From a virus (taxonomy: Duplodnaviria; Caudoviricetes): 64,000 nt of DNA. Each line of letters starts with the position of its first letter. Positions within the stretch are counted from its first letter, which is position 1. The stretch is taken from the IMG/VR virus record IMGVR_UViG_3300012344_000020, positions 1 to 64,000 of that record. The stretch is one strand, 5' to 3'. The notes below the pieces were generated by a model. It did not search any database, had not been told where the DNA came from, and was given only the letters and a program-made list of their open reading frames with translations. Positions 1 to 64,000 of the stretch are shown piece by piece. The position numbers and the translations under genes were made by a program.

Positions 1-197
1 CACCGAGGAGCATCCACGGGCACCGGTGGCAGCCGGACACCACCACGGACACCACCCCCCCCCAGACACCCACGGACATATATATATATATAGATACGCG
101 CGCGAGGGCTTGAAATGTAAAAAAGTGTTTCATTTATTTAGATAAATATCTTATTTAGTTAAATAGTCTTTAATATAGAAAGAAATAGTATGAAACA

Positions 198-229
198 TTT
201 GGTTATTTGAATAAAACATACTACCTTTG
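198..229 (+). promoter_or_regulatory. Bacteroidetes sigma-A promoter for the early operon
   Basis: TTTG (198-201), N20, TACCTTTG (222-229), matching the -33/-7 consensus. Confidence 0.85.
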
Positions 230-386
230 CAAACGTAATCAAGAAACAAACAAGATTACAACAACAACGGGCGCTATATAGTCCTGGTTACCAGTTCACA
301 CCTACCTAAATACTGGAGCCCCGCCGGCGGCGCGAAGTCGGCAAAGAACAAGAAATAAAACGAAAACAAATTAAACAAAAAAGAGA

Positions 387-770
387 ATGAAAACGAACAA
401 AACAACATTTGTAGCACTCACAGCTATTGCAGCCCTGAACCCGGACGGTTATACCGTCGATGCAAAAACGCTCCAGCCTATTACACGCGGTTATTCTGTA
501 GCCGTAAAAGGCACACAAGACAGCTTCGAAGCTGCCGGCCTCCGTCACGTTATCGACTACCAGACCAAACATCCTGAATGCCAGGCCTTCGGCGGCTGGC
601 TCGACAGCAAGACCGGTCTATATTATTATGATGCTTGCATTATTGTAGGCACAAAAGCGGAGGCCATGGCCCTGGCAAAAGAGAATGCGCAAATTGCTTT
701 TTTCTGCCTCCATGAACTCAAGGAGTTCAACCAGGATGGAACGGTCCGCGTATCTGAGGAAAACAAGTAA
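387..770 (+). CDS. Hypothetical early phage protein
   Basis: 127 aa ORF with A-rich leader, first gene after the promoter. Confidence 0.8.
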   Translation: MKTNKTTFVALTAIAALNPDGYTVDAKTLQPITRGYSVAVKGTQDSFEAAGLRHVIDYQTKHPECQAFGGWLDSKTGLYYYDACIIVGTKAEAMALAKENAQIAFFCLHELKEFNQDGTVRVSEENK

Positions 771-779
771 GACAGTAAC

Positions 780-799
780 GGCCCGGCGCCGCCGGGCCT
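780..799 (+). terminator. GC hairpin GGCCCGG-CGCCG-CCGGGCC after the gene (terminator or processing site); near-copy at 2268-2286
   Basis: Perfect 7-bp inverted repeat followed by TATTA. Confidence 0.5.
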
Positions 800-981
800 A
801 TTAAAACAAACAAATATGATTAAGAATAAAATAAAGACATTAGGAGATTTCAATAATTGGAAAGGCGTTATTGGCCTTTATCTCAACTCTAAAGAATTGC
901 GAACTTTAAAACCTTTAGGAATCAATAAAAGCATGACGATTTCACAGGTTTATGAAATTTTAAAGTAGATGATTTGTATTT

Positions 982-1034
982 GGCCGTGCGGGTATTTAGG
1001 CCCGGCGTGGGGTTCGAGTCCCCTGGCGGCTACA
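982..1034 (+). ncRNA. tRNA-like minihelix, copy 1 (acceptor-like stem, one internal hairpin, T-arm)
   Basis: GGCCGT/GCGGCT stem, CGGGT-ATTTAG-GCCCG hairpin, GGGG-TTCGAGT-CCCC arm. Confidence 0.55.
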
Positions 1035-1073
1035 AATCACAATATTATAGTATCAAATTAAAATCACAAAATT

Positions 1074-1520
1074 ATGGCAACAAAGATTTTCAACCGTGTA
1101 ACTTACACATTCATGATCAACGGCGAGGCCGTTTCCTTCTATTGCAGCACGACCCGCACCCGTTCCGGCTTCTGCCATCACGTATATACCTGGGGCAAAG
1201 GTAAGGACGGCGAACACACAAGAATTTCTTATTACAACCGTACATGGGAGCGGTTCGATTACGAAACGGCCCTTTATGGCGCCGCGGACAAATTCAGGAA
1301 AAAGGACCGCGAAGCTATCCGGCTTGAAATAGACGGAATAGCCCGCACGGAACACGAAAAGGCGGAACGCTTTATAAAGGCTTTCGAGACTAATTATAAG
1401 GCCCTGAGCGACGAGCAAAAGAAGTTTGTGGCCGACCATACGCCGACCATCGAAACAAAGGACCAGGCGCACGCGGTCGCCGTCGGCGTGGGCCTTATGG
1501 CTGCAATAAACGCGCTGTAA
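1074..1520 (+). CDS. Hypothetical early protein
   Basis: 148 aa ORF starting inside the repeat. Confidence 0.8.
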   Translation: MATKIFNRVTYTFMINGEAVSFYCSTTRTRSGFCHHVYTWGKGKDGEHTRISYYNRTWERFDYETALYGAADKFRKKDREAIRLEIDGIARTEHEKAERFIKAFETNYKALSDEQKKFVADHTPTIETKDQAHAVAVGVGLMAAINAL

Positions 1521-1532
1521 GCGTACATTATA

Positions 1533-1585
1533 GGCCGCGCGGGTATTTAGGCCCGGCGCGGGGTTCGAGTCCCCTGGCGGCTACA
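1533..1585 (+). ncRNA. tRNA-like minihelix, copy 2
   Basis: Same fold as copy 1; a U-G pair becomes C-G in the acceptor-like stem. Confidence 0.55.
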
Positions 1586-1624
1586 AATCACAATATTATA
1601 GTATCAAATTAAAATCACAAAATT

Positions 1625-2260
1625 ATGGCAACTCCAAATTTTAACATGGCTAATTGCAGCCGCTATTTCGTGATAGGCACCAGCAAGTATATCACACAGG
1701 ACGACATCAACGCAAACGACTGGGACCAGGACATGTCGGGCCAGTACGACGAGGATCAGACCTATATAGATTTTGAGGACGAGAAAGAAAATATTGTGTG
1801 CGGCCTAAAATCAATAGGCTGGGACCGTTCCAACGGCGACGAAATAGCCTACAAGACAAAGGAGGTATATTATGGCGGGTGCCAAATATCACTCGAAATC
1901 ACGGCCGAAATCAATTCGGGCTATTATGAAGGCGCGTGCATGGACTTCGGCGGCAAAGTAACCGTGTACGACCGCGACGGCTACCAGGTAGACACTTACG
2001 ACATGTTCGGCAATTACGCACCGGACGAGGACACAGTAAGCGCCGACAACTGGACCGGGCGCCAGGGTTTATCCAACATTCAGGCTGCAAACATTATCCG
2101 GCACATGTCGGATATTATAGACGACCTTAAAAACGAGGCGGAAAAGGTATTTAGCCAGTACGCGGAACATGAATTGTTTTGCGCCTGGCATGCCAGCAAC
2201 GGCGAAGCCGGCTACAGCGAGGTGCCGACCCGTTTGTGCGACGAAAAGGCGACAGCATAA
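1625..2260 (+). CDS. Hypothetical acidic early protein
   Basis: 211 aa ORF, Asp/Glu-rich. Confidence 0.8.
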   Translation: MATPNFNMANCSRYFVIGTSKYITQDDINANDWDQDMSGQYDEDQTYIDFEDEKENIVCGLKSIGWDRSNGDEIAYKTKEVYYGGCQISLEITAEINSGYYEGACMDFGGKVTVYDRDGYQVDTYDMFGNYAPDEDTVSADNWTGRQGLSNIQAANIIRHMSDIIDDLKNEAEKVFSQYAEHELFCAWHASNGEAGYSEVPTRLCDEKATA

Positions 2261-2317
2261 CATCAACGGCCCGGCACGTCCGGGCCTATTATAGAAATAT
2301 TTAATACTTTATAGTTT

Positions 2318-2542
2318 ATGGAAAAAAACGAAAAAATGAGCCGCGAGGCAAGAGTCCTCCAGCTTGAGAATGCGGGTTTTAATTTCGCAAAGAATTATTT
2401 CACGCTTGATTGGTCCGAAACAGATATGCTCCTTGTTGGCATGAAGGCCGACGGGTTCCATTACGACTCGCCTCTGGGACGTTCACGTCTCCGGTCGTAT
2501 TACTACAGTTTGCAGCGTGCTGCCGCCAAACTTAATAAATGA
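2318..2542 (+). CDS. Hypothetical protein
   Basis: 74 aa ORF with TAATACTTTATAG leader. Confidence 0.7.
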   Translation: MEKNEKMSREARVLQLENAGFNFAKNYFTLDWSETDMLLVGMKADGFHYDSPLGRSRLRSYYYSLQRAAAKLNK

Positions 2543-2581
2543 TATACTCTATATTATAGACCTTTCAAATTATCACAAAAT

Positions 2582-3256
2582 ATGGACAAACGAAAATATA
2601 TGGACGTGCTGACACAGCACGCCGACGACCGCAAACGGCCGTATGAAATGGCGTTGAATGATTTTCTCGACTTCCTTTTGGACTTTTTCAGTGTGGACGC
2701 CTTCGCCGGCGATACGGTGCATTATCAACAGCACATTATAGCGTACGCGCAAAAAGAGCCGGATTTTACGACCCTGGCGCTCCAGTGGCTCGACGACGTG
2801 GCGAAAAGCATGGACCGTGGCCAGTGGCTTGATGCCTTCGGTGAACTATATGAGGAGATGTATTTAAGTCGCGGAAAAGCGGCTAAAACTGGGCAATTTT
2901 TCACGCCTCGGAGTGTGTCCGACCTTTGCACCGACATTATCAACGACCGCAAAGATAGTGGCACCGTGAACGATTGTGCAGCCGGCAGCGGCCGGCTCCT
3001 CCTGAGTCACTTTATGGACGTGACGAAAAACGACCATGCAGCGGGCCGACGTTTCCGCTACCTCGCCCAGGACTCGGATCCCGTGGCATGTAAAATGTGC
3101 ACAATGAACATGATGGCGCACGGCATGAATGCCGTCGTGGTGTGTCAGGACACGTTGGCCGTGAGTGTGCCGTCCGTAACGTATCACATCAACGAGGTAC
3201 GATACCCGTTTGCGACGCCCTATTATAGCGTGCGTGCGGAAATGGCGAAAAAATAG
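2582..3256 (+). CDS. N-6 DNA methylase-like (HsdM-type SAM-binding fold) protein lacking motif IV
   Basis: GQFFTP, NDCAAGSGRLLL and QDTL present; no NPPY/DPPY. Confidence 0.75.
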   Translation: MDKRKYMDVLTQHADDRKRPYEMALNDFLDFLLDFFSVDAFAGDTVHYQQHIIAYAQKEPDFTTLALQWLDDVAKSMDRGQWLDAFGELYEEMYLSRGKAAKTGQFFTPRSVSDLCTDIINDRKDSGTVNDCAAGSGRLLLSHFMDVTKNDHAAGRRFRYLAQDSDPVACKMCTMNMMAHGMNAVVVCQDTLAVSVPSVTYHINEVRYPFATPYYSVRAEMAKK

Positions 3257-3341
3257 TCTAACAAGCAATAAACGGCATATAATCACGTTACCTATATAGG
3301 GCCTCGCGCCCTATTATAGGACGGACTAAAAACGACAGATT

Positions 3342-3701
3342 ATGCACACATCAAAAACAATTTACTCCTACGAGATAGAGCAGCAGGACGGTCACACCGT
3401 CATCACGGCGCAGCAGTGGCCCTGGGCGGTACCCCAGGTAGTGCCAACTACCCCGGTGACCTTTGACGCTATTGTGGCGCAATGTAAGGACCGCGAAGGC
3501 TTTGTGGCTACCCACGGCACCGACCGCACATTTTGCATCATCCAACTAAGCAGCGGCGACCAGGGCGGTAAATATCCCGACCGGCACGTGGACATCTTCG
3601 GGCAGGAGACTGCCCGGCGATACCTCGACGCCGTACAAGACCAGATGGCACAGGCTGCCACATGGTATTACACTAATATTATAGAGCCTCGAAAATATTA
3701 G
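3342..3701 (+). CDS. Hypothetical protein
   Basis: 119 aa ORF. Confidence 0.75.
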   Translation: MHTSKTIYSYEIEQQDGHTVITAQQWPWAVPQVVPTTPVTFDAIVAQCKDREGFVATHGTDRTFCIIQLSSGDQGGKYPDRHVDIFGQETARRYLDAVQDQMAQAATWYYTNIIEPRKY

Positions 3702-3707
3702 GCTTTT

Positions 3708-3756
3708 TCCCGTCCCGGCAGTCCGGCACGGAGGTTCGACACCTCGGCGGGAACCA
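3708..3756 (+). ncRNA. tRNA-like minihelix with encoded ACCA end
   Basis: TCCCGTC/GGCGGGA 7-bp stem, CCGG-CAGT-CCGG hairpin, GAGG-TTCGACA-CCTC arm, then A-CCA. Confidence 0.6.
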
Positions 3757-3797
3757 TTCACTTTGTTTTCATAACAAAGATTTTAATTTGTTTTCGA

Positions 3798-3828
3798 GGC
3801 TTGCGCGGTCCGTGAGGATAGCGCAGCC
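3798..3828 (+). terminator. Hairpin with TCC-GTGA-GGA (GNRA) cap
   Basis: GGCTTGCGC..GCGCAGCC stem; related hairpins at 12695, 48138 and 59424. Confidence 0.5.
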
Positions 3829-3832
3829 AATA

Positions 3833-3882
3833 CGCCCACCGTGGACGGCACGGCACCAGGTTCGAGTCCTGGATGGGCGACA
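3833..3882 (+). ncRNA. tRNA-like minihelix, copy 4
   Basis: CGCCCA/TGGGCG stem, CCG-TGGA-CGG hairpin, perfect CCAGG-TTCGAGT-CCTGG arm. Confidence 0.55.
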
Positions 3883-3936
3883 AAAAGCGAGGAAATGAAG
3901 AAAATATCATATTTTATATAAATTCTTTATATTTTA

Positions 3937-3968
3937 TTTGGTATATTCAAAAATTCTTCGTACCTTTG
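3937..3968 (+). promoter_or_regulatory. Sigma-A promoter
   Basis: TTTG-N20-TACCTTTG. Confidence 0.85.
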
Positions 3969-4036
3969 CATCAGATAAAGAAAACAACTTAACAACAACT
4001 TAGAACTGGCGGCAACAGCAATTCGGCTTGAATGTT

Positions 4037-4330
4037 ATGGATAAGATTTCAATTTCTGAAGTTTTAGAGAGAGTTCGCAAAGGAGAACGTGTTCATCGGT
4101 TTTATGTAGAGAATGTTACGAACAGGGTGTTTCGGCATGACTACGCGACTACTCTTTTTGAGAGAAAGTTTATTGATTCTCGTTCGGGTGATGAAGTGAT
4201 TCAGCTTGGCAACAAGCGGGTGAACGTCACTGAACTTGGACGTCTTTTGTCTTGCGCACGAAAATATGACTACGGCATGGCGCATATCTGGATTGGCGAA
4301 CAGGTCTTGGTGGGTGAATTTTGCGATTGA
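4037..4330 (+). CDS. Hypothetical protein
   Basis: ORF downstream of the promoter; ATG chosen at 4037. Confidence 0.65.
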   Translation: MDKISISEVLERVRKGERVHRFYVENVTNRVFRHDYATTLFERKFIDSRSGDEVIQLGNKRVNVTELGRLLSCARKYDYGMAHIWIGEQVLVGEFCD

Positions 4331-4659
4331 AAAATATAGAAGTTTCAGCCCTCGACATCACGGTTAAGTCAAGGAAGATGAAGATATATAGAGAACTCCC
4401 GAAGAAGTATGTGAAGATGATGAAGCCGATGACGGACGGCGACCGAGCCACATGGAGCGGTCCCATTGCGGACGGCGCTTTTGTCTACTACGTCTACGCA
4501 ACGAGAGTGCAAGGCGACTGTGATAAGGTTTTTCGATTTATCAAGGAGGAACATGACGGGCTTCTCTCGGAGATAGCGACTGACACCTCTGGTCTCGGCC
4601 TTGATAGAGGTTGGGTGATGAGTAACGAGCCTTTTATTACCTGTGATCCCGTGTTTTAA
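4321..4659 (+). CDS. Hypothetical protein (start may be ATG at about 4378)
   Basis: 112 aa ORF. Confidence 0.6.
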   Translation: MRLKNIEVSALDITVKSRKMKIYRELPKKYVKMMKPMTDGDRATWSGPIADGAFVYYVYATRVQGDCDKVFRFIKEEHDGLLSEIATDTSGLGLDRGWVMSNEPFITCDPVF

Positions 4660-4673
4660 AGGAGAACGAATTT

Positions 4674-5114
4674 ATGACACAAGATAGATTTATACTTCAA
4701 CCATCCATGGAACCAGGCTTCTGGGTGGCCACTGACACGGAAAACGGTATCGTCATCAAATTTGCCGAGCACCGCTTTAACGATACTCAAAAAGTCACGT
4801 TGCTTGGCGGTGATGACTTTGCAACCGAGGCGGAAGCCCTGTCGGTGAGCACCCATTTGCGTGAGCTGGGCGATTGGTTGCGCAAGCATCATTACGATAC
4901 GATATTCCCTTCTGTGCATGTAAAACGAGAAGAGATGGGGCGTGACATTCGCGATTTGCGACAACAACAAGGCATGACTCAGGGGCAACTTGCGCAGATG
5001 GCCGGCATCACTCAGGCGAATGTAGCCAACATCGAGGCGGGAAAATACTCTGTCGGACTGGATGTACTCAATAAGATAGCGTTTGCGCTGGGCGTCACGA
5101 TTTTCATCAAATGA
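4674..5114 (+). CDS. XRE-family HTH transcriptional regulator with an N-terminal extra domain
   Basis: IRDLRQQQGMTQGQLAQMAGITQANVANIEAGKY is a classic Cro/C1 HTH. Confidence 0.9.
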   Translation: MTQDRFILQPSMEPGFWVATDTENGIVIKFAEHRFNDTQKVTLLGGDDFATEAEALSVSTHLRELGDWLRKHHYDTIFPSVHVKREEMGRDIRDLRQQQGMTQGQLAQMAGITQANVANIEAGKYSVGLDVLNKIAFALGVTIFIK

Positions 5115-5139
5115 TACATTTTAGAATACTTTATAGTTT

Positions 5140-5268
5140 ATGAAAAAAATCATCAAGTGCACCGTGGCTGCCGTGGCAGTCGTAGCAACAGGCGCCGTGT
5201 TATTCTCACTGATAGGCGTCGGCGTGTTCCTCCTTCCACTCTTAGGTGGAGCGTTCACGGCAAAGTAA
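5140..5268 (+). CDS. Small membrane protein (42 aa)
   Basis: MKKIIKCTVAAVAVVATGAVLFSLIGVGVFLLPLLGGAFTAK, with AATACTTTATAG leader. Confidence 0.65.
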   Translation: MKKIIKCTVAAVAVVATGAVLFSLIGVGVFLLPLLGGAFTAK

Positions 5269-5344
5269 CAAGCATTATTTATAGGGTCGGTGATTATTCA
5301 TCGGCCCGACAGAAACAAGAATACATTTTAATACTTTATGGATT

Positions 5345-5590
5345 ATGACTACAGAAGAAAAATATAAAGTTGTGGATAAGTGTATGGAGGATCCACATCA
5401 GGCAGCAATCAAGATTGTAGAACGCATGTTTAAGGCGCAGGGGTATGAAGAGAACCTTCACGAATTGACAAGCTATAAAAAACTGGTTGCAGACACGGAA
5501 CGACATATCAGTAACGCCTACCATAAGATAGCGGAATACGCCTCTTTGGATGTCTGGAATTGTGTGTATATGAACAGGAGAAATAAGTAA
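5345..5590 (+). CDS. Hypothetical protein
   Basis: 81 aa ORF with the conserved leader. Confidence 0.7.
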   Translation: MTTEEKYKVVDKCMEDPHQAAIKIVERMFKAQGYEENLHELTSYKKLVADTERHISNAYHKIAEYASLDVWNCVYMNRRNK

Positions 5591-5685
5591 TGACCAATAG
5601 CACGAAAAGCACTTTTGTTGCGTCTCGTATTCGTGACATTAGTGTTATTCGTTGTTTCTTTATTAACTAATAACAACTTAAACTT

Positions 5686-6657
5686 ATGCGTAAAAACCTA
5701 ACCTTTGCAGCTATCACGATGATGGCTATCTGCATGACAACATCATGCAGCAGTGACAACGACAGCTCTATTATAGAGCCAGTGAACAACCAGCAGACTG
5801 GCAACAAGGCACACGTGCGCCTGAAGGTCGGCACGGACATGGGTGTGAGCATCAGCAATGCGGCACGGCGCAAGGCTCCGGCTACACGCGCGGCACTCAC
5901 TGCCAACGGCCGCACGTTGACCGACCTCTACATCCTCGACTACGACAAGACGACGGGCAGACTGCTTCAGGTGCTCCACCAAACGAGCACGGCAACGGAC
6001 TTCGCAGAGCCGGATTTGACGCTCGACTATGGCGAGCACACGCTGAAGGTGATAGCCACAAGGAGTGACCGCCCTACCCTGCTGGATGCTGCGTCGGCAC
6101 CCTGGACGGCGACGGCAAACGTGCTCACGCCTGTGTCGGCAGCGTCTGTGCCGGTGGCTATCACGGCAGACAAGACCTCGGACACCTTTGGCGCACAGCA
6201 GGACATCACGGTAGGCACCGGGCAGGGACAGACAGTGAGCATCACGCTGGAGCGTCTGGTGGCAAAGCTCGTTGTCAACAGCACGGATGATTTTCCGGCA
6301 GAATGCTCCACCATCACGCTGGATATGGACGAATACAAGTCGTTCTCATGGACGGACTTCTCCGTTATAGACTGTGCGAAAAATCAGCGTATCACGGATG
6401 TGTCGGCATTGGCTGGACAGCACGCCACGACCATCAACTATTTCTTCCTGGTGCCGGACGGAGGATATGCTACTGACATCACGTTCACGACCAACAGCAC
6501 CACGGGCACGCCCTACTCCACTATCACGGTGGCAGACGTACCACTGGAGCGCAACAAGGTGACGACGATTACAGGCTCGCTATATAATCACCAGATGGGG
6601 TTTTCCGTCGCATTGAACGACGAATGGGACAGCGAAGGTAACGACATCAACATCTAA
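5686..6657 (+). CDS. Fimbrillin/Mfa-like surface lipoprotein
   Basis: Signal peptide with lipobox TTSC-SSDND; beta-rich; LERLVAKL and LERNKVTTITG motifs typical of Bacteroidales pilin-like lipoproteins. Confidence 0.7.
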   Translation: MRKNLTFAAITMMAICMTTSCSSDNDSSIIEPVNNQQTGNKAHVRLKVGTDMGVSISNAARRKAPATRAALTANGRTLTDLYILDYDKTTGRLLQVLHQTSTATDFAEPDLTLDYGEHTLKVIATRSDRPTLLDAASAPWTATANVLTPVSAASVPVAITADKTSDTFGAQQDITVGTGQGQTVSITLERLVAKLVVNSTDDFPAECSTITLDMDEYKSFSWTDFSVIDCAKNQRITDVSALAGQHATTINYFFLVPDGGYATDITFTTNSTTGTPYSTITVADVPLERNKVTTITGSLYNHQMGFSVALNDEWDSEGNDINI

Positions 6658-6675
6658 ATTTTTAATGGTTTAATC

Positions 6676-6734
6676 GTCATCAAATGAATCGAATGAAACG
6701 AATAACATTTGTGTCATTTGTTTCATTTGATGAC
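6676..6734. repeat. Palindrome of two 3x9-bp arms upstream of GxxExxY; third (right-type) arm at 7134-7159
   Basis: GTCATCAAATGAATCGAATGAAACGAAT-aaca-TTTGTGTCATTTGTTTCATTTGATGAC. Confidence 0.9.
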
Positions 6735-6751
6735 CTTTTAAACGGAATGAT

Positions 6752-7129
6752 ATGAGTAATGTTTTTTATAAAGAAGAATCGTATCTGATTGGTGGGGCCA
6801 TAATCGCGGTTCACAAAGAATTGGGATGCGGGTATCTTGAACGCGTTTATCAGGATGCTTTGGAATATGAATTTAAACTCAGGAATATTCCATACGAGCG
6901 CGAAAAGCTCATACAGATAATGTATAAAGGCCAGCCGCTTGGCGAACCATATCGTGCAGACTTTGTTTGTTATAATAAGATTATTGTAGAATTGAAGGCT
7001 GTAGATGAATTACAAGGAATACATCGCTCGCAAGTTATCAATTACCTAAAGGCGACAGGAATGAAGTTGGGCTTACTGGTTAATTTTGGCGAGGAATGGG
7101 CAAACGTTGAACGTATAGTCCGTTATTAA
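6752..7129 (+). CDS. GxxExxY protein (PD-(D/E)XK nuclease superfamily)
   Basis: LGCGYLERVY signature; RADFVCYNKIIVELKAV (D-x13-ExK); GLLVNFG. Confidence 0.92.
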   Translation: MSNVFYKEESYLIGGAIIAVHKELGCGYLERVYQDALEYEFKLRNIPYEREKLIQIMYKGQPLGEPYRADFVCYNKIIVELKAVDELQGIHRSQVINYLKATGMKLGLLVNFGEEWANVERIVRY

Positions 7130-7170
7130 AATGTTCGTTTCATTTGTTTCATTTGATGATTTTTATTACT

Positions 7171-7701
7171 ATGAATAGATGTTTCTTATTTATGATTGTT
7201 TCTTGTATGATGTCGTGCGAGAAGCCAGTGATTGATTATGCAGGTGAGGATGAACCATCAGTGGTGCAGCCAGATGATGCCAGCAGTGAGCATGCCGACA
7301 CGCTGATTGCAGTGAACGACACGGCGCGGTTCTATCTCTCGCCCATGGAGATTAGTGGTGTGATGCTCCAGGACTATCCTACCCCTTCGACACTGCTTGC
7401 AGGCTCCCGTTATAGGCTGCCCCGGAAATTAGAAGTCTCGCAGGTATTGAAAACCGTTGACCTGCCCGAAGGCTACTGGCAGAGCAAGCAGCGCATCTTG
7501 TGTTATGATGATCCGCAGGACGATGGCATAAAGGTAGGCTCTACCCTATTCGGCACTGGCTACTACTATACCTATGCGCCCCACGGCACCATTACCCGCG
7601 CCGGCTACCAGACGCAATATTGCCTTCTGCCTATCCGCACAGAGCGACTGCCTAAGCAGGACGGACATGTGAATATTACGGTGGATGATGAGTGGGAGTA
7701 G
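7171..7701 (+). CDS. Putative lipoprotein
   Basis: Hydrophobic N-terminus with MMSC-EK lipobox. Confidence 0.7.
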   Translation: MNRCFLFMIVSCMMSCEKPVIDYAGEDEPSVVQPDDASSEHADTLIAVNDTARFYLSPMEISGVMLQDYPTPSTLLAGSRYRLPRKLEVSQVLKTVDLPEGYWQSKQRILCYDDPQDDGIKVGSTLFGTGYYYTYAPHGTITRAGYQTQYCLLPIRTERLPKQDGHVNITVDDEWE

Positions 7702-7719
7702 TAGTGTATTTTCGTATCT

Positions 7720-8140
7720 GCATATCTTCATACCTTTAGACTTTTATACCTTTGTACTTTCGTACATTTATACCTTTGTACGTTAATATCTACTTATGTA
7801 CGTTCATACGTTTATACTTTCGTACTTATTTATCTTCTTACTTTCTTATTTATTTATGTTCTTACTTACATTCTTTCTTATCTATATTCCTACTTACTTA
7901 CCTATATTCTTATCTACATTTTTACTTATTTACCTATCTAAATAGGTTGATAAGTAAGAAAATAGGTAGGTAGATACAAATTTAACATTTATAATTTGTG
8001 TATGTAAGATATAATTCTTAATTTTGTATCGGAATACAAAGATAGTTATCTACTTTCGTACTTAAATACTTTCATACTTTCGTATGTTTGTATGTACTTA
8101 TTTAGATACGTTTGTGTGTTCGTATATAACAACTTTAATA
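7720..8140. repeat. Degenerate TAYY/8-bp-period low-complexity array upstream of parA, a candidate centromere (parS/parC)
   Basis: Runs such as tacttatt-tatcttct-tactttct-tatttatt, flipping strand near 7940; directly before the type Ib par operon. Confidence 0.55.
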
Positions 8141-8152
8141 CTTTATAGATTT

Positions 8153-8992
8153 ATGGAAAGACTAAAAGAAGTACTCGCTATTGTGAATGACAAAGGTGGG
8201 GTAGGCAAGAGCACTACTGCCCACAATCTGGCTTGCGGCTTCATCCGCTTACGTCCCGAATACCGCGTGTTGATTATCGACCTTGATGCGCAGGTGGCAA
8301 ACGTGTCATTGCTTTGTGGCTGGCGCGACCGCACCGACAAACACGGCACTATGTACGAGGCATTGACCAACAAGACCGCTATGCCGGTGTATCAGGTGAA
8401 GGTGGACGGGCAGGACTACAACGGCAATCTCTACCTTGCTCCATCATCAGAGGATATGCTGAATGTAGAGCCGTTCCTGCTGCGCGAGATGAACCCTCTG
8501 AAGGTATTGTGCAAGCTGTTTGCCATACCCGTAATGATGCCGGAGGAGCAAGGCGGTGAGCAGAGTGTGATAGAGGCTTTCGATTACATTATTATTGACT
8601 GTCCGCCAGCCATGAACCTTGTTACTAAAAACGCTATGTCAGTGGCTACGGGTATCATCATTCCTATGCAGTTGGAGGCACTGCCGACATTCGGTTCATC
8701 AAGTGTGATACGCTGGGCGCAGGACGTTAGAGCGGAGATTAACCCAAACCTCGACCTTCGCGGCTTGCTGAAGGTGATGATTGACAAGCGCACAAAAGCA
8801 AGTGCCGGCTTCTCACAGCATATCGACGATGAATATGGCGATTATGTATTCAAGACCGAGATACCTCGGCGCACAAAGATTGTGGAAGCTCAGGCGATGA
8901 TGCAGGACATCTTTACTTATGCGCCTGAGAGTGATGCTGCCAAGAGCTACGAGGCATTTGCTCGGGAGATTATTGATACCTATAAGGATTGA
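8153..8992 (+). CDS. parA: ParA/Soj partition ATPase
   Basis: Deviant Walker A KGGVGKST, DLDAQ, IIIDCPP. Confidence 0.95.
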   Translation: MERLKEVLAIVNDKGGVGKSTTAHNLACGFIRLRPEYRVLIIDLDAQVANVSLLCGWRDRTDKHGTMYEALTNKTAMPVYQVKVDGQDYNGNLYLAPSSEDMLNVEPFLLREMNPLKVLCKLFAIPVMMPEEQGGEQSVIEAFDYIIIDCPPAMNLVTKNAMSVATGIIIPMQLEALPTFGSSSVIRWAQDVRAEINPNLDLRGLLKVMIDKRTKASAGFSQHIDDEYGDYVFKTEIPRRTKIVEAQAMMQDIFTYAPESDAAKSYEAFAREIIDTYKD

Positions 8993-9045
8993 TATGCTCC
9001 TTATAGGTTATAGAATTATTCACTGATTTTTTACGTTTATAGATT

Positions 9046-9432
9046 ATGGGTAAATTTAATTTTAAGGATACTCCTGTCGCTAAGGTGGCAGAAGAAATAC
9101 GTGAGGACGAAAACCAAATGACAGTAAAGCAGGATCAACAGACTTCTGCACCGATTCAGGAGGCTGCTCCTGCTGCAACAGAACAGACAGAGCAGGAGAA
9201 CGCTTCAGTGGAAAGTGAGAATGAGGAAAAGCCGAAAGCACCAGCAAGAAAGAAGTCATCGGCAAGTACATCCTTGCAGGCATCGAAAGCCAAAAAAAGT
9301 AAGAACGGCATTGTCATCGATGTGCCGATAGACGACTACCTGGAAATGATGCGCCTGAAGGTGATCACTGGCAAGACGCTAAAAGACTTGGCACTGCAAG
9401 CGGTGCATGAATTTATAGAGAGAAACAAATGA
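9046..9432 (+). CDS. Probable ParB/ParG-like adaptor (disordered N-terminus, C-terminal RHH-like domain)
   Basis: Small gene after parA; C-terminal IVIDVPIDDY..LKDLALQAVHEFI beta-alpha-alpha pattern. Confidence 0.6.
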   Translation: MGKFNFKDTPVAKVAEEIREDENQMTVKQDQQTSAPIQEAAPAATEQTEQENASVESENEEKPKAPARKKSSASTSLQASKAKKSKNGIVIDVPIDDYLEMMRLKVITGKTLKDLALQAVHEFIERNK

Positions 9433-9440
9433 GGTGAAAT

Positions 9441-9762
9441 GGCTACTAATGTTTTTTACCTTATTACTTTTTCTAATGAAAGGATTAGTAAAGGTGAAAT
9501 AGCTACTAAAGTTTTTTACCTTGGTAAATTAGGTACTAATGTTTTTTACCTTAAATAGGCATCTAAAGGCAAATAGGTACTAATGTTTTTTACCTATACT
9601 TTATAATATAAATAAAAGAACTATGTTTTCTTATATTATATTAGGACAGGACATTTAGTTAAGAGCTGGTTGATTATCAAAGGTTTAGATTTTCCGGAGG
9701 TAAAAAACATTAGTACCTAAATGCCCCAAAAGGTAGGTTTAAGGTAAAAAACATTAGTACCT
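9441..9762. repeat. Iterons: 4 direct and 2 inverted ~20-bp copies of (A)GGTACTAATGTTTTTTACC flanking an AT-rich core; putative plasmid origin
   Basis: Copies at 9441, 9501, 9531 and 9575 (direct), 9699 and 9743 (inverted). Confidence 0.85.
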
Positions 9763-9791
9763 AAGTTACCTAATAAGTAAAATGAATATCT

Positions 9792-10964
9792 ATGGAAGAT
9801 AACAAATCGTTGCCCCAGCAATATATAAATACTCCTTTTGCCTATACACGGCTATCCAAAAATCTGTCGCTGCTTCAGCAGTCCATGCTTAACAAGGTGA
9901 GCGAGCATCTACAGAGCTATGTACAGAAGTATTTCGGAAGCGATCTTTGTAAGTCGCGCGACATTCCGCGACCGCTTTTCTCGGATGCGGAAAAGAACAA
10001 TGGTATGCCGATATTCACGGTGTCGTATGCAGAACTCGGCGTGAGCATCAATAATTACAGTAGTGCAAATGCTGCCGTAAAAGAGGTTCTTGCGCTTACG
10101 CTCGATGCTCCGGGCGTAGATAAGGACGGTAATCCGGCTATCGTGAAGTATAACATATTTACGCAGGCAAATATGTCTTCTGATGAGAGTAATGGTGTTA
10201 CGTTCAGTTTGAATACTGCCGTTGTGGATTATGTGTTCGACATGAGCCAGGGTTACGTGAGACACCCTGCGAATATAGCCAGGATAGGACAGGTGGAACG
10301 TATGCCAATGATGTACTATTTGCTGTTCAAATGGTCAGAGCGATGGAAAAAACGAGAGGTCCGTCTTACGGTGTTGGACATAAAAGATTATCTCGGTATG
10401 CGCTCCAAGGTCAAAGATAGCAGAGGTGATGGCGAAAAGAAGAGAGCAGGAAGACCCTCGAATACGACAGATGTAATAAAAGAGGCTTATCCGAAGTTCT
10501 CTCAATTCAAAAAAATGGTGCTCGACACCAGTATTAAAGACATCAATCGTTTAAGGCATGAGGGCCTGCTTGATGTATGTGTGTCATACGAACCTGTTTA
10601 TAACGGCAAGCGGAAAGTAGGCAATCCTGCTTTTATCCGTTTTAATATCTATGACACTATTGAGGATATGGAAAAAGCGCAAAAGACTGCGCATCCTGAA
10701 TTGAGCTTCGCCGACGATAAACCGGGCGAAAGAGAGTGGCGAATGTTGGTGGATATGTATAAAGGCGAGTTGCAGGAATACATGAAGCAGTTAAAGGTAT
10801 ATTCCTATGATGGGCAAGAACTGACCGTGACTGCAACGGAAAAGCAGGTGGAGGAGTTTGAAAAGCATATTACCTTAGAAGAAAGAAATATGTTTCGCGA
10901 GTGCATGGTAAAGACCTTTGGCAAGGTCGTAAGGTTTGGCTATAATATCATAAAACGAAAATGA
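9792..10964 (+). CDS. Plasmid-type replication initiator (Rep_3/RepB-like winged helix)
   Basis: Adjacent to iterons; KEAYPKFSQFKKMVLD..IKDIN motif and VTFSLN typical of Rep_3 proteins. Confidence 0.7.
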   Translation: MEDNKSLPQQYINTPFAYTRLSKNLSLLQQSMLNKVSEHLQSYVQKYFGSDLCKSRDIPRPLFSDAEKNNGMPIFTVSYAELGVSINNYSSANAAVKEVLALTLDAPGVDKDGNPAIVKYNIFTQANMSSDESNGVTFSLNTAVVDYVFDMSQGYVRHPANIARIGQVERMPMMYYLLFKWSERWKKREVRLTVLDIKDYLGMRSKVKDSRGDGEKKRAGRPSNTTDVIKEAYPKFSQFKKMVLDTSIKDINRLRHEGLLDVCVSYEPVYNGKRKVGNPAFIRFNIYDTIEDMEKAQKTAHPELSFADDKPGEREWRMLVDMYKGELQEYMKQLKVYSYDGQELTVTATEKQVEEFEKHITLEERNMFRECMVKTFGKVVRFGYNIIKRK

Positions 10965-11010
10965 TGTTTACACCGTCTTACCCCGAATAGGGTAGGGCGG
11001 TGTTTTTGTT

Positions 11011-11045
11011 TGTCCTTACCGTTTGTTTTGATTTCAGTAACTTTG
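11011..11045 (+). promoter_or_regulatory. Putative late promoter, TGTCC-N22-TAnnTTTG class (1 of 6)
   Basis: TGTCC 11011-11015; TAACTTTG 11038-11045. Confidence 0.7.
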
Positions 11046-11049
11046 CGAC

Positions 11050-11667
11050 ATGAAATTAAAACAGACGATAATGAAGATTGATAGATTTTTATTCGTGTGC
11101 ATCTGTATGATGATGCTATGCGCTTGTGCTTCCTCTCGCAAGACGATGACAAAGGTGTCGGCGAGTGGTGGTGATAGTGTTGTGGTGATAATGACGGATA
11201 GTGCTGCCGTGTCGGTCGTGCGTAAGGACAGCGCAAAGATAAACCGATGGGATTATTCCCAGACGATAGGCAATATCTTCGACTACAACGACGACGAGGA
11301 GTTGATACATGAGCTTATCACGGTGGCAACGGACAGCTTGGGCAACAAGACCACAACGACCGACCGCACCATCCACCGGAAGAACCACAACGGCAAGCAG
11401 ACAACAACCAGTGAGGAGCAGCGCAGGCATGAGGAACAGACAAGCGTGTTCCTGAGTGCGCTGGACAGTATCGCGCATAGCAGGTTTAGTAATTACTATA
11501 CCCATTGGCAGAACCAGGATAGCGTGGCGCAGAGTAGCGAAAAGAACACTGACACGACAAGAAAGTTCTCACCATTGCGACGGATAGAGGATGCCGTGAT
11601 ATTCCTTGCTGTGGTGGCTCTACTCGGTTGGCTGGTGGCACGACGTATCAACAATAAAAAGCAATAG
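11050..11667 (+). CDS. Lipoprotein with C-terminal TM helix, candidate unimolecular spanin
   Basis: Lipobox LCAC-ASS and C-terminal AVIFLAVVALLGWLVA followed by a basic tail. Confidence 0.55.
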   Translation: MKLKQTIMKIDRFLFVCICMMMLCACASSRKTMTKVSASGGDSVVVIMTDSAAVSVVRKDSAKINRWDYSQTIGNIFDYNDDEELIHELITVATDSLGNKTTTTDRTIHRKNHNGKQTTTSEEQRRHEEQTSVFLSALDSIAHSRFSNYYTHWQNQDSVAQSSEKNTDTTRKFSPLRRIEDAVIFLAVVALLGWLVARRINNKKQ

Positions 11668-11671
11668 CATT

Positions 11672-11965
11672 ATGGGTAAGAGAAAAAAGCAGGATATGGA
11701 GCTCACCGACCAAGCCGAGGTAACGCTCCAGGACTTTGTTATTCCTGCAAAGATAGAGGCTTTCTGCAATCAATACAAGCCGCAGGACCATTGGACGGAA
11801 GACTGCGATGTGTTTACTGATTATCAGTTGCGGTCGTATTTCAAGGCAGTGGTGTGCCCGTTGGGAGATCCTCTGTCGCTTTACCTTCAGGAGCTGGCGT
11901 TGCGCGGCTTCAAGATGCGGAATGACGAATGTGGTGAACCGGTCATTTATTGCAAGGTGAGATAA
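11672..11965 (+). CDS. Hypothetical protein
   Basis: ORF from MGKRKK. Confidence 0.7.
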   Translation: MGKRKKQDMELTDQAEVTLQDFVIPAKIEAFCNQYKPQDHWTEDCDVFTDYQLRSYFKAVVCPLGDPLSLYLQELALRGFKMRNDECGEPVIYCKVR

Positions 11966-11967
11966 AA

Positions 11968-12033
11968 TCATCGAATGAATCGAATGAAACAAATCAAGTT
12001 ATATAATTCGTGTCATTTGTTTCATTTGATGAC
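11968..12033. repeat. 3x9-bp arm palindrome (class A)
   Basis: TCATCGAATGAATCGAATGAAACAAAT ... TTCGTGTCATTTGTTTCATTTGATGAC. Confidence 0.9.
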
Positions 12034-12058
12034 AAAAATACAAACAACATATAGAGTT

Positions 12059-12580
12059 ATGAACAGACAACACTATTATTACAAGACAACCGACGATGGG
12101 CGCGTAGGAGCGCAGTTGCAGGAGTTTATGAATAGATGTGCCGATGCCGAGGAGAAGGCACGTCAGTGGGCAGAAAAGGTAGGCGCAAGCCATTATTACG
12201 AGTCGCCCGACGGAATGGCTGGCGGTGTGGGTGCCGTAGAGTTTGACAATACCATTGCCAAGGATGGGTGGGAGAAGATAGCCACACCCGATGGCAGAGT
12301 GTTCTTTCTGCCCATGGAAGGCACCGACCTTGAAAAGGAAATGTATGCGCTGCCGGTGGTGAGTGAATCGGAAATGATAGGCATCCTTAACTTCATTCCG
12401 AAGAAGACAAAAGCAGGACTACCCCTGCCGTTCACCTTTGGCGATCAGACGCCTGTAGTGTTCCGGCATCATGGTTACTGGTATATCGACGTGCCGTACC
12501 AAACGGCAGACATATCAATCACACCGATAGACGAGAAGGAGTTTAACCGCAGGCGCATGGCTGCGACAAACGAGAGATAG
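12059..12580 (+). CDS. Hypothetical protein
   Basis: Start placed after the repeat (MNRQHYYYK). Confidence 0.75.
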   Translation: MNRQHYYYKTTDDGRVGAQLQEFMNRCADAEEKARQWAEKVGASHYYESPDGMAGGVGAVEFDNTIAKDGWEKIATPDGRVFFLPMEGTDLEKEMYALPVVSESEMIGILNFIPKKTKAGLPLPFTFGDQTPVVFRHHGYWYIDVPYQTADISITPIDEKEFNRRRMAATNER

Positions 12581-12694
12581 TATTCTTTGTCATTATATGT
12601 TTTAGTTGTAAATTAGGTTTTAGTTAGTTTTTAGTTACATTAGTTAAGTTGATTGTAGGTTTGATGTTTTGACTGTCTATTTTTCATCAAACCG

Positions 12695-12731
12695 AAGAAG
12701 CCTCCCGTCCGTGATGGATAGGAGGCTTCTT
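12695..12731. terminator. Bidirectional terminator between convergent genes
   Basis: AAGAAGCCTCC..GTGA..GGAGGCTTCTT. Confidence 0.75.
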
Positions 12732-12750
12732 TGTTATAGGGTGGGGTGGG

Positions 12751-13338
12751 TTATCGGTGAGGGTCCGGCTCTGCTGCCATGCCGTAGCCGTAATGGTCGT
12801 CGTTTTTGTTCATTTTCTCTTGCAGGGTTATAACCTCTTGGGACAGCTTCATAACTCTATCGTTGAGTTTTTCTATCAAGTCAAGATAGCGCATCCGTTC
12901 ATTGTCGCTGATGTCTGACGTGTGCGTGTCTGTTGTTTCCATTTCCTTTTGAACATCTACAGAGTGGACATATTCAGGTAGACGCGACGGCATGTGGATA
13001 TTTGTGCGTGGATCGCAAACTTTAATGCCTGCTTTTCTGCTTGCATCAGGCCAACCTCCCGCAGGTTCGATGTTCGATTCAGGAGTGATAGGTGCAAACA
13101 CATCCCCGTCTTCCGCTTTCTCATCGAGGAAGAAAGCAGTAACCGGCACACACCACCGATTACAGAATTTCATCATCTGTGCCATTGGCATCATGGTGGC
13201 ACCCTCAATCCACTTGCCGAGTGTTCCATAGTCGCTCATTCCCATACTTTGCAGTATTTCACCGCGTTTAATCTCCGGGTTAGCCTTCATCCAGTCGGAC
13301 AGAAAACCGTAGTTGTAAACGAAATTATAAACCTTCAT
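12751..13338 (-). CDS. Putative CI-like repressor (N-terminal HTH)
   Basis: Divergent from 13462; HTH-like GEILQSMGMSDYGTLGKWIEG; C-terminal coiled coil and AAEP tail typical of Bacteroidales repressors. Confidence 0.6.
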   Translation of the reverse strand: MKVYNFVYNYGFLSDWMKANPEIKRGEILQSMGMSDYGTLGKWIEGATMMPMAQMMKFCNRWCVPVTAFFLDEKAEDGDVFAPITPESNIEPAGGWPDASRKAGIKVCDPRTNIHMPSRLPEYVHSVDVQKEMETTDTHTSDISDNERMRYLDLIEKLNDRVMKLSQEVITLQEKMNKNDDHYGYGMAAEPDPHR

Positions 13339-13403
13339 ATAGCCTTGTTATTTATATGAGCTTTGACACTCAATGTTAAAGTAATGTTAATTTCAAAAAT
13401 ATC

Positions 13404-13434
13404 TTTGATACCCACAGAATAATCTGTAACTTTG
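13404..13434 (+). promoter_or_regulatory. Sigma-A rightward promoter of the switch region
   Basis: TTTG-N19-TAACTTTG; an overlapping minus-strand TAnnTTTG box at 13394-13401. Confidence 0.8.
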
Positions 13435-13461
13435 CATACAAATATAGAATTTATAATTTGA

Positions 13462-13956
13462 ATGAACAAGAATATTTGGAGGAAAATCAAAGATTGTGGC
13501 GTTTTAAACGCTACAGACCTTACCGCAGACGAGAAAAAAGTTCTCTATGCAGTAATGGCCGAATACGGTATGCCTCAGAGTTCCTGTTACCGCCGTTTCT
13601 TTGAGAAGGGCTTTGATAAATGGGAAATTGACGGAATATCAAAGATTAAGAACGAATTTCTTTTGAGTGTCCCTTGCGAAGCTGATAATGACAAGGATGG
13701 TGAAGCGGGTACGCGCGGTTATGGATCTGTATTATCCCTTATGCCTGATTACGACGAGAGTAAATTCTATCAACTGGTAACGCAACTGAAAATTGGAGTC
13801 AGTTTGATAGACTTTATGGCTCAACGCGGCATGGCATCGCAGATGACTGTCCGCACCCGTTTCAGGGCTAACGACTGGAAGTCTTGGGAAAACGTAGGCA
13901 TAGCCTATATTCTTGACAATGACTTATCTGACATTAAAACCTCCGGCGAAAACTGA
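13462..13956 (+). CDS. Hypothetical (Cro-position) protein with an internal duplication
   Basis: Two similar segments (RRFFEKGFDKWEIDGI / RTRFRANDWKSWENVGI). Confidence 0.7.
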   Translation: MNKNIWRKIKDCGVLNATDLTADEKKVLYAVMAEYGMPQSSCYRRFFEKGFDKWEIDGISKIKNEFLLSVPCEADNDKDGEAGTRGYGSVLSLMPDYDESKFYQLVTQLKIGVSLIDFMAQRGMASQMTVRTRFRANDWKSWENVGIAYILDNDLSDIKTSGEN

Positions 13957-13960
13957 TATT

Positions 13961-14626
13961 ATGCAAACATTAGATATTACAATAGACTTTGAGACATGTG
14001 CGCTGTGCCCTACTGCGGCAGTGATGAGCGTAGGGGCAGTGGCATGGAATAGAGAAGCGGAGGATGATCCTTTCGCTTTCAGAGATTTTACCCTGCCGAG
14101 TTTGTTTGTCTATAACAAGCATGTCGATTTGAGGTCTCAGTTCGTTGATGGTTTTACGTTCGATAACGAAACCGCACAATGGTGGGCACAGAAGAGTGAT
14201 GAAGCCAAGCGTGCGGTGCTCGACTATGACGACACTCCGCTGACTTCCATTCGGAACGTAATAGAGAATTTGCTCGAATGGATGAAGGAAGTCAAAGAAA
14301 TGGTTGGGGCAAAGCAAATCGTTCTTTGGTCGCAAGGCTCCGACTTCGACATTGCTATCTTGCGCAACATCTGCGGCAAATACGGAATAGAGATACCCGT
14401 CAGTTACAAGAACTTCCGCGACCATCGTACCTTCTTCATGGAGGGAGCCAAGATGATACTTGATAAGGCTGGCGCTGAGTTTGACGCTGACAAGGCCTAT
14501 ACGCTTGTTGAGCCTTACGAAGGAGAAGGCTCGGCGCACGACCCAGTATATGATTGCAAGCGTAGCATTTATTCAACCTGGCAGATGATGCAACATCTGC
14601 GCAGCTTGAATATATCGAAAGAATAA
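13961..14626 (+). CDS. DEDDh 3'-5' exonuclease
   Basis: IDFET, WSQGSDFD, HDPVYDC motifs. Confidence 0.88.
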   Translation: MQTLDITIDFETCALCPTAAVMSVGAVAWNREAEDDPFAFRDFTLPSLFVYNKHVDLRSQFVDGFTFDNETAQWWAQKSDEAKRAVLDYDDTPLTSIRNVIENLLEWMKEVKEMVGAKQIVLWSQGSDFDIAILRNICGKYGIEIPVSYKNFRDHRTFFMEGAKMILDKAGAEFDADKAYTLVEPYEGEGSAHDPVYDCKRSIYSTWQMMQHLRSLNISKE

Positions 14627-14636
14627 AGCATCAAGA

Positions 14637-15065
14637 ATGAAAAAACGAGTGTATAGTTCGATACTGTCGAAGCCGTATGTGCCGAACCGCCAGAACATGA
14701 AGAGGGATGGACGAACATCGCCCTACAGCTTTATTCATCGCATAGCCTATACCGAGGCTTGGCGCGGGGATAATTATGATGAGCGGGTGCTGCTTTTCCA
14801 AGCTCCGTTTGCTTTGGTTAAAGATGTCTGTCAGTTTATCTTTAACGTGATGGACGGGAAAATAGGCAATCTGATTATCAGCAACGAGCACTCTTGCCGG
14901 CATCGCAACGGCAAATGCTACTGGCGCGTTATGGTGCAAGTCGTTAGACTCGATGAGCAGTTTATCTCGTTCAAGGAGTTTGTATTCTTGATGATAGCGA
15001 GGATGAAAAGGATATGCAACTGCACCGTCCGGCATTACAGACTCGAAACATTCGTAAATCTATGA
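14637..15065 (+). CDS. Hypothetical protein
   Basis: 142 aa ORF. Confidence 0.75.
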   Translation: MKKRVYSSILSKPYVPNRQNMKRDGRTSPYSFIHRIAYTEAWRGDNYDERVLLFQAPFALVKDVCQFIFNVMDGKIGNLIISNEHSCRHRNGKCYWRVMVQVVRLDEQFISFKEFVFLMIARMKRICNCTVRHYRLETFVNL

Positions 15066-15077
15066 AATAAAAAAATA

Positions 15078-15335
15078 AAGGACTGAAGGCGATGGTCGGT
15101 GCTCGCAAGACCCGGCTAATAAAACACACAACCGCTAAGGATTAAAGGCTTCGGAGCGGTTAGCACTTGAAGTTTGGCACATCGCCGACAGTCCTTTTAA
15201 GGAAACAGAAAGACCAGGGAGTTGGTGAGCATGGCGACACCTCACTGAACATGACAAGGCAACGATAGGAAGTAAAAAAGCCTGAGAATATCGTTGTTGC
15301 TATCGGGAATTCGGACAACTCCCTCGGTCTTTTCT
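15078..15335 (+). ncRNA. Two adjacent multibranch RNA structures upstream of the primase-helicase
   Basis: AAGGACTG/CAGTCCTT, GGCGATG/CATCGCC, GCAA and cUUCGg loops; GAAAGACCAGGGAGTTG/CAACTCCCTCGGTCTTTTC. Confidence 0.6.
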
Positions 15336-15356
15336 CTTAACAATAAAAAGAACAAT

Positions 15357-18300
15357 ATGCAATTCCACCCAATAATAAACCGTCTTGCCAATATCGACAT
15401 GACTCTCCTTGTGAAGCCTGCCGATGAGCAGCACTTTGAAGGACAGACAGCATGCTTCTGCCCCTTCTGTCAGAAGAAGGGAGCAGAGGGTGCCGACGCT
15501 TCGCAGGCTGACGGCAAGGCTATGGCTGGACAGACACCGCATTTCATCATCTACAATGATGAGCGTGGCGGTCTGTACGATGGGGTAGGGGTTGATGGCA
15601 ATACGCAGGCAAAGCATGGCGCAGTAAGGTGGATGTGTACCAAGACCGGCAAACAAGGTTACGGTGCACTGGAGCTATATGCTGCCATGCGCAACCTGCC
15701 GATGCACGGAGCCAGTCTGTTGCGCTTGTGCAAAGATTTGGTTGTTCGGGTATATGGTGACAAGGAAGAAACACGCAATGCTTTCCCGATGCTGTTTGGC
15801 AAGATGGACTACCGTACCATTGCAGCACAGACGATAGAAACTTTCTCGTTCATGCCGAAGATGGATTTTAACCCGCAGGAACTTGCAGCCTTGGGTTGCG
15901 AGGTAACGATGGTAAAAGGTGTTCCTACCTTCGGTTTCGGCAAGGAGTTTACTACGGATATGCTCAACAAAGATTTCCGTATCTATGCGGTCGATAGTGT
16001 AACGTTACCCAATGTGGTGCGTGACGGCAAGCAGGTGAGTGAGGTCATTTATGGCACTCCGTGGAATCCTCTGTTTGTGTGCTTCGCCACCGACGTGATA
16101 GCTCCGCAAGGCTCTTGCGGTTGTCTGTTTCGTCCGGCAATGAAAGGCGATCCGATAGTATTCTCTACCTGCGACGACCACAGCGTGCGCAAGGTGAGCC
16201 GTTGGCTGATGGGCGATAAGGTATTCACCTATGCCATGGACCACCGCGACAGTTCAACGACAGCCGTTCATGCAGCCATTGAGCAGTTTGAGCCGGACGA
16301 GCAATACACCAAGGAAAAGGATATTTGGGTGGAGAACGAGACAAAGAACGGTGAGGGCAAAGGTACTTACCATCTGGAGCAGGAACCGATAAAGACCTCC
16401 GACATCAAGGCACGCAATATCGTATTCTGCCGCACACCCGAAGATGCACTCAGCGTATATTATGCCATGCGCTCCCTGCGTATCGACAAGGCATCTGACC
16501 CGCATTTTCAAAAATACTGTTGGTATCATGTCGCCTTCTCTATTGGCAGACGTAACTTCTGGTATATCGACCGTGGTCAGTGGCGGCAGGAAAAGCTCGA
16601 CTTCAATGCCGTTCAATATCAAAAGATGAACCGTTTTGCCGAGCGTGTTGTCATGCTCTACCCGAATGACATATCCTCACAGCGCGACTGCGGAGCCATC
16701 GCCACTAAGTATAGCGACATCTGCTATGCCATGTTGCCCGAAGCCTTCCGCTCACGTTACAACCAGCGTTGGCAATGGCTCTATGGTTGTTCACCTCGCA
16801 GTGTGCGCGACTATATGATTGCCTACCGCATGACCGACGAGGATAACTTTAAGTTCGACCACGACCTGCGCATTCCTCTGTATAGCCGACTGCGTGGAGC
16901 CAAGAACACCGACCCCTTCGAGATAGAATATCCGCGTGATCCGCGCAGCGGAAAACTGAAGCCGCCTACATGCAAGGTGTCGCCTTCAAAGGTGTGGCTC
17001 TTTATGTCGGCGCACGGATATTACCGAATGATAGACCCCGAAAGCACCGACCTTGTGGGACAGTATATCCATTTGGATAGATGCTTTGTGGAGTATATAG
17101 ATGTGAAGAGCATCATCCAGGCTACAAAAGAATTGCTGATAGAGTTTATAGAACAAAGTTGGCGACACAACGACATCGAGCAACGCCTCATGTCCGACTG
17201 CGCCAATATGGTTGATAAGACCTTCACGGAAAAATCTGCCGGTGGACTGCAAAGTATGGTGATTAAGTTTTCGGATGCTTTTGATGCCAAGACGGAGTAT
17301 TTCTATTTCCGTAATGTGGCACTGAAGATTACACCCGAAGCCATCACGCCTGTCAGTTACGACTCGATAAACTTCTTTATCCCTGCCTTGGCGCGCAAGC
17401 CATACGACTTCACGATGCGCGTGTTCAAAACGCCTTTCGTGATAGCCGAGAGTCAGGAATACCGCGACAAACTCGCAGCCATCAACCAGAAAGAGGCTAT
17501 GCGCAATGAGGACGGTTCGCCGGTATTCTCTACCCTTGAGATAGGACAGATGAAAGCCGAACTGGAAGAATGGGCACAGACCTACCGATGGGTGGTAGAC
17601 TGTCAGGGCAAGCGGGAGCAAGACCTTTGGCCTATTCTCCGAATCATAAGAGGTTGTTCCAATGTGCTTTGGGAGAAGGAGCAGGAAGCCATCCGCAACA
17701 AGCAGGAACTTCCGTCTATCGACCAGGCAGTGATAGCCTCCCACTTTGCCAACATGCTTTCGTGCATAGGTCGTGTGTGCTACCGCTCATGGGACACAAT
17801 GCAGAGTATTTGCCCTTATCTGCTTGAGGACAATATCGTGGACGAGAAACAGGCAAGTGGCGGTTCGGGCAAATCGGTGATGATAAACCTTGTTGTCGGT
17901 TCGGCAGTGAATGTGCTGAAGGTGGACATGAAGGAATTTCTCACTATTGCCGATGCCAAGTTTTGCCTTTCCGACTTGTTGCTTTACCCCGGCAAATACA
18001 GGGTGGTGCATTGGGAAGATAAACCGAAGAGTTTTCCGATGAAGTACTTTTACAACAAGGTAACGTCGGGAACAAAGGTTGAGAAGAAATTTGGTGACCC
18101 GGTGAACATGAAATTGGAAGACTCGCCTCTGAATGTCATCACGAGCAATTCACCATTGAGTGATGACGACGACTCTACGATAGGTCGTTTTCCGCTGGTG
18201 TCATTCTCCGATAGGTTCGCCAGAGCCAACCCGCAGAAGCGCAAGCCTGCACGCTCGCCCAGTGATGTGATGAAGAACTTTCGCATGGAACCGGAAAAGC

Positions 18301-19052
18301 TCACTGACACCGACCGCAACCAGACGATATATATCTGTGCCTTGGCAGTCCAGTTCCTTATGCGCTACCACACGTTTGCCATTGCACCGCAGGAGAATGT
18401 GCGCCGCCGACAGATGGTACAGAAGCTCACCGAGAGCATCGTGCGCTACTTTGAATGGTTCTTCTCACGTCAGGAGGTGTATGGCATACCGGTTTGCACA
18501 GATGATATGTTCAACGAGTTCATGCGCGATTGGGCGGATGCCTCTGAGGGTAAGAGCAAGGAATACAGCCGTGCCACATTTAAGAAGAAGATAGCCGACT
18601 ACTGCGAGAATATGGGCATCGTCTGCAACCCACCGCAACTGTTTGCCAGCGACCGCGACCGCCAGCGCAAGTGCTTCAAGCTCCAGGCATGGGTAACGCA
18701 AGAGTACTTTGCAGGTCGTGAGTGGGAGAATGACAATACGATAGAGCCGAAGTGTATACGCCATCTTCAGACTTCCTATCATGTATTCTTCTTCTATCGC
18801 CCGGGCAAGGACGATATCCCGAAGGACTATGCAGAACTCAAGCGTATCGCCCGTGAGTTTGCCGAGCGCCCCGACCCGCTGCCTTATCGTGATGAGAACG
18901 GCGACATCGTTTCGCTCACCGAAGATGAACAGACCCGCTGGGACAATTTCATTTCGCGCAAGCAGGGCAAACGATATGCAAACAATAATGAGAGTAATAA
19001 CACAACGGCCAACAACCTTAACCAGATAAAGGAAGAGGATATGCCGTTCTAA
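15357..19052 (+). CDS. Fused primase-helicase
   Basis: N-terminal Zn finger CFCPFC; central primase-like region; Walker A GGSGKS; acidic MPF tail. Confidence 0.8.
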   Translation: MQFHPIINRLANIDMTLLVKPADEQHFEGQTACFCPFCQKKGAEGADASQADGKAMAGQTPHFIIYNDERGGLYDGVGVDGNTQAKHGAVRWMCTKTGKQGYGALELYAAMRNLPMHGASLLRLCKDLVVRVYGDKEETRNAFPMLFGKMDYRTIAAQTIETFSFMPKMDFNPQELAALGCEVTMVKGVPTFGFGKEFTTDMLNKDFRIYAVDSVTLPNVVRDGKQVSEVIYGTPWNPLFVCFATDVIAPQGSCGCLFRPAMKGDPIVFSTCDDHSVRKVSRWLMGDKVFTYAMDHRDSSTTAVHAAIEQFEPDEQYTKEKDIWVENETKNGEGKGTYHLEQEPIKTSDIKARNIVFCRTPEDALSVYYAMRSLRIDKASDPHFQKYCWYHVAFSIGRRNFWYIDRGQWRQEKLDFNAVQYQKMNRFAERVVMLYPNDISSQRDCGAIATKYSDICYAMLPEAFRSRYNQRWQWLYGCSPRSVRDYMIAYRMTDEDNFKFDHDLRIPLYSRLRGAKNTDPFEIEYPRDPRSGKLKPPTCKVSPSKVWLFMSAHGYYRMIDPESTDLVGQYIHLDRCFVEYIDVKSIIQATKELLIEFIEQSWRHNDIEQRLMSDCANMVDKTFTEKSAGGLQSMVIKFSDAFDAKTEYFYFRNVALKITPEAITPVSYDSINFFIPALARKPYDFTMRVFKTPFVIAESQEYRDKLAAINQKEAMRNEDGSPVFSTLEIGQMKAELEEWAQTYRWVVDCQGKREQDLWPILRIIRGCSNVLWEKEQEAIRNKQELPSIDQAVIASHFANMLSCIGRVCYRSWDTMQSICPYLLEDNIVDEKQASGGSGKSVMINLVVGSAVNVLKVDMKEFLTIADAKFCLSDLLLYPGKYRVVHWEDKPKSFPMKYFYNKVTSGTKVEKKFGDPVNMKLEDSPLNVITSNSPLSDDDDSTIGRFPLVSFSDRFARANPQKRKPARSPSDVMKNFRMEPEKLTDTDRNQTIYICALAVQFLMRYHTFAIAPQENVRRRQMVQKLTESIVRYFEWFFSRQEVYGIPVCTDDMFNEFMRDWADASEGKSKEYSRATFKKKIADYCENMGIVCNPPQLFASDRDRQRKCFKLQAWVTQEYFAGREWENDNTIEPKCIRHLQTSYHVFFFYRPGKDDIPKDYAELKRIAREFAERPDPLPYRDENGDIVSLTEDEQTRWDNFISRKQGKRYANNNESNNTTANNLNQIKEEDMPF

Positions 19053-19090
19053 ACGAATACATTTTAATACTTAAAAAGGAGATTACAACT

Positions 19091-19947
19091 ATGATTGAAA
19101 TGAACAACGAGGCTGAGATTATCAAGGGAAGATGTCGCTTCATCAACGACCACTTTCAGAATTTCAAGACCTACGGCATACCCCATGCCCAACTGATTAT
19201 TGCCGACCCACCCTATAATTTGGGCAAGAACGCATACGCCAGCAACCCGGCATGGTACAACGATGGCGACAACAAGAACGGTGAGAGCGAACTGGCAGGT
19301 AAGGAGTTCTTCGACACCGACAAGGATTTCCGCCCGGCTGAATTTATGCACTTTTGCTCACAGATGCTCGTCAAGGAGCCGAAGCAAGGCGTTACCGACG
19401 AGGATATAGAAAACCCATCGGGGGGGCAGAGAACAACGGCAAGGCTGGCTCACGCAAGAAGAGCAAGGCTCCGTGCATGATACTATTCTGCGCTTTCGAG
19501 CAGTTGCAGTATTACATCGACCTTGGCAAGCGTTACGGCTTCATGCACTATATCCCGTTAGTGTTCCGCAAGAACTTCTCGGCTCAGGTACTGAAGGCTA
19601 ACATGAAGGTGGTGGGTAATTGCGAGTACGGTTTGATGCTGTACAAAGATAAACTGCCGAAGTTCAACAACGACGGGCAGATGATATTCAACTGCTTTGA
19701 CTGGCCTCGCGACAGCACTACGCCCAAGGTTCATCCTACGCAGAAGCCAGTGCAGTTGCTTGAACGATTGATAGAGATATTCTCCGACCCCGATGATGTG
19801 GTGATAGACCCTTGCGCAGGAAGTGGCACGACGCTTCGCGCAGCCATTCAGAAAGGCCGTAAGGCGTATGGGTTTGAGATAAAGAAAAACTTTTTTAATG
19901 ATGCACGCGACAAAGTTCTGAAGAGTTTTCAGATGTCGCTGTTCTAA
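19091..19947 (+). pseudogene. N4/N6 DNA methyltransferase (beta class) split by a frameshift in a G7 tract at 19420-19426; G8 restores a single ORF
   Basis: ADPPY in the 5' half; HPTQKP and DPCAGSGTT in the 3' half. Confidence 0.85.
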
Positions 19948-19971
19948 TAGTAATTAGTTAAATAAAATAAT

Positions 19972-20433
19972 ATGAGAACAAAAACAAGTAATTGGTTCGA
20001 GTGTTCCGTCAAGTGCGAGAAAACATCCGACGACGGAACTTTTAAGAAAGTAGCAGAACAATATGTTGTTGAAGCATTGTCTTTTACGGAAGCTGAAGCG
20101 AACATCCTTCAGAATGTTGCAGCCTATTGTTCTGGTGAATTTGAAGTTGTAGGTATTAAACCTGCGAAGTTTAATGAGATTGCTTTTGAGGATGATGTCA
20201 AAGCAAAAGAAAATAGTAAATTCTATAAGATGAATGTTTCTTTTATTACTATTGATGAGAAAACAGGAAAGGAGAAACTTTCAAACCACCTATATCTTGT
20301 AGAGGCAGATTCGCTGAAACGGGCTATTGACAATGCGGATGAGATGTTTGCAAAATCCATGATAGACTACGTTTCGGTGAATGCCAACGTGACTAAGTTT
20401 TTGGATGTTTTTGAGTCTGACAACAAACAATAA
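19972..20433 (+). CDS. DUF4494-like protein
   Basis: WFECSVKCEK..YVVEALSFTEAE pattern. Confidence 0.75.
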   Translation: MRTKTSNWFECSVKCEKTSDDGTFKKVAEQYVVEALSFTEAEANILQNVAAYCSGEFEVVGIKPAKFNEIAFEDDVKAKENSKFYKMNVSFITIDEKTGKEKLSNHLYLVEADSLKRAIDNADEMFAKSMIDYVSVNANVTKFLDVFESDNKQ

Positions 20434-20438
20434 CAACT

Positions 20439-21050
20439 ATGGCAAGTTACAATGGAAGTGTAGACCTTCTTTCGCTCAATGGAGCGCAGGTGTTTACGGG
20501 TATCGACCAAAAAAACCCGACAAGAGCGTATGTGTGTGTGCCGGTGGATGTGAACGACATTAAGCTGACCACATCGAAGAATGACCCGACAAGACAGATT
20601 GCGGGCATGAGGGTGAACATCTGGCCTCTCAACGAGGCTTACAAGAACGCCGTGCGCCGCTCGGCTCAGGAGCGTGGCGACAGCAACGTGAATGTGCCTA
20701 CGCACGAGATGCAGATGTCGTTCACGGTGGACTATATCAAGGCGGCTATCGACCGCTTCCCTAAACTGGTGGAGCAGGTGCGTGAGCAGAACAAAGAACG
20801 TGATGCCGACCTCGTGAACCAGGACCCGAAGGATGAAAACACTCACCTCTTCAAGCTCATCCGTCAGCGCATGAACAAACGCCTCTGCGTGCTCTATCAG
20901 CCGCAGACACAACAGACACAGCAGACTGCCTATCCACAGCAGGCTTATCAGTCGGCTGTCTCGGCTACTGCTTATGTGGCTCCGGCAGACGGGCAGCAGA
21001 ACGACCCGTTCAACGGAGAGGCATATAATGAGGACGACCTGCCGTTCTAA
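20439..21050 (+). CDS. Putative single-stranded DNA-binding protein
   Basis: Gln-rich linker and acidic DDLPF C-terminus; replication context. Confidence 0.55.
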   Translation: MASYNGSVDLLSLNGAQVFTGIDQKNPTRAYVCVPVDVNDIKLTTSKNDPTRQIAGMRVNIWPLNEAYKNAVRRSAQERGDSNVNVPTHEMQMSFTVDYIKAAIDRFPKLVEQVREQNKERDADLVNQDPKDENTHLFKLIRQRMNKRLCVLYQPQTQQTQQTAYPQQAYQSAVSATAYVAPADGQQNDPFNGEAYNEDDLPF

Positions 21051-21080
21051 TCAGCGAACAATCAACAAGAATATTAATTA

Positions 21081-21212
21081 TCATCGAATGATACAAATGA
21101 AACGAACAGATTGAGAACCCTACGGATAACACAGATGGCACAGATATTTTCTATCTGTAAACTTCGTGTTATCCGTAGACGAAAATTCGTTTCATTAGTT
21201 TCATTCGATGAC
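21081..21212. repeat. Nested 9-bp arm palindromes A-B-B'-A'
   Basis: A 21081-21107, B 21121-21146, B' 21152-21178, A' 21186-21212. Confidence 0.9.
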
Positions 21213-21229
21213 CAAAAGAAACAAGCAAT

Positions 21230-22411
21230 ATGAAGTTGCAAGCAAAATCATCCCGCGAGCTCAACGCTGCCCTCCAGAAGTCGGCACGTTGTATCGCCAG
21301 CAAGAACACGATAGCTATCCTCGACAATGTGCTGCTCACTCAGCAGAAGGACGGACAGTTGTTCTTTACCTCGGCATCCACCGAGGCACGTCTTACCATC
21401 CCTGCACCGCTCACCATCGTGGAGGGCACATTCAAGTCGGTGGTGCTCCCCATCAAATACATCATGCCGTTTCTCGGCACACTGCCCGACTGCACCGTGA
21501 ACTTCTCTTTTGAGGATGCCCACGCCCTTATCCTTGAGTATTGCCATGGCGATGGCGACAACGTGAAGGAGGGTAACGCACAGCTCACATGGCTTGATGC
21601 CGAGGACTACCCGCAGATGACTGCGCCCGGTGCCGATGCCGTGAAGATAGCCCTGCCGATGGCACTGTTCAGCGATGTGCTTGCCAAAGCAGGCGATTTC
21701 GTTGGTCGTGACGAGATACGTCCGGTATTGAGCAGTCTGTGCATAGATATTACCGAAGACCGCTCAACGGTTTATTTCGTGGGCACCGACGGACACGCGC
21801 TCTTCAAGCAGACCCTCGGCAACGATCCTGCCAAGAACGGTTACGACTTCTTCCGTGGTGGCGAGCCGGAGAAGATATTGTTGCACATGGCATACTTCAA
21901 GCCGTTTGCCGCCTTTGCCGGTTGCGAGGAGATAACCGTTGAGAGCGACAACCATTCCATCCGTTTCTCGTCGGGCGACATTGAGTATGTGTGCAAATCG
22001 CTGGAGGGCAGATACCCCAACTACAACTCGGTCATTCCGCGTCAGAACCCCTATTTCGTTACCTTCGACAAGAAGGAGATGCTTGCCATCGTGAAGCGCG
22101 TGGGACTGTTCTCACCCGAAGCCGACAACAGTGTGGTGCTCCGCAAGGAAGGCATGTTCCTCACGGTGTCTGCCGACAACATCGACTTCTCGCTCTCGGC
22201 TTCCGACCAGGTGATGCTCCAGAACTCGCAGTGTGAGGAAGGCTTCCGTATCGGCTTCAATGGCGTGCGCCTCCAGTCGGTCATCAGTGCCGTGCCCGGC
22301 GACACTATCCGCATGGAACTTTCCGACAAGACACGCGCTGCCGTGTTCACTGCCGACGAACCATCGCCCTCGGTGCTCACGCTCCTTATGCCGATAATCA
22401 TCAACGACTGA
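21230..22411 (+). CDS. dnaN: DNA polymerase III beta sliding clamp
   Basis: IAILDNVLL, FVGTDGH, EGRYPNYNSVIP, LLMPI. Confidence 0.95.
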   Translation: MKLQAKSSRELNAALQKSARCIASKNTIAILDNVLLTQQKDGQLFFTSASTEARLTIPAPLTIVEGTFKSVVLPIKYIMPFLGTLPDCTVNFSFEDAHALILEYCHGDGDNVKEGNAQLTWLDAEDYPQMTAPGADAVKIALPMALFSDVLAKAGDFVGRDEIRPVLSSLCIDITEDRSTVYFVGTDGHALFKQTLGNDPAKNGYDFFRGGEPEKILLHMAYFKPFAAFAGCEEITVESDNHSIRFSSGDIEYVCKSLEGRYPNYNSVIPRQNPYFVTFDKKEMLAIVKRVGLFSPEADNSVVLRKEGMFLTVSADNIDFSLSASDQVMLQNSQCEEGFRIGFNGVRLQSVISAVPGDTIRMELSDKTRAAVFTADEPSPSVLTLLMPIIIND

Positions 22412-22424
22412 AAATTATAATCAT

Positions 22425-22490
22425 TCATCAAATGACACAAATGAAACGAACCTTTATTGCAAGTTATTGTCATTCGTGTTATTTGATGAC
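22425..22490. repeat. 9-bp arm palindrome (class A)
   Basis: TCATCAAATGACACAAATGAAACGAAC ... TTATTGTCATTCGTGTTATTTGATGAC. Confidence 0.85.
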
Positions 22491-22509
22491 TAAATAAAAA
22501 AAGATAAAG

Positions 22510-23187
22510 ATGGACGATACACTTCTTTTCATTCCACCCTGCTGTGTGGACCGTAAACTACCCAAGGCTGTGATGCAGGCTCCACAGCGTATGCTCACCT
22601 TTTACACGCATGGCGACGTGACGATGGAGAAGTTCTATCGTGCCGTGAGCTATCTGCTGGTTGACTCTCATGTGATGGTGCTCGCGATGCCTGCCGTAAC
22701 GCCCGACACGATGAGTTTCCTCCTTCAGTGCTTTGAGCGCAAATGGATAACTGCCCTTGTGTTATCGACGGCACGGAAGAACGCCGAGATAGTAGACAAG
22801 TTTCTTGGCGACTACCATGACCGTGTGCTCTACACGCAGAGCAAGGACGTGACGGACTCCACCTCGCACATGGTGCTGTACAATAAGGAGCGGGCACTGA
22901 CGCTCAACGGAGCCATGCTCGACCATGCCTATTCGTCGCTTGAGAGCTATTCGCTGGTGTTCTATCCCATCCACTGCCTCTCGTCCAACGGGTGCGACTG
23001 GGGCAATCCTATCCGCAACATCCTCTTGCCCGACGTGCTCCGCCACCGTCAGCAGGTGCGCAAGGACAAACGTGAGGTGGGCAACCGGGAGTTGAGCCGT
23101 TTCCTTCAGTGCAGCTTTCCGCCGTACAAGGAGGACGAGCAGACGGACAGCGAGCCGAAGGATCACTATTCATTCTCTAACATCTGA
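22510..23187 (+). CDS. Hypothetical protein
   Basis: 225 aa ORF. Confidence 0.8.
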   Translation: MDDTLLFIPPCCVDRKLPKAVMQAPQRMLTFYTHGDVTMEKFYRAVSYLLVDSHVMVLAMPAVTPDTMSFLLQCFERKWITALVLSTARKNAEIVDKFLGDYHDRVLYTQSKDVTDSTSHMVLYNKERALTLNGAMLDHAYSSLESYSLVFYPIHCLSSNGCDWGNPIRNILLPDVLRHRQQVRKDKREVGNRELSRFLQCSFPPYKEDEQTDSEPKDHYSFSNI

Positions 23188-23192
23188 GCCGT

Positions 23193-23507
23193 ATGAACTC
23201 CAATCCTAAGCAAAGTTACACCAACCTCCGTGCTTACACGGAGAAGTGGCAATGGATAGACCCTCGCTCCAAGCAGCAGGTAACGGGATATGTGCATCCG
23301 CAGACCGCTACCCATGTGGAGCGCAAGCCGTTCTTCATCCGCTTTCTCACCAAGACGGGACATGTCGATGCCGGCAACTGCGTGTGCCTCTCGGTCAATA
23401 CGCTGACACATCAGCGCAAGGTGCAGTTTGTGGCATCGGGAGAGATTAGGGTGCTGAATGATGTGCTGGTGCTGGAGGTGGATGGCACACGGTTTATCAC
23501 GCATTAA
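23193..23507 (+). CDS. Hypothetical protein
   Basis: 104 aa ORF. Confidence 0.75.
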   Translation: MNSNPKQSYTNLRAYTEKWQWIDPRSKQQVTGYVHPQTATHVERKPFFIRFLTKTGHVDAGNCVCLSVNTLTHQRKVQFVASGEIRVLNDVLVLEVDGTRFITH

Positions 23508-23516
23508 ATCAACAAC

Positions 23517-23714
23517 TACGGATAACGCAGATGATACGGATAAGAAAATCATCGAATGAAACAAATGACACGAATAAAAAAGAACATCGGAATGAACGGA
23601 AAGAACGGAACAGAGAAATCTGTTTTGTTTGTTGCACCTGATATTGACGGGTTCGTTTCATTCGTTTCATTTGATGAAAAATAAAATTCCGTTAATTCCG
23701 TATTTTCCGATGTT
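23517..23714. repeat. 9-bp arm cluster B, A, C, A', C' (interleaved)
   Basis: A 23549, C 23583, A' 23652, C' 23687. Confidence 0.9.
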
Positions 23715-23735
23715 TTTCAAAAACAAGAAGCAACT

Positions 23736-24290
23736 ATGTGGAATATCTTTAAGAGAAAAAAGAAGAAGCAGATGAAGGAGCTCACGCAGTTGAGCCAAGC
23801 CTTCGCCATTATCACCGAGTTCAACCGTCGCGGTCTGATTCACTGGCAGACGAAAGACAAGATACTCTTGATTGAGGAATCGCTTGCCGTGGTGCAGATG
23901 GCACAAGGGGAGGAACGTTTCCGCAACTTCCTCAATCATGTCGCCAACTGGCAGAACTTCCGGCTTATCCGCGATGCCTACGACCAGGCACGCATCGACC
24001 TTGAAGCCAAGGCAGTGCGCGAGGCACAGAAGAAGGAGGGCAATCTGTCGAAAGCCGGCATTCAGCGCATACGTCAGAACGCACGCTCCCGAATGGACGT
24101 GATACCCACAGAGCAACTGCCGGGACTTATCCGAGAGTTTGACATCATGATTATCCGTGCCAACGCCATTTCGCCGCAGACTGCAAAGGAGGAGAACGGA
24201 CAACTCCTTGCCCTTGGCCACTTCGACGGCAAGCAGGTGGAGATGGCGATGTATGACGACATTAAGCATAACCTACAAAACAACGAATAG
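23736..24290 (+). CDS. Hypothetical protein
   Basis: 184 aa ORF. Confidence 0.75.
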   Translation: MWNIFKRKKKKQMKELTQLSQAFAIITEFNRRGLIHWQTKDKILLIEESLAVVQMAQGEERFRNFLNHVANWQNFRLIRDAYDQARIDLEAKAVREAQKKEGNLSKAGIQRIRQNARSRMDVIPTEQLPGLIREFDIMIIRANAISPQTAKEENGQLLALGHFDGKQVEMAMYDDIKHNLQNNE

Positions 24291-24736
24291 CGATGGTTAA
24301 TACTATTTTTGTGATTCTTGCAGCATGCGTGATTGGCATTTCCTTTTTGGCTTTCGTGTGCATGCTGTTCGGAAACGATGACGAGAATGATGACAACGAC
24401 TATTAGTATAATGTTTGTGGCGGCTTGGGCATACCATAGCTACCGCAGTATAAGAAACAACAATCCGAGATTATGAAAAAGAAACTTCAAGCATGGCTCA
24501 TTCATCTGCTTGACGGCGATACCAGAGAGGAGATAATTGAGAGCAACCGCAACAGTTATAACATCGGTGTCTATACGACATTGATAAACTTGATGACCTT
24601 CGCCCAGCGTCAGAACGGCAAGTCGGCTGACGAATGGTGCAAGGGCGGTATATGGCTACATCGAGGACAGCATCAAAAAGATTGAGAAGCGAGAAATAAC
24701 CAAATAACAATAACCCTTTAATACTTTATAGAGATT

Positions 24737-25183
24737 ATGGAAAAGCAAATGACCCGAATGGAGTTTGACGATCGTATGAACGCAATCAATGTAGAGCAGC
24801 GCAAGGCTGCACAACCGTTCAACGACCGGATGCAGTCTATCGTGACAGAGAAAGCCAACATCAACAAGAAGGTGGCTGAGTTGCGTGCGGAAAGCAAACG
24901 GCTCGGTGCGGAATATGAGATGTACCATCAGCAGTGCCGTAAGACCAACGACATGTACGAGGAGCGCAAGCTGGAACTGCGCCAGCGTTTCAACGCCACG
25001 TTCACGCCCAAGACCAAGCATCCCGTCGATGTCCAGATGATGCATCATGTGCGCCGCTGCGTCCTCTCCTGTCTGAAGGATGCCCTTGCCGACAAGCGCA
25101 ACACGGACGACATCCAGTTTGATTTCCACTTCGAGGAAGACGGATCACTGAAACTTGAATGCAATATTCCGGAAATAAAATAA
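24737..25183 (+). CDS. Coiled-coil hypothetical protein
   Basis: 148 aa; TAATACTTTATAG leader. Confidence 0.75.
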   Translation: MEKQMTRMEFDDRMNAINVEQRKAAQPFNDRMQSIVTEKANINKKVAELRAESKRLGAEYEMYHQQCRKTNDMYEERKLELRQRFNATFTPKTKHPVDVQMMHHVRRCVLSCLKDALADKRNTDDIQFDFHFEEDGSLKLECNIPEIK

Positions 25184-25211
25184 CAACTTAAACTTCAAAA
25201 CATTTACAGCT

Positions 25212-25682
25212 ATGCACAAGAATTACAGTAAAGCAACATTGGCAATCGCGGCAAAGATAGCCGCTTCGGTTTTCGATACCCTTGCAACGACAGACATTTC
25301 GTTGAATGTGGAGCAAGCCCGGGAAGCAATAGATGCCGCACGCGAGATAACCGACGAGTATATGAAGAAAGCCTACGGCAAGTTCGGAGGACAGTCTTCG
25401 GAACTTCAGAACGCCAAGGACTCCGACAATGCAGAGATAAGCCAGGCGTGCGAGAAGATAGACGCCATCTTCCACCGGGTGAGCAGGGCAGAGTTGGCTC
25501 TTGCCAAGGCAGAGGACAGAAAAGTTTCCGAGAAATACCTGAAGCGTATGGCAGTACGCATCACACGCAGTGTAATGAAGGGTATAAAAGGTGTCGATGT
25601 TTCCGATATCACTTCCGACATCAAGCGCCGCAAGGACGGTACTTATCTGGTAAGTATCACAATAGCCTCCGATCATGAGTAA
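25212..25682 (+). CDS. Hypothetical protein
   Basis: 156 aa ORF. Confidence 0.75.
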   Translation: MHKNYSKATLAIAAKIAASVFDTLATTDISLNVEQAREAIDAAREITDEYMKKAYGKFGGQSSELQNAKDSDNAEISQACEKIDAIFHRVSRAELALAKAEDRKVSEKYLKRMAVRITRSVMKGIKGVDVSDITSDIKRRKDGTYLVSITIASDHE

Positions 25683-26301
25683 GGGAATGTATATACCTCG
25701 TGAGGGCGACATCGTGGCTTGGAACAACGAGAGCAAGTGTACCAGCATCGCCGTCATGATGAACGAGGATGAGTTTAGCGTCTGTCTGAATTTCCGCGGT
25801 CGCAAGGACGAGGAGAGTCGTATCTGGGAGTGGGACAACGTTCCTACAGACAAAACTCTCCGTCGCGCCGACAAACTGGAGATGGCTTGGCTTTTTGCCG
25901 AGCTCATCGCCCAGGGATATGAGTTCAGGGCTGAGGACGGCAAGGTAACGGTGAACATCTGTCCTGAAGAAAACGACGGAGACAATGAACCGGAGCAGGA
26001 GCCCGAAGTGCAGGTGCGCTGTGTGTTCCTTTCGCGCAACGACCGCTTCGCCAAGTATATCTACGAACTTGCCAAACTCTATCAGCAGCAAGGCTCGTTC
26101 CGCAACATGTCGGAACTGGCACGCCGAAACAATATCACGTCCATCAAGAAGGAGACATGCTTCCGTATCGGACTGCCCAATCTCCTTTCTCCCGAATGGC
26201 TCACGTCATCATCCGGCATTAAGTTTTGCAATGAATTGTACGAATATGCCCTGCACCACACGCAGCGTTTGCCGTTGATACCTCAATCCGCAAGAAAATG
26301 A
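25675..26301 (+). CDS. Hypothetical protein
   Basis: 208 aa; overlap-coupled to neighbours. Confidence 0.75.
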   Translation: MSKGMYIPREGDIVAWNNESKCTSIAVMMNEDEFSVCLNFRGRKDEESRIWEWDNVPTDKTLRRADKLEMAWLFAELIAQGYEFRAEDGKVTVNICPEENDGDNEPEQEPEVQVRCVFLSRNDRFAKYIYELAKLYQQQGSFRNMSELARRNNITSIKKETCFRIGLPNLLSPEWLTSSSGIKFCNELYEYALHHTQRLPLIPQSARK

Positions 26302-27374
26302 AACTAAACCTAAGTACACCACCGCAACAAGTCATCGACACTCTCGTAAGGGAGTGGCCGATGGCTTCGGCAGCCTACGTTCAGCATCATGGGGGAATGA
26401 AGGCTTACGACCGCAAGCAGGATGAGTTCCTGCAAAACGCCTTGCGCACAGAGAAGAGCAGCGTGCATGACGATTTCTACATGGAAATGCCCGATGGCAA
26501 CAAGTGGTGTGTATTCGAGCACACCGTCTTCGACCACGGCTATGTACATACCTGCCACTATGCTTTTTGCTATTGGCTCACTCAGCCCTACGGAGGAATA
26601 TTCTTCAAGATGAATCAGCCGGTAGCAGGAGAGAAGGACATGAAGCCGGGTTTCGTCTGTTACGACAGCCACTTCTTCGAGCGGCTCTGCGAGCGCGGCA
26701 TCTATCAATGGAATGGGCTAAAAACCTTCATACAGTTCATTGCCGACAATCACGCCAATACTATTTATTGTACCGACCGTGATAACAACAAATGGGATAT
26801 TCGCATCAGTCATGCCATCGGTCGCGGTTTCCAGCACAAGGATTGTCCTACGGCATATTACATCAAGACCGTCCTCGATGACGAGCAATTAACACGCTCG
26901 CAACGGCAGGCGACATCTGTGGGCAGGCGCACCGGCGATTCCATCAACAAGTACATCTCTCTTCCGCTTGCGGATATGTTCCAGCGGTTGCAGGCTAAGA
27001 TGATGGCAGCGAAAGCCAATGGCACACTTGAGGATTTCCGTAGTGAGTATATCCGCGACATCGCCCACATGCTGCATATCTCGCAAGAGGAAGCGCAATA
27101 TCTGAACGGCGTGTACGAGCTTATCCTCGGTGTCATCCTTGAGATAAAGCCTTCGGTCAATCCTTACATAAATCGGGATTTGCCCATGCAGTGTTTCTGC
27201 AAGGCGATAAACCTTCTTAACCGTTGGAAGGATGCGCAGTCTGACGATGGAGGCAAGCTCGATTTGGTGAATGGCATTTGCGCCGTAAACAAGCAGCAGT
27301 CGTTGCGTATCAGCAAAGGTGCTATCATACGGGCAATAAATGACAGATTAAAAAGAGCAGAAAATGAGTTTTAA
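26298..27374 (+). CDS. Hypothetical protein
   Basis: 358 aa; ATGA overlap. Confidence 0.8.
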   Translation: MKLNLSTPPQQVIDTLVREWPMASAAYVQHHGGMKAYDRKQDEFLQNALRTEKSSVHDDFYMEMPDGNKWCVFEHTVFDHGYVHTCHYAFCYWLTQPYGGIFFKMNQPVAGEKDMKPGFVCYDSHFFERLCERGIYQWNGLKTFIQFIADNHANTIYCTDRDNNKWDIRISHAIGRGFQHKDCPTAYYIKTVLDDEQLTRSQRQATSVGRRTGDSINKYISLPLADMFQRLQAKMMAAKANGTLEDFRSEYIRDIAHMLHISQEEAQYLNGVYELILGVILEIKPSVNPYINRDLPMQCFCKAINLLNRWKDAQSDDGGKLDLVNGICAVNKQQSLRISKGAIIRAINDRLKRAENEF

Positions 27375-28083
27375 CAATACCCGTACATTCCGCAAGCCCA
27401 CGGAGAAAGCGAAGTGGCAGGTGCCGACGCGACCGCACAACGGCACCGGACCTATGGAGTATTACCTGGAGGGAGAACTGAAGGAGAAGTTCTGCAAACT
27501 GTTTCCCATTCATTCCAACCGCAGGATATGCACATGGTTCGGTCTGTCTTTTTCCACTTGCCACCGTTTTGCCCGTGAGTTGGGGTTGCAGAAGGACATG
27601 AAGGCTATCTGTCGTGAGCATGCACGGGACATCAAGAAGACTTGTGAGAAGAACGGCTATTACGATTCCATCCGTGGTAAACGACCGTCGGACGCTTGCC
27701 TCGAAGCCACACGCCGACTCCGTGCAGAGGGTTTCCATCCTTTAAAGCAACTGAAGAAGAAGAATCCTCGCAAATACAAAAAGGTGATGGCAAAACGTGG
27801 CGAACGCCATAAGGAGCTTTGGGAAAGTGAGAAGCGGCGTGCGCTCTATGGCTTGGAACAGAAAACCAACCTCCGTATCAATCTCAACAAATTGAGCAGT
27901 ACGGCAGGGTCACAGAAGCATCAGATGATAAAGAAGCGCAACTACTTCGCCGATCCCGACCACACGTCCTGGGTATGCTACGACAGCCAGACCGACCGTT
28001 CGCCACGAATGGAGGCTACTGCCATCAAACACGGACTGCGGATAGTGCAGGGCAACGATGTGGACGAGACAACAAATGATTAA
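27364..28083 (+). CDS. Basic, probably DNA-binding protein (HTH-like)
   Basis: NRRICTWFGLSFSTCHRFARELGL helix-turn-helix pattern. Confidence 0.6.
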   Translation: MSFNNTRTFRKPTEKAKWQVPTRPHNGTGPMEYYLEGELKEKFCKLFPIHSNRRICTWFGLSFSTCHRFARELGLQKDMKAICREHARDIKKTCEKNGYYDSIRGKRPSDACLEATRRLRAEGFHPLKQLKKKNPRKYKKVMAKRGERHKELWESEKRRALYGLEQKTNLRINLNKLSSTAGSQKHQMIKKRNYFADPDHTSWVCYDSQTDRSPRMEATAIKHGLRIVQGNDVDETTND

Positions 28084-28333
28084 AATTTTAAGCAGTGATA
28101 TGAACGCACATACCCCACCAACCTGCGCTCGCTGTGTGTCGTATGACCACAACGGGTGTACCTGCCGAGAGCAAAGCTCGGAGATGTATCAGCACGACCT
28201 CTCACCCTTTCATGTGGCGTGTCCTAAATATCTCTCCGTGTCGTATGTCTACGGCAAGGCTCCGAAACGCAAGAAGTGGCACAAGGTGAAGACGATGGAC
28301 GACATCGAGACTCCCGGTGCACGCTTCTATTAA
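28076..28333 (+). CDS. Small Cys-rich protein
   Basis: CARCVSY..CTC..ACPKY. Confidence 0.6.
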   Translation: MIKILSSDMNAHTPPTCARCVSYDHNGCTCREQSSEMYQHDLSPFHVACPKYLSVSYVYGKAPKRKKWHKVKTMDDIETPGARFY

Positions 28334-28355
28334 CAATGGAAATAAAGGCATTATA

Positions 28356-28555
28356 TGATGCGTATGAAACGAACATCGGAAGCAACAGAAATGACGGAAG
28401 ATTTCTTAAACATCAAAAGGAACAAAAGAAGCAAAAAGTTCCGTTCATTCCGTTCATTCCGATGTTAAAGAAATATCATGGCACACGCTTTTCGTTTCTT
28501 TTGATGTAAACATCCCGATGCGAAAAGGTTCGTTTCATTCGCGTTATTCGATGAC
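28356..28555. repeat. 9-bp arm cluster A, C, D, C', D', A'
   Basis: C 28374, D 28409, C' 28439, D' 28489, A' 28529. Confidence 0.9.
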
Positions 28556-28569
28556 AATAAAAAACAATA

Positions 28570-29175
28570 ATGATTATGCAGAAAGAAAAGAAAACAACTC
28601 CTCAGATGGCTATTGCAGCTTTCGAGCAGTCCTGCAATGAACTTGCCCGTCAGGTGAACCACCGCTTGTTTGACGACACGCGCTCATGGTACTGGATAGG
28701 CAACGAGATAGGCGGCTCCTGCGACTTTGATGATGCCGACATCCTCACACCCGAGGAAATGGTCATCATCCTCCAGACGCCCCACTTCACCTACAACGAT
28801 TATGCCGAGTGGCGCGATGCCAACATCGAGTATGGCGACACCAAAGGCTACATCAACCTGCGGTCGTGGATCATAGGTTGCCGACACTTTATGCTGGCGG
28901 ACAAAGCGAAGAAAGAAACTATGATAGAGCCGTCAGAACTACGAAAAAAGAGCATGGAAGCCTTCGATAATAAATGTCGTGCTTCACTTGAGAAGATACA
29001 GCCCGCGCTGCAAAAGACTGCTGAAAGCGGAAAAACGGAGCTCACTATTTCCGATGTGAAAAAGCATTATCCTGATGTGGAAGATTTGTGTGTAGCATTA
29101 CAGATGCACGGTTTCAGAACATTCTATTCAGAGTTTTTCGATAGTTTGACCGTTTATTGGTGTTTTCGCAAATGA
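28570..29175 (+). CDS. Hypothetical protein
   Basis: 201 aa ORF. Confidence 0.75.
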   Translation: MIMQKEKKTTPQMAIAAFEQSCNELARQVNHRLFDDTRSWYWIGNEIGGSCDFDDADILTPEEMVIILQTPHFTYNDYAEWRDANIEYGDTKGYINLRSWIIGCRHFMLADKAKKETMIEPSELRKKSMEAFDNKCRASLEKIQPALQKTAESGKTELTISDVKKHYPDVEDLCVALQMHGFRTFYSEFFDSLTVYWCFRK

Positions 29176-29303
29176 CCACTTACCAACTCTCCGTGCATCC
29201 CTTGAGCCATAAGGTAGAGTGGGGAGGGTGGAAGCCTGTCGCTCCTGCCCTCCGTGCCACCGACTACAAGCGTCCGCACTGTGTCCTTATAACGTATGAT
29301 TAA
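29172..29303 (+). CDS. TRD-like mini-protein 1 (43 aa, ...PALRATDYKRPHCVLITYD)
   Basis: ATGA overlap with the upstream gene; TL-type motif; YD C-terminus. Confidence 0.7.
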   Translation: MTTYQLSVHPLSHKVEWGGWKPVAPALRATDYKRPHCVLITYD

Positions 29304-29442
29304 ACTCTTACCTTTGAACGTGGATAAAGACCACACCGCCCCGACGGTGCTTGCCGGATATTTCAAGTTCGGCTCGCGCACTTTGTTGCTCGGCAACTAC
29401 GGCACTACTGGGGGGGGGGGAATCTGTATTGAATATGATTAA
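29296..29442 (+). CDS. TRD-like mini-protein 2 (48 aa, APTVLAGYFKFG...GGGGICIEYD); G11 tract in frame
   Basis: ATGATTAA coupling. Confidence 0.7.
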   Translation: MIKLLPLNVDKDHTAPTVLAGYFKFGSRTLLLGNYGTTGGGGICIEYD

Positions 29443-29582
29443 GATAAACTACCACATTCCTCTCGTAGGGGGGGGTACTATCGCAAGTGACCGATGCCTT
29501 CAACCGAGGGCCGCTTTGGCACGTTAGCCGATGTGTGAGGAGCAACGTGCATGATGCAGGAGCGCTCATCTGTTACGAATAA
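29435..29582 (+). pseudogene. TRD-like mini-protein 3; G8 tract (29468-29475) out of frame, G7 gives ...SRCVRSNVHDAGALICYE
   Basis: Frame analysis. Confidence 0.65.
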
Positions 29583-29597
29583 CAAAAAAGACAAACA

Positions 29598-30973
29598 ATG
29601 ATAACAAAATTCAACTTCAACGACCGCACCATCAAGAGCTATGCCATACGCAAGCTCACGCCAAAGGAGTGTTTCCGGCTGATGGGTGTGCGCGACGATA
29701 CCATCCGCACGATGCAGACCACCGTGGCGGAAATGAAAGAGCGCCGTGGGCAAGCCGACAATGGCGGCAAGCAAAAAGATGCCGACATGGTAATCTCAGC
29801 CAGTCAGCAGTACAAGCAGGCGGGCAACTCTATTGTGGTGGATGTACTCAAGGCCATCTATGCACAGTTGTGGTACCCCAAGGAGCCGAAGCCGAAGGCG
29901 CAGCTCTCCATGTTTGACGATTTCTTTCCCGAGGATGCGCTGCCGCAGATGCCGGTGGATGCTAACCATGGCGAGAAGGTCATCATCACCACTTTCAGCG
30001 GCTACGACTCGCAGCTCATGGCTGCCGACGCCTTAAAGGAGGAACATCCCGATTTCCGCTGGACGTGTATAGGGCGGAGCGACATCGACAAGTATGCCTG
30101 CCAGATGCACGACCTCGTGTTTCCGCAATATGCCGACCGCGCCCTTGGCGACATCACCAAGATAGACTGGCACAGCGTGAAGCAGTCGCTCGAAGGTCGC
30201 GAGGTAGACCTCTTCACCTATTCCTCGCCCTGTCAGGACATCAGTCAGGCGGGCAAGCAGATGGGACTGAAGGAAGGCTCCGACACCCGAAGCGCATTGC
30301 TCTTCGGCGTGTGGCGGATGCCATTGATGTATTGCGACCCAAGTATCTGTTGCAGGAGAATGTGGCGGCACTGGTGAGCGAGAAGTTTATGCCCGACTTT
30401 CAGAAGTGGCTCGCCAAACTCGAAAGTCTGGGATATGTGAACCGCTGGGCACGGCTCAATGCCAAGGACTACGGTGTGCCGCAAAACCGCGACCGCGTGT
30501 TCTGCCTCTCCATGCGCCGTGATGTGGCTTTCGACTATCAGTTTCCCGAAGGCTTCCCTTTGCAGACCAGGTTGGAGGATGTGCTTGAAGAGGAAGTGAC
30601 AGAAAGGTTTTTCCTCAAAGACAATGCCGTGGAGAAATTCCTTAAAGCCAACGACACCGACAAGGCTCTCTTCATGCAGTTCGACCTTCCGCCTACACAC
30701 GATGCGGCAATGTTCCTCAAGACGTGGCTCCAGATGTGGATGCGTGGTGATTATGGCTTTGATGATTCTTGTTATGAAGAAGAATGGTTTGAAGAAAACG
30801 GATATACGTATTGGGATTTAACGCCATCGGAACTTCAAGAAACATTAGAAAATATCAAGGAAGATTTGTGCCAAGCGCATTTGGCGTTTAGCAATAAAGA
30901 ACTGATGGATGAAGAGTTTTCCTTGTTGTTCCAAGAAAACATGAAACGCCGTCCGAAAGATGAAAACCGATAA
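29598..30973 (+). pseudogene. dcm: Circularly permuted C5-cytosine DNA methyltransferase (IX-X-I...VIII), frameshifted near 30301
   Basis: N-terminal IRKLTPKECFRLMG and YKQAGNSIVV; then TFSGYDS, SPCQD, QENV, QNRDRVF; deleting 2 nt at ctct[tc]gg gives LLWRVADAI. Confidence 0.88.
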
Positions 30974-31129
30974 TCCGCCAGAAAGGGTAATCCGCCCCAT
31001 CGTTCTCGGCCAATACTCGCCCTCGCAGAACGGCATCATCGTGTCGCCGCACGGCATAGCCCTCTGCATAAGTGGGGGGGTAGAGGACACGATGTGGATA
31101 AACCAAAGATATTGATTGAGTATGACTAA
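30960..31129 (+). pseudogene. TRD-like mini-protein 4; G7 (31074-31080) out of frame, G8 gives ...SPHGIALCISGGGRGHDVDKPKILIEYD
   Basis: Frame analysis. Confidence 0.7.
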
Positions 31130-31439
31130 AACGCCCACCTATAAGCGCGGCACGTTCACCAGAAACGGAAAGACCTACGGCATATATCCCGATGGTTCTA
31201 CCTACAGGATATATGCCGATAACAACATCCCTTTCCTTCAGATAGTGGATGTCGGAGGCAGCACGTTCCTCCGTGTGCGCCAGGCTACGGAGCAAGGCTA
31301 TGCCGACTGTCCCGTCTTCGGTGTGTGCGACATCAGCTATCCCTCGTCAGCCTTGCGCAGGGCGAGAACGGTAGATGGTGGCCGGCTGGCCAACGCCCTG
31401 ACGTGCGGGCAGCAGTTGGCGGTGTTTGTAGAATTATAA
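31122..31439 (+). CDS. TRD-like protein 5 (105 aa; VRQATEQGY..DISYPSSALRRAR..ANALT)
   Basis: Motif typical of phage Dcm variable regions. Confidence 0.75.
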   Translation: MTKTPTYKRGTFTRNGKTYGIYPDGSTYRIYADNNIPFLQIVDVGGSTFLRVRQATEQGYADCPVFGVCDISYPSSALRRARTVDGGRLANALTCGQQLAVFVEL

Positions 31440-31445
31440 AGAATT

Positions 31446-31576
31446 ATGACGAAATATCTGTTTTACCAATGTCCAAGAGGTGAAAATCGGGGGGTATTCT
31501 CTCGCAGAGCATCTGTCCTACCATCACCATTTGCAGTTGGGCGTGTAATTGTTTTTTGATAAAAGAGTATGACTAA
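31446..31576 (+). pseudogene. TRD-like mini-protein 6; G6 (31489-31494) out of frame, G7 gives ...ICPTITICSWACNCFLIKEYD
   Basis: Frame analysis. Confidence 0.65.
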
Positions 31577-31721
31577 ACAAATTCCATTCGTGCAACGCTC
31601 GGCATGTCTGAGTATTCGGGGGGGGTACTCCACGGCAATCTCCTCTCGCTACGACGGTTGGGCAGGCTTGTTTGGCAAGAACCACGGGCAGCACACTATG
31701 GTGCTGGTGGCGTATGAGTAG
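31569..31721 (+). CDS. TRD-like mini-protein 7 (50 aa, ends MVLVAYE); G8 in frame
   Basis: Coupled start; conserved C-terminus. Confidence 0.7.
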   Translation: MTKQIPFVQRSACLSIRGGYSTAISSRYDGWAGLFGKNHGQHTMVLVAYE

Positions 31722-31899
31722 GCACAGAGCGGTGCTTGTGCATTACCGCACGGAGGAAGCGAAAGCCTACCGCCGCGAGCATGGCGACCGTGGCGGATGC
31801 CGGTATCAAGACAAGCTGCACCGTATGAACCCGCAGCCGTGGAGCAACACAGTGAGTACAGTAACGAAAGACAACCTGTTATGCGAAGAATATACATAG
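31714..31899 (+). CDS. TRD-like mini-protein 8 (61 aa; SNTVSTVTKDNLL)
   Basis: SNT(L/V)xTVxKDN motif. Confidence 0.7.
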   Translation: MSRHRAVLVHYRTEEAKAYRREHGDRGGCRYQDKLHRMNPQPWSNTVSTVTKDNLLCEEYT

Positions 31900-32052
31900 C
31901 CGCTTCTCGCGGTCGCGACCCGCTGAATCCTACCGACCGCAAACACTCGGTGAAAGGACGCAGTGAGCAGCGGTTTTAGATTAATGGGGGGTACGAGCAA
32001 CGCCCTTACCTCTGTCGGCAAAGACAACTTAGTACTGATGGCGTATGATTAA
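31881..32052 (+). pseudogene. TRD-like mini-protein 9; in-frame TAG (31977) and G6 (31986-31991) out of frame; restored end SNALTSVGKDNLVLMAYD
   Basis: Frame analysis. Confidence 0.65.
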
Positions 32053-32224
32053 GCGATATTACATCGGTTGGGTGCGCAGCGGAAAGGACGGCCACGGACT
32101 CGTCAAGAGCCGACCGCGCAAGCATATTGCTAATGCCGTAACCGCCTCGCCACCCGGCGGCTTTGCCGACCCTCGCGACGGACTGGGCAACACTACTCCG
32201 CATGTGGTGATGGTGTTTGAGTGA
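32045..32224 (+). CDS. TRD-like mini-protein 10 (59 aa; IANAVTA..GNTTPHVVMVFE)
   Basis: ATGATTAA coupling. Confidence 0.7.
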   Translation: MIKRYYIGWVRSGKDGHGLVKSRPRKHIANAVTASPPGGFADPRDGLGNTTPHVVMVFE

Positions 32225-32265
32225 AGAACAACAACAGTAAAGAAACAACTAAAATTTATAGAGCA

Positions 32266-32766
32266 ATGAGTATTTACACGCAATATGAAAAGATTAAGTC
32301 GTTATGGCATCCCATAACTGACGAGGACTTCAATATTGATTTCAGTATTCCCTTTGTCCTGTTTTCTGATGAAGGCAGTATTCTGTACTTTAATCCGAAG
32401 CGTGATAAGTTGGATGACATTTGGGATGACATGGTTCTTTTCGAGGAAGACGGAAAGACGATGACCGAAGAATTTAAAGATCACATGCGCAGCTTTGAAT
32501 TCGGTTATATGTATCTCGATGATGAGTTTTATCGTGCGATAGACAATTTCCGACACAAACATCTGGAAGACGTAAAGGCGAAGAACGAGAGAGCCAATGT
32601 TTTCGTTCAATATGCGAACAATGATTTCCGTGTTCTTGATGTTTTTGACTTTCGGCAGGATGGCAGTCCGTACCGGGATTGGAACACATCGGATGTGGCA
32701 TATTTCGTAAACCTGGATAGTGTGCCTGCCACAAGTTTGAATGGCCTTTTTCTGCAAATGGATTAA
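32266..32766 (+). CDS. Hypothetical acidic protein
   Basis: TTTATAGAGCAATG leader. Confidence 0.7.
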   Translation: MSIYTQYEKIKSLWHPITDEDFNIDFSIPFVLFSDEGSILYFNPKRDKLDDIWDDMVLFEEDGKTMTEEFKDHMRSFEFGYMYLDDEFYRAIDNFRHKHLEDVKAKNERANVFVQYANNDFRVLDVFDFRQDGSPYRDWNTSDVAYFVNLDSVPATSLNGLFLQMD

Positions 32767-32792
32767 GAACAACTTAAATTTATAGAGCAATT

Positions 32793-33269
32793 ATGAAAGA
32801 AAACAAAGGACTATACAATGCGCTCATCCGCAGACTGGGCGAGATGGTGAAAGAGAATGTGGAACTGGAGCAGCGTGTGCATCAGCTCACGGGTGAGTAC
32901 AACCGTGTGGTGAAGCAGGCGAATGAGAAGTCTGTGGATTCTCTGATGAGCGAAAACGAAAGTTTGAAAAAGCTAAGCAATCAACTTCAGATAGAGCGCA
33001 ACGAGGCGCGTACCAGTGTGGCCGAATACAAACACCACGAAGCGGAACTACTCAATGCAATTAACCGACATTGCGAATCCGACATCATGAAGTGTGGTGA
33101 AACCTGTCCGAACAAACCAGGATGTGATGTAGGCTCAAAAGATTGCTGTGCTTGTAAGCATGAATTAGGACAAAAGAAATATCTTAGCGTTTACTTTATT
33201 TTTTGCGCCTACCGCTACGACAAGCAGCAGGAGGAAGAAGCAAAGGAAAGAAATAATGAAGATGAATAG
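32793..33269 (+). CDS. Coiled-coil protein with a Cys-rich C-terminus
   Basis: 158 aa. Confidence 0.7.
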   Translation: MKENKGLYNALIRRLGEMVKENVELEQRVHQLTGEYNRVVKQANEKSVDSLMSENESLKKLSNQLQIERNEARTSVAEYKHHEAELLNAINRHCESDIMKCGETCPNKPGCDVGSKDCCACKHELGQKKYLSVYFIFCAYRYDKQQEEEAKERNNEDE

Positions 33270-33426
33270 CCACCTCCATACACATTGCCTCGGCATGCTC
33301 ACCGTGCCGCCCTACGACCGCAAGTTTGAGCAGTCGCGCAGAGTGTTCTCCCCGAAGGGCGTTGCGCCTACGGTGTATACCTTCGGGGGGGGCAACCTTG
33401 AGATAAAGATATTATTGGAATTGTAA
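33256..33426 (+). CDS. TRD-like mini-protein 11 (56 aa; RVFSPKGVAPTVYTFGGGNLEIKI); G8 in frame
   Basis: Canonical RVxSPxGxAPT..GGG..KI unit. Confidence 0.75.
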   Translation: MKMNSHLHTHCLGMLTVPPYDRKFEQSRRVFSPKGVAPTVYTFGGGNLEIKILLEL

Positions 33427-33455
33427 AACGAACATATAAACATTTATAGAGCAAT

Positions 33456-33857
33456 ATGGGCAAATTCGCAACGAGAAAGGTTTTGAGGGAGTTGTGCTCC
33501 CGTAACGGTCTCACGTTGTATAGACACAGGCTTGACGGAGCGTCTTATCAGATGTGTGCAGGTGGGTATGTGGTAAACGGATATACCACACGACATCCTG
33601 CAATGGATGTACTCTATGAAATGCAGAAGAAGATGATACATTTGCTGAAGTATGGAGACAAAAACGACAGCGGACATGATGATGATATTTCTTGGCATAA
33701 AGAGAAACATGTGATAGAACCTCTCAGCAAACCTTTGACTGGATATTGCTGCGGCAAGGTCTACACTTTGCGAAGTCCCGAAGACGATGCCGACCTGCAA
33801 GAGTATTTTGACCTTCAGGGATTATATAAAACGAATATAGAAAAATTTACAGAGTAA
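33456..33857 (+). CDS. Hypothetical protein
   Basis: 133 aa. Confidence 0.7.
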   Translation: MGKFATRKVLRELCSRNGLTLYRHRLDGASYQMCAGGYVVNGYTTRHPAMDVLYEMQKKMIHLLKYGDKNDSGHDDDISWHKEKHVIEPLSKPLTGYCCGKVYTLRSPEDDADLQEYFDLQGLYKTNIEKFTE

Positions 33858-33861
33858 AACA

Positions 33862-34095
33862 ATGGAACAATTCAAACCTATCAAGCCGTGGAAGTTCTAT
33901 CTTCTGTGCGGCACACCGTTCTACCTGCTGTTGGTTCTGAAGATCACGGGCATGGTGAACTGGTCGTGGTGGCTGATAACGCTGCCCGTGTGGTTGCCCT
34001 TGGCGGTGGCTGCGCTGCTGCTGCTCATGCTCGCCCTGCTGGTGCTTTGGCCGAGAGGCAGGCGAGGGCATGTCCTTAGGGATTTATGGAAATAG
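33862..34095 (+). CDS. Small two-TM membrane protein
   Basis: LKITGMVNWSWWLITLPVW. Confidence 0.75.
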   Translation: MEQFKPIKPWKFYLLCGTPFYLLLVLKITGMVNWSWWLITLPVWLPLAVAALLLLMLALLVLWPRGRRGHVLRDLWK

Positions 34096-34105
34096 TGTAA
34101 CTTTG
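34071..34105 (+). promoter_or_regulatory. TGTCC-N22-TAACTTTG promoter (2 of 6)
   Basis: Exact 22-nt spacing. Confidence 0.7.
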
Positions 34106-34132
34106 CAGGTAAGGTATTCAAAGGATAAAACT

Positions 34133-34191
34133 ATACCTATTGTTTGACCGCAACAATACCTATTGTTTAGTCATAACAATACCTATTGTTT
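34133..34191. repeat. Three ATACCTATTGTTT repeats at 23-bp period (AACAAT-ACCT-ATTGTT palindromes), candidate operator
   Basis: Copies at 34133, 34156, 34179. Confidence 0.8.
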
Positions 34192-34258
34192 GTGGCAAAC
34201 GATAGTAATAGTTTATTTGGGTAAATACCGAGTATAAATCATTAAACCTTTAACAACT

Positions 34259-34732
34259 ATGGGAATGACCCTGAAATTGTCGAAGTCGAAAGCCATTAAC
34301 CCTTCCACCAAGAAGATGGGCTATCGTACAACCGTTAAGTCCAACGGAAAAGCAGACATGGACTCTTTGCTGGCGTCTGCAAGTAGAAACACTACCATGC
34401 ACAAGGCTGAGCTCCGCATGGGCTTTGAACTGATGCTCGATGCTATCCGTGAGGCTCTGACAGCAGGAAAGAATGTAGAGCTGAAGGGTATCGGCAACAT
34501 CGGCTTCTCTTGCAGCGGCGCATGGACGGAGACAGCCGATGAGCAGTCGACAGTGGAGCACAAGATTGGTGTGGCTTTCTATCCAAGTCAGGAGGTTCAC
34601 GCTGCCGTGGCTACTGCCAAGACTTCATGGACCAAGGACGGTGAGGGCGACGAGCCTACACAGGACGGTGGCGGTTCTTCAACAGGTGGCACTACCACCA
34701 AGCCTGGCGATAGCGGCAATCTCGACGGATAG
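34259..34732 (+). CDS. HU-family DNA-binding protein (Bacteroidetes long type)
   Basis: ALTAGKNVELKGIGNIGFS; Gly-rich acidic tail. Confidence 0.88.
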   Translation: MGMTLKLSKSKAINPSTKKMGYRTTVKSNGKADMDSLLASASRNTTMHKAELRMGFELMLDAIREALTAGKNVELKGIGNIGFSCSGAWTETADEQSTVEHKIGVAFYPSQEVHAAVATAKTSWTKDGEGDEPTQDGGGSSTGGTTTKPGDSGNLDG

Positions 34733-34906
34733 TCCGTAAGGCCGCAGAACGGAATTGTCCCGAAGGCCAAGGGAACGTAGTCCGGCTCACATGATGCAGT
34801 CGCCGTACAACGTAAGCAACGGGTGCTGGTGCAGACGCATGACACAGAAGGAAAACTTATACCACTGCACAACTTTTTTGGAAACGAAAATTTATAGAGC
34901 AAAACA

Positions 34907-35113
34907 ATGGAAAAAGACGTAAAACCTTATCTCGAAAAGGCCAACGAGATATTGTATGTCCTGCAAAAGGACGGACCAAATAAACCTATCGAACATACCA
35001 CCGTTATAGGCTTGGTGGCTGCAAGGTTGGTGGAAGCGTGTGTAGAGAATGGCGAAGACAGGCAACAGGTGATTGATGCCATCTGCCAGAGTGTGAAAAT
35101 ATTTAGCAAGTAA
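34907..35113 (+). CDS. Hypothetical protein
   Basis: 68 aa. Confidence 0.6.
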   Translation: MEKDVKPYLEKANEILYVLQKDGPNKPIEHTTVIGLVAARLVEACVENGEDRQQVIDAICQSVKIFSK

Positions 35114-35232
35114 GCGGCAACGAAGATATTTTAGGATGAATAACCACATAAAACGCAAATTTTAACTTTTGCCATAAATTGCGAAGTTTATGGGAGGGAG
35201 GGGTTCGTCGGGATGACGCGCTCCTCTTTTTT

Positions 35233-35400
35233 GTCATCTAATGAATCTAATGAAACGAATGGTTCTCAACATCGGAAGAAACGGAATAAACGGAAAGGTT
35301 CGTTTCATTCGTGTCATTCGATGACAGAAAACATTTTCGTTTGTTTCGTTCTTTTCGATGTTCAACAGAAACATTCGTGCTATTCGTGTTATTCGTTGTT
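35233..35400. repeat. 9-bp arm cluster A, C, A', D', E'
   Basis: A 35233, C 35268, A' 35299, D' 35335, E' 35374. Confidence 0.9.
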
Positions 35401-37395
35401 TTATCTTCCGCTTGGCATAAAAGCCCAACGCATCCGTCCGCGGAACAATTTTAGTCCGAGGTAGAGCGTGTCGAAGGCATCGGTGAAGTCGGTGCGCTGC
35501 TGGAGAGGCAGGTTGTCTTCGGCTTCCGGCTTTTTCTCTTGCGATTTGTCTTTATGAAAACCGCTGTAGTCCATCTTCACCTCGCAGAGCTGCATGGCGA
35601 TGATAAGGTCGGGATTGTTCGTCTGGTTGATGCGGATGGCAGGGCAGGTGAGACCCGCCAGCGCCTCGTTGATAATCTTGTGTTTCACCACATGCTTCTC
35701 CGGCACACCCATGTCGATGCCCTGCACGTTCCATCCGTAGCGTTGCAGTTCGCTGATAACCGTCATAAAGAAACGCTCGTCGGTGGCGGCATACGACGCA
35801 CCCTGCTTGGCAGTGGCATCGTAGAAATAGACCACATCACGGTTGACGGCACGCTTGGGCGCATAGTAGTTGCTGAAATCCTGAATCAGCTCGTGCAACT
35901 TGCGCTCGTTCTTCACATACATCGACTTGATAATGTTCAGCGCCAGCACACCGTCGCGCTCATACTGCTGCCCGATAACCATCGTGTTGATGTTGGCGTT
36001 GTAGTCGAGGGCGATATACAAGGGCAGCGAAGGGTCGCAGTCGGCATCCAACCGGCAGTCGTTGCGCTCGGACAGTTCCTTCAGGTCGGGCTGGTACGAC
36101 TCTGCCGTAATCTTCTTGCCGTCGATGATGCCCGTAGCCTTCTCCGTGCGAAAGGTAGCCTGCGAGAGTGGGTCTATCGTGTCGGGAATGTAACCATGGA
36201 CATGATCAATGTCGAGGTTGGAATAGAAACCGTCATTCGACTTCTTGATTTTTATGTTCAGAATTGACACGGCGAAAGTGTAGGCAGGCAGGTCGCGCTT
36301 CATCTGGCGGATATAGTCCTCACCGAGAATGTCGATATTCTCCAGCGTACTTGCCCGGCGCACCACAAAGGCAGATCGGCGCAGCTCGCGCAGATAACCC
36401 TCCTGAAACTTCTTCGACCGCAGGAACATCTGCATCTCAAAATCCTCTTCGGGCGTAATCAGATACTCATAGTCGTAGATGAGTTCGGCGTCCTCCTGCG
36501 CCACCAGTTTGTACGACACAGCCATCTGCACCATAGCCTTCGTGACGTGCAGGCCGTGGTTGGGCATGATGCGGAACTGCCCCTCGTGCTTCATCATCTT
36601 CAGTGCTACGGCGCGTATCATCTGGCGCACCTCTGCCGGGACGACATGCACCGAATGGTTGGTCTTCTTGGCATTGTAGAGCATGTCGTTGTAGCATATC
36701 ACCTTGTCGGCATAATCCTCCAACTGCTCCTGCACCCATCGGTAGGTCTTGCCTTTAAACTGCCCTGCCTCTATCTCAAGGTCAAGTTTTTCTTCTTCCT
36801 TTTCAAGCCAAGAACCCTTGGCAGTGAGCGAGGCATCGCTGACGTAGCGGGTGGACTTGTAGAGCGGATTGTAGTCAGTAAAATTGATGTCGCCCGTGGG
36901 GTGGGTCTGACCCGAAAGGGCGGGCGTAAACTCCTCGTCAATCTTCTTCTTGGGGAAGAAACGGCACTCGTCGCCCACGGCAGCCGAGAAGGTGTAGGAG
37001 TTGGCAGAGGCAGTCTGCGCCAGCGAAATCATCGCCCACTGCGCTCCGTTGGCAAACCAAATGATGTTGTCGTAGTTCTTGGGCTTGAAGATGCTTGGGC
37101 GAGCGTGTTTAGGCGGTCGTCCCCAGCCCATGTGTATGCCGATGGTGAAGCCAAACATACGCTCCATGGCCGCCATCGTGCCTGGTATGGTCTTGCTATA
37201 TCCCTGCTGTCGGCTCACGGCAAGCCATGCGCCCAGCATACCCGGCATGGAGTTGGAACACATCCATACATAGGGTGCCACCAGTCCGTCGGTCTTGCCC
37301 ACACGACGGGCGGCAATGTCGCGCTCGTCCTTGGCACCCATGTAGAGCGACTGCTGCTGAAAGCGGGTGAGGTAAATTTGATGTGGTTGCTGCAT
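35401..37395 (-). CDS. terL: Terminase large subunit
   Basis: Walker A AARRVGKT, Walker B AVGDE, RNase H-like IALDYNA and TDAFDTLY. Confidence 0.88.
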   Translation of the reverse strand: MQQPHQIYLTRFQQQSLYMGAKDERDIAARRVGKTDGLVAPYVWMCSNSMPGMLGAWLAVSRQQGYSKTIPGTMAAMERMFGFTIGIHMGWGRPPKHARPSIFKPKNYDNIIWFANGAQWAMISLAQTASANSYTFSAAVGDECRFFPKKKIDEEFTPALSGQTHPTGDINFTDYNPLYKSTRYVSDASLTAKGSWLEKEEEKLDLEIEAGQFKGKTYRWVQEQLEDYADKVICYNDMLYNAKKTNHSVHVVPAEVRQMIRAVALKMMKHEGQFRIMPNHGLHVTKAMVQMAVSYKLVAQEDAELIYDYEYLITPEEDFEMQMFLRSKKFQEGYLRELRRSAFVVRRASTLENIDILGEDYIRQMKRDLPAYTFAVSILNIKIKKSNDGFYSNLDIDHVHGYIPDTIDPLSQATFRTEKATGIIDGKKITAESYQPDLKELSERNDCRLDADCDPSLPLYIALDYNANINTMVIGQQYERDGVLALNIIKSMYVKNERKLHELIQDFSNYYAPKRAVNRDVVYFYDATAKQGASYAATDERFFMTVISELQRYGWNVQGIDMGVPEKHVVKHKIINEALAGLTCPAIRINQTNNPDLIIAMQLCEVKMDYSGFHKDKSQEKKPEAEDNLPLQQRTDFTDAFDTLYLGLKLFRGRMRWAFMPSGR

Positions 37396-37429
37396 AGTTC
37401 ATCTAATTTTGTTTGTGTTTATGTAGTGG

Positions 37430-37791
37430 AACAACAAATATCACGAATGGCACGAATGTTTTTTTAGAACATCGGAATTTACGGAATAAATGGAAATCGT
37501 TAGTGATATTGGCAACATCGAAAGAAACGAAAGAAACGAAAACATTCCGTCAATTCCGCTTCTTCCGATGTTCATTATATATTCCGTCAATTTCGTTTCT
37601 TTCGATGTTCATTATATATTCCGTCAATTCCGTTTCTTCCGATGTTCATTATATATTTCGTTTAATTCCGTTTCTTTCGATGTTCATTATATATTCCGTC
37701 AATTCCGTTTCTTCCGATGTTCATTATATTCGTGACATTCGTGTTATTCGTTGTTCCTTATATCATTCGTTGTCGCTTCGATGTCCGATGT
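37430..37791. repeat. 9-bp arm cluster E, C, D, followed by five tandem 37-38 bp units (37544-37729) and E'
   Basis: Unit ATTCCGTCAATTCCGTTTCTTCCGATGTTCATTATAT. Confidence 0.92.
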
Positions 37792-37996
37792 GCCACTTGC
37801 AGCACACCCTGCACTGATACGCCCTATACCCCTGCGCCACGAGTCGTGGTTGTTGGTTGAGCCATTCGTAGGCATCATCCTCCGTCTCGTAGCTCACCTT
37901 GGCCTTCCACCCGTGCGAACTCTTGCGCGTCCAGTGTTCAGGGTCGGGACGGAAAGGCGGACGCTTGTTGTGGTAGTGGCTATGGTTCCGCTTCAT
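37763..37996 (-). CDS. Small protein with a CxxCxxxH motif
   Basis: AYQCRVCCKWHIGH; coupled to terS. Confidence 0.6.
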   Translation of the reverse strand: MKRNHSHYHNKRPPFRPDPEHWTRKSSHGWKAKVSYETEDDAYEWLNQQPRLVAQGYRAYQCRVCCKWHIGHRSDNE

Positions 37997-38774
37997 CGTC
38001 GCTCCTTCCCTCCATCGGCATTTCAGCCTCACGTTCCTTGCGCTCATCCTCCTTCTCCATATACTCAAAGTAGTCAGGCTCCTCCTCACTGCTGTCGTTG
38101 GCAAAGAGGGCGTCATCATCCATATCCTGCAAGTCCTTCTGCGTAAGACCATACTTGCGGGCCATCTTCCGCTTGTACTCATCGGTGTAGTTCACGCGGT
38201 CGCGCTTCACAATCGACACATCCTGCGTGATGGCAATGCGGCTCATGTCCGGCATCTCGTCCGTGGCATCCTTCTCCTCCAGAAAGTTGCCGTACACATT
38301 CGCCAACGCCTGCATACCTTTGTCCACAGCTCTATCGTTGTTTTGCTGTTTGCCCGTGCGTATCAGCCACTCGGCCGAAGAGAGATACATCGCCTTGTGG
38401 CGCGGACTCTCATCGGTCATAAAGAAGCGTATCAGATGGTTGCACACCGCTACATCATTATTCAACTCCGTGACGGTGCGCGGACGGATATTGCCCTCAT
38501 CGTCCAGTCGGATGTTGAGCGCAATTATCATGGCCTGCGCCTCCTTGTTGCCCTGCGAGGCTTGGTTGAAGAACAGCTCATAGTCGCGTCGGGCAATGTT
38601 GCGGCAGGTGGTGCGCGGATCAATGTCCTTGTTTTGCACCCATCGCTTGTAGAACTCGGCACATATCTGCATACGGTATCGCTGCTCCAGCTTGGGAAAC
38701 GCCGTCTCAATCGACGTGCCGCAAGCCAGCCACTTGTCGATGCGCTGAAGAGTGCCTTGGGTTATCTGACTCAT
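37980..38774 (-). CDS. Probable terminase small subunit
   Basis: Helical protein directly upstream of terL. Confidence 0.55.
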   Translation of the reverse strand: MSQITQGTLQRIDKWLACGTSIETAFPKLEQRYRMQICAEFYKRWVQNKDIDPRTTCRNIARRDYELFFNQASQGNKEAQAMIIALNIRLDDEGNIRPRTVTELNNDVAVCNHLIRFFMTDESPRHKAMYLSSAEWLIRTGKQQNNDRAVDKGMQALANVYGNFLEEKDATDEMPDMSRIAITQDVSIVKRDRVNYTDEYKRKMARKYGLTQKDLQDMDDDALFANDSSEEEPDYFEYMEKEDERKEREAEMPMEGRSDDEAEP

Positions 38775-38807
38775 ATATCTGTTTGTGTTTTATGTTGCTC
38801 TGTCTTT

Positions 38808-39032
38808 AACATCGAAAGGAACGAAATCAAACGAAAATCTTTTTAGTCATCGAAAGTAATCGAGATTTTAGTCATCGAATGAATCAAATGAATCGAACCT
38901 TTTCGTTTCTTTCGTTTCTTTCGATGTTTCCCTTATTCGTGTCATTCGTGTCATTTGATGTTTTCATCTTATCCGTCTCATCTGCTTCTTCCGATGTTCT
39001 TCTCGTTCGTGTCATTCGTGTCATTTGATGAC
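38808..39032. repeat. 9-bp arm cluster D, A, D', A', C', A'
   Basis: D 38808, A 38871, D' 38900, A' 38936, C' 38971, A' 39006. Confidence 0.9.
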
Positions 39033-39057
39033 GACTCCTTTTTGATGTTTCTGCAAG

Positions 39058-39092
39058 CAAAGTTACTTAATCTCTTTTCCCCCATACGGACA
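39058..39092 (-). promoter_or_regulatory. TGTCC-N22-TAACTTTG promoter driving the terminase operon (3 of 6)
   Basis: GGACA 39088-39092; CAAAGTTA 39058-39065. Confidence 0.72.
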
Positions 39093-39118
39093 TGCCCCGC
39101 ACCCCACGTTCCTAATGA

Positions 39119-39153
39119 TGTCCTTACCCTGCGAACAATAAACCTTACCTTTG
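39119..39153 (+). promoter_or_regulatory. TGTCC-N22-TACCTTTG promoter driving the holin-tail operon (4 of 6)
   Basis: Exact 22-nt spacing; divergent partner of the previous promoter. Confidence 0.72.
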
Positions 39154-39200
39154 GCGTATATTTTAAAAGGATAACACAAAAACAAAAACAAAACACAACT

Positions 39201-39752
39201 ATGCAAACAGCAGCTCCCACAATTACCCGCATCGTAGCCGGACTAATCGGCGTGCTATGGTGCTACATCGAACCGTCACTCAACTACATCGCAGTATGTT
39301 TCTTCGCACTCATCCTCGATTGCTACACCGCATGGCGATGCAACCGGCGCATCTACACGCGCTACCGAGAGGCTATCAAGCGCAACCCCAAGTGCAAGAT
39401 GGACGGCAAACTGCGAAGTAAAAAGATGGCAAAGATGGTGCAGGACTTCTCTGTGCTCATCATGGCTATCTTCCTTGCCGTGGTAATCGACCGCGACCTC
39501 TTGGCCCACATGGGTGAACTCCACCTTGCCAACTATCTGGCGGTAATCTATTGCTCCGTGCAGTTCGTGAGCATCCTCGAAAACGAAAGTACCTGCAATG
39601 GTGCGGCATGGGCAAGAGTGATGCAGAAGATAGTGGCGGACAAAACCGAACGACACTTCAACATCAAGCTCAAAGAACTCATGGAGGAGGAGAGGGAGAT
39701 TGAGAAAGACTCGACAACAAATGACACGAATGACACGAATGAAGATGATTAA
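39201..39752 (+). CDS. Phage holin-family protein
   Basis: Three TM segments; SKKMAKM..YCSVQFVSILEN motif. Confidence 0.8.
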   Translation: MQTAAPTITRIVAGLIGVLWCYIEPSLNYIAVCFFALILDCYTAWRCNRRIYTRYREAIKRNPKCKMDGKLRSKKMAKMVQDFSVLIMAIFLAVVIDRDLLAHMGELHLANYLAVIYCSVQFVSILENESTCNGAAWARVMQKIVADKTERHFNIKLKELMEEEREIEKDSTTNDTNDTNEDD

Positions 39753-39766
39753 AACGGTATTTCTTT

Positions 39767-39823
39767 CTACAGATAACACTGATTTTACGGATAAAATATC
39801 TGTTATATCCGCGTTATCCGTAG
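39767..39823. repeat. Class B 9-bp arm palindrome
   Basis: CTACAGATAACACTGATTTTACGGATA-aaa-TATCTGTTATATCCGCGTTATCCGTAG. Confidence 0.85.
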
Positions 39824-39853
39824 ACTTGAAACAACAATAAAACTCAGCAGACT

Positions 39854-40444
39854 ATGACAATTAGCAATATCCTCGAACATTGGGCCACCATCTACAAGCC
39901 CCTGTCGCACAAACCCGAAGGCACGTTGAGCGAGCAGTCGTTCTTCCGTATTCTTGACATTGATGAGGAAAACATCTTCAGCCGCAATGCCAACATCATC
40001 CATTCTCCTTGTATGCTACACCGTGTAGTGTCGAGTGGCGAACTGGTGAAGCCTACGCTGACGGAAGTAACCCATCAAGTGTGCTTCCTTATAAAGGTAA
40101 AGGACACAGCACAGAAACTCGGCAGGCACGACGGACTGAAACAGCAGATGGCGGCCGACGAACTGATGGAGATTTGTGAGGACTTTATTTCCTACATGAT
40201 ACGTCTGCGCAAGACGCAGGTATGCCCAGTGACAGGCGTGTCGTTCAAAAGCGAAACGCAGTTGGCTATGGAACTGTCGGCTATCGACACCGACTCCTTC
40301 GCCTATGGCGTAAATCCCTTCTTCCGCGGTCCGCAATGGCTGTTGGCAGATTGCTATTGGAAGAGCGTAAAACCACTCTACAATTTCGACTGCCTTGTGG
40401 ATAGCAAGTATATTCTCCCCGCACCCCCAACCGATAAAGAATAA
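39854..40444 (+). CDS. Hypothetical tail-region protein
   Basis: Position before the tape measure gene. Confidence 0.7.
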   Translation: MTISNILEHWATIYKPLSHKPEGTLSEQSFFRILDIDEENIFSRNANIIHSPCMLHRVVSSGELVKPTLTEVTHQVCFLIKVKDTAQKLGRHDGLKQQMAADELMEICEDFISYMIRLRKTQVCPVTGVSFKSETQLAMELSAIDTDSFAYGVNPFFRGPQWLLADCYWKSVKPLYNFDCLVDSKYILPAPPTDKE

Positions 40445-40450
40445 TGCGCC

Positions 40451-41005
40451 ATGCCAATACGTACTAAACCGATAAAGAACCCTTGGGCACCGCTAAAGGA
40501 TGTGGCTGGCGTATATCTGAAGCAAGCCATCACCGATATAGAGGTAAACTTCCTCACGCAGCGCATTTACCCTACGGAGGTGTACCGAGGCTATGAGAAG
40601 GTGAACGAATACCGAAAGAAACACAATATGTGGTTCTCTACTGGCGGAGGTGCCAAATCGTTTGAGGGTACGGTGTACAAGGCAGACGAAAAGACAGGCG
40701 ACCTGATGGTGGGTATTCGCTATAATGACTATCTGCGGTATGTGGATATTGGTGTGGGTTTGACGGGTAGGCCCGACGACCCAGACGCGCATATCACTGC
40801 CGACAAGGTAGACCGCACGAAACGAGCCAAGTTTAAGTCGCGCTACATCAGCAAGTGGGACAGACTGAAGGGTAAATCACACCGCCCTGCCATCATGCGA
40901 ACCGTGCGCCGACTGAAAATGCGCTACGAGAATCATCTGGCCGACTACTACGGCTATCAGGGTCTACTTCAGATAATGAACGCTTTGGAGATCGACACGG
41001 AATAA
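40451..41005 (+). CDS. Hypothetical tail/neck-region protein
   Basis: Position; basic protein. Confidence 0.7.
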   Translation: MPIRTKPIKNPWAPLKDVAGVYLKQAITDIEVNFLTQRIYPTEVYRGYEKVNEYRKKHNMWFSTGGGAKSFEGTVYKADEKTGDLMVGIRYNDYLRYVDIGVGLTGRPDDPDAHITADKVDRTKRAKFKSRYISKWDRLKGKSHRPAIMRTVRRLKMRYENHLADYYGYQGLLQIMNALEIDTE

Positions 41006-41041
41006 CCTTTTTTCTTAACAGACAAAAACATTAAGCATAAT

Positions 41042-44000
41042 ATGGCTAAACAGACAACAGAAGCAATCATCACGCTCAACGGCAAACAACCGCTTGAGGT
41101 GCTTAATCAACTCCATAACGCTGCCGAGAAGATAAAGCAGGCGATGGAGGCGACGCAGCAAAAGATGAACGGCATGAAGCCGAATGATGATGCGTACAAG
41201 CAACTCAACGCTACGCTAAAGGGACTGAAGGAGCAGTACAATCTCCTCAGTTCTGCCCAAGTGAAGGATATTGAAGCCACACAGAGACTTCAATCGGCCG
41301 TGGATAATCTTGCGTCCACATCACTGAAGAACCTGCGCAAGGCTCTTGGCGATGGCAAGCGACAGATTGAGGGACTGAGCGAGGCAGAACTTGAACAGGC
41401 TAACTCTATCCGTGAGTTGATGAAAACCGTAGGCGACCAGATACGTCTGCTTGAAGGCAAGTTCGTGAAGATACGCGAGGGCTTGGCTTCTATCGGTACG
41501 CAGAGCGACCAGTGGCTCAGTAAGGCTATCGACCAGCAGAAGGAACTGATGTCGTCTACCCGCCGTGGTACTCAGGAATACAAGGAGCAGGAGCAGGTAT
41601 TGCAGATGCTCACCTCTGAGCAGAACAAACGCAATGCGGCTATCTCGGCAGAGGCAACGGCACGCAAGCAGGCGCAATTCAAACAGCAGGTAGCTTCGTC
41701 GCGCCAAATGCTTTCGTCGGGCAACCTTGGCAACTATTCTCAATCGGAAATTCAGACTTCCATCAATACGCTCCGCCAGGCGCAGAGCCAGACTGCAATG
41801 GGTGGCACGGAATGGAAGCAACTGGCTGACGAGATAAAGAAAGCCGAAGCGGAACTTGACAAACTGCTGGGCAAGACGAAGGAAGTGAAACAGCAAATGT
41901 CGGAGGGCGAAGCCAAGGGTATTCTTGGCGATATTGGTAGCCATACGGAGCAGGAAGTGCGCGAGGCTATCAATGCGCTCAAGATGTTGCAGTCTACGGT
42001 GAACGTGGGCGGCACGCAATGGAACGCCTATGCTGCGGATATAGAGAAAGCCGAAACGGAACTGGGCAAGCTGACGGGTAAGATTAAGGAAGTAAAGGCT
42101 GGAATGTCGGAAAGCGGGGCGAAAGCCACTATTACTTTTATGGACAAGAACTCCGAAAGTAAGGTGCGCGAGGCTATTAATACGCTTCGTTCTCTTCAAT
42201 CGCAAACTGAACTTGGCAGTACAAAGTGGAAAGATTATGCCGACCGAATAAATGATGCAGAGCAAAGACTTGCGGAATTGACGGGCAAGGCAAAAGGAGC
42301 GAAACAAGAATTGTCTCGCATGGATGTGAACGATAGGTTGCTCGATCTTAGTAATCAGTCAGAAAAAAGTCTAAAGGAAATGCTTGACTGGCTGCAAAAG
42401 GCTAAGTTGGAACTTAATCCGTACACACAAGAGTGGAGTCGCGTTGCAGATGAGATTGATAGAGTAAAGCAGCGTATGGCAGACGTGCAAGCCAATACTC
42501 CATATATTCGCAATGAGCAATCGGCTCAGAACATAGCTCGACAGAATCAACTGCAATTTCAGGATGGCACCACCCACGATGTAACCCGGCAGGATTTGCA
42601 GTGGTCGAAAGACTATCTGCAAAAGCAACTCGATGTTACGCCGGTGGCGGACACTGCCAAGATTAAGTATATACAAGAGGCTCTCGACTTGATAGACGAG
42701 CGCATGAAGGCTCTTAACGGCGACACGGAGAAGGCTACCATGTCGGCTGACAAACTCGACGATGTGCTCAATAACATGAAGTCCGCTTCGCTTTCCGAAC
42801 TACGCGATGCTTCCGCCGAACTGAAAAAGCAGCTTGACGGTCTTGCTCCTTCCTCTGACGATGCCAAGAAGATAAAGAAGCAACTGCAAGACCTCGACCG
42901 CGAAATAAAGCAGGTGGAGGACGATATAGTGGACGTGAACGATGTCATCGCCCGCAGCAAGAACGGCAAGGCTTCTATCTCTGAACTGAAGCAGGCATAC
43001 AAACAACTCGAAGCCGAACTGGAAAAGGTTGAAACCGGCGCAAAAGAGTTTGCAGAAAAACATAAAGACCTTGAAAATCTCCGTAAGAAAATAGACGAAG
43101 TAACTGTTTCCGCTAAAAAGCAAGGCGGCGCATGGAACACTGCACTCAAAAATCTGACGGCGTATGTGGGGTTGTTCCAGGTGTTCAACAAGGTAAAGGA
43201 TGTTGTTACTGGAGCTATCAAGAAGAACTTTGAGTATTCAGGCTCCTTGACTGATATTCGTAAGGTGTCGGGTCTGACCATGGAAGAGGTTAATAAGCTC
43301 TCTACTGAGTTGGCGAAGATTGATACCCGAACCAGTGTGGAGGGTCTGGCCCAGCTTGCTTATCAGGGCGCGAAGCTCGGTATGGGTAAGTTTGGTGTGG
43401 ATGGCATGAAGCAGTTTGTGGCTGCTGCCGACCAAATCAACGTAGCTATTGGCGAGGAAATGGGTGAAGAGGCATTGCCTGCACTTTCAAAAATGGTGGA
43501 GACGATGGGGCTTATCCCGAAGATGGGTATCGAAAAAGCCATGCTCGCTACAGGTAGTGCCATGTTTAAGCTGTCTTCCACATCTACCGCTACATCTGGT
43601 AATATCGTTGAGTTTGCCAAGCGACTGACGGGTGTAAGCCGTACTGCCGGTATCACGACCGACCAGTTGCTTGCCCTCGGTTCAGCTTCCGACTCTCTCT
43701 TCTTGATGCCGGAAGTGAGTGCTACTGCCATGTCTAAATTTATTGTAGCATTACAGAAGAATCACAACCTTATCGAAAAAGATTTGGGTATTCAGCAGGG
43801 CACTATCAAGAATATGTATGCCGCCGGTAATGCAATGGATGCCATTGTTCTCGTACTTGAAAAGATGCGCGACAAGGGAAACATGAACGCCCTCGGCAGT
43901 ATATTTAAAGACCTCGGTTCGGATGGCCAGCGACTGGTTACGGCAATGGTTACGATGTCGAAGAATGTAGATGTACTGAAGGATCATCTTTACGAGTCGC

Positions 44001-47000
44001 AAGAGGCTTTTGAGGAAGCTACAGCAGTAACGTCGGAGTATGAGATGCAGCAGCAGAGTGCCATCGGTATTCTTGAACGTGCCAACAACCTTTGGGAAAA
44101 GGCGTTTGTAAATCCCGAAGGTGTGGATATGGTGAAGAACATGGCACAGGCTTGGTATGACATGTCGGAGCTGATGACGCAAAGCCCCATCTTTAAAGGA
44201 ACTTTATCCGCAGCTTTGTCGCTTGTGATTGCATCTGTCAAGACGTTAGTCGTTTTACTCCCTGCATTGATAAATTATATTGTTGCTTTGGGCGTATGGA
44301 AGACGATTACATTCTTGGTTACAATGGCGAAATCTATTTGGGCAGCAGTAACAGCGCAGAACGCTTTGAATGCTGCGTGCAAGGTTAATCCTTATGTGGC
44401 CCTTGCTTCTGTAATAATGACTGCGATAGGTATTATTGCGGGTTTCGCTAATAAAGCTAATGAAGCGGCTAAAGCGCAAGAGGAAGCTGCAAGAAAGGCT
44501 AATGCTTGGAAGGATAAACTTAAAGATGCGGAGCAACAGACGGATAATATGACCCGTAAGCTTCACTCTTATAAAGTCGCTCTCGAACAGGTTAATTTAT
44601 CTCAAAAGGATAGAAATACGCAGATTGCCCGTTTTAATAGAGATTTTAGACAATACATATCAAAGCTCGGTATTGAGATTAAGAGCGTGAGTGATTTACG
44701 TAAGCATTATTCCGCTCTTGCCAATGAAATCCAAAGGGCTACTTATTACAGATTGCGTGAGGAAGCAAAACAGGATGCCTTGCCCGAATTTCAGAAGGAT
44801 CGCTTAAATGCAGCCGACCTTCTGAAAAAATATATAAGCGAAAAAGATTATAAATATGGAGGTTTTTCTGTAAAGGACGTCATTCGCTGGTTTGCTAAAG
44901 GCGCAGATGCTAATGCGGCATACAAATACATGATACAGGGTTCATTGAAGAATACCTATGTAGGACCAAGAAAGGTGAATCCTAACGATATAAAATTCAA
45001 TTATTCTACCGGCGAATACACTTACGACCATAAGGGACCGTATGGTCCGACGAGGGATAGGGATAAGGAACTGTTGGATAGACTTCATTATCTTTATAAT
45101 GCTACGCAGAGAGAATCTAACAAGGAGAAGGAAATTGATGAATATTTCAGTCCGTTTGTTCCGAAAGATTACACTCCATGGGTAGACGATGAGCCTGGCA
45201 CTCTTGAAAATGACGCACCCGACAAGGATGCTATCCGTCAGCAGAAGCAAGAGGAGCGCGACCGCAGGAAGGCGTGGCGCGAAGAACTGAAGCAGAAGCA
45301 GGACGAGGCGAATGCCATCATGGATGACGTGCGCAATTTTTACGAGCGTCAAATCAACCAGAAGATGGAGGATGCCATTGCTCTCGGAATGGATAAGACA
45401 GAGCAAGATCTGTTCATTGAGCCTGTACGCAAACGTATGAATGAGGCTCTTGAGCAGGTACGCCTTGCCATTGCAGGGCAAAAGAACACCTGGGAGCAGT
45501 TTAAGCAGACAATGGATAAAGATTTGATTGAGAAGACCGATGCAACGGGCGTCAATCTATCCAAGGGTTTGCTGAGTAATATCCAAGGTAACAATATTGA
45601 TGCGCTTAGGAATCTGATGGCGCAGTTGTCTAAGAATCTTGGCATTCCTATGACATCTACGACAGCACAGATTTTTGCCAAGGCTTCGAAGAATGAGCAA
45701 GGCAATTTGTCTCTTACCGCCAAGCAGCAGGAGGCTCGTCGTAAGGTAGCGCAGGAACATGATTACACTGGGGTGGTCAAACATAACATGTATGATGACT
45801 TTAACACGATGGGATACGCCAACCCTAACGCGGCAGAAGTTGCAGATAAGGTCGCTTTCGATAAACGTAAGGCTAATATCATCGCCATGTACGAAAAGGC
45901 TCGCAAGGATATATCCAAGATATATGAAACAGATGTGAGCACAGAAGAGGGTAGGGGCTTGTTGATGCAAATCCTCTTTGGTGAAGACCCCGACGGTATG
46001 GCTGCTCGTATTAAGGCTACACTCGGCAATGAAACGAGCGACTGGCAAGCCTTCTATCTTAAACTTCTTCAGTATTCTGACGAATATACAGAGGCGATGA
46101 AGAAGCAGTATGACGACCAAAAGAAGATTGTCAATCAGATGTGGGCTACCAACAAGCGCAACCTCGCCCAGCAGGAGGCTATCCGTAAGATGCAGAACGA
46201 GAGTGATCTTTTCAGCAAGCGTACCAACCTTCTCTCTAATCTCGGCTTGGCAAATCTTACTGCCGACCCCGAAATAGAGTTAATGAAGGCGCGTATGCAG
46301 GCGGCTGAAGACTATTACGCTTTCGTGAAAGCTAACACGCAGAATATGCAGCTTATCAGAGAGGCTGATGATGCTCGCCAGCAAGCCGAACTAAATTACG
46401 CCAACCAGATGGCAACTGCCATGAAGTCGCGCTTGTCGCAGATGAAGGAACTGGTGCAGCCTATCGAGAACTTCGGCTCTGCCGTTGGCCAGGCTCTTGC
46501 CACCATGAAAGATGATGCCGACAGTGCAAACGAGGCTATCAAGTCTGCCCTCAAGTCCATGCTTGAATCATGGGGTAAGATGGCTCTCAACGATGTGAAC
46601 ACGCAAATGTGGAAGGCTATCAATGATGCCGGAGCCAAGCGAGGCAAGGCGAAAGCGCAGCCGGACATTGATGCTGCGCGCAAAAATGCGGATGCCAATG
46701 CCGTGAAAGAGAATCTTTCGGATATTGGCACGGCTGGTAATCCTGCACACGTTATTGTGGATAACGGTATTTCGGTAGATGCCAACGGTAATCCTGCCGC
46801 TCCTAACGCTAACGGGAATGGTAATACAGAAGGAGTACCACAACCTTCCACACAACCGACCGAGCCACCTGCCGCATGGCAAAAGCGAAACCCGGGCAAA
46901 ACGATAGACGATTATAATCGTGAGGTGCAGGGTATAGCAGCGCAAGCCGGCAGTGGTGTCGCTGACGTAGTGACAGGTAACGGTTCAATGGGTGATGTCG

Positions 47001-48064
47001 GCGCGGGTGCAGTGTCTGCTGGCGCAAATGCACTGCTCAATGCTCCTATTGGCGGAAAGTCGTCTGAGGATAAGGAGAAAGACAAGCAGCGCAAGGCGGA
47101 AAAGAAGCACCAGAAAGAACTGAATAAGGAAGTAAAGCAGGGAGTAAAGGAACGTGAGAAGGAAAACAAGAAGGGTGTAGAGAATATCACGAAAGACTCT
47201 GCGGAAGCTGGCAAGGAACAGACAAAGCTGGAGGAAACAAAGCAGAATACCACCAATGCTATTGTCGAGACTGGTTTGAACACTACTTTCGTCAAGAAGC
47301 AGGAGAACGATGCCGCTGTCGTAGAACAGAGCAAGAATACGGCACAGGTTGAGAACACATTCTCTATTGTCGGAGCTATCGGCAAGTGCTTTGAGTACTT
47401 GGGCCCTATTGCTGGTCCTATTGCCGCTGCCTCGGTTATGGCTATTCTCACTGGTTTGATGCAGTGGGGTCTGAATGCAGCTTTTGGCGGCAGTAAGAAA
47501 AGTAGTTCTTCATCCACCAAGAACACCAAACTCGTTTCGGGTATGCTTACCTACGATAGCGGTAACGTGCAAGACCTCAAGCCATTCGTTGGCGACAATG
47601 GCGAAGTGTATTGGGCAACGGAGCAGGATAAGCCGCAGGGCGGCGTTAATCTCCTTACCACGCCCACCGCTACAACTATCAATGGCCAACGTTCCCTCGT
47701 AGCAGAGAATGGTCCGGAATTGGTAATCGGCCGTGAAACCACCAAGGCGATGATGATGAACAACCCATCCCTACTGAAGGCACTCGTCAATTACGACAGC
47801 AATTATTCGGGACGCAACGCGGCCCGCAGAACATTTGATGAAGGCAACGTGGGCGAGTCGGTTGGTAATTTCGCGTCAGGCGCGTCAGCGACTGACGACC
47901 TTATAACCAACAACACTGCAAGCAATGCGGCTCTCCTGCAAGCCGTAAACGCCCTCCTTCAGCGTCTTAACGAACCTATCTCCGCCAAGATAGATATGTA
48001 TGGCCGTGGTAATCTCTACGACAGCATGACCAAGGCCAATCAGTTTATGAAAGGCAAGGTGTAG
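41042..48064 (+). CDS. Tail tape measure protein
   Basis: 2340 aa helical protein; LTDIRKVSGLT..LAKIDTRTS TP901-type core; TM segments; ~60 aa internal repeats. Confidence 0.92.
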   Translation: MAKQTTEAIITLNGKQPLEVLNQLHNAAEKIKQAMEATQQKMNGMKPNDDAYKQLNATLKGLKEQYNLLSSAQVKDIEATQRLQSAVDNLASTSLKNLRKALGDGKRQIEGLSEAELEQANSIRELMKTVGDQIRLLEGKFVKIREGLASIGTQSDQWLSKAIDQQKELMSSTRRGTQEYKEQEQVLQMLTSEQNKRNAAISAEATARKQAQFKQQVASSRQMLSSGNLGNYSQSEIQTSINTLRQAQSQTAMGGTEWKQLADEIKKAEAELDKLLGKTKEVKQQMSEGEAKGILGDIGSHTEQEVREAINALKMLQSTVNVGGTQWNAYAADIEKAETELGKLTGKIKEVKAGMSESGAKATITFMDKNSESKVREAINTLRSLQSQTELGSTKWKDYADRINDAEQRLAELTGKAKGAKQELSRMDVNDRLLDLSNQSEKSLKEMLDWLQKAKLELNPYTQEWSRVADEIDRVKQRMADVQANTPYIRNEQSAQNIARQNQLQFQDGTTHDVTRQDLQWSKDYLQKQLDVTPVADTAKIKYIQEALDLIDERMKALNGDTEKATMSADKLDDVLNNMKSASLSELRDASAELKKQLDGLAPSSDDAKKIKKQLQDLDREIKQVEDDIVDVNDVIARSKNGKASISELKQAYKQLEAELEKVETGAKEFAEKHKDLENLRKKIDEVTVSAKKQGGAWNTALKNLTAYVGLFQVFNKVKDVVTGAIKKNFEYSGSLTDIRKVSGLTMEEVNKLSTELAKIDTRTSVEGLAQLAYQGAKLGMGKFGVDGMKQFVAAADQINVAIGEEMGEEALPALSKMVETMGLIPKMGIEKAMLATGSAMFKLSSTSTATSGNIVEFAKRLTGVSRTAGITTDQLLALGSASDSLFLMPEVSATAMSKFIVALQKNHNLIEKDLGIQQGTIKNMYAAGNAMDAIVLVLEKMRDKGNMNALGSIFKDLGSDGQRLVTAMVTMSKNVDVLKDHLYESQEAFEEATAVTSEYEMQQQSAIGILERANNLWEKAFVNPEGVDMVKNMAQAWYDMSELMTQSPIFKGTLSAALSLVIASVKTLVVLLPALINYIVALGVWKTITFLVTMAKSIWAAVTAQNALNAACKVNPYVALASVIMTAIGIIAGFANKANEAAKAQEEAARKANAWKDKLKDAEQQTDNMTRKLHSYKVALEQVNLSQKDRNTQIARFNRDFRQYISKLGIEIKSVSDLRKHYSALANEIQRATYYRLREEAKQDALPEFQKDRLNAADLLKKYISEKDYKYGGFSVKDVIRWFAKGADANAAYKYMIQGSLKNTYVGPRKVNPNDIKFNYSTGEYTYDHKGPYGPTRDRDKELLDRLHYLYNATQRESNKEKEIDEYFSPFVPKDYTPWVDDEPGTLENDAPDKDAIRQQKQEERDRRKAWREELKQKQDEANAIMDDVRNFYERQINQKMEDAIALGMDKTEQDLFIEPVRKRMNEALEQVRLAIAGQKNTWEQFKQTMDKDLIEKTDATGVNLSKGLLSNIQGNNIDALRNLMAQLSKNLGIPMTSTTAQIFAKASKNEQGNLSLTAKQQEARRKVAQEHDYTGVVKHNMYDDFNTMGYANPNAAEVADKVAFDKRKANIIAMYEKARKDISKIYETDVSTEEGRGLLMQILFGEDPDGMAARIKATLGNETSDWQAFYLKLLQYSDEYTEAMKKQYDDQKKIVNQMWATNKRNLAQQEAIRKMQNESDLFSKRTNLLSNLGLANLTADPEIELMKARMQAAEDYYAFVKANTQNMQLIREADDARQQAELNYANQMATAMKSRLSQMKELVQPIENFGSAVGQALATMKDDADSANEAIKSALKSMLESWGKMALNDVNTQMWKAINDAGAKRGKAKAQPDIDAARKNADANAVKENLSDIGTAGNPAHVIVDNGISVDANGNPAAPNANGNGNTEGVPQPSTQPTEPPAAWQKRNPGKTIDDYNREVQGIAAQAGSGVADVVTGNGSMGDVGAGAVSAGANALLNAPIGGKSSEDKEKDKQRKAEKKHQKELNKEVKQGVKEREKENKKGVENITKDSAEAGKEQTKLEETKQNTTNAIVETGLNTTFVKKQENDAAVVEQSKNTAQVENTFSIVGAIGKCFEYLGPIAGPIAAASVMAILTGLMQWGLNAAFGGSKKSSSSSTKNTKLVSGMLTYDSGNVQDLKPFVGDNGEVYWATEQDKPQGGVNLLTTPTATTINGQRSLVAENGPELVIGRETTKAMMMNNPSLLKALVNYDSNYSGRNAARRTFDEGNVGESVGNFASGASATDDLITNNTASNAALLQAVNALLQRLNEPISAKIDMYGRGNLYDSMTKANQFMKGKV

Positions 48065-48137
48065 GACGTTAAGTCTTACAAGGCTATCACAGACAACAAT
48101 TCTTTAGCCATGATAAATGATATGTAAATTAGGTTTG

Positions 48138-48176
48138 AGACCGCTCCGCCGTGATGGTGTGGCGGTCTTTTCTTTT
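48138..48176 (+). terminator. Intrinsic terminator after the tape measure gene
   Basis: AGACCGC..GTGA..GCGGTCT plus T-tract. Confidence 0.8.
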
Positions 48177-48220
48177 ATTCTAATCTTTCGTTGATATTGT
48201 TCTAATCTTTCACTGGGTAT

Positions 48221-48790
48221 TTTGCACCCGTTTAGAAGTGCGCACTTTAATTTTTACTTTGCACTTCTGTAAATCGTTGATAATAAAGCATTTCCGTATT
48301 ACGAGCACTTCAAAAGTGCAAAAATGCACCAAAATCCGCTACTATATATATAATTTTTCGACCATTTCTTTTTATCCCCAAAAACAAAAACCCCGAACCT
48401 CAAACGATAAGTGAGTAGCAATCACGGCTATGCCGTAAACTATTGATAATAAAGTATTTACATTGCAGAGAAATAAAGCAGTCAGTGGCGAAAAATCGTG
48501 TAGAATGGTTATATTTCTTTCTTTCTTTTATATTTTTTGTTGCTTTTACGCTCGTATAAAGTAAAAAAACAACTCCTTTTTTGCACTTTTAATAAGTAAG
48601 TAATTGAAAATTCGGGAGTTAGATGGATTTTGAGTATGCACAAACGTAGCTCAAACCATGCACTTGACTTGCACTTTTGAAAGTGAGTTTGCACTTTTGG
48701 AAGATACAAGTTGGAAAATCAAAAATGGAGTTTGCACTTTTGAAAGTGAGTTTGCACTCCTGAAGGCGCAGAAGTGCAAACTTGCATTTC
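48221..48790. repeat. Non-coding array of about 12 TGCAC(TTTT) motifs in both orientations, partly with 20-bp period; candidate second origin
   Basis: GAGTTTGCACTTTTGAAAGT units at 48669-48760. Confidence 0.65.
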
Positions 48791-48797
48791 GGGTGAT

Positions 48798-49703
48798 TTA
48801 GTAGGTCTTTTCCAGTTCGTTGATATAAGGAATAGCCTCCTGGCGGATGATGTCGAGAAGTATTCGAGCTGAGCGTTTGAGCGGCACATCCTTCATCCAG
48901 TGGGCATTGCTCATCAGTTCGTTTTCAAGTCCGATGATAGGCTTCGCCACCAGGGTAGGGTGGTTCTTCAGATAGAGTTTGGACATGAAAGTTACGCTTT
49001 GCGTTTCCTCGACGATGGCAAGATCTTCGTCGGGATCACTCACTATGCACTTCACGTTGAGTTTGGTGAGGTCGTGTTGCAGGTATCGCTGAAAGGTATT
49101 GAACACTCGGTCGCCTACGTCCGGCATAATGACGCTATGTCGGAGGATGTCGCTGTACGACACCTTGGGCAGTCGGGCGAGTGGGTGAGTATTTCGCATC
49201 ACGGCATAGATATGGAATGGTATGCACGGCACTGATTCTATACCCTCATGACCATAGGCGGTATTCATGGTAAAGGCAATGTCGAGCTCGTGATTGCGCA
49301 ATAAGCGGTTCAGACTGGAGGCTTTGGTCAGTTCGGCATTGAGCTGGACATTAGGATAACGCTCCATAAAGATGAGCGCAGCCACACGGATATAGGGAGC
49401 AATGAACGAACCGACACCGATACGCAGTTCGCCTGTCATGCAGTTGTTGAGCGCATGAATATGTTCCTTGCAGTCCTCTGTCTGTTTGATTATCTCTTTG
49501 GCTCGTGGAAGCAAGGCTTCGCCATTCTCGGTGAGTGTGATGTCGTGAGAAGTACGGATGAGCAACTTGCACCCCAGTTCATCCTCCAGGGCTTTGATGT
49601 GTTGGCTGACGGCAGACTGAGTGATGCAACATCGTGTGGCGGCAACAGAGAAAGAAAGATTTTCCGCCACGAAAACAAAAGAACGTAAATGTCGTAGTTC
49701 CAT
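48798..49703 (-). CDS. LysR-family transcriptional regulator
   Basis: MELRHLRSF..SFSVAATRCCITQSAVSQHIKALEDELG. Confidence 0.96.
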   Translation of the reverse strand: MELRHLRSFVFVAENLSFSVAATRCCITQSAVSQHIKALEDELGCKLLIRTSHDITLTENGEALLPRAKEIIKQTEDCKEHIHALNNCMTGELRIGVGSFIAPYIRVAALIFMERYPNVQLNAELTKASSLNRLLRNHELDIAFTMNTAYGHEGIESVPCIPFHIYAVMRNTHPLARLPKVSYSDILRHSVIMPDVGDRVFNTFQRYLQHDLTKLNVKCIVSDPDEDLAIVEETQSVTFMSKLYLKNHPTLVAKPIIGLENELMSNAHWMKDVPLKRSARILLDIIRQEAIPYINELEKTY

Positions 49704-49735
49704 AGTCGTAGTTTTTAGTTGAAAAAATCTAATTG

Positions 49736-49773
49736 CAAAGGTAGATAAACTTTGCTTATCACAAGACGATAAT
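49736..49773 (-). promoter_or_regulatory. LysR gene promoter (-7 TACCTTTG) overlapped by the LysR box TTATC-N7-GATAA
   Basis: CAAAGGTA 49736-49743; palindrome 49757-49773. Confidence 0.6.
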
Positions 49774-49874
49774 CAAAAAGAAATGCTAATAGAAAGATAA
49801 GCGAGCGATGAAGGAACAACGGAAGTCCCCTTGCGGCAGGTGAGTGGCGCAAGGGGACTTGATTATCTCTATAC

Positions 49875-50378
49875 TTACATCATTGCGTGCATGGCTGTAT
49901 AGTCCCATATCTTGGTGCAGTCATCGTCCCCTTGCCAGTCGGCATCGCAGAAATAGAACAGATAGGCTGCACGTATGATTTCCTCGTCCTTCATGTTGGT
50001 GCATAGGTCGGCATACATGGAGTTGAAGGCAACGTATTTGTCCCATCCGTTTACTTTCGGGTGGAACTCCATACCGCGTGTGGCTTCCTCTATCTTTGCC
50101 CGCGTCCAGTGAGGACCGTGCAGGGTAGGCTGTCCCTCCTCGTCAAGTTCGCCATACTCCAGGCGGTTCACGTCGTGGTTGGCAAACTTCTCACTGTAAT
50201 GTCTGTCGTATAGCACGGCATGTTGGTGGCGCATGATACGCCAGTAGACTTCCGGATTATCATTTTTGATAATTTCGAGGTCGCACGACATCTGCTCAAT
50301 GGCAGCGTTCATCTTCTTCTCGGAGGCTACGCCTGTGGCGCGAGCCTGTTCTATCAACTGAATATACTTCATAATCAT
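49875..50378 (-). CDS. Conserved helical phage protein of unknown function
   Basis: GPHWT..NGWDKYVAFNSMYADL..DAD..KIWDY. Confidence 0.8.
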   Translation of the reverse strand: MIMKYIQLIEQARATGVASEKKMNAAIEQMSCDLEIIKNDNPEVYWRIMRHQHAVLYDRHYSEKFANHDVNRLEYGELDEEGQPTLHGPHWTRAKIEEATRGMEFHPKVNGWDKYVAFNSMYADLCTNMKDEEIIRAAYLFYFCDADWQGDDDCTKIWDYTAMHAMM

Positions 50379-50390
50379 TATGTTTTTATT

Positions 50391-50596
50391 GTCATCGAAT
50401 GACACAAATGAAACGAATGATTAAACATCAAAAGAAACGAAAGAAACAAAAGTTTTACGTTGCATTTTCAATATCAAAGGAAACGGTATTGGCGCAAAAA
50501 GATTTGTTTCATTCGTGTCATTTGATGACATATTTTTTGTTTCTTTTGATATTCCGTTACTTCCGATGTTCGCGTTATTAGTCTCATTCGATGATG
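50391..50596. repeat. 9-bp arm cluster A, D, A', D', C'
   Basis: A 50391, D 50424, A' 50503. Confidence 0.88.
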
Positions 50597-50603
50597 TCTT
50601 TTG

Positions 50604-50738
50604 TCAACAATTCGGGCATACGCCCTTAAACTTTGGTATCACCGGCACCGAGGTAGCGAAATTCGTAGGCCGATGAAAGTTGGAAGAAAGTTTATCCAAC
50701 TTTCTTTCTTCTTTCTTCTTTGTCTTTTTCTCCTCCAT
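50604..50738 (-). CDS. 44 aa basic peptide ending CPNC
   Basis: MEEKKTKKKEERK..PKFKGVCPNC; overlaps the upstream gene; not in the ORF track. Confidence 0.55.
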   Translation of the reverse strand: MEEKKTKKKEERKLDKLSSNFHRPTNFATSVPVIPKFKGVCPNC

Positions 50739-51003
50739 ACAATATAGTGAATTTTCGTTGAAGATACAACAATAACAATCCAAACCAATTAGACAAGTAA
50801 GCCATCAGTATGGCAAGGAATACCGCAGTGATGATGTCGGCACCCATATACAATATGCCTGCCATTGCCGACCAGAACGTAAGGCACTGGCTGCATGACA
50901 GCACCTTATCCACCACCTCGGCAATGGCATGCGCCAGTCCGAGATGATGAATGAGATTGACCGATACCATCAAGACAAGACTTGTCAATACAAGCATGAT
51001 CAT
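50692..51003 (-). CDS. Membrane protein with a CxxC motif (DUF1360-like)
   Basis: VLSCSQCLTFWS between TM helices. Confidence 0.7.
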   Translation of the reverse strand: MIMLVLTSLVLMVSVNLIHHLGLAHAIAEVVDKVLSCSQCLTFWSAMAGILYMGADIITAVFLAILMAYLSNWFGLLLLYLQRKFTILYGGEKDKEERRKKVG

Positions 51004-51434
51004 GCCGTGGCGATGGTTAGGGTGAGAGGCACGTCCGACACAAATGTCTTGCTGCATGAGCAGCAAGCAATGCGTGCGATGCCGTTCTGCACGGTGCCGA
51101 TGGAAGGTGTAACACTACTGATGGCGGTTGCACTGAATACAGGAATAGTAAAATCCTGGCTCACCACCTGCGAGCGCGTGCAACACGTTCCGCAGTTGCA
51201 AGGCACATAGTTGATGACACCTTCCACATGAAGCACCACCAAGTATTGCGATGTGCCAACGTTTGCAATGCTCTTCACCGAGAATGCAGGAGCGAACACG
51301 GGCGTTTCGTCCACACAAGCGGGAGTGCAGAGCTGTTGGGTGATGTTCACGTCGTAATAAGGAGCAGTGGCAGTTGCGCCCACTGCAAGTGTGGCTGTAA
51401 TGTTAGCCGGAATAGAACGTTTGTTCATAGTCAT
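51000..51434 (-). CDS. Cys-rich beta-sandwich-like protein
   Basis: LCTPAC, PCNCGTCC, ACCSC. Confidence 0.8.
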   Translation of the reverse strand: MTMNKRSIPANITATLAVGATATAPYYDVNITQQLCTPACVDETPVFAPAFSVKSIANVGTSQYLVVLHVEGVINYVPCNCGTCCTRSQVVSQDFTIPVFSATAISSVTPSIGTVQNGIARIACCSCSKTFVSDVPLTLTIATA

Positions 51435-51500
51435 TGTTTTCTGTTTTATTATAGCGACGAAACGTAGCCGCCGCATGTGTTGATAACTCTGTTGATAACT

Positions 51501-51923
51501 CTATCTCTTCACCTGGTAATGCTCCGCATTTTCCACAGGAAGATTCTTTTGCAGCAGGTCGGCCAATTCGTCGAGGTCTTCCTCGTCAAACGTGATTACG
51601 CCTTCAAGGATAGATAGCGGACCATTATAGCGCACCTTCTCCACAATGTCGTGAGCCATCTGCGGGATGCTCTCATCAGGTATCTGTCCGAAATACTTAG
51701 CCAGCATCGGAGTAACCAGCGAATTGACCACCGGCTGAATAAGCGGTTCAATATCCTTCTGGAGATTGTATGTTCCGCTTACAAGTCCCATTGAGCCGAT
51801 GGTGGCTTGCAATGACTGGAGCATAGGCAGACGCATGATGTTGCCGGCGGCAATCTGCGAAATGGCAGGTCGTGCCCATTCCGACACGACCGCTGCCAAG
51901 ATTTGTGAGTTGGAATATTCCAT
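51501..51923 (-). CDS. Helical hypothetical protein
   Basis: 140 aa. Confidence 0.8.
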   Translation of the reverse strand: MEYSNSQILAAVVSEWARPAISQIAAGNIMRLPMLQSLQATIGSMGLVSGTYNLQKDIEPLIQPVVNSLVTPMLAKYFGQIPDESIPQMAHDIVEKVRYNGPLSILEGVITFDEEDLDELADLLQKNLPVENAEHYQVKR

Positions 51924-51936
51924 ACCTTACAAGTGT

Positions 51937-52446
51937 TTATGCGTTGCAACCGCAACCGCACCCAGTCTGACACACATTCGATGAAGGCACAAAGAGTTTG
52001 GTGACGCTCGACAGCGAAGCCACCTGCGACTTCAGCACGTCGATATTTGCATTGGCGGCTGCATTGTAAGCCATCTGCTGTGCGTTGATAGCCTGCTGTG
52101 CATCCTTGTTGGCGTTCACCTTGTCTTCAAGGCGGTTCACCTTACCGTCAATGTACTGCGTTACTTCCACGAGTTTCTTGTCGGTGTAGTTCTCACTCTT
52201 CTGAATGGCAAGTTCCGTCTTGAGCGTAGAGTTTTCCTGAATAAGATTAGTCTCACTCTTTGTTACGAACCTTGCGTCAGGGTCATTCGGGTTGGCAGTC
52301 ATCTGTCTGCCACCACCAAGACCGCCGAGCAATGCGCCACCACCGAGAAGGCTGGTAGCCAATCCTGCGATACCGAGACCGAGAGCCGTATTGCCCAGTC
52401 CCTTGCTGGCAACATCATAGTCGCCGTTTTGTGTTTTAATCTGCAT
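51937..52446 (-). CDS. Glycine-zipper/coiled-coil protein ending CQTGCGCGCNA
   Basis: GLGNTALGLGIAGLATSLLGGG; Gln/Asn/Ala coil. Confidence 0.85.
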   Translation of the reverse strand: MQIKTQNGDYDVASKGLGNTALGLGIAGLATSLLGGGALLGGLGGGRQMTANPNDPDARFVTKSETNLIQENSTLKTELAIQKSENYTDKKLVEVTQYIDGKVNRLEDKVNANKDAQQAINAQQMAYNAAANANIDVLKSQVASLSSVTKLFVPSSNVCQTGCGCGCNA

Positions 52447-52488
52447 AGTTGTTTGTGTTGTTGATTTCGTTCAATATTGAACTTGTGG

Positions 52489-52496
52489 CAAAGGTA
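52489..52496 (-). promoter_or_regulatory. -7 box (TACCTTTG) of the Cys-rich cassette promoter
   Basis: CAAAGGTA about 43 nt upstream of the first gene; no canonical -33. Confidence 0.5.
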
Positions 52497-52685
52497 TATA
52501 TATAAAGGTAGGAGTGAAAGGAGCGGTGATGAATAAAACTTATGGGAGTATCACAGATAAAATGATGCTAATAGAAGTATAAATGTTAAATAAATCTTTG
52601 ACCGACAAAGTTTATGGTATATAATTTTGAAATATCAAATATATATTTTAATTTTGTACCCAATTAAACTTTGAGTGTCAAAGAT

Positions 52686-53759
52686 ATGTTTGAAGAGCAA
52701 TGTTCCATATACGCCGACGCCCTCGACAACGTAGGTCGATATGTAGACCAGGAGACGGGCGAGTGCATACAGCAGATGTCTATCCGTGATTTTTGCCTTA
52801 CGGACAGATGGCGGCCGTATGTAGAGCACTTGCGTGCCTTGCGTCAGGAATATGGAGCCAAGGCAAAGAAGATGCCGGAGTATATCGACACCAAGAAGAA
52901 ACTGCCCGGTGCCACACTGAGCGGGCTCTTTGAGATACGCAATGACGAGTGTACACGCAGGGACGGCAGCAAGTTTATTGCGCCCGTGTCGCGTCGTGAG
53001 ACCCATCTGAAGCAGCACACCGGTTGGCTGGCCATCGACATCGACCTGGCGGACAATGCCCATCTGTCCAACTTCAACAATGTGCAGATGCTGGTGCGTT
53101 TCCGTCCTGAGATAGCCTTGTTGATGCGCTCATGTTCAGGCACTGGCTTCTTCGGACTTGTGCGCCTTGCCTATCCCGACCGCCACAAGGAGCAGTTCAA
53201 GGCATTACTCAAGGAGTATGCAGCCTTTGGCATCATGCTCGACAAGCAATGCGGCAATATCGGTCGTGTGCGCTTTGCCTCGTGGGACGATCCGCAGCAT
53301 ATATATATAAATGAGAAGGCAATAGCTTATAAAGGTTTGGAGCAAGATGTCCCGCAACTCGTTCCACAACCGCAGCAACATTATGCACAGATACCTGCAA
53401 GCCATTATTCGCAATCGGCTGACCATTCAGCCTTCTGGCAGAACCAGCGCGTGCAAGACCGCCTTGTGGAGCTTTGCGTACAAGCGATGGTGCAGCGTGG
53501 CGTGAACATCACGGAAGATTATGACGATTGGGTGAAGGCAGGTTGGGCACTAAAGGGGCATCCCTATGGCGAACAGCTTTTTCACAGTCTGTCGTCAATG
53601 AGCAGGAAGTATAACGCTGCCAACACCGCCCATAAGTGGCAACAGCTCGGACAGAGCAACACCGTGAGTGGCAACTATATCATCCATGCCTGCAAGGAGA
53701 CGCTTGGAGAAATGGAATACAGTCAAATAAGAAGAAAGGTTTGGGAGGAAATGAAATGA
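52686..53759 (+). CDS. BT4734/VirE-N-like domain plus PriCT-2 primase C-terminal domain protein
   Basis: KKKLPGATLSG, AIDIDLADN, RSCSGTG; YDDWVKAGWAL..SSMSRKY. Confidence 0.8.
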   Translation: MFEEQCSIYADALDNVGRYVDQETGECIQQMSIRDFCLTDRWRPYVEHLRALRQEYGAKAKKMPEYIDTKKKLPGATLSGLFEIRNDECTRRDGSKFIAPVSRRETHLKQHTGWLAIDIDLADNAHLSNFNNVQMLVRFRPEIALLMRSCSGTGFFGLVRLAYPDRHKEQFKALLKEYAAFGIMLDKQCGNIGRVRFASWDDPQHIYINEKAIAYKGLEQDVPQLVPQPQQHYAQIPASHYSQSADHSAFWQNQRVQDRLVELCVQAMVQRGVNITEDYDDWVKAGWALKGHPYGEQLFHSLSSMSRKYNAANTAHKWQQLGQSNTVSGNYIIHACKETLGEMEYSQIRRKVWEEMK

Positions 53760-54526
53760 TAGAACTGAATAAAATATATAATGAGGATTGCTTGGAAGGT
53801 ATGCAACGCATACCTGATGGGAGTGTGGATTGTATTATTTGCGATTTGCCCTACGGAGTGCTTAATAAAAACAACGAAAATGTCAGTTGGGATAGTATTC
53901 TTCCTCTTGAAGAATTATGGAAGTATTATTTGAGAATAGCAAAAACAAATTCGGCTTTCATTTTATTTGGGCAGGGAATGTTTACTTGTCAATTAATGAT
54001 GAGCAAACCAGAAATATGGAGGTATAACCTTATTTGGAATAAGCAAAGAACAACAGGATTTCTTAATGCAAAAAGACAACCATTAAGACAAACAGAAGTA
54101 ATATCTGTATTCTATCGTGAACAGCCAGTTTACAATCCTCAAATGCGAAAATGTGCTGTGCATGAGCGAAATCATAGTCGCGGAAAGCAGGAAGGACTTT
54201 CTACAAATAGATGTTATGGTAATTACGGAAAGGCAAGAGATATTGTTTCCGATGAAAAATATCCAACCGATTTAATCTCATTTCAGAGAAATGTACACAC
54301 AGGGGTTCATCCTACCCAAAAGCCGGTAGACCTTGTTCGTTATCTTGTGCGTTCCTATACTAATGAGGGAGATATTGTCCTCGACAACTGCATGGGCAGT
54401 GGCACCACAGCCATCGCCTGCATCAAAGAGAAGCGCAACTTCATCGGTTTTGAGTTAAACAAAGAATATTACGACATGGCTTGCAAACGAATAGATAATG
54501 AATTAAGACAACCCACTTTATTTTAA
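53756..54526 (+). CDS. N4/N6 DNA methyltransferase (beta class), intact
   Basis: CDLPYG, HPTQKP, DNCMGSGTT. Confidence 0.92.
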   Translation: MIELNKIYNEDCLEGMQRIPDGSVDCIICDLPYGVLNKNNENVSWDSILPLEELWKYYLRIAKTNSAFILFGQGMFTCQLMMSKPEIWRYNLIWNKQRTTGFLNAKRQPLRQTEVISVFYREQPVYNPQMRKCAVHERNHSRGKQEGLSTNRCYGNYGKARDIVSDEKYPTDLISFQRNVHTGVHPTQKPVDLVRYLVRSYTNEGDIVLDNCMGSGTTAIACIKEKRNFIGFELNKEYYDMACKRIDNELRQPTLF

Positions 54527-54531
54527 TATAT

Positions 54532-55053
54532 ATGCGACTAATCACCATAACAGGCCCCAGCGGTGCGGGCAAAGACACCGTGGCACGGATGCTGTCGGAA
54601 ATGACCGACTGGCCCGTGATATGTTCCTACACCACGCGCCCAATGCGCGAAGGTGAGCAGGAAGGCAGAGAGCACCATTTCGTAAAGGAGTGCAATGTAC
54701 CCCACTCGGATATGATGGCATACACTCAGTATGGCGGATATGAGTATTGGACTACGAAAGAGCAAATCGCGGGTACTGCCATTTATGTGATAGACGAGGA
54801 GGGACTGCGCAACCTGTACAGTCATTGTCCCGATATGCCGACGATACATCTTTATTTGGATGTAACTGAGGGTGTGCGCCGTGCAAGAGGCGTTTCAGAG
54901 GAGCGCATCGCACGCGACAAACGCAGACAGTTGCTTCCCGAAAAATTCTATCAGTACTTCATTCACAATATGGATAACAAGGAAATATTGAGATTAAAGG
55001 TACGAAAGTTTTACGATTGGTTAGGCATCCGATGCCGTGATTTATTCAGATAA
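54532..55053 (+). CDS. gmk: Guanylate kinase-like NMP kinase
   Basis: GPSGAGKDT, SYTTRPMREGE, YGGYEY. Confidence 0.88.
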   Translation: MRLITITGPSGAGKDTVARMLSEMTDWPVICSYTTRPMREGEQEGREHHFVKECNVPHSDMMAYTQYGGYEYWTTKEQIAGTAIYVIDEEGLRNLYSHCPDMPTIHLYLDVTEGVRRARGVSEERIARDKRRQLLPEKFYQYFIHNMDNKEILRLKVRKFYDWLGIRCRDLFR

Positions 55054-55136
55054 CATCCATAAGGCAAGCGTCAAACAAGATGTACAACATCAGTACAACG
55101 TGAGTACAGGATAAACGGTTATCCGTAAAAGAGAGA

Positions 55137-55499
55137 ATGAATATGGCAAAAGTACGACCGGCATCGCCCTTCGCTTCCATTTCCGGCAAGCTCAGCAAGA
55201 GAGACAAATCGTATCTGCGCACCAACAAGCATACGGGTAGGGTGTCGGTCTGCTATGTGGACAATCCGCATCAAGGTCCCTGGAGCGAGAAGCAGACCGA
55301 CCATCGCAAGGCTTTCGCTCTGCGCAGCAAGACTGCCTCGCAATGGCTGAAGGACAACGATCCGAAGCGCAACGGAGGCAATGCCACAAAGCAATATAAA
55401 GCCATGCTTCGCAAATACAATGCGCAGCACAACATCGGCAATATCTTTGCTTTTGTGGCTAAACATTATAAGGATGGAGCAATTCAATCTTTTATATAA
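55137..55499 (+). CDS. Basic hypothetical protein
   Basis: 120 aa. Confidence 0.7.
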   Translation: MNMAKVRPASPFASISGKLSKRDKSYLRTNKHTGRVSVCYVDNPHQGPWSEKQTDHRKAFALRSKTASQWLKDNDPKRNGGNATKQYKAMLRKYNAQHNIGNIFAFVAKHYKDGAIQSFI

Positions 55500-55545
55500 T
55501 ATATGTTCTACACCCTAAACAACAAACTAAGATACACATCAGAAT

Positions 55546-56445
55546 ATGAAGTTTACAGACCCAACAGTGGAATGGTGGCAGCAAGAAACCATCGCACAGC
55601 ATATTGCCCGAGTAGGACGGATATGCTACAAGAGCGAGGGTAAGCAGCCCGATCCCGAATTAAGTGAGGAAGAAGCTAAAGCCTTCATACAGAAACGCGA
55701 CGAGGAGCGCAGCAAAGGTTTCTGGGACAGCGGGCATTGCTCCATGTACCGACATGGCACCTGCTATTTCTTCGTGCCCAACGAGAAGATGCTGCACACC
55801 GTATATGCGTGGTCGCTTATGGTGGCATCGCCCTATATATCATACGAGGTGAAGGGTAATAAGGTATGGATAAGCACCAATATGCAGTTTCTTTGCGAGC
55901 AAGGGCAACTGATGCAGATGCTGTCGCCCTATGGCGTGAGCGAGGAAGAGTATATCAAGAAGGCGATGAAGTGCAAGTGCAATGAAGCCTTGTGGCTCCT
56001 GCGCATGACCTTTGTCGTAACCACACAGATAAGCACATCGCGCGAGCTGAACCGCACATCGCCCAATGCCATTGCCGAACAGAGCACACGCTACTGCAAC
56101 CTGGAGAAGAAAGGTGGCGTGCAGGTGTGCGAACCAAGATGGTATGCAGCCGGCACACGCTGGCAAAGGTTCCTTTACAGGACGGCTTGCTCCATCGGCT
56201 CGTGGTTATACAACCGACTGCTGAAGTCTGGCTTGAAACCGCAGGACGCACGCGGCATCCTTCCGCTCGACACCTATACCGTGGTGGCTTACACATACAG
56301 TATCAAGGAATGGAAGAACATCATTGATTTGCGCTGGCACGAAACGACAGGCAAGGCGCATCCTAATGCCAAGTATGTGGTGGGCGACATCCGTAATATC
56401 ATCAATAAAAGGATGAAAGAGTATATTCCCGATTTTGATATATAA
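55546..56445 (+). CDS. thyX: Flavin-dependent thymidylate synthase (divergent motif)
   Basis: VGRICYKSE, GHCS, ELNRTS..EQSTRYCN, DARGILP, AHPN. Confidence 0.88.
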   Translation: MKFTDPTVEWWQQETIAQHIARVGRICYKSEGKQPDPELSEEEAKAFIQKRDEERSKGFWDSGHCSMYRHGTCYFFVPNEKMLHTVYAWSLMVASPYISYEVKGNKVWISTNMQFLCEQGQLMQMLSPYGVSEEEYIKKAMKCKCNEALWLLRMTFVVTTQISTSRELNRTSPNAIAEQSTRYCNLEKKGGVQVCEPRWYAAGTRWQRFLYRTACSIGSWLYNRLLKSGLKPQDARGILPLDTYTVVAYTYSIKEWKNIIDLRWHETTGKAHPNAKYVVGDIRNIINKRMKEYIPDFDI

Positions 56446-56484
56446 ACCAAAAAGTTGAACAAAACGCAAATTATTTGCTTTAAA

Positions 56485-56931
56485 ATGAAAATGCTATTCA
56501 AGAAAACCAACGAGAATGCACAGATACCATTCAAGGCAGACGGTCACGAGGCTGATTTTTGTTATGATTGTGTTGCAGTGAGTGAGGAGGAGATTGCTCC
56601 TAACGTGTGGAAATATGGTCTTGGCTTTGCGCTCCAGCCAGTGAACGATTTTGACGGACACAATATCCGTGGAATAAATGTGCGTCCTCGCTCGTCGATA
56701 TGGAAAACGGGTATGGTGCTTTCCAATTCTACGGGTACTGTTGATGAGATTTATACAGGCGAGATTTCCGCCGTGTTCTATCATGTCATGCCCAATATGC
56801 CACGCTATAAGGTTGGCGACAAAATTTGTCAGCTTTGTTTGGAGCGTACCGAGGCTTTGGAGTTTGTGGAAGTCAAAGAACTTCGCAAGACTGCGCGAGG
56901 TGAGAACGGATATGGCTCATCAGGCAAATAA
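56485..56931 (+). CDS. dut: Trimeric dUTPase
   Basis: RPRSS, GTVDEIYTGEI, RGENGYGSSG. Confidence 0.92.
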   Translation: MKMLFKKTNENAQIPFKADGHEADFCYDCVAVSEEEIAPNVWKYGLGFALQPVNDFDGHNIRGINVRPRSSIWKTGMVLSNSTGTVDEIYTGEISAVFYHVMPNMPRYKVGDKICQLCLERTEALEFVEVKELRKTARGENGYGSSGK

Positions 56932-57131
56932 TAGTCTATGCCGCGCCGTATCAACAAGGACTGCCCGTTCACGGCAGAAGAGATAGACGAGTTTCACGCT
57001 ATGCTTTATAGCGTGAACACGTCGTTTCATTGTGCAAATCCGGCTCCTGTGAGTTGGCTGAAAGGCTATCAGAATTACAGCAGCCGAATTGCAATTAATA
57101 ACGATTATGATAAATAAACGATTTCACGACC

Positions 57132-58085
57132 ATGAGCAAGAAGAATAAACCTACCCCGGCAAGTGAGGCTCGCCAACTCGAAAAGGCGAAGGCGCAGCCT
57201 ACTATCTATACGTTCAATTTCAAGGATGTGCCTGCCGACAAATATACGGAAGCCCTAAAGGTGCTGTTTGCCAATCCCGACTTTGCCGAAGCCGTGGAGA
57301 AGCGTAACACACTGGTGAAGTCAGCCGGTCGCATACCGCGAGGCACGTCGCAGATGACATCCATCATCAATGCCATTCAGCAGCGCGACCGCAAGTTGAC
57401 TGACATCATGTATTCCACTGTCGTACAAATCAACCTGCACTCCAACGAGGGCTGCGACTTCATATCGTTTGCCAATCTGCTGAAGTACTACGTCGACTAC
57501 TCCAAGGAGGGTATGCGTGAGAATGTGGGCAAACTGGCTGCCAACCTCGACAAGATTACATTTCTTGCCGATATGCTCGAAAGTGTGCTGGTAGACGTGA
57601 AATCGGATATGCGCACGGTGTTCGGACCCACCATTGAGTTCAACCAGTTTGATGCCGTGCAGCAGGTGTTGACACAACTCCGTGGCTTCTTCAAGTCTAC
57701 ACGCAGCGGGGATGCCGACAAGCCGGAATCGAAACTCTACTTCGACTATTCCGACTCCATCAACGAGTATCTGGAAAAACGTCTGAAGACCTACACCGAC
57801 AAATACCGCAAGCTGCACCCTATCCCCAAGGCTTACACTGCCGAGGATATGGTGAACGCCGTGCATGAGATATTCCATGTTGACCACCGCCTCGCCAAGG
57901 CTTTCATCAAGCACACTGAGTCGGGCGGAGCCTATATTGATGCCACTGCCCTTGCTTTCAATCTCAACGCCGAGCAGACGCAGATGATAGACAAGCTCAC
58001 GGGCAAGGTGGAGAAGAAGGATGCACTCAACTACTCTTTTGCTATCACGGATGCCGTGATGAAAACTTACTCTGAAACAAAATAA
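57132..58085 (+). CDS. Helical hypothetical protein
   Basis: 317 aa. Confidence 0.8.
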   Translation: MSKKNKPTPASEARQLEKAKAQPTIYTFNFKDVPADKYTEALKVLFANPDFAEAVEKRNTLVKSAGRIPRGTSQMTSIINAIQQRDRKLTDIMYSTVVQINLHSNEGCDFISFANLLKYYVDYSKEGMRENVGKLAANLDKITFLADMLESVLVDVKSDMRTVFGPTIEFNQFDAVQQVLTQLRGFFKSTRSGDADKPESKLYFDYSDSINEYLEKRLKTYTDKYRKLHPIPKAYTAEDMVNAVHEIFHVDHRLAKAFIKHTESGGAYIDATALAFNLNAEQTQMIDKLTGKVEKKDALNYSFAITDAVMKTYSETK

Positions 58086-58091
58086 ACACTT

Positions 58092-58826
58092 ATGCCAAAT
58101 ATCTACCTTCGTCTGCCTGTGAGCCGATGCCAGTATTTCCGGCACCGCGACCCGAACCATACGCTTGCCAAGAACGAACCTGTGGTTTTCAGCTCTTATA
58201 TGCCTGAATATTTCGCTATGCGCAACGCATTGAGCAATGCCGGTGCCATTACGCAGAATGTAAACCAGCAGTGTTTTTCCCATCAGCAATGGCGCAACAT
58301 GATGAACGGTAGGCATCCGCTTGGCGGCGACGTGCTTGTGAAACGCGACAACACGGAATATCTTACCTTTGCAGAGGTGCAACGGCTCAACGGCTATAAG
58401 GATTACAGCAAGAGCATCAACGAGGACTATCTTTGCATCAAATTGCCTACCGAGATTGAGGTGGTAGATACCGTGCGTGTCGTTACGCCGACATGGAACC
58501 TCGACAGAATCGGAACGTACAAGTTGATTGAGTTGCTGAACAACGATTTCAAACGGTGTATGGTGGAATGGGTGTTGTCTACCTTTGATTACTGCACTGC
58601 AAACGGCAAGATTATAGCTCGCAGCAAGTCGGCTATGATGGAGCGTTTTCTGATGCGTTACGGCATCGACCCGTCGCAGGAAGAGAAGGACAACATGCGC
58701 CGCATAGTGGAAAGATGGCTCAAGGCTGAGCATAGCTTTTTCCGTTCATATTCGTGTCTTGACATGCAGTATGTTGACGATAACGAGCGAAAGCATCATA
58801 TTGATGAAATTCAATGGATAGAGTAG
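58092..58826 (+). CDS. Hypothetical protein
   Basis: 244 aa. Confidence 0.8.
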   Translation: MPNIYLRLPVSRCQYFRHRDPNHTLAKNEPVVFSSYMPEYFAMRNALSNAGAITQNVNQQCFSHQQWRNMMNGRHPLGGDVLVKRDNTEYLTFAEVQRLNGYKDYSKSINEDYLCIKLPTEIEVVDTVRVVTPTWNLDRIGTYKLIELLNNDFKRCMVEWVLSTFDYCTANGKIIARSKSAMMERFLMRYGIDPSQEEKDNMRRIVERWLKAEHSFFRSYSCLDMQYVDDNERKHHIDEIQWIE

Positions 58827-58892
58827 AAATGCTTTATTAGTGTTAAATTGAATGTGAAACTATATTAAAAAACAAGCAAAATTATAATACCT

Positions 58893-59384
58893 ATGGATTT
58901 ACCCGATAATTGCCGAGAAATATTCCTCGAAGGCGTGACAGACGCTTATGTCTATCCGCGAAGTGGTAGTCAGATATCTGTGCCGTTCAGCATGGCGCAG
59001 ATACTCCAAATCAATAACTGCAAGTTTGCCGATGCCCTCCTTCATATTGGTACTATTGATGGGGCAGAAGTAATCGCCGAGAGTTTATCGGCAAAGTCTA
59101 CTGTCAGTAGAACTGGTTACGGTGCATCATTTTCGCTCGATATTAGTGCTACAATAACTGACGGAAAGACTAATGTGCGTGAAACGCAACGTAAAATAGC
59201 CATCGAACAGCAGGATTGCTATATTGTTCTCAAGCGAGAAGACGGACAATTCTATCTCTGCTATTCTCTACCTGGTACGTTTGCTTTTAATGCAACAACC
59301 ACATCGGCACAGACCAGTGAACAGATGTCGCTGTCTGTGTCGTGCAAGTCAATGTCTGATTTTATTCCTATAACAATACTTTAA
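58893..59384 (+). CDS. Hypothetical beta-rich protein (possibly a tail component)
   Basis: 163 aa; alternating beta pattern. Confidence 0.7.
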   Translation: MDLPDNCREIFLEGVTDAYVYPRSGSQISVPFSMAQILQINNCKFADALLHIGTIDGAEVIAESLSAKSTVSRTGYGASFSLDISATITDGKTNVRETQRKIAIEQQDCYIVLKREDGQFYLCYSLPGTFAFNATTTSAQTSEQMSLSVSCKSMSDFIPITIL

Positions 59385-59423
59385 GATTCAGTTCTATTTT
59401 CTAAGAAACTTTCATATCTACCG

Positions 59424-59454
59424 TGCCGTTGTCCGTGAGGATAGCGGCATTTTT
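59424..59454 (+). terminator. Terminator abutting the late promoter
   Basis: TGCCG..TCC-GTGA-GGA..CGGCA plus TTTTT. Confidence 0.7.
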
Positions 59455-59488
59455 GTCCTAATGCCAAGATGTTAGCCCCGTACCTTTG
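59454..59488 (+). promoter_or_regulatory. TGTCC-N22-TACCTTTG promoter of the head operon (5 of 6)
   Basis: Exact 22-nt spacing. Confidence 0.72.
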
Positions 59489-59561
59489 CAATAGACAATT
59501 TGAGGGCATTTCCCAAGGTAAGGGGATTGTTTCAGGATAACAACACAAACACAAAACTTTA

Positions 59562-61205
59562 ATGAAAGGCTTATACGAAATTCTAACTGAAAAGAAGTGG
59601 ATGGTCAGTCCTGACTTCGTGCATGGCATCCGCAAAGCCTTGGAGCAGAACCTGAACACGCACGCGGCTTTCAGCAAGCCGGAGAAAACGTGCGGTTTCG
59701 TTTTTGCCGTAGCAGCCGATGGCTCGATTTACTATCCGGAGGAATATCAGATTTCGGAGGACGGACAGCAGGCGAAGTCTAACTGGGCACTCGAATATGA
59801 GGAGGAGCAGACCTTTCCTTTCGTTTCGGTATTGACCATCGACGGACCTATCACACGCAATGGTGGCGGTTGCTCGTATGGCTCTATCGATCATCGCGAC
59901 ATGATGATGCGTGCTGCCAACCACCCACTCTGCTGCGGACACGTCTTTATCATTAACACACCGGGCGGTTCGGCATGGGCAAAGAACGACTACCAGCAGG
60001 CTATCGACTATGCCCATTCCAAGGGGCAAAAGGTCTTGGCTTTCGTTGATGGCATGTGCGCTTCGGCAGGTATGTATCTCGCGGCTCTTTGCGATGAGCG
60101 TTACTACATGCACCCGAAGAACGAGATTGGTTGCATCGGTGTGATGGCGGCTTTCTATACCGAGGCTGACGGAAGCACCAACAAGTTTACCAACGAGACG
60201 TACCACGAGCTTTACGACCCTGAGTCGTTTGACAAAAACCGTGAGTTACGCGACATTGCCAACGATGGCAAGACGGAGGCTCTGGTCAGTGAACTTGCCG
60301 AACTTGGTGTGGAGTTCCGTGCTGTCGTAAAGGCGGCTTGCCCTAATGCCACTGACGAGCATCTGCACGGCAAGGTGTTCAACGCCGAGGATGTGAAGGG
60401 TATTCTGATGGACGGACAGTCAGACTTCATGTCGGTCGTTCAGCGTGCCTTTGCCCTGCATAATGGTACGGCACAGCCTATCGAGCGCAACACGCCCGAT
60501 GATGAACCGCAGAACGAGCCGGAGCCAAGCACCGAACCCGCAAAACCGGAGGATAACTCAACCAACACAAAAACTTCTATTGATATGCAGAACTATCCAT
60601 TTATCAATGCTGCTTGCGGCATGAAGGAGGGTGAGATTACGGTCAAGGAAGAGGGCGCATTTATGAATGCACCTTTGCTTGACGCTCTCGAAGCTTCTCT
60701 TGCCGACAACAAGCAGAAGGTGGCTGATGCCGAGCAGAAAGCCACCACAGCGGAGCAGTCCCTCGCAGAGATGCAGGGCCGTCTTGACGAAATCTCCGCA
60801 CAGCTCACAGCTGCCAACAATGCCAAGGAGGACGCAGAAAAGGCTCTTGCCGACGCTAAGGAGGCACACAGTAAGGAAATCGAAAATCTCAACACTGCCC
60901 ACACCGAGGCTATTGCCAAGAAGGACGAGGAGATTGCGCAGCTCAACGAGGGCAAGCAGAATGTCGAAAAGGAATTGACTGGCTCTAAGGAGGCGCTTGC
61001 CGCTGCCGAGCAGAAGATTGCCGACAAGGACGCTCAGATTGCACAGCTCACCAATGAGCCGAGCGAGGAGCAGAACGCTGGCGAGGCTCCTGCCAACAAC
61101 GGCGAGGGCGCAAAGGTGCAGTCGCTCCGTGAGTTCGACCCGTCGGGCTACAAGACCAATACCGAGCGCAAGGCTGCCTTCGAGCGTTTCAAGCGTGGTG
61201 AGTAA
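59562..61205 (+). CDS. S49 (SppA/ClpP-like) head maturation protease fused to a coiled-coil scaffold
   Basis: INTPGG, GMCASAGMYLA, GCIGV; C-terminal coil. Confidence 0.9.
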   Translation: MKGLYEILTEKKWMVSPDFVHGIRKALEQNLNTHAAFSKPEKTCGFVFAVAADGSIYYPEEYQISEDGQQAKSNWALEYEEEQTFPFVSVLTIDGPITRNGGGCSYGSIDHRDMMMRAANHPLCCGHVFIINTPGGSAWAKNDYQQAIDYAHSKGQKVLAFVDGMCASAGMYLAALCDERYYMHPKNEIGCIGVMAAFYTEADGSTNKFTNETYHELYDPESFDKNRELRDIANDGKTEALVSELAELGVEFRAVVKAACPNATDEHLHGKVFNAEDVKGILMDGQSDFMSVVQRAFALHNGTAQPIERNTPDDEPQNEPEPSTEPAKPEDNSTNTKTSIDMQNYPFINAACGMKEGEITVKEEGAFMNAPLLDALEASLADNKQKVADAEQKATTAEQSLAEMQGRLDEISAQLTAANNAKEDAEKALADAKEAHSKEIENLNTAHTEAIAKKDEEIAQLNEGKQNVEKELTGSKEALAAAEQKIADKDAQIAQLTNEPSEEQNAGEAPANNGEGAKVQSLREFDPSGYKTNTERKAAFERFKRGE

Positions 61206-61272
61206 GGCATTCCTTCCATACTAAAAGTTCTTTTCATTCATAAGTAATAACAACACAAAAACACAAAACACA

Positions 61273-62571
61273 ATGGCAACACTTCCAAAAGATTTTATCG
61301 GCATTGACGCGCTTCAGCACGTTGCCGAGCAGGTGAGCAAGGAAATCCTTATGGGTCCTGGCTATACCGACGCAGAGGAAATGGATCGTCTTGGTATCAA
61401 CACCATCAGTGGTGTTCAGTTTAAGCGAACCTTCCATCTGTTTATCCGTAAGGGTGGTACAACCCGCCGTAAGGATGTTCACAGAGAGATTAACAGCGAG
61501 GCTGGATTCCTCAAAGAGCGTACACTTGTCGCCAAACTCTCGTGGGATAAGTTTCCTGCCAATATCGATGACTTCTGTGAGACAGTATTCGGCACGGATG
61601 CGCAGGGTCAGTTCCCGCTCTCGGCAGAGGCTACAGAGGCAATTCTGAAAGACTATGCAGACAACCTCGCTGCTTGTCTGTGGTTTGGCGACATTTCGCT
61701 GGATAATGGCGATGACAAGGTCCCTGCTCGTGACCAGGCTATGGCCCTCTACGATGGTTTCCACACTTGCATCAAGCACGACATCGAGGATGGTCTTATC
61801 AGCGAGACTAATGGCAACCTCGTTCATTGCGAGGCTATCACGGCTCCGGTTGACACCGACGACACCACTCCTTATGACAATTTCATAGATTGGCATAGAA
61901 GATGGGATGAGCGTCTGCGCAAAGTTCCTACCCGTGTATTCATGAACGAGGAAACAGCCATGAACATTGCTTCTGGTTACGCCAACAAGTTCCATGGCAA
62001 TTTCCGTGTAGAGTACAATCAGGGCGACAACTTCAAGCTGCCTGGCTTGTCTAAGGTTACTATCTGTCCTATTGCCAACTTTGGCGAAGGCGACCGTATG
62101 TACGCTACTGTTGACGACAACTTTGTTTACGGTGTAGACACTTTGAGCAATCAGCAGTATGTCAGCGTGCGCCTTGGCTCCGACAGAGACCACCGAGACC
62201 TCAGCTTCCAGATTCAATCAATCCAAGGCTGTGGTATAAGGTCTTTCCTGAAATCGAGTCTGGCTGTCAGCGACGGTTCGCTCGCTACTCCTGAGTATGT
62301 TGCTGGCGACTACGACAACACTAACCTTGTTGTGACTCTCGCAGGTACTGATGGCAATACTCCTGATGGTAAGGTCAAGGTTAATAATACGGAATATAAG
62401 AAGCCTGTTGAGACTTCAGTAAACGATATTATCTCGCTTGAAGCCACTGATGGTACTTCTTATGTATTCTCCCACTGGAGCAACGGCAAGACCGACAAGA
62501 CGATTCAGCTCACTGCCACCGGCATGAGTATGGGTCTGACTGCTTTCTTCAAGAAGAAGAACGGTCAGTAA
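61273..62571 (+). CDS. Major capsid protein with a C-terminal Ig-like extension
   Basis: Position after protease-scaffold; 432 aa; YVFSHWSNG repeat-domain tail. Confidence 0.75.
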   Translation: MATLPKDFIGIDALQHVAEQVSKEILMGPGYTDAEEMDRLGINTISGVQFKRTFHLFIRKGGTTRRKDVHREINSEAGFLKERTLVAKLSWDKFPANIDDFCETVFGTDAQGQFPLSAEATEAILKDYADNLAACLWFGDISLDNGDDKVPARDQAMALYDGFHTCIKHDIEDGLISETNGNLVHCEAITAPVDTDDTTPYDNFIDWHRRWDERLRKVPTRVFMNEETAMNIASGYANKFHGNFRVEYNQGDNFKLPGLSKVTICPIANFGEGDRMYATVDDNFVYGVDTLSNQQYVSVRLGSDRDHRDLSFQIQSIQGCGIRSFLKSSLAVSDGSLATPEYVAGDYDNTNLVVTLAGTDGNTPDGKVKVNNTEYKKPVETSVNDIISLEATDGTSYVFSHWSNGKTDKTIQLTATGMSMGLTAFFKKKNGQ

Positions 62572-62685
62572 CCAACGGCTTTATTCACAAGCTCTATAAA
62601 TTTCCACGGGTGGCGGGTAACTTGACCCGACCGAACATAGCCAACCGCCACCCTTTCTTTTAACAACGCAAAAACACAAAATATT

Positions 62686-63240
62686 ATGTCTGAAACAGTA
62701 ACATGCCCTCAGCTCGCCGACATTCTGAACGATAACGAATGTTTGGAGAACCTCGCCGGACTTGGTTCTGACGTGTATATCGGTTTGAAGAGTGAGTTGC
62801 AGGCTCCTCTCGCAGCAACCGACAACCTGTATGGCACTCCTACTTTCCAGAACGGAAAGGGTCTTTACAAGGTGCAGTGTAAGGACGACTCACAGCAAAT
62901 CCAGGGTAGCTCACTCGGCTATCGTAAGGGCTTTGAGCTTACTTGTACTTTCGTTGTAGACTCGGTTAATCCCGCAGCCGGTAAGTTGGCACGCGCCATC
63001 AACAACCGCGACATCTTTATCATTGCCAAGGATGGTAAGTACTCGCAGATTATGTACGACCCAAGCCGTAAGGTTAAGTTCGATTCAGGCGGTATCAAGA
63101 CCGACACGGGTGCGAAGCCTGAAGACGATCGCGCTACTACTTACGAGGCAAAGCTCTCGCCTGTAGACTATCCTAACCTTTACGTTACGGAGCCTACATC
63201 TGATGGTTGGGACTCTTTGCTTGCTTCTGCGGCAAAATAG
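62686..63240 (+). CDS. Probable major tail tube protein
   Basis: Beta-rich; ENLAGLG..IKTDTG..TTYEAKL; position. Confidence 0.6.
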   Translation: MSETVTCPQLADILNDNECLENLAGLGSDVYIGLKSELQAPLAATDNLYGTPTFQNGKGLYKVQCKDDSQQIQGSSLGYRKGFELTCTFVVDSVNPAAGKLARAINNRDIFIIAKDGKYSQIMYDPSRKVKFDSGGIKTDTGAKPEDDRATTYEAKLSPVDYPNLYVTEPTSDGWDSLLASAAK

Positions 63241-63371
63241 TAGGCGGCACGGATAAACAGAGCGGAGCCGATGTCGCCACCCCAACGTCTAAGTCAGAAA
63301 AGAAGAGTGTAGCGACACCTTCATCTGACGCTGACGACGAATAATCGCTCACACCAATTACCAAACATCAT

Positions 63372-63417
63372 AGCCTCGGTATCGTGCCTTTTACAGGTGC
63401 AGATACCGAGGCTTTTT
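63372..63417 (+). terminator. Intrinsic terminator
   Basis: AGCCTCGGTATC..GATACCGAGGCT plus TTTT. Confidence 0.8.
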
Positions 63418-63448
63418 CGTGTCCTAAAGCGAATCGCAGAATGGGTGA

Positions 63449-63483
63449 TGTCCTTATGTCGCAAGGCAAATTGGCTACCTTTG
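63449..63483 (+). promoter_or_regulatory. TGTCC-N22-TACCTTTG promoter of the endolysin gene (6 of 6)
   Basis: Exact 22-nt spacing. Confidence 0.72.
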
Positions 63484-63521
63484 AAGTGGAAATTAAAAGT
63501 GAAACACAATACAATTAAGAT

Positions 63522-64000
63522 ATGGCAAAACTTGAACCTTTGGCAAAGTTCATCCTCTCGTTTGAGGGAGGTTATGTGAACAGCAAGATAGACCGTGGCG
63601 GCGCAACCAATATGGGCGTTACCATCGCCACATGGCGTGCGCAGGGATATGACAAGAACGGTGATGGAGTGATAGACGTGAAAGACCTCAAACTCCTCTC
63701 CGTGGCGGACGTTATCAACATCATGCGCAAGAACTATTGGAACCGCTGGAAGGCTGACCAAATCAACGACCAGAGCATATCCAATACTTTGGTTGATTGG
63801 ACTTGGGGAAGCGGACGCAACGGTATCGTCATTCCGCAGCAGATGCTTGGTGTAACGGCAGACGGCATTGTTGGCCCGAAGACCATCAAGGCACTCAATA
63901 GCGTACCTGCAAAAACATTCTTTGAGCAGTTGCGGAAGCGCCGACTGAAGTATATCGACAATGTAATAAAGGCTGATCCACGACAGAAGACGCATAAAGC
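63522..64000 (+). CDS. Glycoside hydrolase family 108 endolysin (3' truncated)
   Basis: ILSFEGGY..DRGGATNMGVT, QQMLGVTADGIVGPKTI. Confidence 0.92.
   Translation, partial: MAKLEPLAKFILSFEGGYVNSKIDRGGATNMGVTIATWRAQGYDKNGDGVIDVKDLKLLSVADVINIMRKNYWNRWKADQINDQSISNTLVDWTWGSGRNGIVIPQQMLGVTADGIVGPKTIKALNSVPAKTFFEQLRKRRLKYIDNVIKADPRQKTHK

Follow-up and report, generated by a model that had tools for sequence, protein, structure and literature searches.

Periodic arms between the phage genes

The genome of this Prevotella-type phage (89,413 bp) contains about 50 short sequence arms in 14 intergenic clusters, 13 of which lie in the window, the 64-kb stretch of DNA that was analysed. Each arm consists of an outer anchor, which is CATC, CAAC or CTAC, and of 8-9-nt units behind it in which AC-RRA is retained. 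Single arms are direct repeats of 2-4 of these units and are not palindromic. CATC anchors most arms, and the CTAC/GTAG end occurs only in class B. A first-pass annotation had placed arms at 12 loci and sorted them into classes A-E. Arms of this kind were present at all 12 loci, the classes are as it described them, and further arms were found at 7134, 39715 and 65199-65431. A fuzzy pattern consisting of the anchor plus 2.7 units gave 57 matches in the 89,413-bp genome, compared with 1-4 in Markov shuffles. With a class-free grammar, C[AT][TA]C(RRANNNNAY)2RRA with at most one mismatch, 49 matches were obtained compared with 2 on the reversed sequence, and self-similarity with a period of 9 was 4-10 times commoner than with periods 5-13. 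No Rfam family was matched in the 64-kb window at gathering thresholds, and no rRNA was detected there.

At 5627-5657, a single class E arm on the minus strand, CAAC GAATAACAC TAATGTCAC GAA, has only a degenerate partner just upstream (~5593-5612). Cluster 2 (6675-6735), between the DUF6562 and GxxExxY genes, is a class A pair (A+ 6678 and A- 6708) with a loop of 5 nt. The GxxExxY gene (TIGR04256/PF13366; 6752-7129, plus strand) is followed, 4 nt past its stop codon, by another class A arm on the minus strand (7131-7161) that pairs with A+ 6678 across the gene. The gene is enclosed by A+ 6678 and A- 7134 in the layout P-Y-gene-Y. Class A pairs also form cluster 4 (11966-12034), where the relative L024 has three arms of other classes at the orthologous site, and cluster 6 (22423-22491), downstream of the DnaN clamp gene, where the relative L011 has a pair of a CTAC-AGAAAGCAC class. 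Upstream of the same gene, cluster 5 (21079-21213) is nested as A+ [B+ B-] A-; at this site L011 has kept the A arms with D-type arms inside, and the relatives G2 and G5 are hairpin-free. Cluster 7 (23513-23715) is interleaved in the order B+ A+ C+ (degenerate B-) A- C-, and in cluster 8 (28356-28556), with the order (A+) C+ D+ C- D- A-, an A pair encloses interleaved C and D arms.

The largest clusters flank the terminase genes. Cluster 9 (35232-35401; A+ C+ A- D- E-) lies at the 3' end of the terminase large-subunit gene, and its E- arm at 35374 matches E+ 37432 at 28 of 32 positions, a pair that spans this whole gene. Cluster 10 (37429-37756), between two minus-strand terminase genes, consists of E+ C+ D+, five C-/D- arms in a 37-nt tandem array, and E-. 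The 5' leader of the minus-strand terminase operon is occupied by cluster 11 (38807-39033; D+ x A+ D- A- C- A-). A terminase gene between matched arms is seen in genome G0 and, with another word, in G3; the apparent lack of the two terminase proteins in G2 is a contig-end artefact. Two minus-strand proteins of 664 aa and 264 aa, considered as a candidate transposase, are instead the terminase large subunit (Walker A GKTDG) and the probable small subunit. Cluster 12 (39712-39826) combines an E/A-like plus arm (39715) with a tight class B pair (39767/39799), and other classes occupy its orthologous site in G4, G5 and L027. Cluster 13 (50390-50596; A+ D+ (C+) A- D- C- A-) lies within a minus-strand operon, and the fourteenth (65199-65431) lies past the window end.

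The clusters all lie in gaps between long ORFs, always between protein genes and in transcribed gaps within operons. In most cases a cluster starts 3-30 nt past a stop codon and ends 12-38 nt ahead of the next start codon, and on both strands T-rich sequence precedes and A-rich sequence follows the arms. Promoter-like sites (TAnnTTTG type) are located elsewhere; the only one that adjoins a cluster, at 39058 on the minus strand, has cluster 11 downstream of it. A standard Bacteroidota promoter within the pyrimidine arms was ruled out, as TTTG is unconserved and the promoter-like sites are elsewhere. Rep iterons or par sites were also excluded, since the Rep iterons and par-like repeats of the phage are unrelated sequences.

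The stems are A/U-rich, 25-29 bp long and give very stable folds. Partner arms are 3 to ~100 nt apart, up to 2 kb. Six clusters have A, C and D arms in interleaved order (1 2 1' 2'); B pairs occur nested, and E pairs take the outermost position. The first-pass annotation had also stated that paired arms match by class. This holds within the clusters of this phage, but partners (21.1/25) are no closer to each other than to arms of the same class at other loci (21.5/25), and in relatives adjacent partners agree at only 52% of the variable positions compared with 40% after shuffling. Within a class, no covariation was found in this phage; invariant positions recur every 9 bp and variable positions differ freely between partners. 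Comparison of G.U with A.C pairs on the two strands, together with sense and antisense folding energies, gave no consistent bias in this phage.

The arm family in Prevotella chromosomes and related phages

A pattern specific for class A had only 4 matches in 185,579 species genomes, which suggested a repeat-free host. This conclusion was reversed by a scan with the class-free grammar, which matched 155 of 301 Prevotella genomes and found 10-115 copies in 38 of them, compared with 0-3 for reversed-pattern controls. Arms identical to class D of the phage are present in two hosts (G083 and G238). The repeats constitute a large, uncatalogued family of gut and rumen Prevotella that has no Rfam match. 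Because other nested repeats are also found inside the hairpin loops of hosts, insertion there may just reflect a preference for loops as landing sites.

Presence or absence at orthologous sites had been proposed earlier as a check, and the arms proved to be unfixed. At the same gene junctions, close relatives have other arm classes or none. Even where the flanks of an orthologous junction are 95-97% identical, classes are swapped, or arms are present in one genome and absent from another. The gene order is conserved in G2, but its junctions are short and lack hairpins, and in G5 the hairpin upstream of DnaN is absent. Across the relatives, at least eight arm classes and both arm orders were found. 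Most differences resemble patch replacement, with some breakpoints at short repeats. Insertion boundaries are unclean: one candidate has GCGGC/ACGGC flanks and another TTTGTGT microhomology, and direct repeats occur at these two only. G4 (99% complete) and G5 (94%) carry 23 arms each and lack the GxxExxY gene; any nuclease action in these two near-complete phages would therefore be supplied by the host in trans. Three of the G4/G5 hairpins pair fully on the sense strand only, via 4-6 G.U pairs.

The GxxExxY gene and its flanking arms

TIGR04256/PF13366 comprises thousands of genes, for which we know of no function. The protein encoded at 6752-7129 scores 146.7 bits against TIGR04256 (curated cut-off 35) and matches PF13366 with E=4.7e-41. 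Its catalytic residues D70, E80 and K82 do not vary among 30 sequences, and its structure, predicted with confidence (pLDDT 94.7), has its best fold matches in Cas4 and lambda exonuclease. According to this model, GxxExxY is a PD-(D/E)XK nuclease of ~125 aa with a Cas4/lambda-exonuclease-like core. A PDB sequence search with the protein gave no relative, and no functional study was found in the literature on GxxExxY, PF13366 or TIGR04256. A 2012 survey of the PD-(D/E)XK superfamily lists PF13366 as 'Unknown' (PMC3424549).

In three phage genomes, GxxExxY genes at one orthologous site lie between matched arms of three different classes. The inverted-arm score was 18.15/22 at 40 Prevotella GxxExxY loci compared with 14.09 at 222 controls (p=6e-18), and 17.4/22 at 30 Bacteroidota loci compared with 14.3 for controls (p=9e-12). 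Inverted periodic arms enclose the gene at most of these 70 loci, often 8-23 nt ahead of the ATG and -6 to 45 nt beyond the stop codon. In all four genomes checked, the flanking pair is a member of the family dispersed in that genome, the flanking word having 56, 111, 148 and 43 copies. Often, several copies of the GxxExxY gene are present per genome.

The link of the arms to GxxExxY, suggested by the first-pass annotation, is supported by these matched flanking arms and also by genome association and word specificity, and it is wider than originally proposed. Scanned with the arm motif, 33 of the 38 arm-rich genomes carry the gene, compared with 128 of the other 263 (odds ratio 7.0, p=6.8e-6, uncorrected for phylogeny, genome size and completeness); the odds ratio for the Y1 transposase as comparison gene was 2.4. 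The gene was not seen in five of the 38 arm-rich host genomes, and the strict 9-nt grammar finds few arms in several genomes that are rich in the gene. PF05635 (23S-IVS protein) genes in Prevotella are likewise flanked by periodic arms and sited in hairpin loops. The words are specific, with AC-RRA arms at GxxExxY and RGTT arms at PF05635 (19:1 compared with 0:16, p=2e-9).

Related systems and explanations for the arms

Known repeats that come close to the arms are REP/REPIN elements, which are reportedly linked to a RAYT transposase. A single REP is an imperfect palindrome with a GTAG head. Common to both are short dispersed intergenic repeats whose inverted doublets form long hairpins, one dominant class per genome, mosaic clusters (resembling BIMEs), a small nuclease-type gene between copies of the genome's own repeat, and a conserved end tetranucleotide (GTAG in REPs; CATC, CAAC or CTAC here). 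Unlike REPs, the arms are made of 2-4 direct 8-9-nt units instead of palindromes and are abundant in phage genomes, and the flanked gene is of PD-(D/E)XK type (TIGR04256) and often multi-copy, whereas RAYT is a Y1 HUH transposase. An involvement of RAYT itself was ruled out: PF01797 (Y1) had no match in the phage, none of 10 host Y1 genes was flanked by arms, and the association with arm-richness was low (above). The Coxiella IVS has a small ORF in its loop and a 28-bp terminal stem that is cut by RNase III, and is viewed as a selfish element of unknown mobility (PMC4990558). As in the 23S rRNA IVS (S23p/PF05635 ORF), inverted repeats of ~28 bp close a loop with a small ORF, and the PF05635 genes of Prevotella have similar flanking arms. 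On the other hand, the elements described here lie between protein genes and not in helix 25 or 45 of 23S rRNA, have another ORF family (PF13366) and another arm word, and include many gene-less copies.

PeSL cassettes of T4-type phages, which combine a sigma-70-type early promoter with a transcription-terminating stem-loop (PMC2839356, PMC4122927), are also repeated intergenic stem-loops that lie on both sides of accessory ORFs and mark places where close relatives differ by insertion, deletion or replacement; neither has a known dedicated recombinase. The arms differ in that they are not adjacent to promoter-like sites, lack a U tract and also occur in the host chromosome. Only a few phage groups have been reported to carry MITEs, Prevotella phages among them (PMC11602168). 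Like the MITEs shared by prokaryotes and viruses, the arms are small inverted-repeat elements without coding sequence that a phage has in common with its host genus. However, no parent element with the same ends and a transposase gene is known, the gene-carrying copy encodes a PD-(D/E)XK protein that is not known to be a transposase, no consistent target-site duplication was seen, and the arms are periodic and form interleaved multi-class clusters. An integron attC identity, suggested by the similarity of CAAC...GTTG ends to its core sites, was discarded, because the phage lacks a tyrosine recombinase and CATC ends most arms. CRISPR-repeat mimicry, type III toxin-antitoxin repeats, Chi-like sites and telomerase-like templated addition explain neither the host-wide family nor the gene flanking.

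Since GxxExxY lies inside a matched inverted pair, which in each of the four genomes checked was of that genome's class, we favour, at about even probability, an IVS/REPIN-like selfish system with one nuclease-carrying copy and many gene-less hairpins. The phage arms would then belong to a family of hairpin-forming dispersed repeats that extends across Bacteroidota, and would represent its phage-borne branch, with 6678-7158 as the gene-carrying copy and the ~25 gene-less arm pairs as its derivatives or targets. The nuclease may come from a gene in cis or from the host and may cut at or near folded arms, and recombinational repair might afterwards copy or replace arm cassettes, which would explain the rapid turnover at gene junctions. 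A transcribed pair would fold into a 25-29-bp stem as in 23S-rRNA intervening sequences and would probably serve as an RNase III substrate, so that insertions between cistrons could be tolerated and the operon RNA may be split. Against this reading, simple nested insertion does not produce the interleaving of A, C and D arms, the arm-bearing G4 and G5 lack the gene, and most differences look like patch replacement. A further proposal, which we make tentatively, is that GxxExxY is the nuclease partner of an unrecognised hairpin-repeat class, a PD-(D/E)XK counterpart of RAYT-REPIN, and that PF05635 proteins form a parallel system with their own word, both moving between Bacteroidota chromosomes and phages.

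It seems unlikely that the hairpins are mainly selected RNA signals, i.e. stems that are cut by RNase III, block exonucleases or shield A-rich starts and so set operon gene output, with GxxExxY merely one punctuated cistron. The position of all clusters in transcribed operon gaps, away from promoter-like sites and 12-38 nt ahead of the next start codon, would suit such a role, as would the very stable 25-29-bp stems, the sites that keep a hairpin while its class is swapped, the three sense-strand hairpins of G4/G5, the matched arms around the terminase gene in G0 and G3, and the cleavage of IVS stems by RNase III (PMC4990558). However, G2 keeps its gene order with hairpin-free junctions and G5 has none upstream of DnaN, this phage shows neither a sense-strand G.U or energy bias nor covariation inside a class, pairing requires neither the AC-RRA grammar nor the anchors, and the same family is dispersed through host chromosomes. 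Spread by general recombination, gene conversion or another host enzyme, with GxxExxY genes as passengers that home into loops and do not mobilise the arms, is improbable to a similar degree. The nested elements and PF05635 genes in hairpin loops, the arms of phages without the gene, and arm replacement that resembles recombinational patching with some breakpoints at short repeats are consistent with it; yet each gene family has its own arm word, which a generic landing pad does not predict unless homing is word-specific, the phage has neither a Y1 transposase nor a tyrosine recombinase, and arms flank none of the 10 Y1 genes in arm-rich hosts.

Dispersed operators are known, for example, from phage P1, and the arms might be duplex-DNA sites (operators, partition or packaging sites) for a protein that reads the 9-bp AC-RRA repeat. 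Invariant positions at 9-bp spacing with variable positions free between partners, the large clusters beside the terminase genes, and the ParA, Rep3-like, HTH and HU-like proteins encoded by the phage point in this direction. We nevertheless consider it very improbable, given the spacing of 3 to ~100 nt and up to 2 kb, the many classes across relatives, the distance from promoter-like sites, the unrelated iterons and par-like repeats, the occurrence of both arm orders, and the gain or loss of sites between genomes that are 95-97% identical. Ordinary intrinsic terminators or attenuators of shared ancestry would also place stable stem-loops past stop codons, but have next to no probability here: the stems are A/U-rich and 25-29 bp long instead of G+C-rich with a U tract, the T-rich and A-rich contexts are the reverse of a terminator on both strands, and the clusters, several of them tandem or interleaved arrays, separate genes of the same operon. 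Because a U tract and a link to promoters are absent, the arms are not ordinary terminators. The first-pass annotation had named three findings that would speak against its view; the arms proved instead to be unfixed across relatives, linked to GxxExxY and unlike ordinary terminators.

To our knowledge, no function has been assigned to the GxxExxY and IVS-type four-helix-bundle families since their definition. For GxxExxY and, by extension, for the IVS-type proteins, the gene's own flanking periodic arms now represent a concrete candidate substrate. Arm turnover explains why the junctions between genes are the fastest-changing sites in these phages, and if RNase III cuts the stems, phage operon expression would also be shaped by them. 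Arms common to phage and host can further be used as a marker for host assignment.

Arm clusters in the phage genome

The first-pass annotation had described a family of palindromic arms at intergenic loci, mainly among co-transcribed genes. All loci that it listed were recovered by inverted-repeat and period scans, and every cluster lies between long ORFs and inside operons, in agreement with that description. Each arm carries a CATC, CAAC or CTAC anchor and 9-nt units that keep AC-RRA; five classes (A-E) occur in two orientations (+ and -). A fuzzy anchor-plus-units pattern gave 57 matches compared to 1-4 in shuffled sequences, and the class-free grammar C[AT][TA]C(RRANNNNAY)2RRA gave 49 compared to 2 on the reversed sequence. 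In total, 14 arm clusters were observed, 13 within the window and one beyond it at 65199-65431. An Rfam search of the window at gathering thresholds returned no match.

Class A arms share the invariant positions TCATC.AATGA..C.AATGA.AC.AA. The other positions vary independently between the two partners, which agree at 21.1 of 25 positions, compared to 21.5 of 25 for arms of the same class elsewhere. Among transition mismatches of the arms in this phage, no sense-strand bias towards G.U was found, and folds of the sense and antisense strand have about the same stability. Class A, C and D arms invariably interleave with one another in the order 1 2 1' 2'; class B forms tight, nested pairs, and E arms take the outermost position. 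Our best guess is that the interleaved order reflects either selection against long perfect palindromes or competing folds. Cluster 10 contains five tandem 37-nt units (37544-37729), each composed of a C- or D-type pyrimidine arm and the linker ATTATATA, which is why minus arms far outnumber plus arms there.

Arm stems are A/U-rich, and on both strands they are preceded by T-rich and followed by A-rich sequence. Due to this composition and these flanks, the arms do not qualify as intrinsic terminators, an alternative that the first-pass annotation had set against its own reading. Promoter-like sites of the type TGTCC-N~21-TAnnTTTG or TTTG...TAnnTTTG are located away from the arms. The recurrent form TGTCC(T)-N~21-TAnnTTTG stands before gene blocks at 29309, 34098, 39058 (minus strand), 39146, 59481 and 63476, and at 75642 of the whole record. 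The three largest arm clusters surround the genes for the terminase large subunit (35401-37395, minus strand, Walker A GKTDG) and the probable small subunit (37980-38774, minus strand). One E pair, matching at 28 of 32 positions, encloses the entire large-subunit gene. Both genes lie on the minus strand within a region that is otherwise plus-strand, with the site at 39058 as their own promoter-like sequence, and their proteins are the best conserved among the relatives (79-84% identity).

Turnover between related phages and the host repeat family

The arms are not fixed across relatives, another outcome that would have spoken against the first-pass reading; class swaps as well as presence/absence differences were observed at orthologous junctions. 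In a 13-kb relative of ~85% nucleotide identity, the hairpin downstream of DnaN is kept with a different class, and the cluster upstream of DnaN has its inner arms swapped. For the near-complete relatives G4 and G5, collinear blocks of 95-97% identity are interrupted at arm cassettes. At three of the junctions, the arm classes are unrelated. Other junctions show presence/absence differences, or retain a cluster to which small ORFs have been added on either side. On the relative contig L023 (3190-3290), the HU-like gene is followed by an inserted pyrimidine-first ('inside-out') arm pair, whose anchors are at the loop. The insertion has ACGGC/GCGGC on its flanks and is missing from this phage and from the relative L001. 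The relative G2 shows an unchanged early gene order, yet its junctions are short and hairpin-free. G3, a further relative, contains a second family of hairpin repeats, which has a period of 7 nt (TCAAAAY) and a small GC hairpin (TCGCC-N4-GGCGA). Its copies (L043:9943-10090, L043:18033-18190 and L044:3127-5370) are found at the orthologous junctions of clusters 4-7, 9 and 10, and they also flank the terminase gene.

In bacterial genomes, the class-specific pattern gave almost no matches. The class-free grammar matched 155 of the 301 genomes of the genus Prevotella, and 38 of the 301 contain 10-115 copies, compared to 0-3 for reversed-pattern controls. The phage arms are thus part of a host-wide dispersed repeat family. 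Arm-rich host genomes have one dominant class each, and their arms are mostly +/- pairs, 10-35 nt apart, immediately 3' of stop codons. Host and phage share arms: the motif is present on a small contig from a Prevotella MAG, and class D arms of the phage are found identically in two Prevotella genomes. This makes a Prevotella the most likely host. In the host genome G071 (L111, L123, L124 and L125), arm-pair loops hold a further nested structured element of ~200 nt (GACGCTGAAAGCGTCACC... CCGTAGG...), itself enclosed by CCACGAATT-type arms, and these loci thus form BIME-like mosaics.

The GxxExxY gene and its flanking arms

The phage carries, besides the minus-strand terminase pair, one GxxExxY protein. 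Its gene (6752..7129, plus strand) lies between A+ at 6678 and A- at 7134, with an additional A- just upstream. At the orthologous site, the gene is flanked by class C arms in the relative L024 and by CGCAGAAAN-word arms in G3. Flanking was scored as the best inverted 22-mer match shared by the 150-nt stretches on the two sides of the ORF. For 40 Prevotella GxxExxY loci, the mean score was 18.15 compared to 14.09 in 222 control windows (p=6e-18), and for 30 loci sampled phylum-wide it was 17.4 compared to 14.3 (p=9e-12). Made of periodic words, the flanking arms frequently begin 8-23 nt ahead of the ATG, and some overlap the stop codon. In each of the four genomes checked, the word that flanks the gene is that of the dispersed family of the same genome (56, 111, 148 and 43 copies). 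The nearest host homologue (66% identity) shows the same arrangement of one plus arm and one minus arm before the gene and a minus arm after it, and its genome also has class D arms. GxxExxY genes correlate with arm-richness, occurring in 33 of 38 arm-rich genomes compared to 128 of 263 others (odds ratio 7.0, p=6.8e-6, uncorrected for phylogeny). For Y1 transposase the odds ratio was only 2.4, and none of 10 Y1 genes in arm-rich genomes was flanked by arms. Neither a Y1 transposase nor a tyrosine recombinase was found in the phage.

Prevotella genes of PF05635, the 23S-rRNA IVS protein family, are flanked likewise (18.2 compared to 13.8, p=1e-14), and those with arms sit outside rRNA genes. 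Their arms consist of RGTT words, for example GGAGTTAA or ACRAGTTG. GxxExxY genes are accompanied by AC-RRA words and PF05635 genes by RGTT words (19:1 versus 0:16, p=2e-9). A generic model in which loops merely serve as landing pads does not predict arm words that are specific for a gene family, and this split argues for a protein-specific relationship between the arms and the protein family they flank.

The GxxExxY protein has three residues, D70, E80 and K82, that do not vary among 30 sequences. AlphaFold gave a confident model (pLDDT 94.7), and the structures that match it best are Cas4 SSO0001, lambda exonuclease and MGME1; an archaeal Holliday-junction resolvase ranks lower in the list. 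A 2012 survey of PD-(D/E)XK proteins gave the function of the family as unknown (PMC3424549), and our literature search found no study of it.

It seems about an even chance that arms and GxxExxY together constitute a selfish element resembling REPIN-RAYT and IVS. In REPIN-RAYT systems, hairpin repeats of the same genome lie on both sides of a nuclease gene, and the GxxExxY nuclease gene is placed likewise. In an IVS, a ~28-bp stem that is cut by RNase III closes the loop containing a small ORF (PMC4990558); GxxExxY is similarly a small ORF in an arm-closed loop. The GxxExxY nuclease would act on the arms, gene-less arm pairs might be its derivatives or targets, and the arm stems may be processed in RNA. 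The first-pass annotation had proposed spread by the GxxExxY system or a role as RNA processing signals. The tie to GxxExxY is upheld by gene flanking, co-occurrence and word specificity. Counted against the selfish-element reading were the arm-bearing phages G4 and G5, in which no GxxExxY gene was found, the lack of clean insertion signatures, and the use of a co-occurrence statistic that is uncorrected for phylogeny. In their evolutionary behaviour, the arms are also like the PeSLs of T4, although PeSLs are defined by a promoter that the phage arms do not have (PMC2839356).

Replication and partition genes of the phage

The virus record is a single sequence of 89,413 bp, estimated to be 90% complete, of which the window covers the first 64 kb. 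The phage encodes ParA (8084-8992), a Rep3-like initiator with its own iterons (9792-10964), a DnaN clamp, several DNA methylases, an HU-like protein, a holin and a tape-measure protein of 2,340 aa. Directly upstream of the Rep3-like gene, iteron-like 30-nt repeats of the GGTAAAAAACATTAGTACCTAA type and a 73-nt inverted pair (9430-9780) form a probable plasmid-type origin; these repeats are unrelated to the arms. Upstream of ParA, a block of dense T/C-rich tandem repeats (7753-8081, TACTTTC-type, units of 8-44 nt) is a candidate partition site. Taken together, the candidate partition site and Rep suggest a phage-plasmid lifestyle. Past the window end, a run of ~18 G was observed at 69422-69457 of the whole record, within or beside a small minus-strand ORF.

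Follow-up and report, generated by a model that had tools for sequence, protein, structure and literature searches.

Multispecific C5 cytosine methyltransferases (C5-MTases) such as M.SPRI, M.Phi3TI, M.Rho11sI and M.H2I, as well as uncharacterised multi-TRD PF00145 proteins such as P0028, combine one catalytic core with several target-recognition domains (TRDs) of about 40–60 amino acids, which are arranged in tandem within one polypeptide of canonical motif order, and evasion of several host restriction systems is the presumed role of multi-TRD phage enzymes. The motif order of other C5-MTases is permuted, natural examples being M.BssHII, M.Alw26I, M2.Eco31I, M.Esp3I and M2.BsaI (PMC5944983); in this group motifs IX and X are located ahead of I–VIII, the permutation point falls in the variable region and the TRD is carried in cis, mostly in the Type H order TRD-IX-X-I..VIII (PMC5944983). 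Enzymes of the M.AquI type consist of separate alpha and beta polypeptides, which are also cut in the variable region, and motifs IX and X are found on the beta subunit along with one or more TRDs. In addition, class-J permutants of M.MpeI and M.SssI have been split by engineering into an IX-X-I..VIII core and a TRD-only piece, and these pairs showed no methylation in vivo (PMC5944983).

The locus described here is located at positions 29172–33426 of a 64-kb stretch of a gut phage genome (the window) and consists of a permuted C5-MTase gene surrounded by eleven ORFs of 43–105 amino acids, all on the plus strand (Table 1). It shares with the multi-TRD enzymes the combination of one catalytic core with independent TRDs of about 40–60 amino acids (eleven here, 2–15 per related locus) and may serve the same presumed role. 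In contrast to the Bacillus phage enzymes and P0028, each TRD is a separate gene and not part of a tandem in one polypeptide, the core is permuted and poly-G tracts are present in many of the TRDs. The homology of the modules rests on PF00145 multi-TRD proteins such as P0028, and the enzymes of SPR and phi3T are likened by description. Unlike the M.BssHII group, the phage core has no TRD in the same polypeptide, and unlike the M.AquI type, motifs IX and X reside on the catalytic chain and the TRDs alone are free. The same division is found in the engineered cp361M.MpeI and cp357M.SssI pairs; compared with these inactive pairs, natural docking features may have evolved in the phage system, or function in trans may be absent. 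Type I HsdS and Type III Mod phasevarions are similar by analogy only, as catalysis and specificity are encoded separately and the specificity or expression of methylation is switched by simple-sequence repeats, whereas those are bacterial amino-methyltransferases with unrelated recognition domains and one switch per system instead of one per module. Permuted C5-MTases are already known and the new element is the detachment of the TRDs; no description of detached TRDs with a permuted core was found in the literature searched. We assign a probability of about 0.6 to the reading that the locus encodes a phage C5 cytosine methyltransferase that is modular and multispecific, in which a permuted core and TRDs encoded one per gene are assembled in trans.

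Table 1. Permuted core gene and TRD mini-genes of the locus (window coordinates).
Feature	Position	Strand	State in the window	Evidence	Remarks
Core	29598..30973	+	permuted TRD-less C5-MTase core (IX-X-linker-I..VIII), followed by first part of variable region and helical tail	PF00145 on both halves	
U1	29172..29303	+	43 aa, intact	HMM U1 1-43, E 2e-27	ATG overlaps stop of preceding gene (ATGA); family length 43-44 aa (23 full-length relatives)
U2	29296..29442	+	48 aa, intact	HMM U2 1-48, E 4e-30	G11 tract at 29410; 8-nt overlap at each end
U3	29435..29582	+	frame-split at G8 (29468-29475)	two HMM pieces in different frames, meeting at tract	relatives: intact 50-aa U3 immediately 5' of core
D1	30960..31129	+	frame-split at G7 (31074-31080)	HMM pieces, alignment with relatives	relatives with G5 or G8: intact, 49-50 aa
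D2	31122..31439	+	long, 105 aa, intact, ends VEL	HMM D2 3-108, E 2e-55	
D3	31446..31576	+	frame-split at G6 (31489-31494)	HMM pieces	usual length in relatives 43 aa (41 of 50 full-length)
D4	31569..31721	+	50 aa, intact	HMM D4 1-49, E 2e-29	G8 tract at 31618
D5	31714..31899	+	61 aa, intact	HMM D5 3-60, E 4e-39	usual length 60 aa (51 of 57 relatives)
D6	31881..32052	+	inactivated	two HMM pieces, 1-32 and 37-57	in-frame TAG 31977-31979 (Glu in relatives); frame change at G6 (31986-31991)
D7	32045..32224	+	59 aa, intact	HMM D7 1-57, E 3e-34	
D8	33256..33426	+	56 aa, intact	HMM D8 1-54, E 2e-28	G8 tract at 33385; set apart from rest of array by two unrelated genes

The original prediction had proposed a permuted Dcm, which begins with IX and X, continues with I–VIII and contains no internal TRD, and the motif order, the PF00145 matches and the lack of any TRD-family HMM match within the core bear this out. 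The motifs follow each other as IX (RKLTPKECFRLMG), X (QAGNSIVVDV), a linker, I (FSGYDSQ), IV (PCQ), VI (ENV) and VIII (QNRDR), and I, IV, VI, VIII (QxRxR), IX and X were all found in the two core ORFs of the window (PF00145 E-values 2e-21 and 9e-23) as well as in the intact relatives; in the P0121 core they are located at residues 18 (IX), 74 (X), 134 (I), 212 (IV), 254 (VI) and 296 (VIII). As is characteristic of natural permuted C5-MTases, motif X comes before motif I and the permutation point falls within the variable region. The N-terminus starts about 16 residues ahead of motif IX, and the helical C-terminal tail also gave no match to a module family. The AF2 model of an intact relative, the core of locus L057, indicates that the core keeps the fold of the catalytic large domain: the model has a pLDDT of 81.8, with 85–97 across most of the catalytic domain, and its comparison with residues 1–195 of M.HhaI revealed a Z-score of 18.9 and an rmsd of 1.9 Å over 189 aligned residues. 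The core is uninterrupted in 74 of 80 relatives (432–467 amino acids), whereas in the window the frame is broken by an insertion of 2 nt near 30303–30312 in comparison to seven relatives. The insertion is private to the window copy and results in two ORFs (29598–30377 and 30065–30973). As four modules are broken in addition to the frameshifted core, an active enzyme is probably not produced from this genome, except in the case that the indel in the core is an assembly error.

All eleven small ORFs were present as predicted, three upstream of the core, seven downstream and one at 33256, and all eleven match TRD-module HMMs, which were built from the modules of related loci and then run on the window; the same search found none of these families elsewhere in the 89-kb genome. 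The expectation of C-termini of the Y(D/E) type fails for D2 and D8, which end in VEL and LEL. A match of the peptides to the variable regions of C5-MTases was found as well, since the D6 profile matches 403 longer proteins with 55–69% identity, the majority of the 120 matches listed being PF00145 proteins, and the matching segment falls in the stretch from motif VIII to motif IX, often ending 2–3 residues short of IX. Ten of the eleven matching module families sit in tandem and in cis at this place in multi-TRD PF00145 proteins; U1–U3, D1–D3, D5, D8, E3 and E4 occur in tandem with D6, for example in P0028, and D2 matches the cis TRDs by its C-terminal half only (HMM positions ~45–104). D1 and D8 have related profiles (hhalign 95%), most module families appear mutually unrelated in profile-profile comparison, and for the three families searched no solved structure matched. 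On the strength of these homologies we conclude that the mini-genes are freed TRDs and not decay fragments.

The same core was found on 121 related viral contigs with 70–82% identity, of which 80 loci were kept for analysis. These loci contain 2–15 mini-ORFs each, which altogether belong to at least 18 families; within a family the length is fixed, and the initial Met and the stop are conserved. The modules show dN/dS values of 0.06–0.26 at dS 0.24–1.7, 585 of 759 instances are intact and the 80 loci display 67 different module orders, which indicates that the order of modules is reshuffled and that modules are acquired and lost as related phages diverge. In every locus examined the modules adjoin a TRD-less core. 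The survey of homologues revealed a permuted core with a variable array in more than 80 clade genomes as well as in three or more further lineages; relatives with one fused ORF, as expected for decay fragments, did not turn up among the 80 clade loci and separate genes of fixed length persist. Overall, the original prediction is supported in part, namely for the permuted TRD-less core, for true TRD homologues and for separate genes under purifying selection. MAG bin labels for the host are mixed.

Outside the clade, TRD-less permuted cores with mini-gene arrays occur in three more distant lineages (L081, L084 and L085). Fused forms were found only in distant relatives belonging to clusters of less than 50% identity and are apparently evolutionary precursors or derivatives. 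Permuted cores with N-terminal cis TRDs are P0155, P0130 and P0171; P0155 carries a D7-type TRD on the same chain, fused ahead of motif IX, and in P0171 and P0186 a module and a linker precede a core still with its own Met. Furthermore, Dulem virus 40 (PP511379.1) encodes a two-gene alpha/beta split C5-MTase with a multi-TRD beta subunit, whose TRD types and X-to-I linker motif are shared with the phage system. We count as support a putative evolutionary series of alpha/beta split enzymes, permuted enzymes with cis TRDs and TRD-less permuted cores with mini-genes.

The modules are proteins of 43–108 amino acids, and their closely overlapping genes form arrays that flank the core on either side. 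Exactly 8 nt are shared by 213 of 303 neighbouring intact module pairs, and this stop/start overlap (TATGANTRR) suggests coupling by termination-reinitiation, by which each module would be translated separately. Other junctions between neighbouring modules are overlaps of 4, 14, 19, 25 or 29 nt, or have gaps that span 2–50 nt. In the window TATGAYTAA junctions are located at 29295, 29434, 31121, 31568 and 32044, with one other copy in the 64 kb.

Seven of the eight runs of at least six G in the window fall inside the mini-ORFs and the ORF families recur in 80 loci, so a chance arrangement can be dismissed. Across 81 loci such runs reach 1.42/kb in modules versus 0.091/kb elsewhere, and of the 106 modules that are frame-split, 92 are interrupted at a run of G. 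Comparison between genomes showed that tract length sets the frame: tracts of 5, 8 or 11 G are mostly intact and those of 6, 7, 9 or 10 G mostly split (intact/split 132/4 for G5, 9/25 for G6, 10/29 for G7, 31/22 for G8 and 3/11 for G9), and D1 and D2 with tracts of at least 5 G are intact only at G5/8/11 and split at G6/7/9/10. In the window U3, D1 and D3 can be read through only if the length of their G8, G7 and G6 tracts, respectively, is changed; removal of one G from U3 yields an ORF of about 48 amino acids ending in ICYE in the three-frame reading. A G7 tract inside the core, which serves as a control for sequencing error, has the same length in 24 of 25 loci. Enrichment of homopolymers within coding sequences and frame-setting tract lengths that vary between close relatives are properties of phase-variable contingency loci, and it seems feasible that poly-G slippage switches single modules on and off across the phage population.

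For the assembly we infer docking in trans, by which a module would join the core at the site that TRDs occupy in cis, beside the N-terminal beta-hairpin leading into motif IX. There is in our view an even chance that the free TRDs are exchangeable, poly-G-gated specificity subunits, which would attach to the small-domain rump of the core, made up of the N-terminal hairpin and a strand after motif VIII, by beta-sheet complementation. Each core-module pair could then methylate a different motif, and the varied methylation may guard the phage DNA against several restriction systems of the host. In an AF2 model of a natural read-through of D3 and core the core was confident and the D3 module unplaced (pLDDT 37–48); an earlier run on a shallower alignment was poor throughout.

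The unplaced module, together with the strong purifying selection and the fact that TRDs bear DNA-contacting loops, as known from M.HhaI structures, would also be in line with mini-proteins that act without the phage core, either as DNA binders shielding restriction sites or as modulators or hijackers of host C5-MTases or restriction enzymes. We regard this as improbable, as the modules always adjoin a TRD-less core in the loci examined and are confined to the locus in the 89-kb genome, the core would have no means of sequence recognition without them, and to our knowledge stable DNA binding by a TRD of 43–60 amino acids lacking a catalytic domain has not been described. Slightly more weight, still well within the unlikely, is given to a requirement for covalent joining, in which either recoding, by stop read-through or by a +1 frameshift at the TATGANTAA junction, or slippage on poly-G fuses a module to its neighbour or to the core and recreates a Type H-like order TRD-IX-X-I..VIII. 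The inactivity of the engineered trans analogue (PMC5944983) and the natural fusions in P0171, P0186 and P0155 favour such joining. Six clade loci in which the module just upstream shares the frame of the core, with a single TAA and 2–10 codons between the two, and a poly-G shift joining D8 to D5 in L007 point in the same direction. Against it, all modules have retained an ATG and a stop codon of their own, no fusion of a module to the core was found among the 80 clade loci, most modules are located 3' of the core or several genes off, D8 even beyond two unrelated genes, and the varied junction types fit no single recoding signal; GAN-TAA is not a slippery site known to us.

The 67 module orders and the short conserved repeats at the junctions could also be explained by a mostly silent cassette store, from which recombination or deletion sometimes places one cassette beside the core, similar to pilS/pilE or hsdS shufflons. 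All cassettes have the same orientation and each its own start codon, neither inverted repeats nor a recombinase were found in the locus, and no clade module-core fusion is seen while exact ORF lengths are under selection, which makes this quite improbable, though more probable than decay. The latter, by which the mini-ORFs are remnants of a once-fused multispecific MTase or homopolymer sequencing artefacts, would account for the +2 frameshift of the core, the nonsense codon in D6 and the three modules out of frame at poly-G in the window copy, and fused multi-TRD relatives exist. For the family this explanation is largely refuted and very improbable, because fixed-length ORFs with conserved Met and stop persist at the low dN/dS over the whole dS range, more than three quarters of the modules (585/759) are intact, the G7 of the core is identical in nearly all loci, and separate modules also occur in lineages whose cores belong to different 50%-identity clusters.

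If free TRDs are indeed assembled with a permuted core in trans, each gated by a poly-G switch of its own, a single phage lineage could pass through as many as 2^n methylation states and exchange its modules like cassettes, and the free TRDs would resemble sigma factors or HsdS for their enzymes.

The ORF starting at 29598 (+) encodes motif IX (RKLTPKECFRLMG) first and then motif X, followed by a Pro/Lys-rich linker and motifs I, IV, VI and VIII, and the Pfam search returned PF00145 matches in both halves of this C5-methyltransferase (MTase) core. Downstream of motif VIII the core retains only the first, conserved part of the variable region, followed by a helical tail, and profiles of the target-recognition domain (TRD) type did not match anywhere in the entire core. 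Compared with seven relatives, the window core carries two additional bases near 30303-30312, which change the frame and leave two overlapping ORFs. As 74 of 80 relatives have an uninterrupted core ORF (432-467 aa), we regard this frameshift as damage confined to this genome or as an error of assembly, and the window copy of the methylase is probably inactive as sequenced.

Coordinates of the features in the window
Feature	Position	Strand	Description
U1-U3	29172-29582	+	small ORFs upstream of core
Core, first ORF	29598-30377	+	begins with motif IX
Core, second ORF	30065-30973	+	overlaps first core ORF
D1-D7	30960-32224	+	small ORFs downstream of core
Gene between D7 and D8	32221-32766	+	
Gene between D7 and D8	32793-33269	+	
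D8	33256-33426	+	small ORF beyond D1-D7
Amino-methyltransferase	19091-19947	+	two overlapping ORFs

The core is surrounded by eleven small ORFs (modules), seven of which are intact. The frame changes in U3, D1 and D3 lie precisely at G8, G7 and G6 tracts (runs of 8, 7 and 6 G), respectively, and D6 has a TAG in place of the Glu of its relatives and also shifts frame at a G6 tract. Seven of the eight runs of at least six G in the 64-kb window are located inside these ORFs. A Pfam search of the individual mini-ORFs gave no match, and scanning the locus for promoters and terminators gave no excess of matches over chance.

The arrangement of the original prediction, a permuted TRD-less core with a mini-ORF array, is confirmed and conserved: a scan of viral contigs found the permuted core in 121 loci at 70-82% identity, on contigs of about 10-110 kb, mostly 45-110 kb. 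The homologue survey proposed at that time, for which 80 loci were kept, revealed 67 different module orders with 2-15 modules per locus; D2 and D3 lie mostly upstream of the core in relatives and downstream in the window. The small flanking ORFs group into at least 18 families, each with a sharply fixed length and a conserved Met and stop: among full-length copies, D1 has 49-50 aa in 53 of 56, D3 43 aa in 41 of 50, D5 60 aa in 51 of 57 and E5, a family found in relatives, 58 aa in 33 of 38. In pairwise Nei-Gojobori comparisons, all 18 families have dN/dS values of 0.06-0.26 at a synonymous divergence of 0.24-1.7. The alternative that the small ORFs are decay fragments of a formerly fused gene is rejected for the family by these fixed lengths, conserved termini and dN/dS values. 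Adjacent intact modules share the 8-nt overlap TATGANTRR in 213 of 303 pairs, which forces a C-terminal Y-(D/E) and an N-terminal M-(I/T/N/S), and the Y-(D/E) endings noted earlier thus find their explanation. Recoding at the junctions was also considered and rejected because the junction types are heterogeneous. No member of the clade above 60% identity was found in the GenBank phage collection, and tblastn of D1 against GenBank phages gave no match.

The modules had been predicted to resemble the variable regions of Dcm-type enzymes, and profile searches bore this out. The D6-family profile matched 403 longer proteins; the 120 matches listed are mostly PF00145 proteins with 55-69% identity, in which the D6-type segment is located between motifs VIII and IX, often stopping 2-3 residues short of IX. 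The same 120 proteins are matched by eleven module families, ten of which (U1-U3, D1-D3, D5, D8, E3 and E4) occur in tandem with D6-type TRDs in multi-TRD proteins. For example, the multi-TRD protein P0028 contains D8, D1, D6, the C-terminal half of D2 and U3, all between motif VIII (residue 158) and motif IX (residue 524). The D7 profile matched one of the 120 listed proteins, and the D7 and E7 types are also found as cis N-terminal TRDs in other permuted MTases. By homology, the mini-proteins are TRDs. The family profiles are mostly unrelated to each other, which would fit different specificities, and the D1, D2 and D6 profiles had no meaningful match among PDB sequences.

Of the 759 module instances classified across 81 loci, 585 are intact, 106 are frame-split and 68 are partial copies; 92 of the 106 frame splits have a G run of at least five at the junction.

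Poly-G tract length in intact and frame-split modules
Tract	Intact	Split
G5	132	4
G6	9	25
G7	10	29
G8	31	22
G9	3	11
G10	0	1
G11	2	0

With tracts of at least five, D1 and D2 are intact with G5, G8 and G11 only. The density of runs of at least six G is 1.42/kb in modules versus 0.091/kb elsewhere. A G7 within the core has a length of 7 in 24 of 25 loci, so that sequencing error is a less likely cause of this variation. The pattern among related genomes is the signature of a contingency locus. An N6/N4 amino-methyltransferase of the same phage is split at a G7 (19420-19426), with DPPY in the N-terminal and the SAM-binding motif in the C-terminal part, and could represent another methyltransferase that is phase-variable or broken. 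Beyond the window, the full phage genome has a second group of long homopolymer runs (G000 C1, 69358-69455 and 69619), in which G9, G13 and G18 tracts share a stretch of some 100 nt, with a C9 close by; by eye, the surrounding gene looks like a putative PAPS-reductase/DndC-type protein. The sole run of at least six C in the window, a C9 at position 55, lies right at the contig start.

The two genes between D7 and D8 had no match in PHROGs, the sole family library searched. Arrays of relatives also hold unrelated inserts (e.g., L001 7521-7817), which indicates that TRD arrays tolerate moron insertion. The sequence TTTATAGAGCAA occurs in four exact copies in the window (32255, 32779, 33443 and 34891, +; 0.41 expected by chance), three of them 1-3 nt 5' of the ATG of the ORFs at 32793, 33456 and 34907 and the fourth adjoining an ATG at 32267. 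The genes behind these copies are unrelated and lie within or directly after the TRD array; the element, absent from the TRD mini-genes, probably serves as a promoter or leader of the phage. The genome is a single contig of 89.4 kb encoding a 2340-aa tape-measure protein (PHROGs), which identifies a long-tailed phage and rejects a crAss-like phage. With regard to the host, a tRNA search of the genome found none, and core relatives in genome contigs were MAG bins of mixed taxonomy and one non-permuted Prevotella relative.

Other lineages contain forms that can be arranged in a proposed evolutionary series, beginning with canonical single-chain enzymes with multiple TRDs. The next step would be an alpha/beta split enzyme as in Dulem virus 40, whose beta chain consists of about five tandem TRDs and motifs IX-X and ends in QLSLFDD, the X-to-I linker of the permuted core. 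This M.AquI-like two-gene C5-MTase of a published lemur-gut phage (PP511379.1, 1403-3343) is annotated merely as two separate methylases. Permuted cores with cis TRDs (P0155, P0130) would follow, and P0171 resembles a read-through product of a module and a core in which the core still has its own Met. The last step is the TRD-less permuted core with a mini-gene array in the present clade and three further lineages. The cores of L081, L084 and L085 fall into other 50%-identity clusters than the clade core; L081 has five overlapping ORFs of 42-48 aa with ...VYEL or similarly hydrophobic ends, L084 has seven or more modules along with eleven runs of G7-G10, and L085 has two modules.

We propose that the core and any single module would assemble into a holoenzyme in trans, a mechanism that is plausible but unproven and to which we assign a probability of roughly 60%. 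It is supported by the strong selection that retains free modules beside a core otherwise unable to recognise sequence. In the AF2 model, residues 1-19 of the core are predicted to fold as a beta-hairpin that runs into motif IX, with one further strand predicted after motif VIII; together they might be the remnant of the small domain, onto which a module could be added. Two observations weigh on docking in trans. AF2 did not place the tethered module of a natural D3-TAA-linker-core read-through from L057 (TAA read as Gly): the clade-only alignment gave a poor overall model (pLDDT 61.8), and a deeper alignment gave a confident core (81.8) with a pLDDT of 37-48 for D3. Furthermore, engineered fragments of M.MpeI and M.SssI with the same topology were inactive (PMC5944983).

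Permuted, split and multispecific phage C5-MTases as well as phase-variable methyltransferases are already known separately. Here, a TRD-less permuted core is combined with arrays of free TRD genes and with poly-G tracts in individual modules, and a full-text literature search did not find this combination. To our knowledge, characterised C5-MTases always read their target via a TRD on the motif IX chain. If the TRDs are supplied in trans, they would be the first separate specificity subunits for this class, and a TRD of about 50 aa would be an autonomous unit. We know of no solved structure of how alternative TRDs reach one active site in multispecific MTases, for which these arrays would be a natural experiment, and at least 18 types of natural TRD would become available as a library for programming cytosine methylation. 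Finally, the poly-G switches of the individual modules would give widespread gut phages, about 45-110 kb in size, a contingency system that would allow escape from restriction-modification and methyl-dependent restriction and thereby affect host range in the gut.

Follow-up and report, generated by a model that had tools for sequence, protein, structure and literature searches.

Multispecific C5-methyltransferases (C5-MTases) are known from the Bacillus phages SPR, phi3T, rho11s and H2 (Trautner laboratory), in whose enzymes the TRDs stand in tandem between motifs VIII and IX of a single polypeptide and are always expressed. Each of these TRDs has its own target sequence, and their purpose is protection from host restriction. 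C5-MTases can also consist of separate pieces: M.AquI and M.EcoHK31I are naturally split, and fragment complementation is documented for M.SssI (PMC3404938). In bacteria, SSR contingency loci are found in Type III mod, Type I hsdS/hsdM and Type IIG methyltransferases of Haemophilus, Neisseria, Helicobacter and Campylobacter, including the systems termed phasevarions (PMC11868660, PMC7383803). Phages have comparable elements. Hypermutable polyG tracts are described in Campylobacter Fletchervirus (Sorensen et al., 2021, Cell Rep 35:109214, cited in PMC12823448, bioRxiv 10.1101/2025.10.21.683753); the preprint also names contingency loci in T2/T4 and, after Liu et al. (2004), a Bordetella phage BPP-1 methylase gene with a polyG tract that, by its account, was not studied further.

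The locus described here lies in a 64-kb window of viral DNA in which 11 TRD-like modules (M0–M10) flank a circularly permuted C5-MTase core. It is probably a case of SSR phase variation: its repeats lie in coding regions, are polymorphic and switch the reading frame. With bacterial phasevarions it shares a coding-region repeat whose length is polymorphic in close relatives and whose non-multiple-of-three changes toggle, here by prediction, methyltransferase function; in contrast to them, it is borne by a phage and concerns a C5-MTase, the switches act on up to about 11 individual putative specificity mini-genes rather than on the enzyme alone, and the purpose is presumably anti-restriction and not gene regulation. 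The Fletchervirus tracts are, as cited, likewise phage-encoded runs of G7–G11 that yield frameshift variants in the phage population and are read as bet-hedging, but they lie in receptor-binding or other genes, whereas the present ones lie in DNA-modification genes, with many switches grouped about a single enzyme. BPP-1, in the same source, offers a parallel for a polyG tract in a phage methylase gene, although it has just one such tract, in one conventional gene, compared with many tracts here, one per putative specificity module, plus core tracts in some clades. The SPR/phi3T enzymes similarly use one phage C5-MTase catalytic frame for several TRDs; the core here, however, is permuted and the putative TRD halves, of 43–105 aa, are each encoded by a mini-gene of their own, many with a slippage switch. 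Because of the permuted core and the separate ORFs with their own ATG and stop, an enzyme of the SPR/phi3T type was rejected as a candidate. As in M.AquI, M.EcoHK31I and the M.SssI fragments, the C5-MTase is predicted to form from separate polypeptides, but in place of two fixed subunits free of repeat tracts it would draw on a library of interchangeable recognition pieces. We consider it probable (about 0.7) that the G tracts are contingency-type hypermutable homopolymers, placed on Gly-Gly(-Gly) codons of half-TRD mini-genes, which toggle each of these genes and give varied methylation repertoires.

Organization of the locus

Seven of the eight G6+ runs in the window fall in 29410–33392, inside seven of the 11 short TRD-like genes. 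An earlier sequence-only reading had listed these tracts, G6–G11 in 7 of 11 modules, and its positions and lengths were all exact on re-count. In the 3983 bp of the locus, 7 runs of G≥6 were observed against 0.85 expected (Poisson P = 3e-5) and 4 of G≥8 against 0.056 (P = 4e-7); GGGGGGG matches 16 times in the window compared with 2.7 times in dinucleotide shuffles, none of 100 of which attains 16. G/C runs are avoided elsewhere in the genome, as are GGG codons, which make up 8.7% of Gly codons and are the rarest of them. Across 51 long ORFs, 0 of 83 Gly-Gly pairs are spelled GGGGGG. The features are listed below, ON denoting a full-length and OFF a truncated frame.

19091–19947, + strand: N4/N6 DNA methyltransferase, split at G7 (19420–19426), OFF
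29172–29303, + strand: M0, 43-aa TRD-like mini-gene, without a long tract here (interrupted GTGGGGAGGGTGG)
29296–29442, + strand: M1, 48-aa mini-gene, ON; G11 at 29410–29420 codes GGGG, then C-terminal ICIEYD
29435–29582, + strand: M2, mini-gene, OFF; G8 at 29468–29475, ON would be G7
29598–30973, + strand: C5-MTase core, circularly permuted, motif order IX-X-I-IV-VI-VIII, without recognition loops
30960–31129, + strand: M3, mini-gene, OFF; G7 at 31074–31080, ON would be G8 (ISGGG-RGHDVDKPKILIEYD)
31122–31439, + strand: M4, 105-aa TRD-like gene, no tract here
31446–31576, + strand: M5, mini-gene, OFF; G6 at 31489–31494, ON would be G7
31569–31721, + strand: M6, 50-aa mini-gene, ON; G8 at 31618–31625 (IRGGYSTA)
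31714–31899, + strand: M7, 61-aa mini-gene, no tract; C-terminal motif STVTKDNLL
31881–32052, + strand: M8, mini-gene, OFF, doubly damaged: TAG at 31977–31979 and G6 at 31986–31991 (ON = G5 or G8)
32045–32224, + strand: M9, 59-aa mini-gene, no tract here; 11 of 11 cluster members are 59 aa
33256–33426, + strand: M10, 56-aa mini-gene, ON; G8 at 33385–33392 codes GGG aligning with M.HhaI G255–G257

In this phage, M1, M6 and M10 are ON and M2, M3, M5 and M8 are OFF, and all seven frame calls of the sequence-only reading agree with the orthologues. For M8 that reading had the tract frame right (G6, −1 or +2) and overlooked the TAG two codons upstream of the tract, at a position that is a sense codon in relatives; slippage alone would not restore the gene. 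The G8 of M2 separates an N-part, in the frame of 29435, from a C-part ending ICYE.

Putative recognition modules and catalytic core

A TL-like motif is found in every module and GG(G) in most. Pfam searches with the modules alone gave no match. The M10 profile yielded 12 PDB matches, all of them C5-MTases but only at E of about 0.8–1, and at this weak level it aligns with M.HhaI residues 239–257 (ERIYSTRGIAITLSAYGGG) and M.MpeI. Position and natural fusions point the same way: read-through from M4 to the core carries PF00145 coverage back from position 269 of the profile to position 234; in the fusion P0284, residues 1–54 match a free mini-gene of relative L019 (E = 5e-10) and lie upstream of motif IX; and in the fusion P0267 the M7 motif STVTKDNLL stands directly ahead of motif IX. 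A model of P0284 matches M.HhaI, M.MpeI and M.HaeIII, with its module part at pLDDT of only 41–65, and an AF2 model of the M4–core read-through reached a pLDDT of 53, too low for use; neither gives a confident structure of the module. Weak similarity, collinearity and natural fusions thus suggest that the mini-genes are TRD-like, each probably encoding the sequence-reading half of a C5-methyltransferase TRD.

The core retains motifs I, IV (PCQ), VI (ENV), VIII (QxRxR), IX and X, all in permuted order. In the window a +2 insertion at 30300–30307 (CTCTTCGG, where relatives read CTTTGG or CTCTGG) splits it into two frames; the insertion falls between motifs IV/V and VI, away from any tract. The 259-aa N-fragment of this split core recurs letter for letter on 18 contigs and shares a 90% cluster with intact cores of 440–457 aa. 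Among relatives, 64 of 80 cores are intact, and 5 or 6 of the 16 broken ones owe their state to nonsense codons or non-tract indels. Other clades have converged on a G tract ahead of core motif IV or a C tract within motif IX. With the core interrupted by a fixed +2 frameshift, the switches may currently lack effect in this phage, and together with the M8 nonsense codon this suggests that the system may be defunct in this lineage.

Tract length in close relatives

The comparison set comprised 80 related IMG/VR loci, all sequences being consensus metagenome assemblies. Orthologous tracts with conserved 30-nt flanks differ in length, with distributions such as one G6, seven G7, 13 G8 and one G10, or three G6, four G7, eight G8, three G9 and one G11, unlike G5 runs, which are fixed among orthologues. 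The loci L017 and L019 differ by 0 substitutions in 10.6 kb and by 4 indels, all in G/C tracts, while L058 and L059, likewise without a substitution over their 10.6-kb loci, differ by 2 indels, each of them at a G tract. In pairs that mismatched at no more than 2 of 200 flanking nt, length differed in 10 of 17 at G7, 15 of 23 at G8 and 16 of 17 at G9, compared with 0 of 21 at the control run A7 and 0 of 7 at T7.

The same picture is found within the lineage of the window, where lengths were implied from proteins with an identical M1 N-part in ENA, Logan and JGI assemblies, several of them on 2 contigs each. The first tract (29410) is G7, G8, G9, G10 or G11 in independent assemblies and the second (29468) G6, G8 or G9, while tract-free neighbours are letter-identical (M0 protein on 25 contigs, M4 on 30 and a 158-aa ORF on 29). 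The tracts gain or lose 1–2 G much faster than their flanks gain substitutions, and their polymorphism is far above the background mutation rate among very close relatives. The heterogeneity that the sequence-only reading had proposed to look for across strains is thus present between near-identical genomes and same-lineage assemblies, with A7/T7 runs and tract-free genes constant, and supports its claim of slippage. The steps are non-multiples of three in both directions, and OFF alleles need +1 or −1, as its remark on errors going both ways had it.

Frame states and their independence

In a homology-based census of 11 module families at 79 loci, junctions with G≤5 were 369 ON and 11 OFF, so that 97% of tract-free junctions are intact, whereas those with G≥6 were 45 ON and 84 OFF (odds ratio 63, P = 6e-50). 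Loci carry 0–5 long tracts. ON lengths recur with a period of three: M4 orthologues, with G6–G11 at the RTVGGGK site, are ON at G5, G8 and G11 and OFF at G6, G7 and G9; the M3 family has 43 ON alleles at G5 and 4 at G8, with G6, G7 and G10 OFF; and M0 orthologues, with tracts of G6–G10, are ON at G7 or G10. Each length change shifts one mini-gene between the full-length and the truncated frame, and OFF alleles are otherwise intact. The census gave no signal of selection on switch state: the ON fraction at G≥6, 45/129 or 0.35, is no different from a neutral 1/3 (P = 0.71), and ON frequency is independent of core integrity (33/102 vs 12/27, P = 0.26).

Each mini-gene has its own ATG and stop, and most gene junctions (ATGAYTRA) set other-frame stops right at the next start codon; stops in both non-own frames lie near 364 of 454 module starts compared with 167 of 860 random ATGs. 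To this extent the tracts do toggle mini-genes individually, as had been claimed, but M1 at G10 or G7 continues into the M2 frame, giving fusion ORFs of 63–76 aa in other assemblies, and the switches are therefore not fully independent. In relatives, G7-type OFF forms of M6 are likewise fused into the M7 frame (P0238, P0241).

Alternative explanations

The most serious alternative grants that the tracts are hypermutable and denies that they are adaptive: they would be a chance product of Gly-Gly codons in the recognition loop that, once at G6 or longer, drift between frames in dispensable genes, a mutational hot spot with no evolved bet-hedging. The 35:65 ratio of ON to OFF, which equals the neutral expectation whatever the state of the core, is what it predicts, and the broken core kept on 18 contigs, the M8 nonsense codon of this lineage and the nonsense-mutated cores of several relatives agree with it. 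Dispensable genes, however, would hardly be under purifying selection, as the mini-genes are (dN/dS = 0.11–0.32 for ten module families), or keep nearly all tract-free junctions intact, and secondary decay is absent from 80 of 84 OFF alleles, in which both halves remain open at their normal length. Nor does chance sit well with tracts that use the rarest Gly codon of a genome in which other Gly-Gly pairs are never GGGGGG, that arose at a different position in every module family, in the core of two clades and also in the N4/N6 methyltransferase, and that exist alongside stable interrupted alleles (GGGGGTGG). We regard non-adaptive drift as unlikely.

If, as a second alternative, the length differences came from faulty sequencing or assembly of G homopolymers and the true tracts were uniform and in frame, about half of members would not be off modal length at G7/G8 while only 0–3% are so at A7/T7 in the same loci, OFF would not be the majority state, which is unexpected from consensus errors, and identical variants would not occur on at least two contigs from different sources. 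Short-read metagenome assemblies were used throughout and homopolymers are error-prone, and two M1 proteins ending ...TTGG, as if the contigs broke inside the tract, and the odd GT indel by which the tracts of L058 and L059 differ do hint at local error, but error would leave the restriction of tracts to DNA-modification genes in the window unexplained, and we find it hardly credible. Alternatively, the length of the tract in the DNA might matter little: slippage of RNA polymerase on the G run, or frameshifting there by the ribosome, might restore the frame in part of the products, so that all modules are made at some level. Long homopolymers are able to cause transcriptional slippage, and M2-type modules are OFF in most alleles that bear a tract, the shift going either way. 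The efficient transcriptional slippage that is known, however, takes place on A/T runs about 9 long, and G runs are not known as standard −1 slippery heptamers; moreover, some OFF alleles need +1 and others −1, which is not one programmed direction, and the period-three pattern marks the annotated frames as the coding frames. Such recoding is very improbable.

Mechanism and significance

If the G tracts are contingency switches, slippage during phage DNA replication would alter their length, and the junction stops would let ribosomes terminate and restart in whatever frame they arrive, so that the switches stay largely independent of one another. A module that is ON would dock to the TRD-less, circularly permuted core and add one methylation specificity, so that a phage population would carry many methylation repertoires. 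The varied methylation sets may hedge against host R-M systems, as the sequence-only reading had proposed. More tentatively, and with somewhat less than even confidence, we suggest that the locus is a phage-borne combinatorial methylation switchboard, with one TRD-less permuted core, half-TRD mini-proteins acting in trans, one poly-G switch per specificity and junctions whose all-frame stops insulate the switches. Were this true, one burst could hold up to 2^n methylation repertoires, and the phage could hedge methylation-sensitive (Type I–III) against methylation-dependent (Type IV) restriction.

Tracts outside the array

The sole C6+ run of the window is a C9 at 55–63. Beyond the window, this genome carries G9, G13, G18 and C9 directly after a PAPS_reduct domain, at 69.3–69.6 kb, so that the claim of G6+ runs almost only in methylase genes stands for the window and fails for the whole genome. 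The eighth G6+ run of the window, the G7 at 19420, lies in an N6_N4_Mtase gene (PF01555), where G8 would connect ENPSGG to AENNGK; tract-free relatives of this methyltransferase are single proteins of 257–318 aa.

Architecture of the locus

The IMG/VR virus record is 89,413 bp long; the window covers its first 64 kb and carries, at 29.1–33.5 kb, a C5 cytosine methyltransferase core surrounded by eleven mini-genes, M0 to M10. The core is circularly permuted, its motifs running in the order IX-X-I-IV-VI-VIII; the Gly-rich recognition loops that belong to a target-recognition domain (TRD) are missing from it. Every module has its own ATG, usually overlapping the stop codon of the preceding gene, together with a TL-like motif ('aPTlxA' type). 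In most of them a hydrophobic strand, ending in EYD, EYE or EL, comes after a GG or GGG. The C-part of M2 shares the frame of the core, with one TAA and five codons between them (29580–29600). In a related locus, L078, M4 is likewise followed by a single TAA and then the core, and true fusions are found in the proteins P0284 and P0267.

Features of the window discussed here:
Within 29.1–33.5 kb, C5 cytosine methyltransferase core (PF00145), from Pfam
Around the core, M0 to M10, eleven ORFs of 43–105 aa, from ORF reading
29410, G11 tract of M1, in frame
29468, G8 tract of M2, restored by −1 G
31074, G7 tract of M3, restored by +1 G
31489, G6 tract of M5, restored by +1 G
31618, G8 tract of M6, in frame
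31986, G6 tract of M8, frame restored by −1 or +2
33385, G8 tract of M10, in frame
19091–19947, N6_N4_Mtase gene (PF01555), split by a G7 run at 19420–19426, the eighth G6+ run of the window

The mini-genes as candidate TRD halves

The mini-ORFs are real genes that evolve under purifying selection: dN/dS is 0.11–0.32 in ten module families. Single modules had no Pfam match at E ≤ 1, and for M4 neither a profile search against the PDB nor the ESM Atlas returned a meaningful or usable match. The M10 family profile matched only C5-methyltransferases in the PDB (12 of 12, including M.MpeI), with E only about 1. At a similarly modest E of only about 1, it aligns with M.HhaI residues 239–257 (ERIYSTRGIAITLSAYGGG), the glycines encoded by the G8 tract at 33385 falling on residues 255–257, where the second of its Gly-rich loops for recognition ends.

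Natural fusions, found among 1.84 billion representatives searched, place the modules relative to the core. Residues 1–54 of P0284, upstream of motif IX, are homologous to a free mini-gene of the related locus L019 over its full length (E 5e-10), and P0267 carries the M7 motif (S)TVTKDNLL directly before motif IX. Reading M4 of L078 on past its single TAA and into the core moves the start of the PF00145 alignment from profile position 269 to 234, and by this alignment M4 would fill the segment preceding motif IX. An AF2 model of P0284 has the M.HhaI fold, with a pLDDT of 87 overall and only 41–65 in the module part; Foldseek confirms the C5-methyltransferase catalytic fold only. A model of the L078 read-through (60-row alignment) was discarded at a pLDDT of 52.8. 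Since several lines of sequence logic, each modest, point the same way, it is reasonably supported that the modules are detached TRD halves serving a TRD-less core.

One relative encodes a chimeric mini-protein (P0130), in which an M1-type N-part is joined at GGG to an M4-type C-part (…GDYGTTGGGKLVNALTAAS…). This suggests that module halves may also be shuffled by recombination, with the tracts as the joints.

Homopolymeric tracts in the window

The sequence-only reading had proposed that G6–G11 tracts toggle the mini-genes individually. All seven tracts lie exactly where it placed them and have the lengths it gave, and comparison with orthologues bears out its calls for the three in-frame and four out-of-frame modules. 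M8 additionally carries a TAG at 31977–31979, two codons 5′ of its tract; in relatives a sense codon stands at this position.

Seven of the eight G6+ runs in the 64-kb window fall within the methylase locus. Over 3983 bp, seven runs of G ≥ 6 were observed against 0.85 expected, and four of G ≥ 8 against 0.056; for G7 matches, no dinucleotide shuffle reached the observed count. This clustering is not explained by chance. In the rest of the genome, G/C runs are avoided (two C ≥ 6 runs against about 13 expected), GGG is the least used of the Gly codons (8.7%), and GGGGGG writes none of the 83 Gly-Gly pairs in 51 long ORFs.

The eighth run splits the N4/N6 methyltransferase gene, whose two halves would be joined by G8. 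In tract-free relatives this enzyme is a single protein of 257–318 aa, and a protein from one other assembly (P0203, ENA) has the same OFF tail.

Outside the window, at 68248–69700 of the same genome (L086), a PAPS_reduct ORF (PF01507, with an SGGKDS PP-loop) is followed by G9, G13, G18 and C9 tracts. These lie in a Gly/Pro-rich stretch, and a likely C-terminal part continues in other frames; from its sequence, the region looks like a third hypermutable locus, in a probable DNA-modification gene.

Tract length across related loci

Relatives gathered with the C-terminal half of the core amounted to more than 544 IMG/VR contigs, from which 80 loci, each with 5-kb flanks, were retained; at least 7976 core homologues attest to the abundance of the family in public metagenome assemblies. 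All tract evidence derives from consensus assemblies. In most of the 80 loci the surroundings of the core commonly contain G6+ runs. Tracts that share the same 30-nt flanks vary in length, for example (length:count) 6:1, 7:7, 8:13, 10:1; 6:3, 7:4, 8:8, 9:3, 11:1; and 6:1, 7:9, 8:5. G5 runs are essentially fixed, and interrupted tracts exist as natural GGGGGTGG alleles.

Calling states from the longest spanning ORF, a homology-free approach, was abandoned as unreliable, since adjacent modules overlap one another in different frames. Instead, for every module family, N- and C-parts were aligned separately in each of the three frames, a module being ON when its frame is full-length. Junctions with G runs of five or fewer were ON in 369 cases and OFF in 11, whereas those with G ≥ 6 were ON in 45 and OFF in 84 (odds ratio 63, P 6e-50). 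Within a family, ON lengths recur every three bases: the M4 family is ON at G5, G8 and G11 and OFF at G6, G7 and G9, and the M3 family is ON at G5 and G8 and OFF at G6, G7 and G10.

Closely related assemblies bear directly on whether such differences are real. Two pairs of independently assembled 10.6-kb loci (L017 and L019; L058 and L059) show no substitutions and, respectively, four and two indels, all at G/C tracts. Among control pairs with at most two mismatches in 200 nt of flank, length differed for G7 in 10/17, G8 in 15/23 and G9 in 16/17, versus none of 21 for A7 and none of 7 for T7. In one clade of 15 loci, five modules display eight distinct ON/OFF patterns.

Tract states in the lineage of the window

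Near-identical DNA of the window phage was found neither in pattern scans of viral and metagenome contigs nor in a flank-protein scan, and same-lineage tract states were deduced from the protein collection. Proteins identical to M1 over the first 38–41 residues have endings that imply five lengths at 29410.

Tract length at 29410 and the sequences that imply it:
G7, P0149
G8, P0141, in frame
G9, P0142
G10, P0123, P0146, P0147 and P0148
G11, the window

The G10 and G7 forms run on into the frame of M2 and therefore reveal G6, G8 and G9 at 29468. The sources of these M1 variants are ENA, Logan and JGI assemblies, and several of the variants are each present on two contigs; the protein search returned no same-lineage M3 variants. 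Tract-free neighbours are letter-identical on 25 (M0), 30 (M4) and 29 (a 158-aa ORF) contigs, with uniform cluster lengths. The comparison of tract length across strains, which the sequence-only reading had set out beforehand, thus favours real heterogeneity over homopolymer sequencing error, with five lengths at 29410 beside invariant neighbours. Taken together, the cross-genome and cross-assembly data support the tracts being slippage switches.

Wiring of the switches

In 80 of the 84 OFF alleles neither half is interrupted and each has its normal length; a single slip therefore restores them. The typical module start, ATGAYTRA, contains stops in both other frames besides the start codon. 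Between −30 and +10 nt, stops in both non-own frames accompany 364/454 module starts versus 167/860 random ATGs, and stops in all three frames 313/454 versus 61/860. With this arrangement, a ribosome on a slipped upstream gene would end beside the next start codon in any frame, and each switch would then affect its own gene alone. The M1/M2 junction is an exception to the stop rule, hence the M1-M2 fusion ORFs.

Tracts also occur within the core itself. One clade has a G6–G8 tract before motif IV (L063–L081, about 4883), with G7 as the ON length in 9/15 loci; another has a C7–C9 tract in motif IX (RKLTPPEC; L004, L042, L043, L048 and L080, about 4360), and L037 has a C8 tract in the core linker (4639). 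Judged by their placement, such tracts would be master switches. The core of L002 is interrupted exactly in motif IV, between SSPC and CQDIS, by an intein with a Hint domain and a LAGLIDADG homing endonuclease (3222–5600).

A disrupted core in the window lineage

The core of the window carries a +2 insertion within 30300–30307 (CTCTTCGG versus CTTTGG or CTCTGG in relatives) that is not in a homopolymer and breaks the core apart between motifs IV/V and VI, into an N-fragment at 29598–30377 and a C-part from 30311. The 259-aa fragment that this yields is letter-identical on 18 contigs, drawn from NCBI, JGI, Logan and ENA, and the insertion is therefore a fixed lesion rather than an assembly error. 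Given that relatives at ≥90% identity have intact cores of 440–457 aa, the core of this lineage probably has no activity or else functions as two pieces. Programmed frameshifting at the insertion was rejected, as the sequence there contains no slippery heptamer. The switches may be idle here, and methylation bet-hedging is probably moot in this lineage.

Several relatives have nonsense-mutated cores. At long tracts the ON fraction across related loci is 0.35, indistinguishable from 1/3 and independent of core integrity; what the data bring out is hypermutability, with no signal of selection on switch state. Combinatorial methylation bet-hedging, which the sequence-only reading had put forward as a defence against host restriction, is a plausible, putative role for the family.

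Relation to known systems

Phase-variable methyltransferases are textbook biology of bacterial pathogens, and the mechanism here resembles that of their phasevarions, classical SSR phase variation, acting on the specificity modules of a putative phage anti-restriction enzyme. In phages, polyG tracts have until now been linked chiefly to receptor-binding genes. They are known in receptor-binding genes of Campylobacter Fletchervirus (cited in PMC12823448 and bioRxiv 10.1101/2025.10.21.683753); the preprint also cites one in a BPP-1 methylase gene and covers the T2/T4 contingency loci. The closest functional analogues are the multispecific C5-methyltransferases of Bacillus phages, whose defining feature, tandem TRDs in one polypeptide, is in contrast absent from this locus. 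In the GenBank phage collection there was no close relative at the DNA level, and protein matches were all below 60% identity; the literature searched yielded no description of a permuted core with switched mini-genes. The novelty lies in three features coming together: a permuted core that lacks a TRD, a set of stand-alone mini-genes for putative recognition pieces, and a slippage switch for each specificity.

If this reading holds, DNA-recognition specificity would be encoded as detachable parts and a virus could randomise its own epigenetic coat motif by motif, both of which would be new. It would bear on the host range of microbiome phages, on the annotation of metagenomic phage genes with 'frameshifts', and on the engineering of programmable C5-methyltransferases.

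Other sequence elements

A 14-mer, ATTTATAGAGCAAT, occurs four times (32254–32267, 32778–32791, 33442–33455 and 34890–34903; 0.56 expected), directly 5′ of the ATG of four non-module genes. It probably serves as a phage promoter or leader element, and between M9 and M10 it interrupts the array of modules. Positions 1–140 of the window are of low complexity, with CACC repeats, C9, (TA)7 and a short alternating CG run, and possibly represent a genome terminus.
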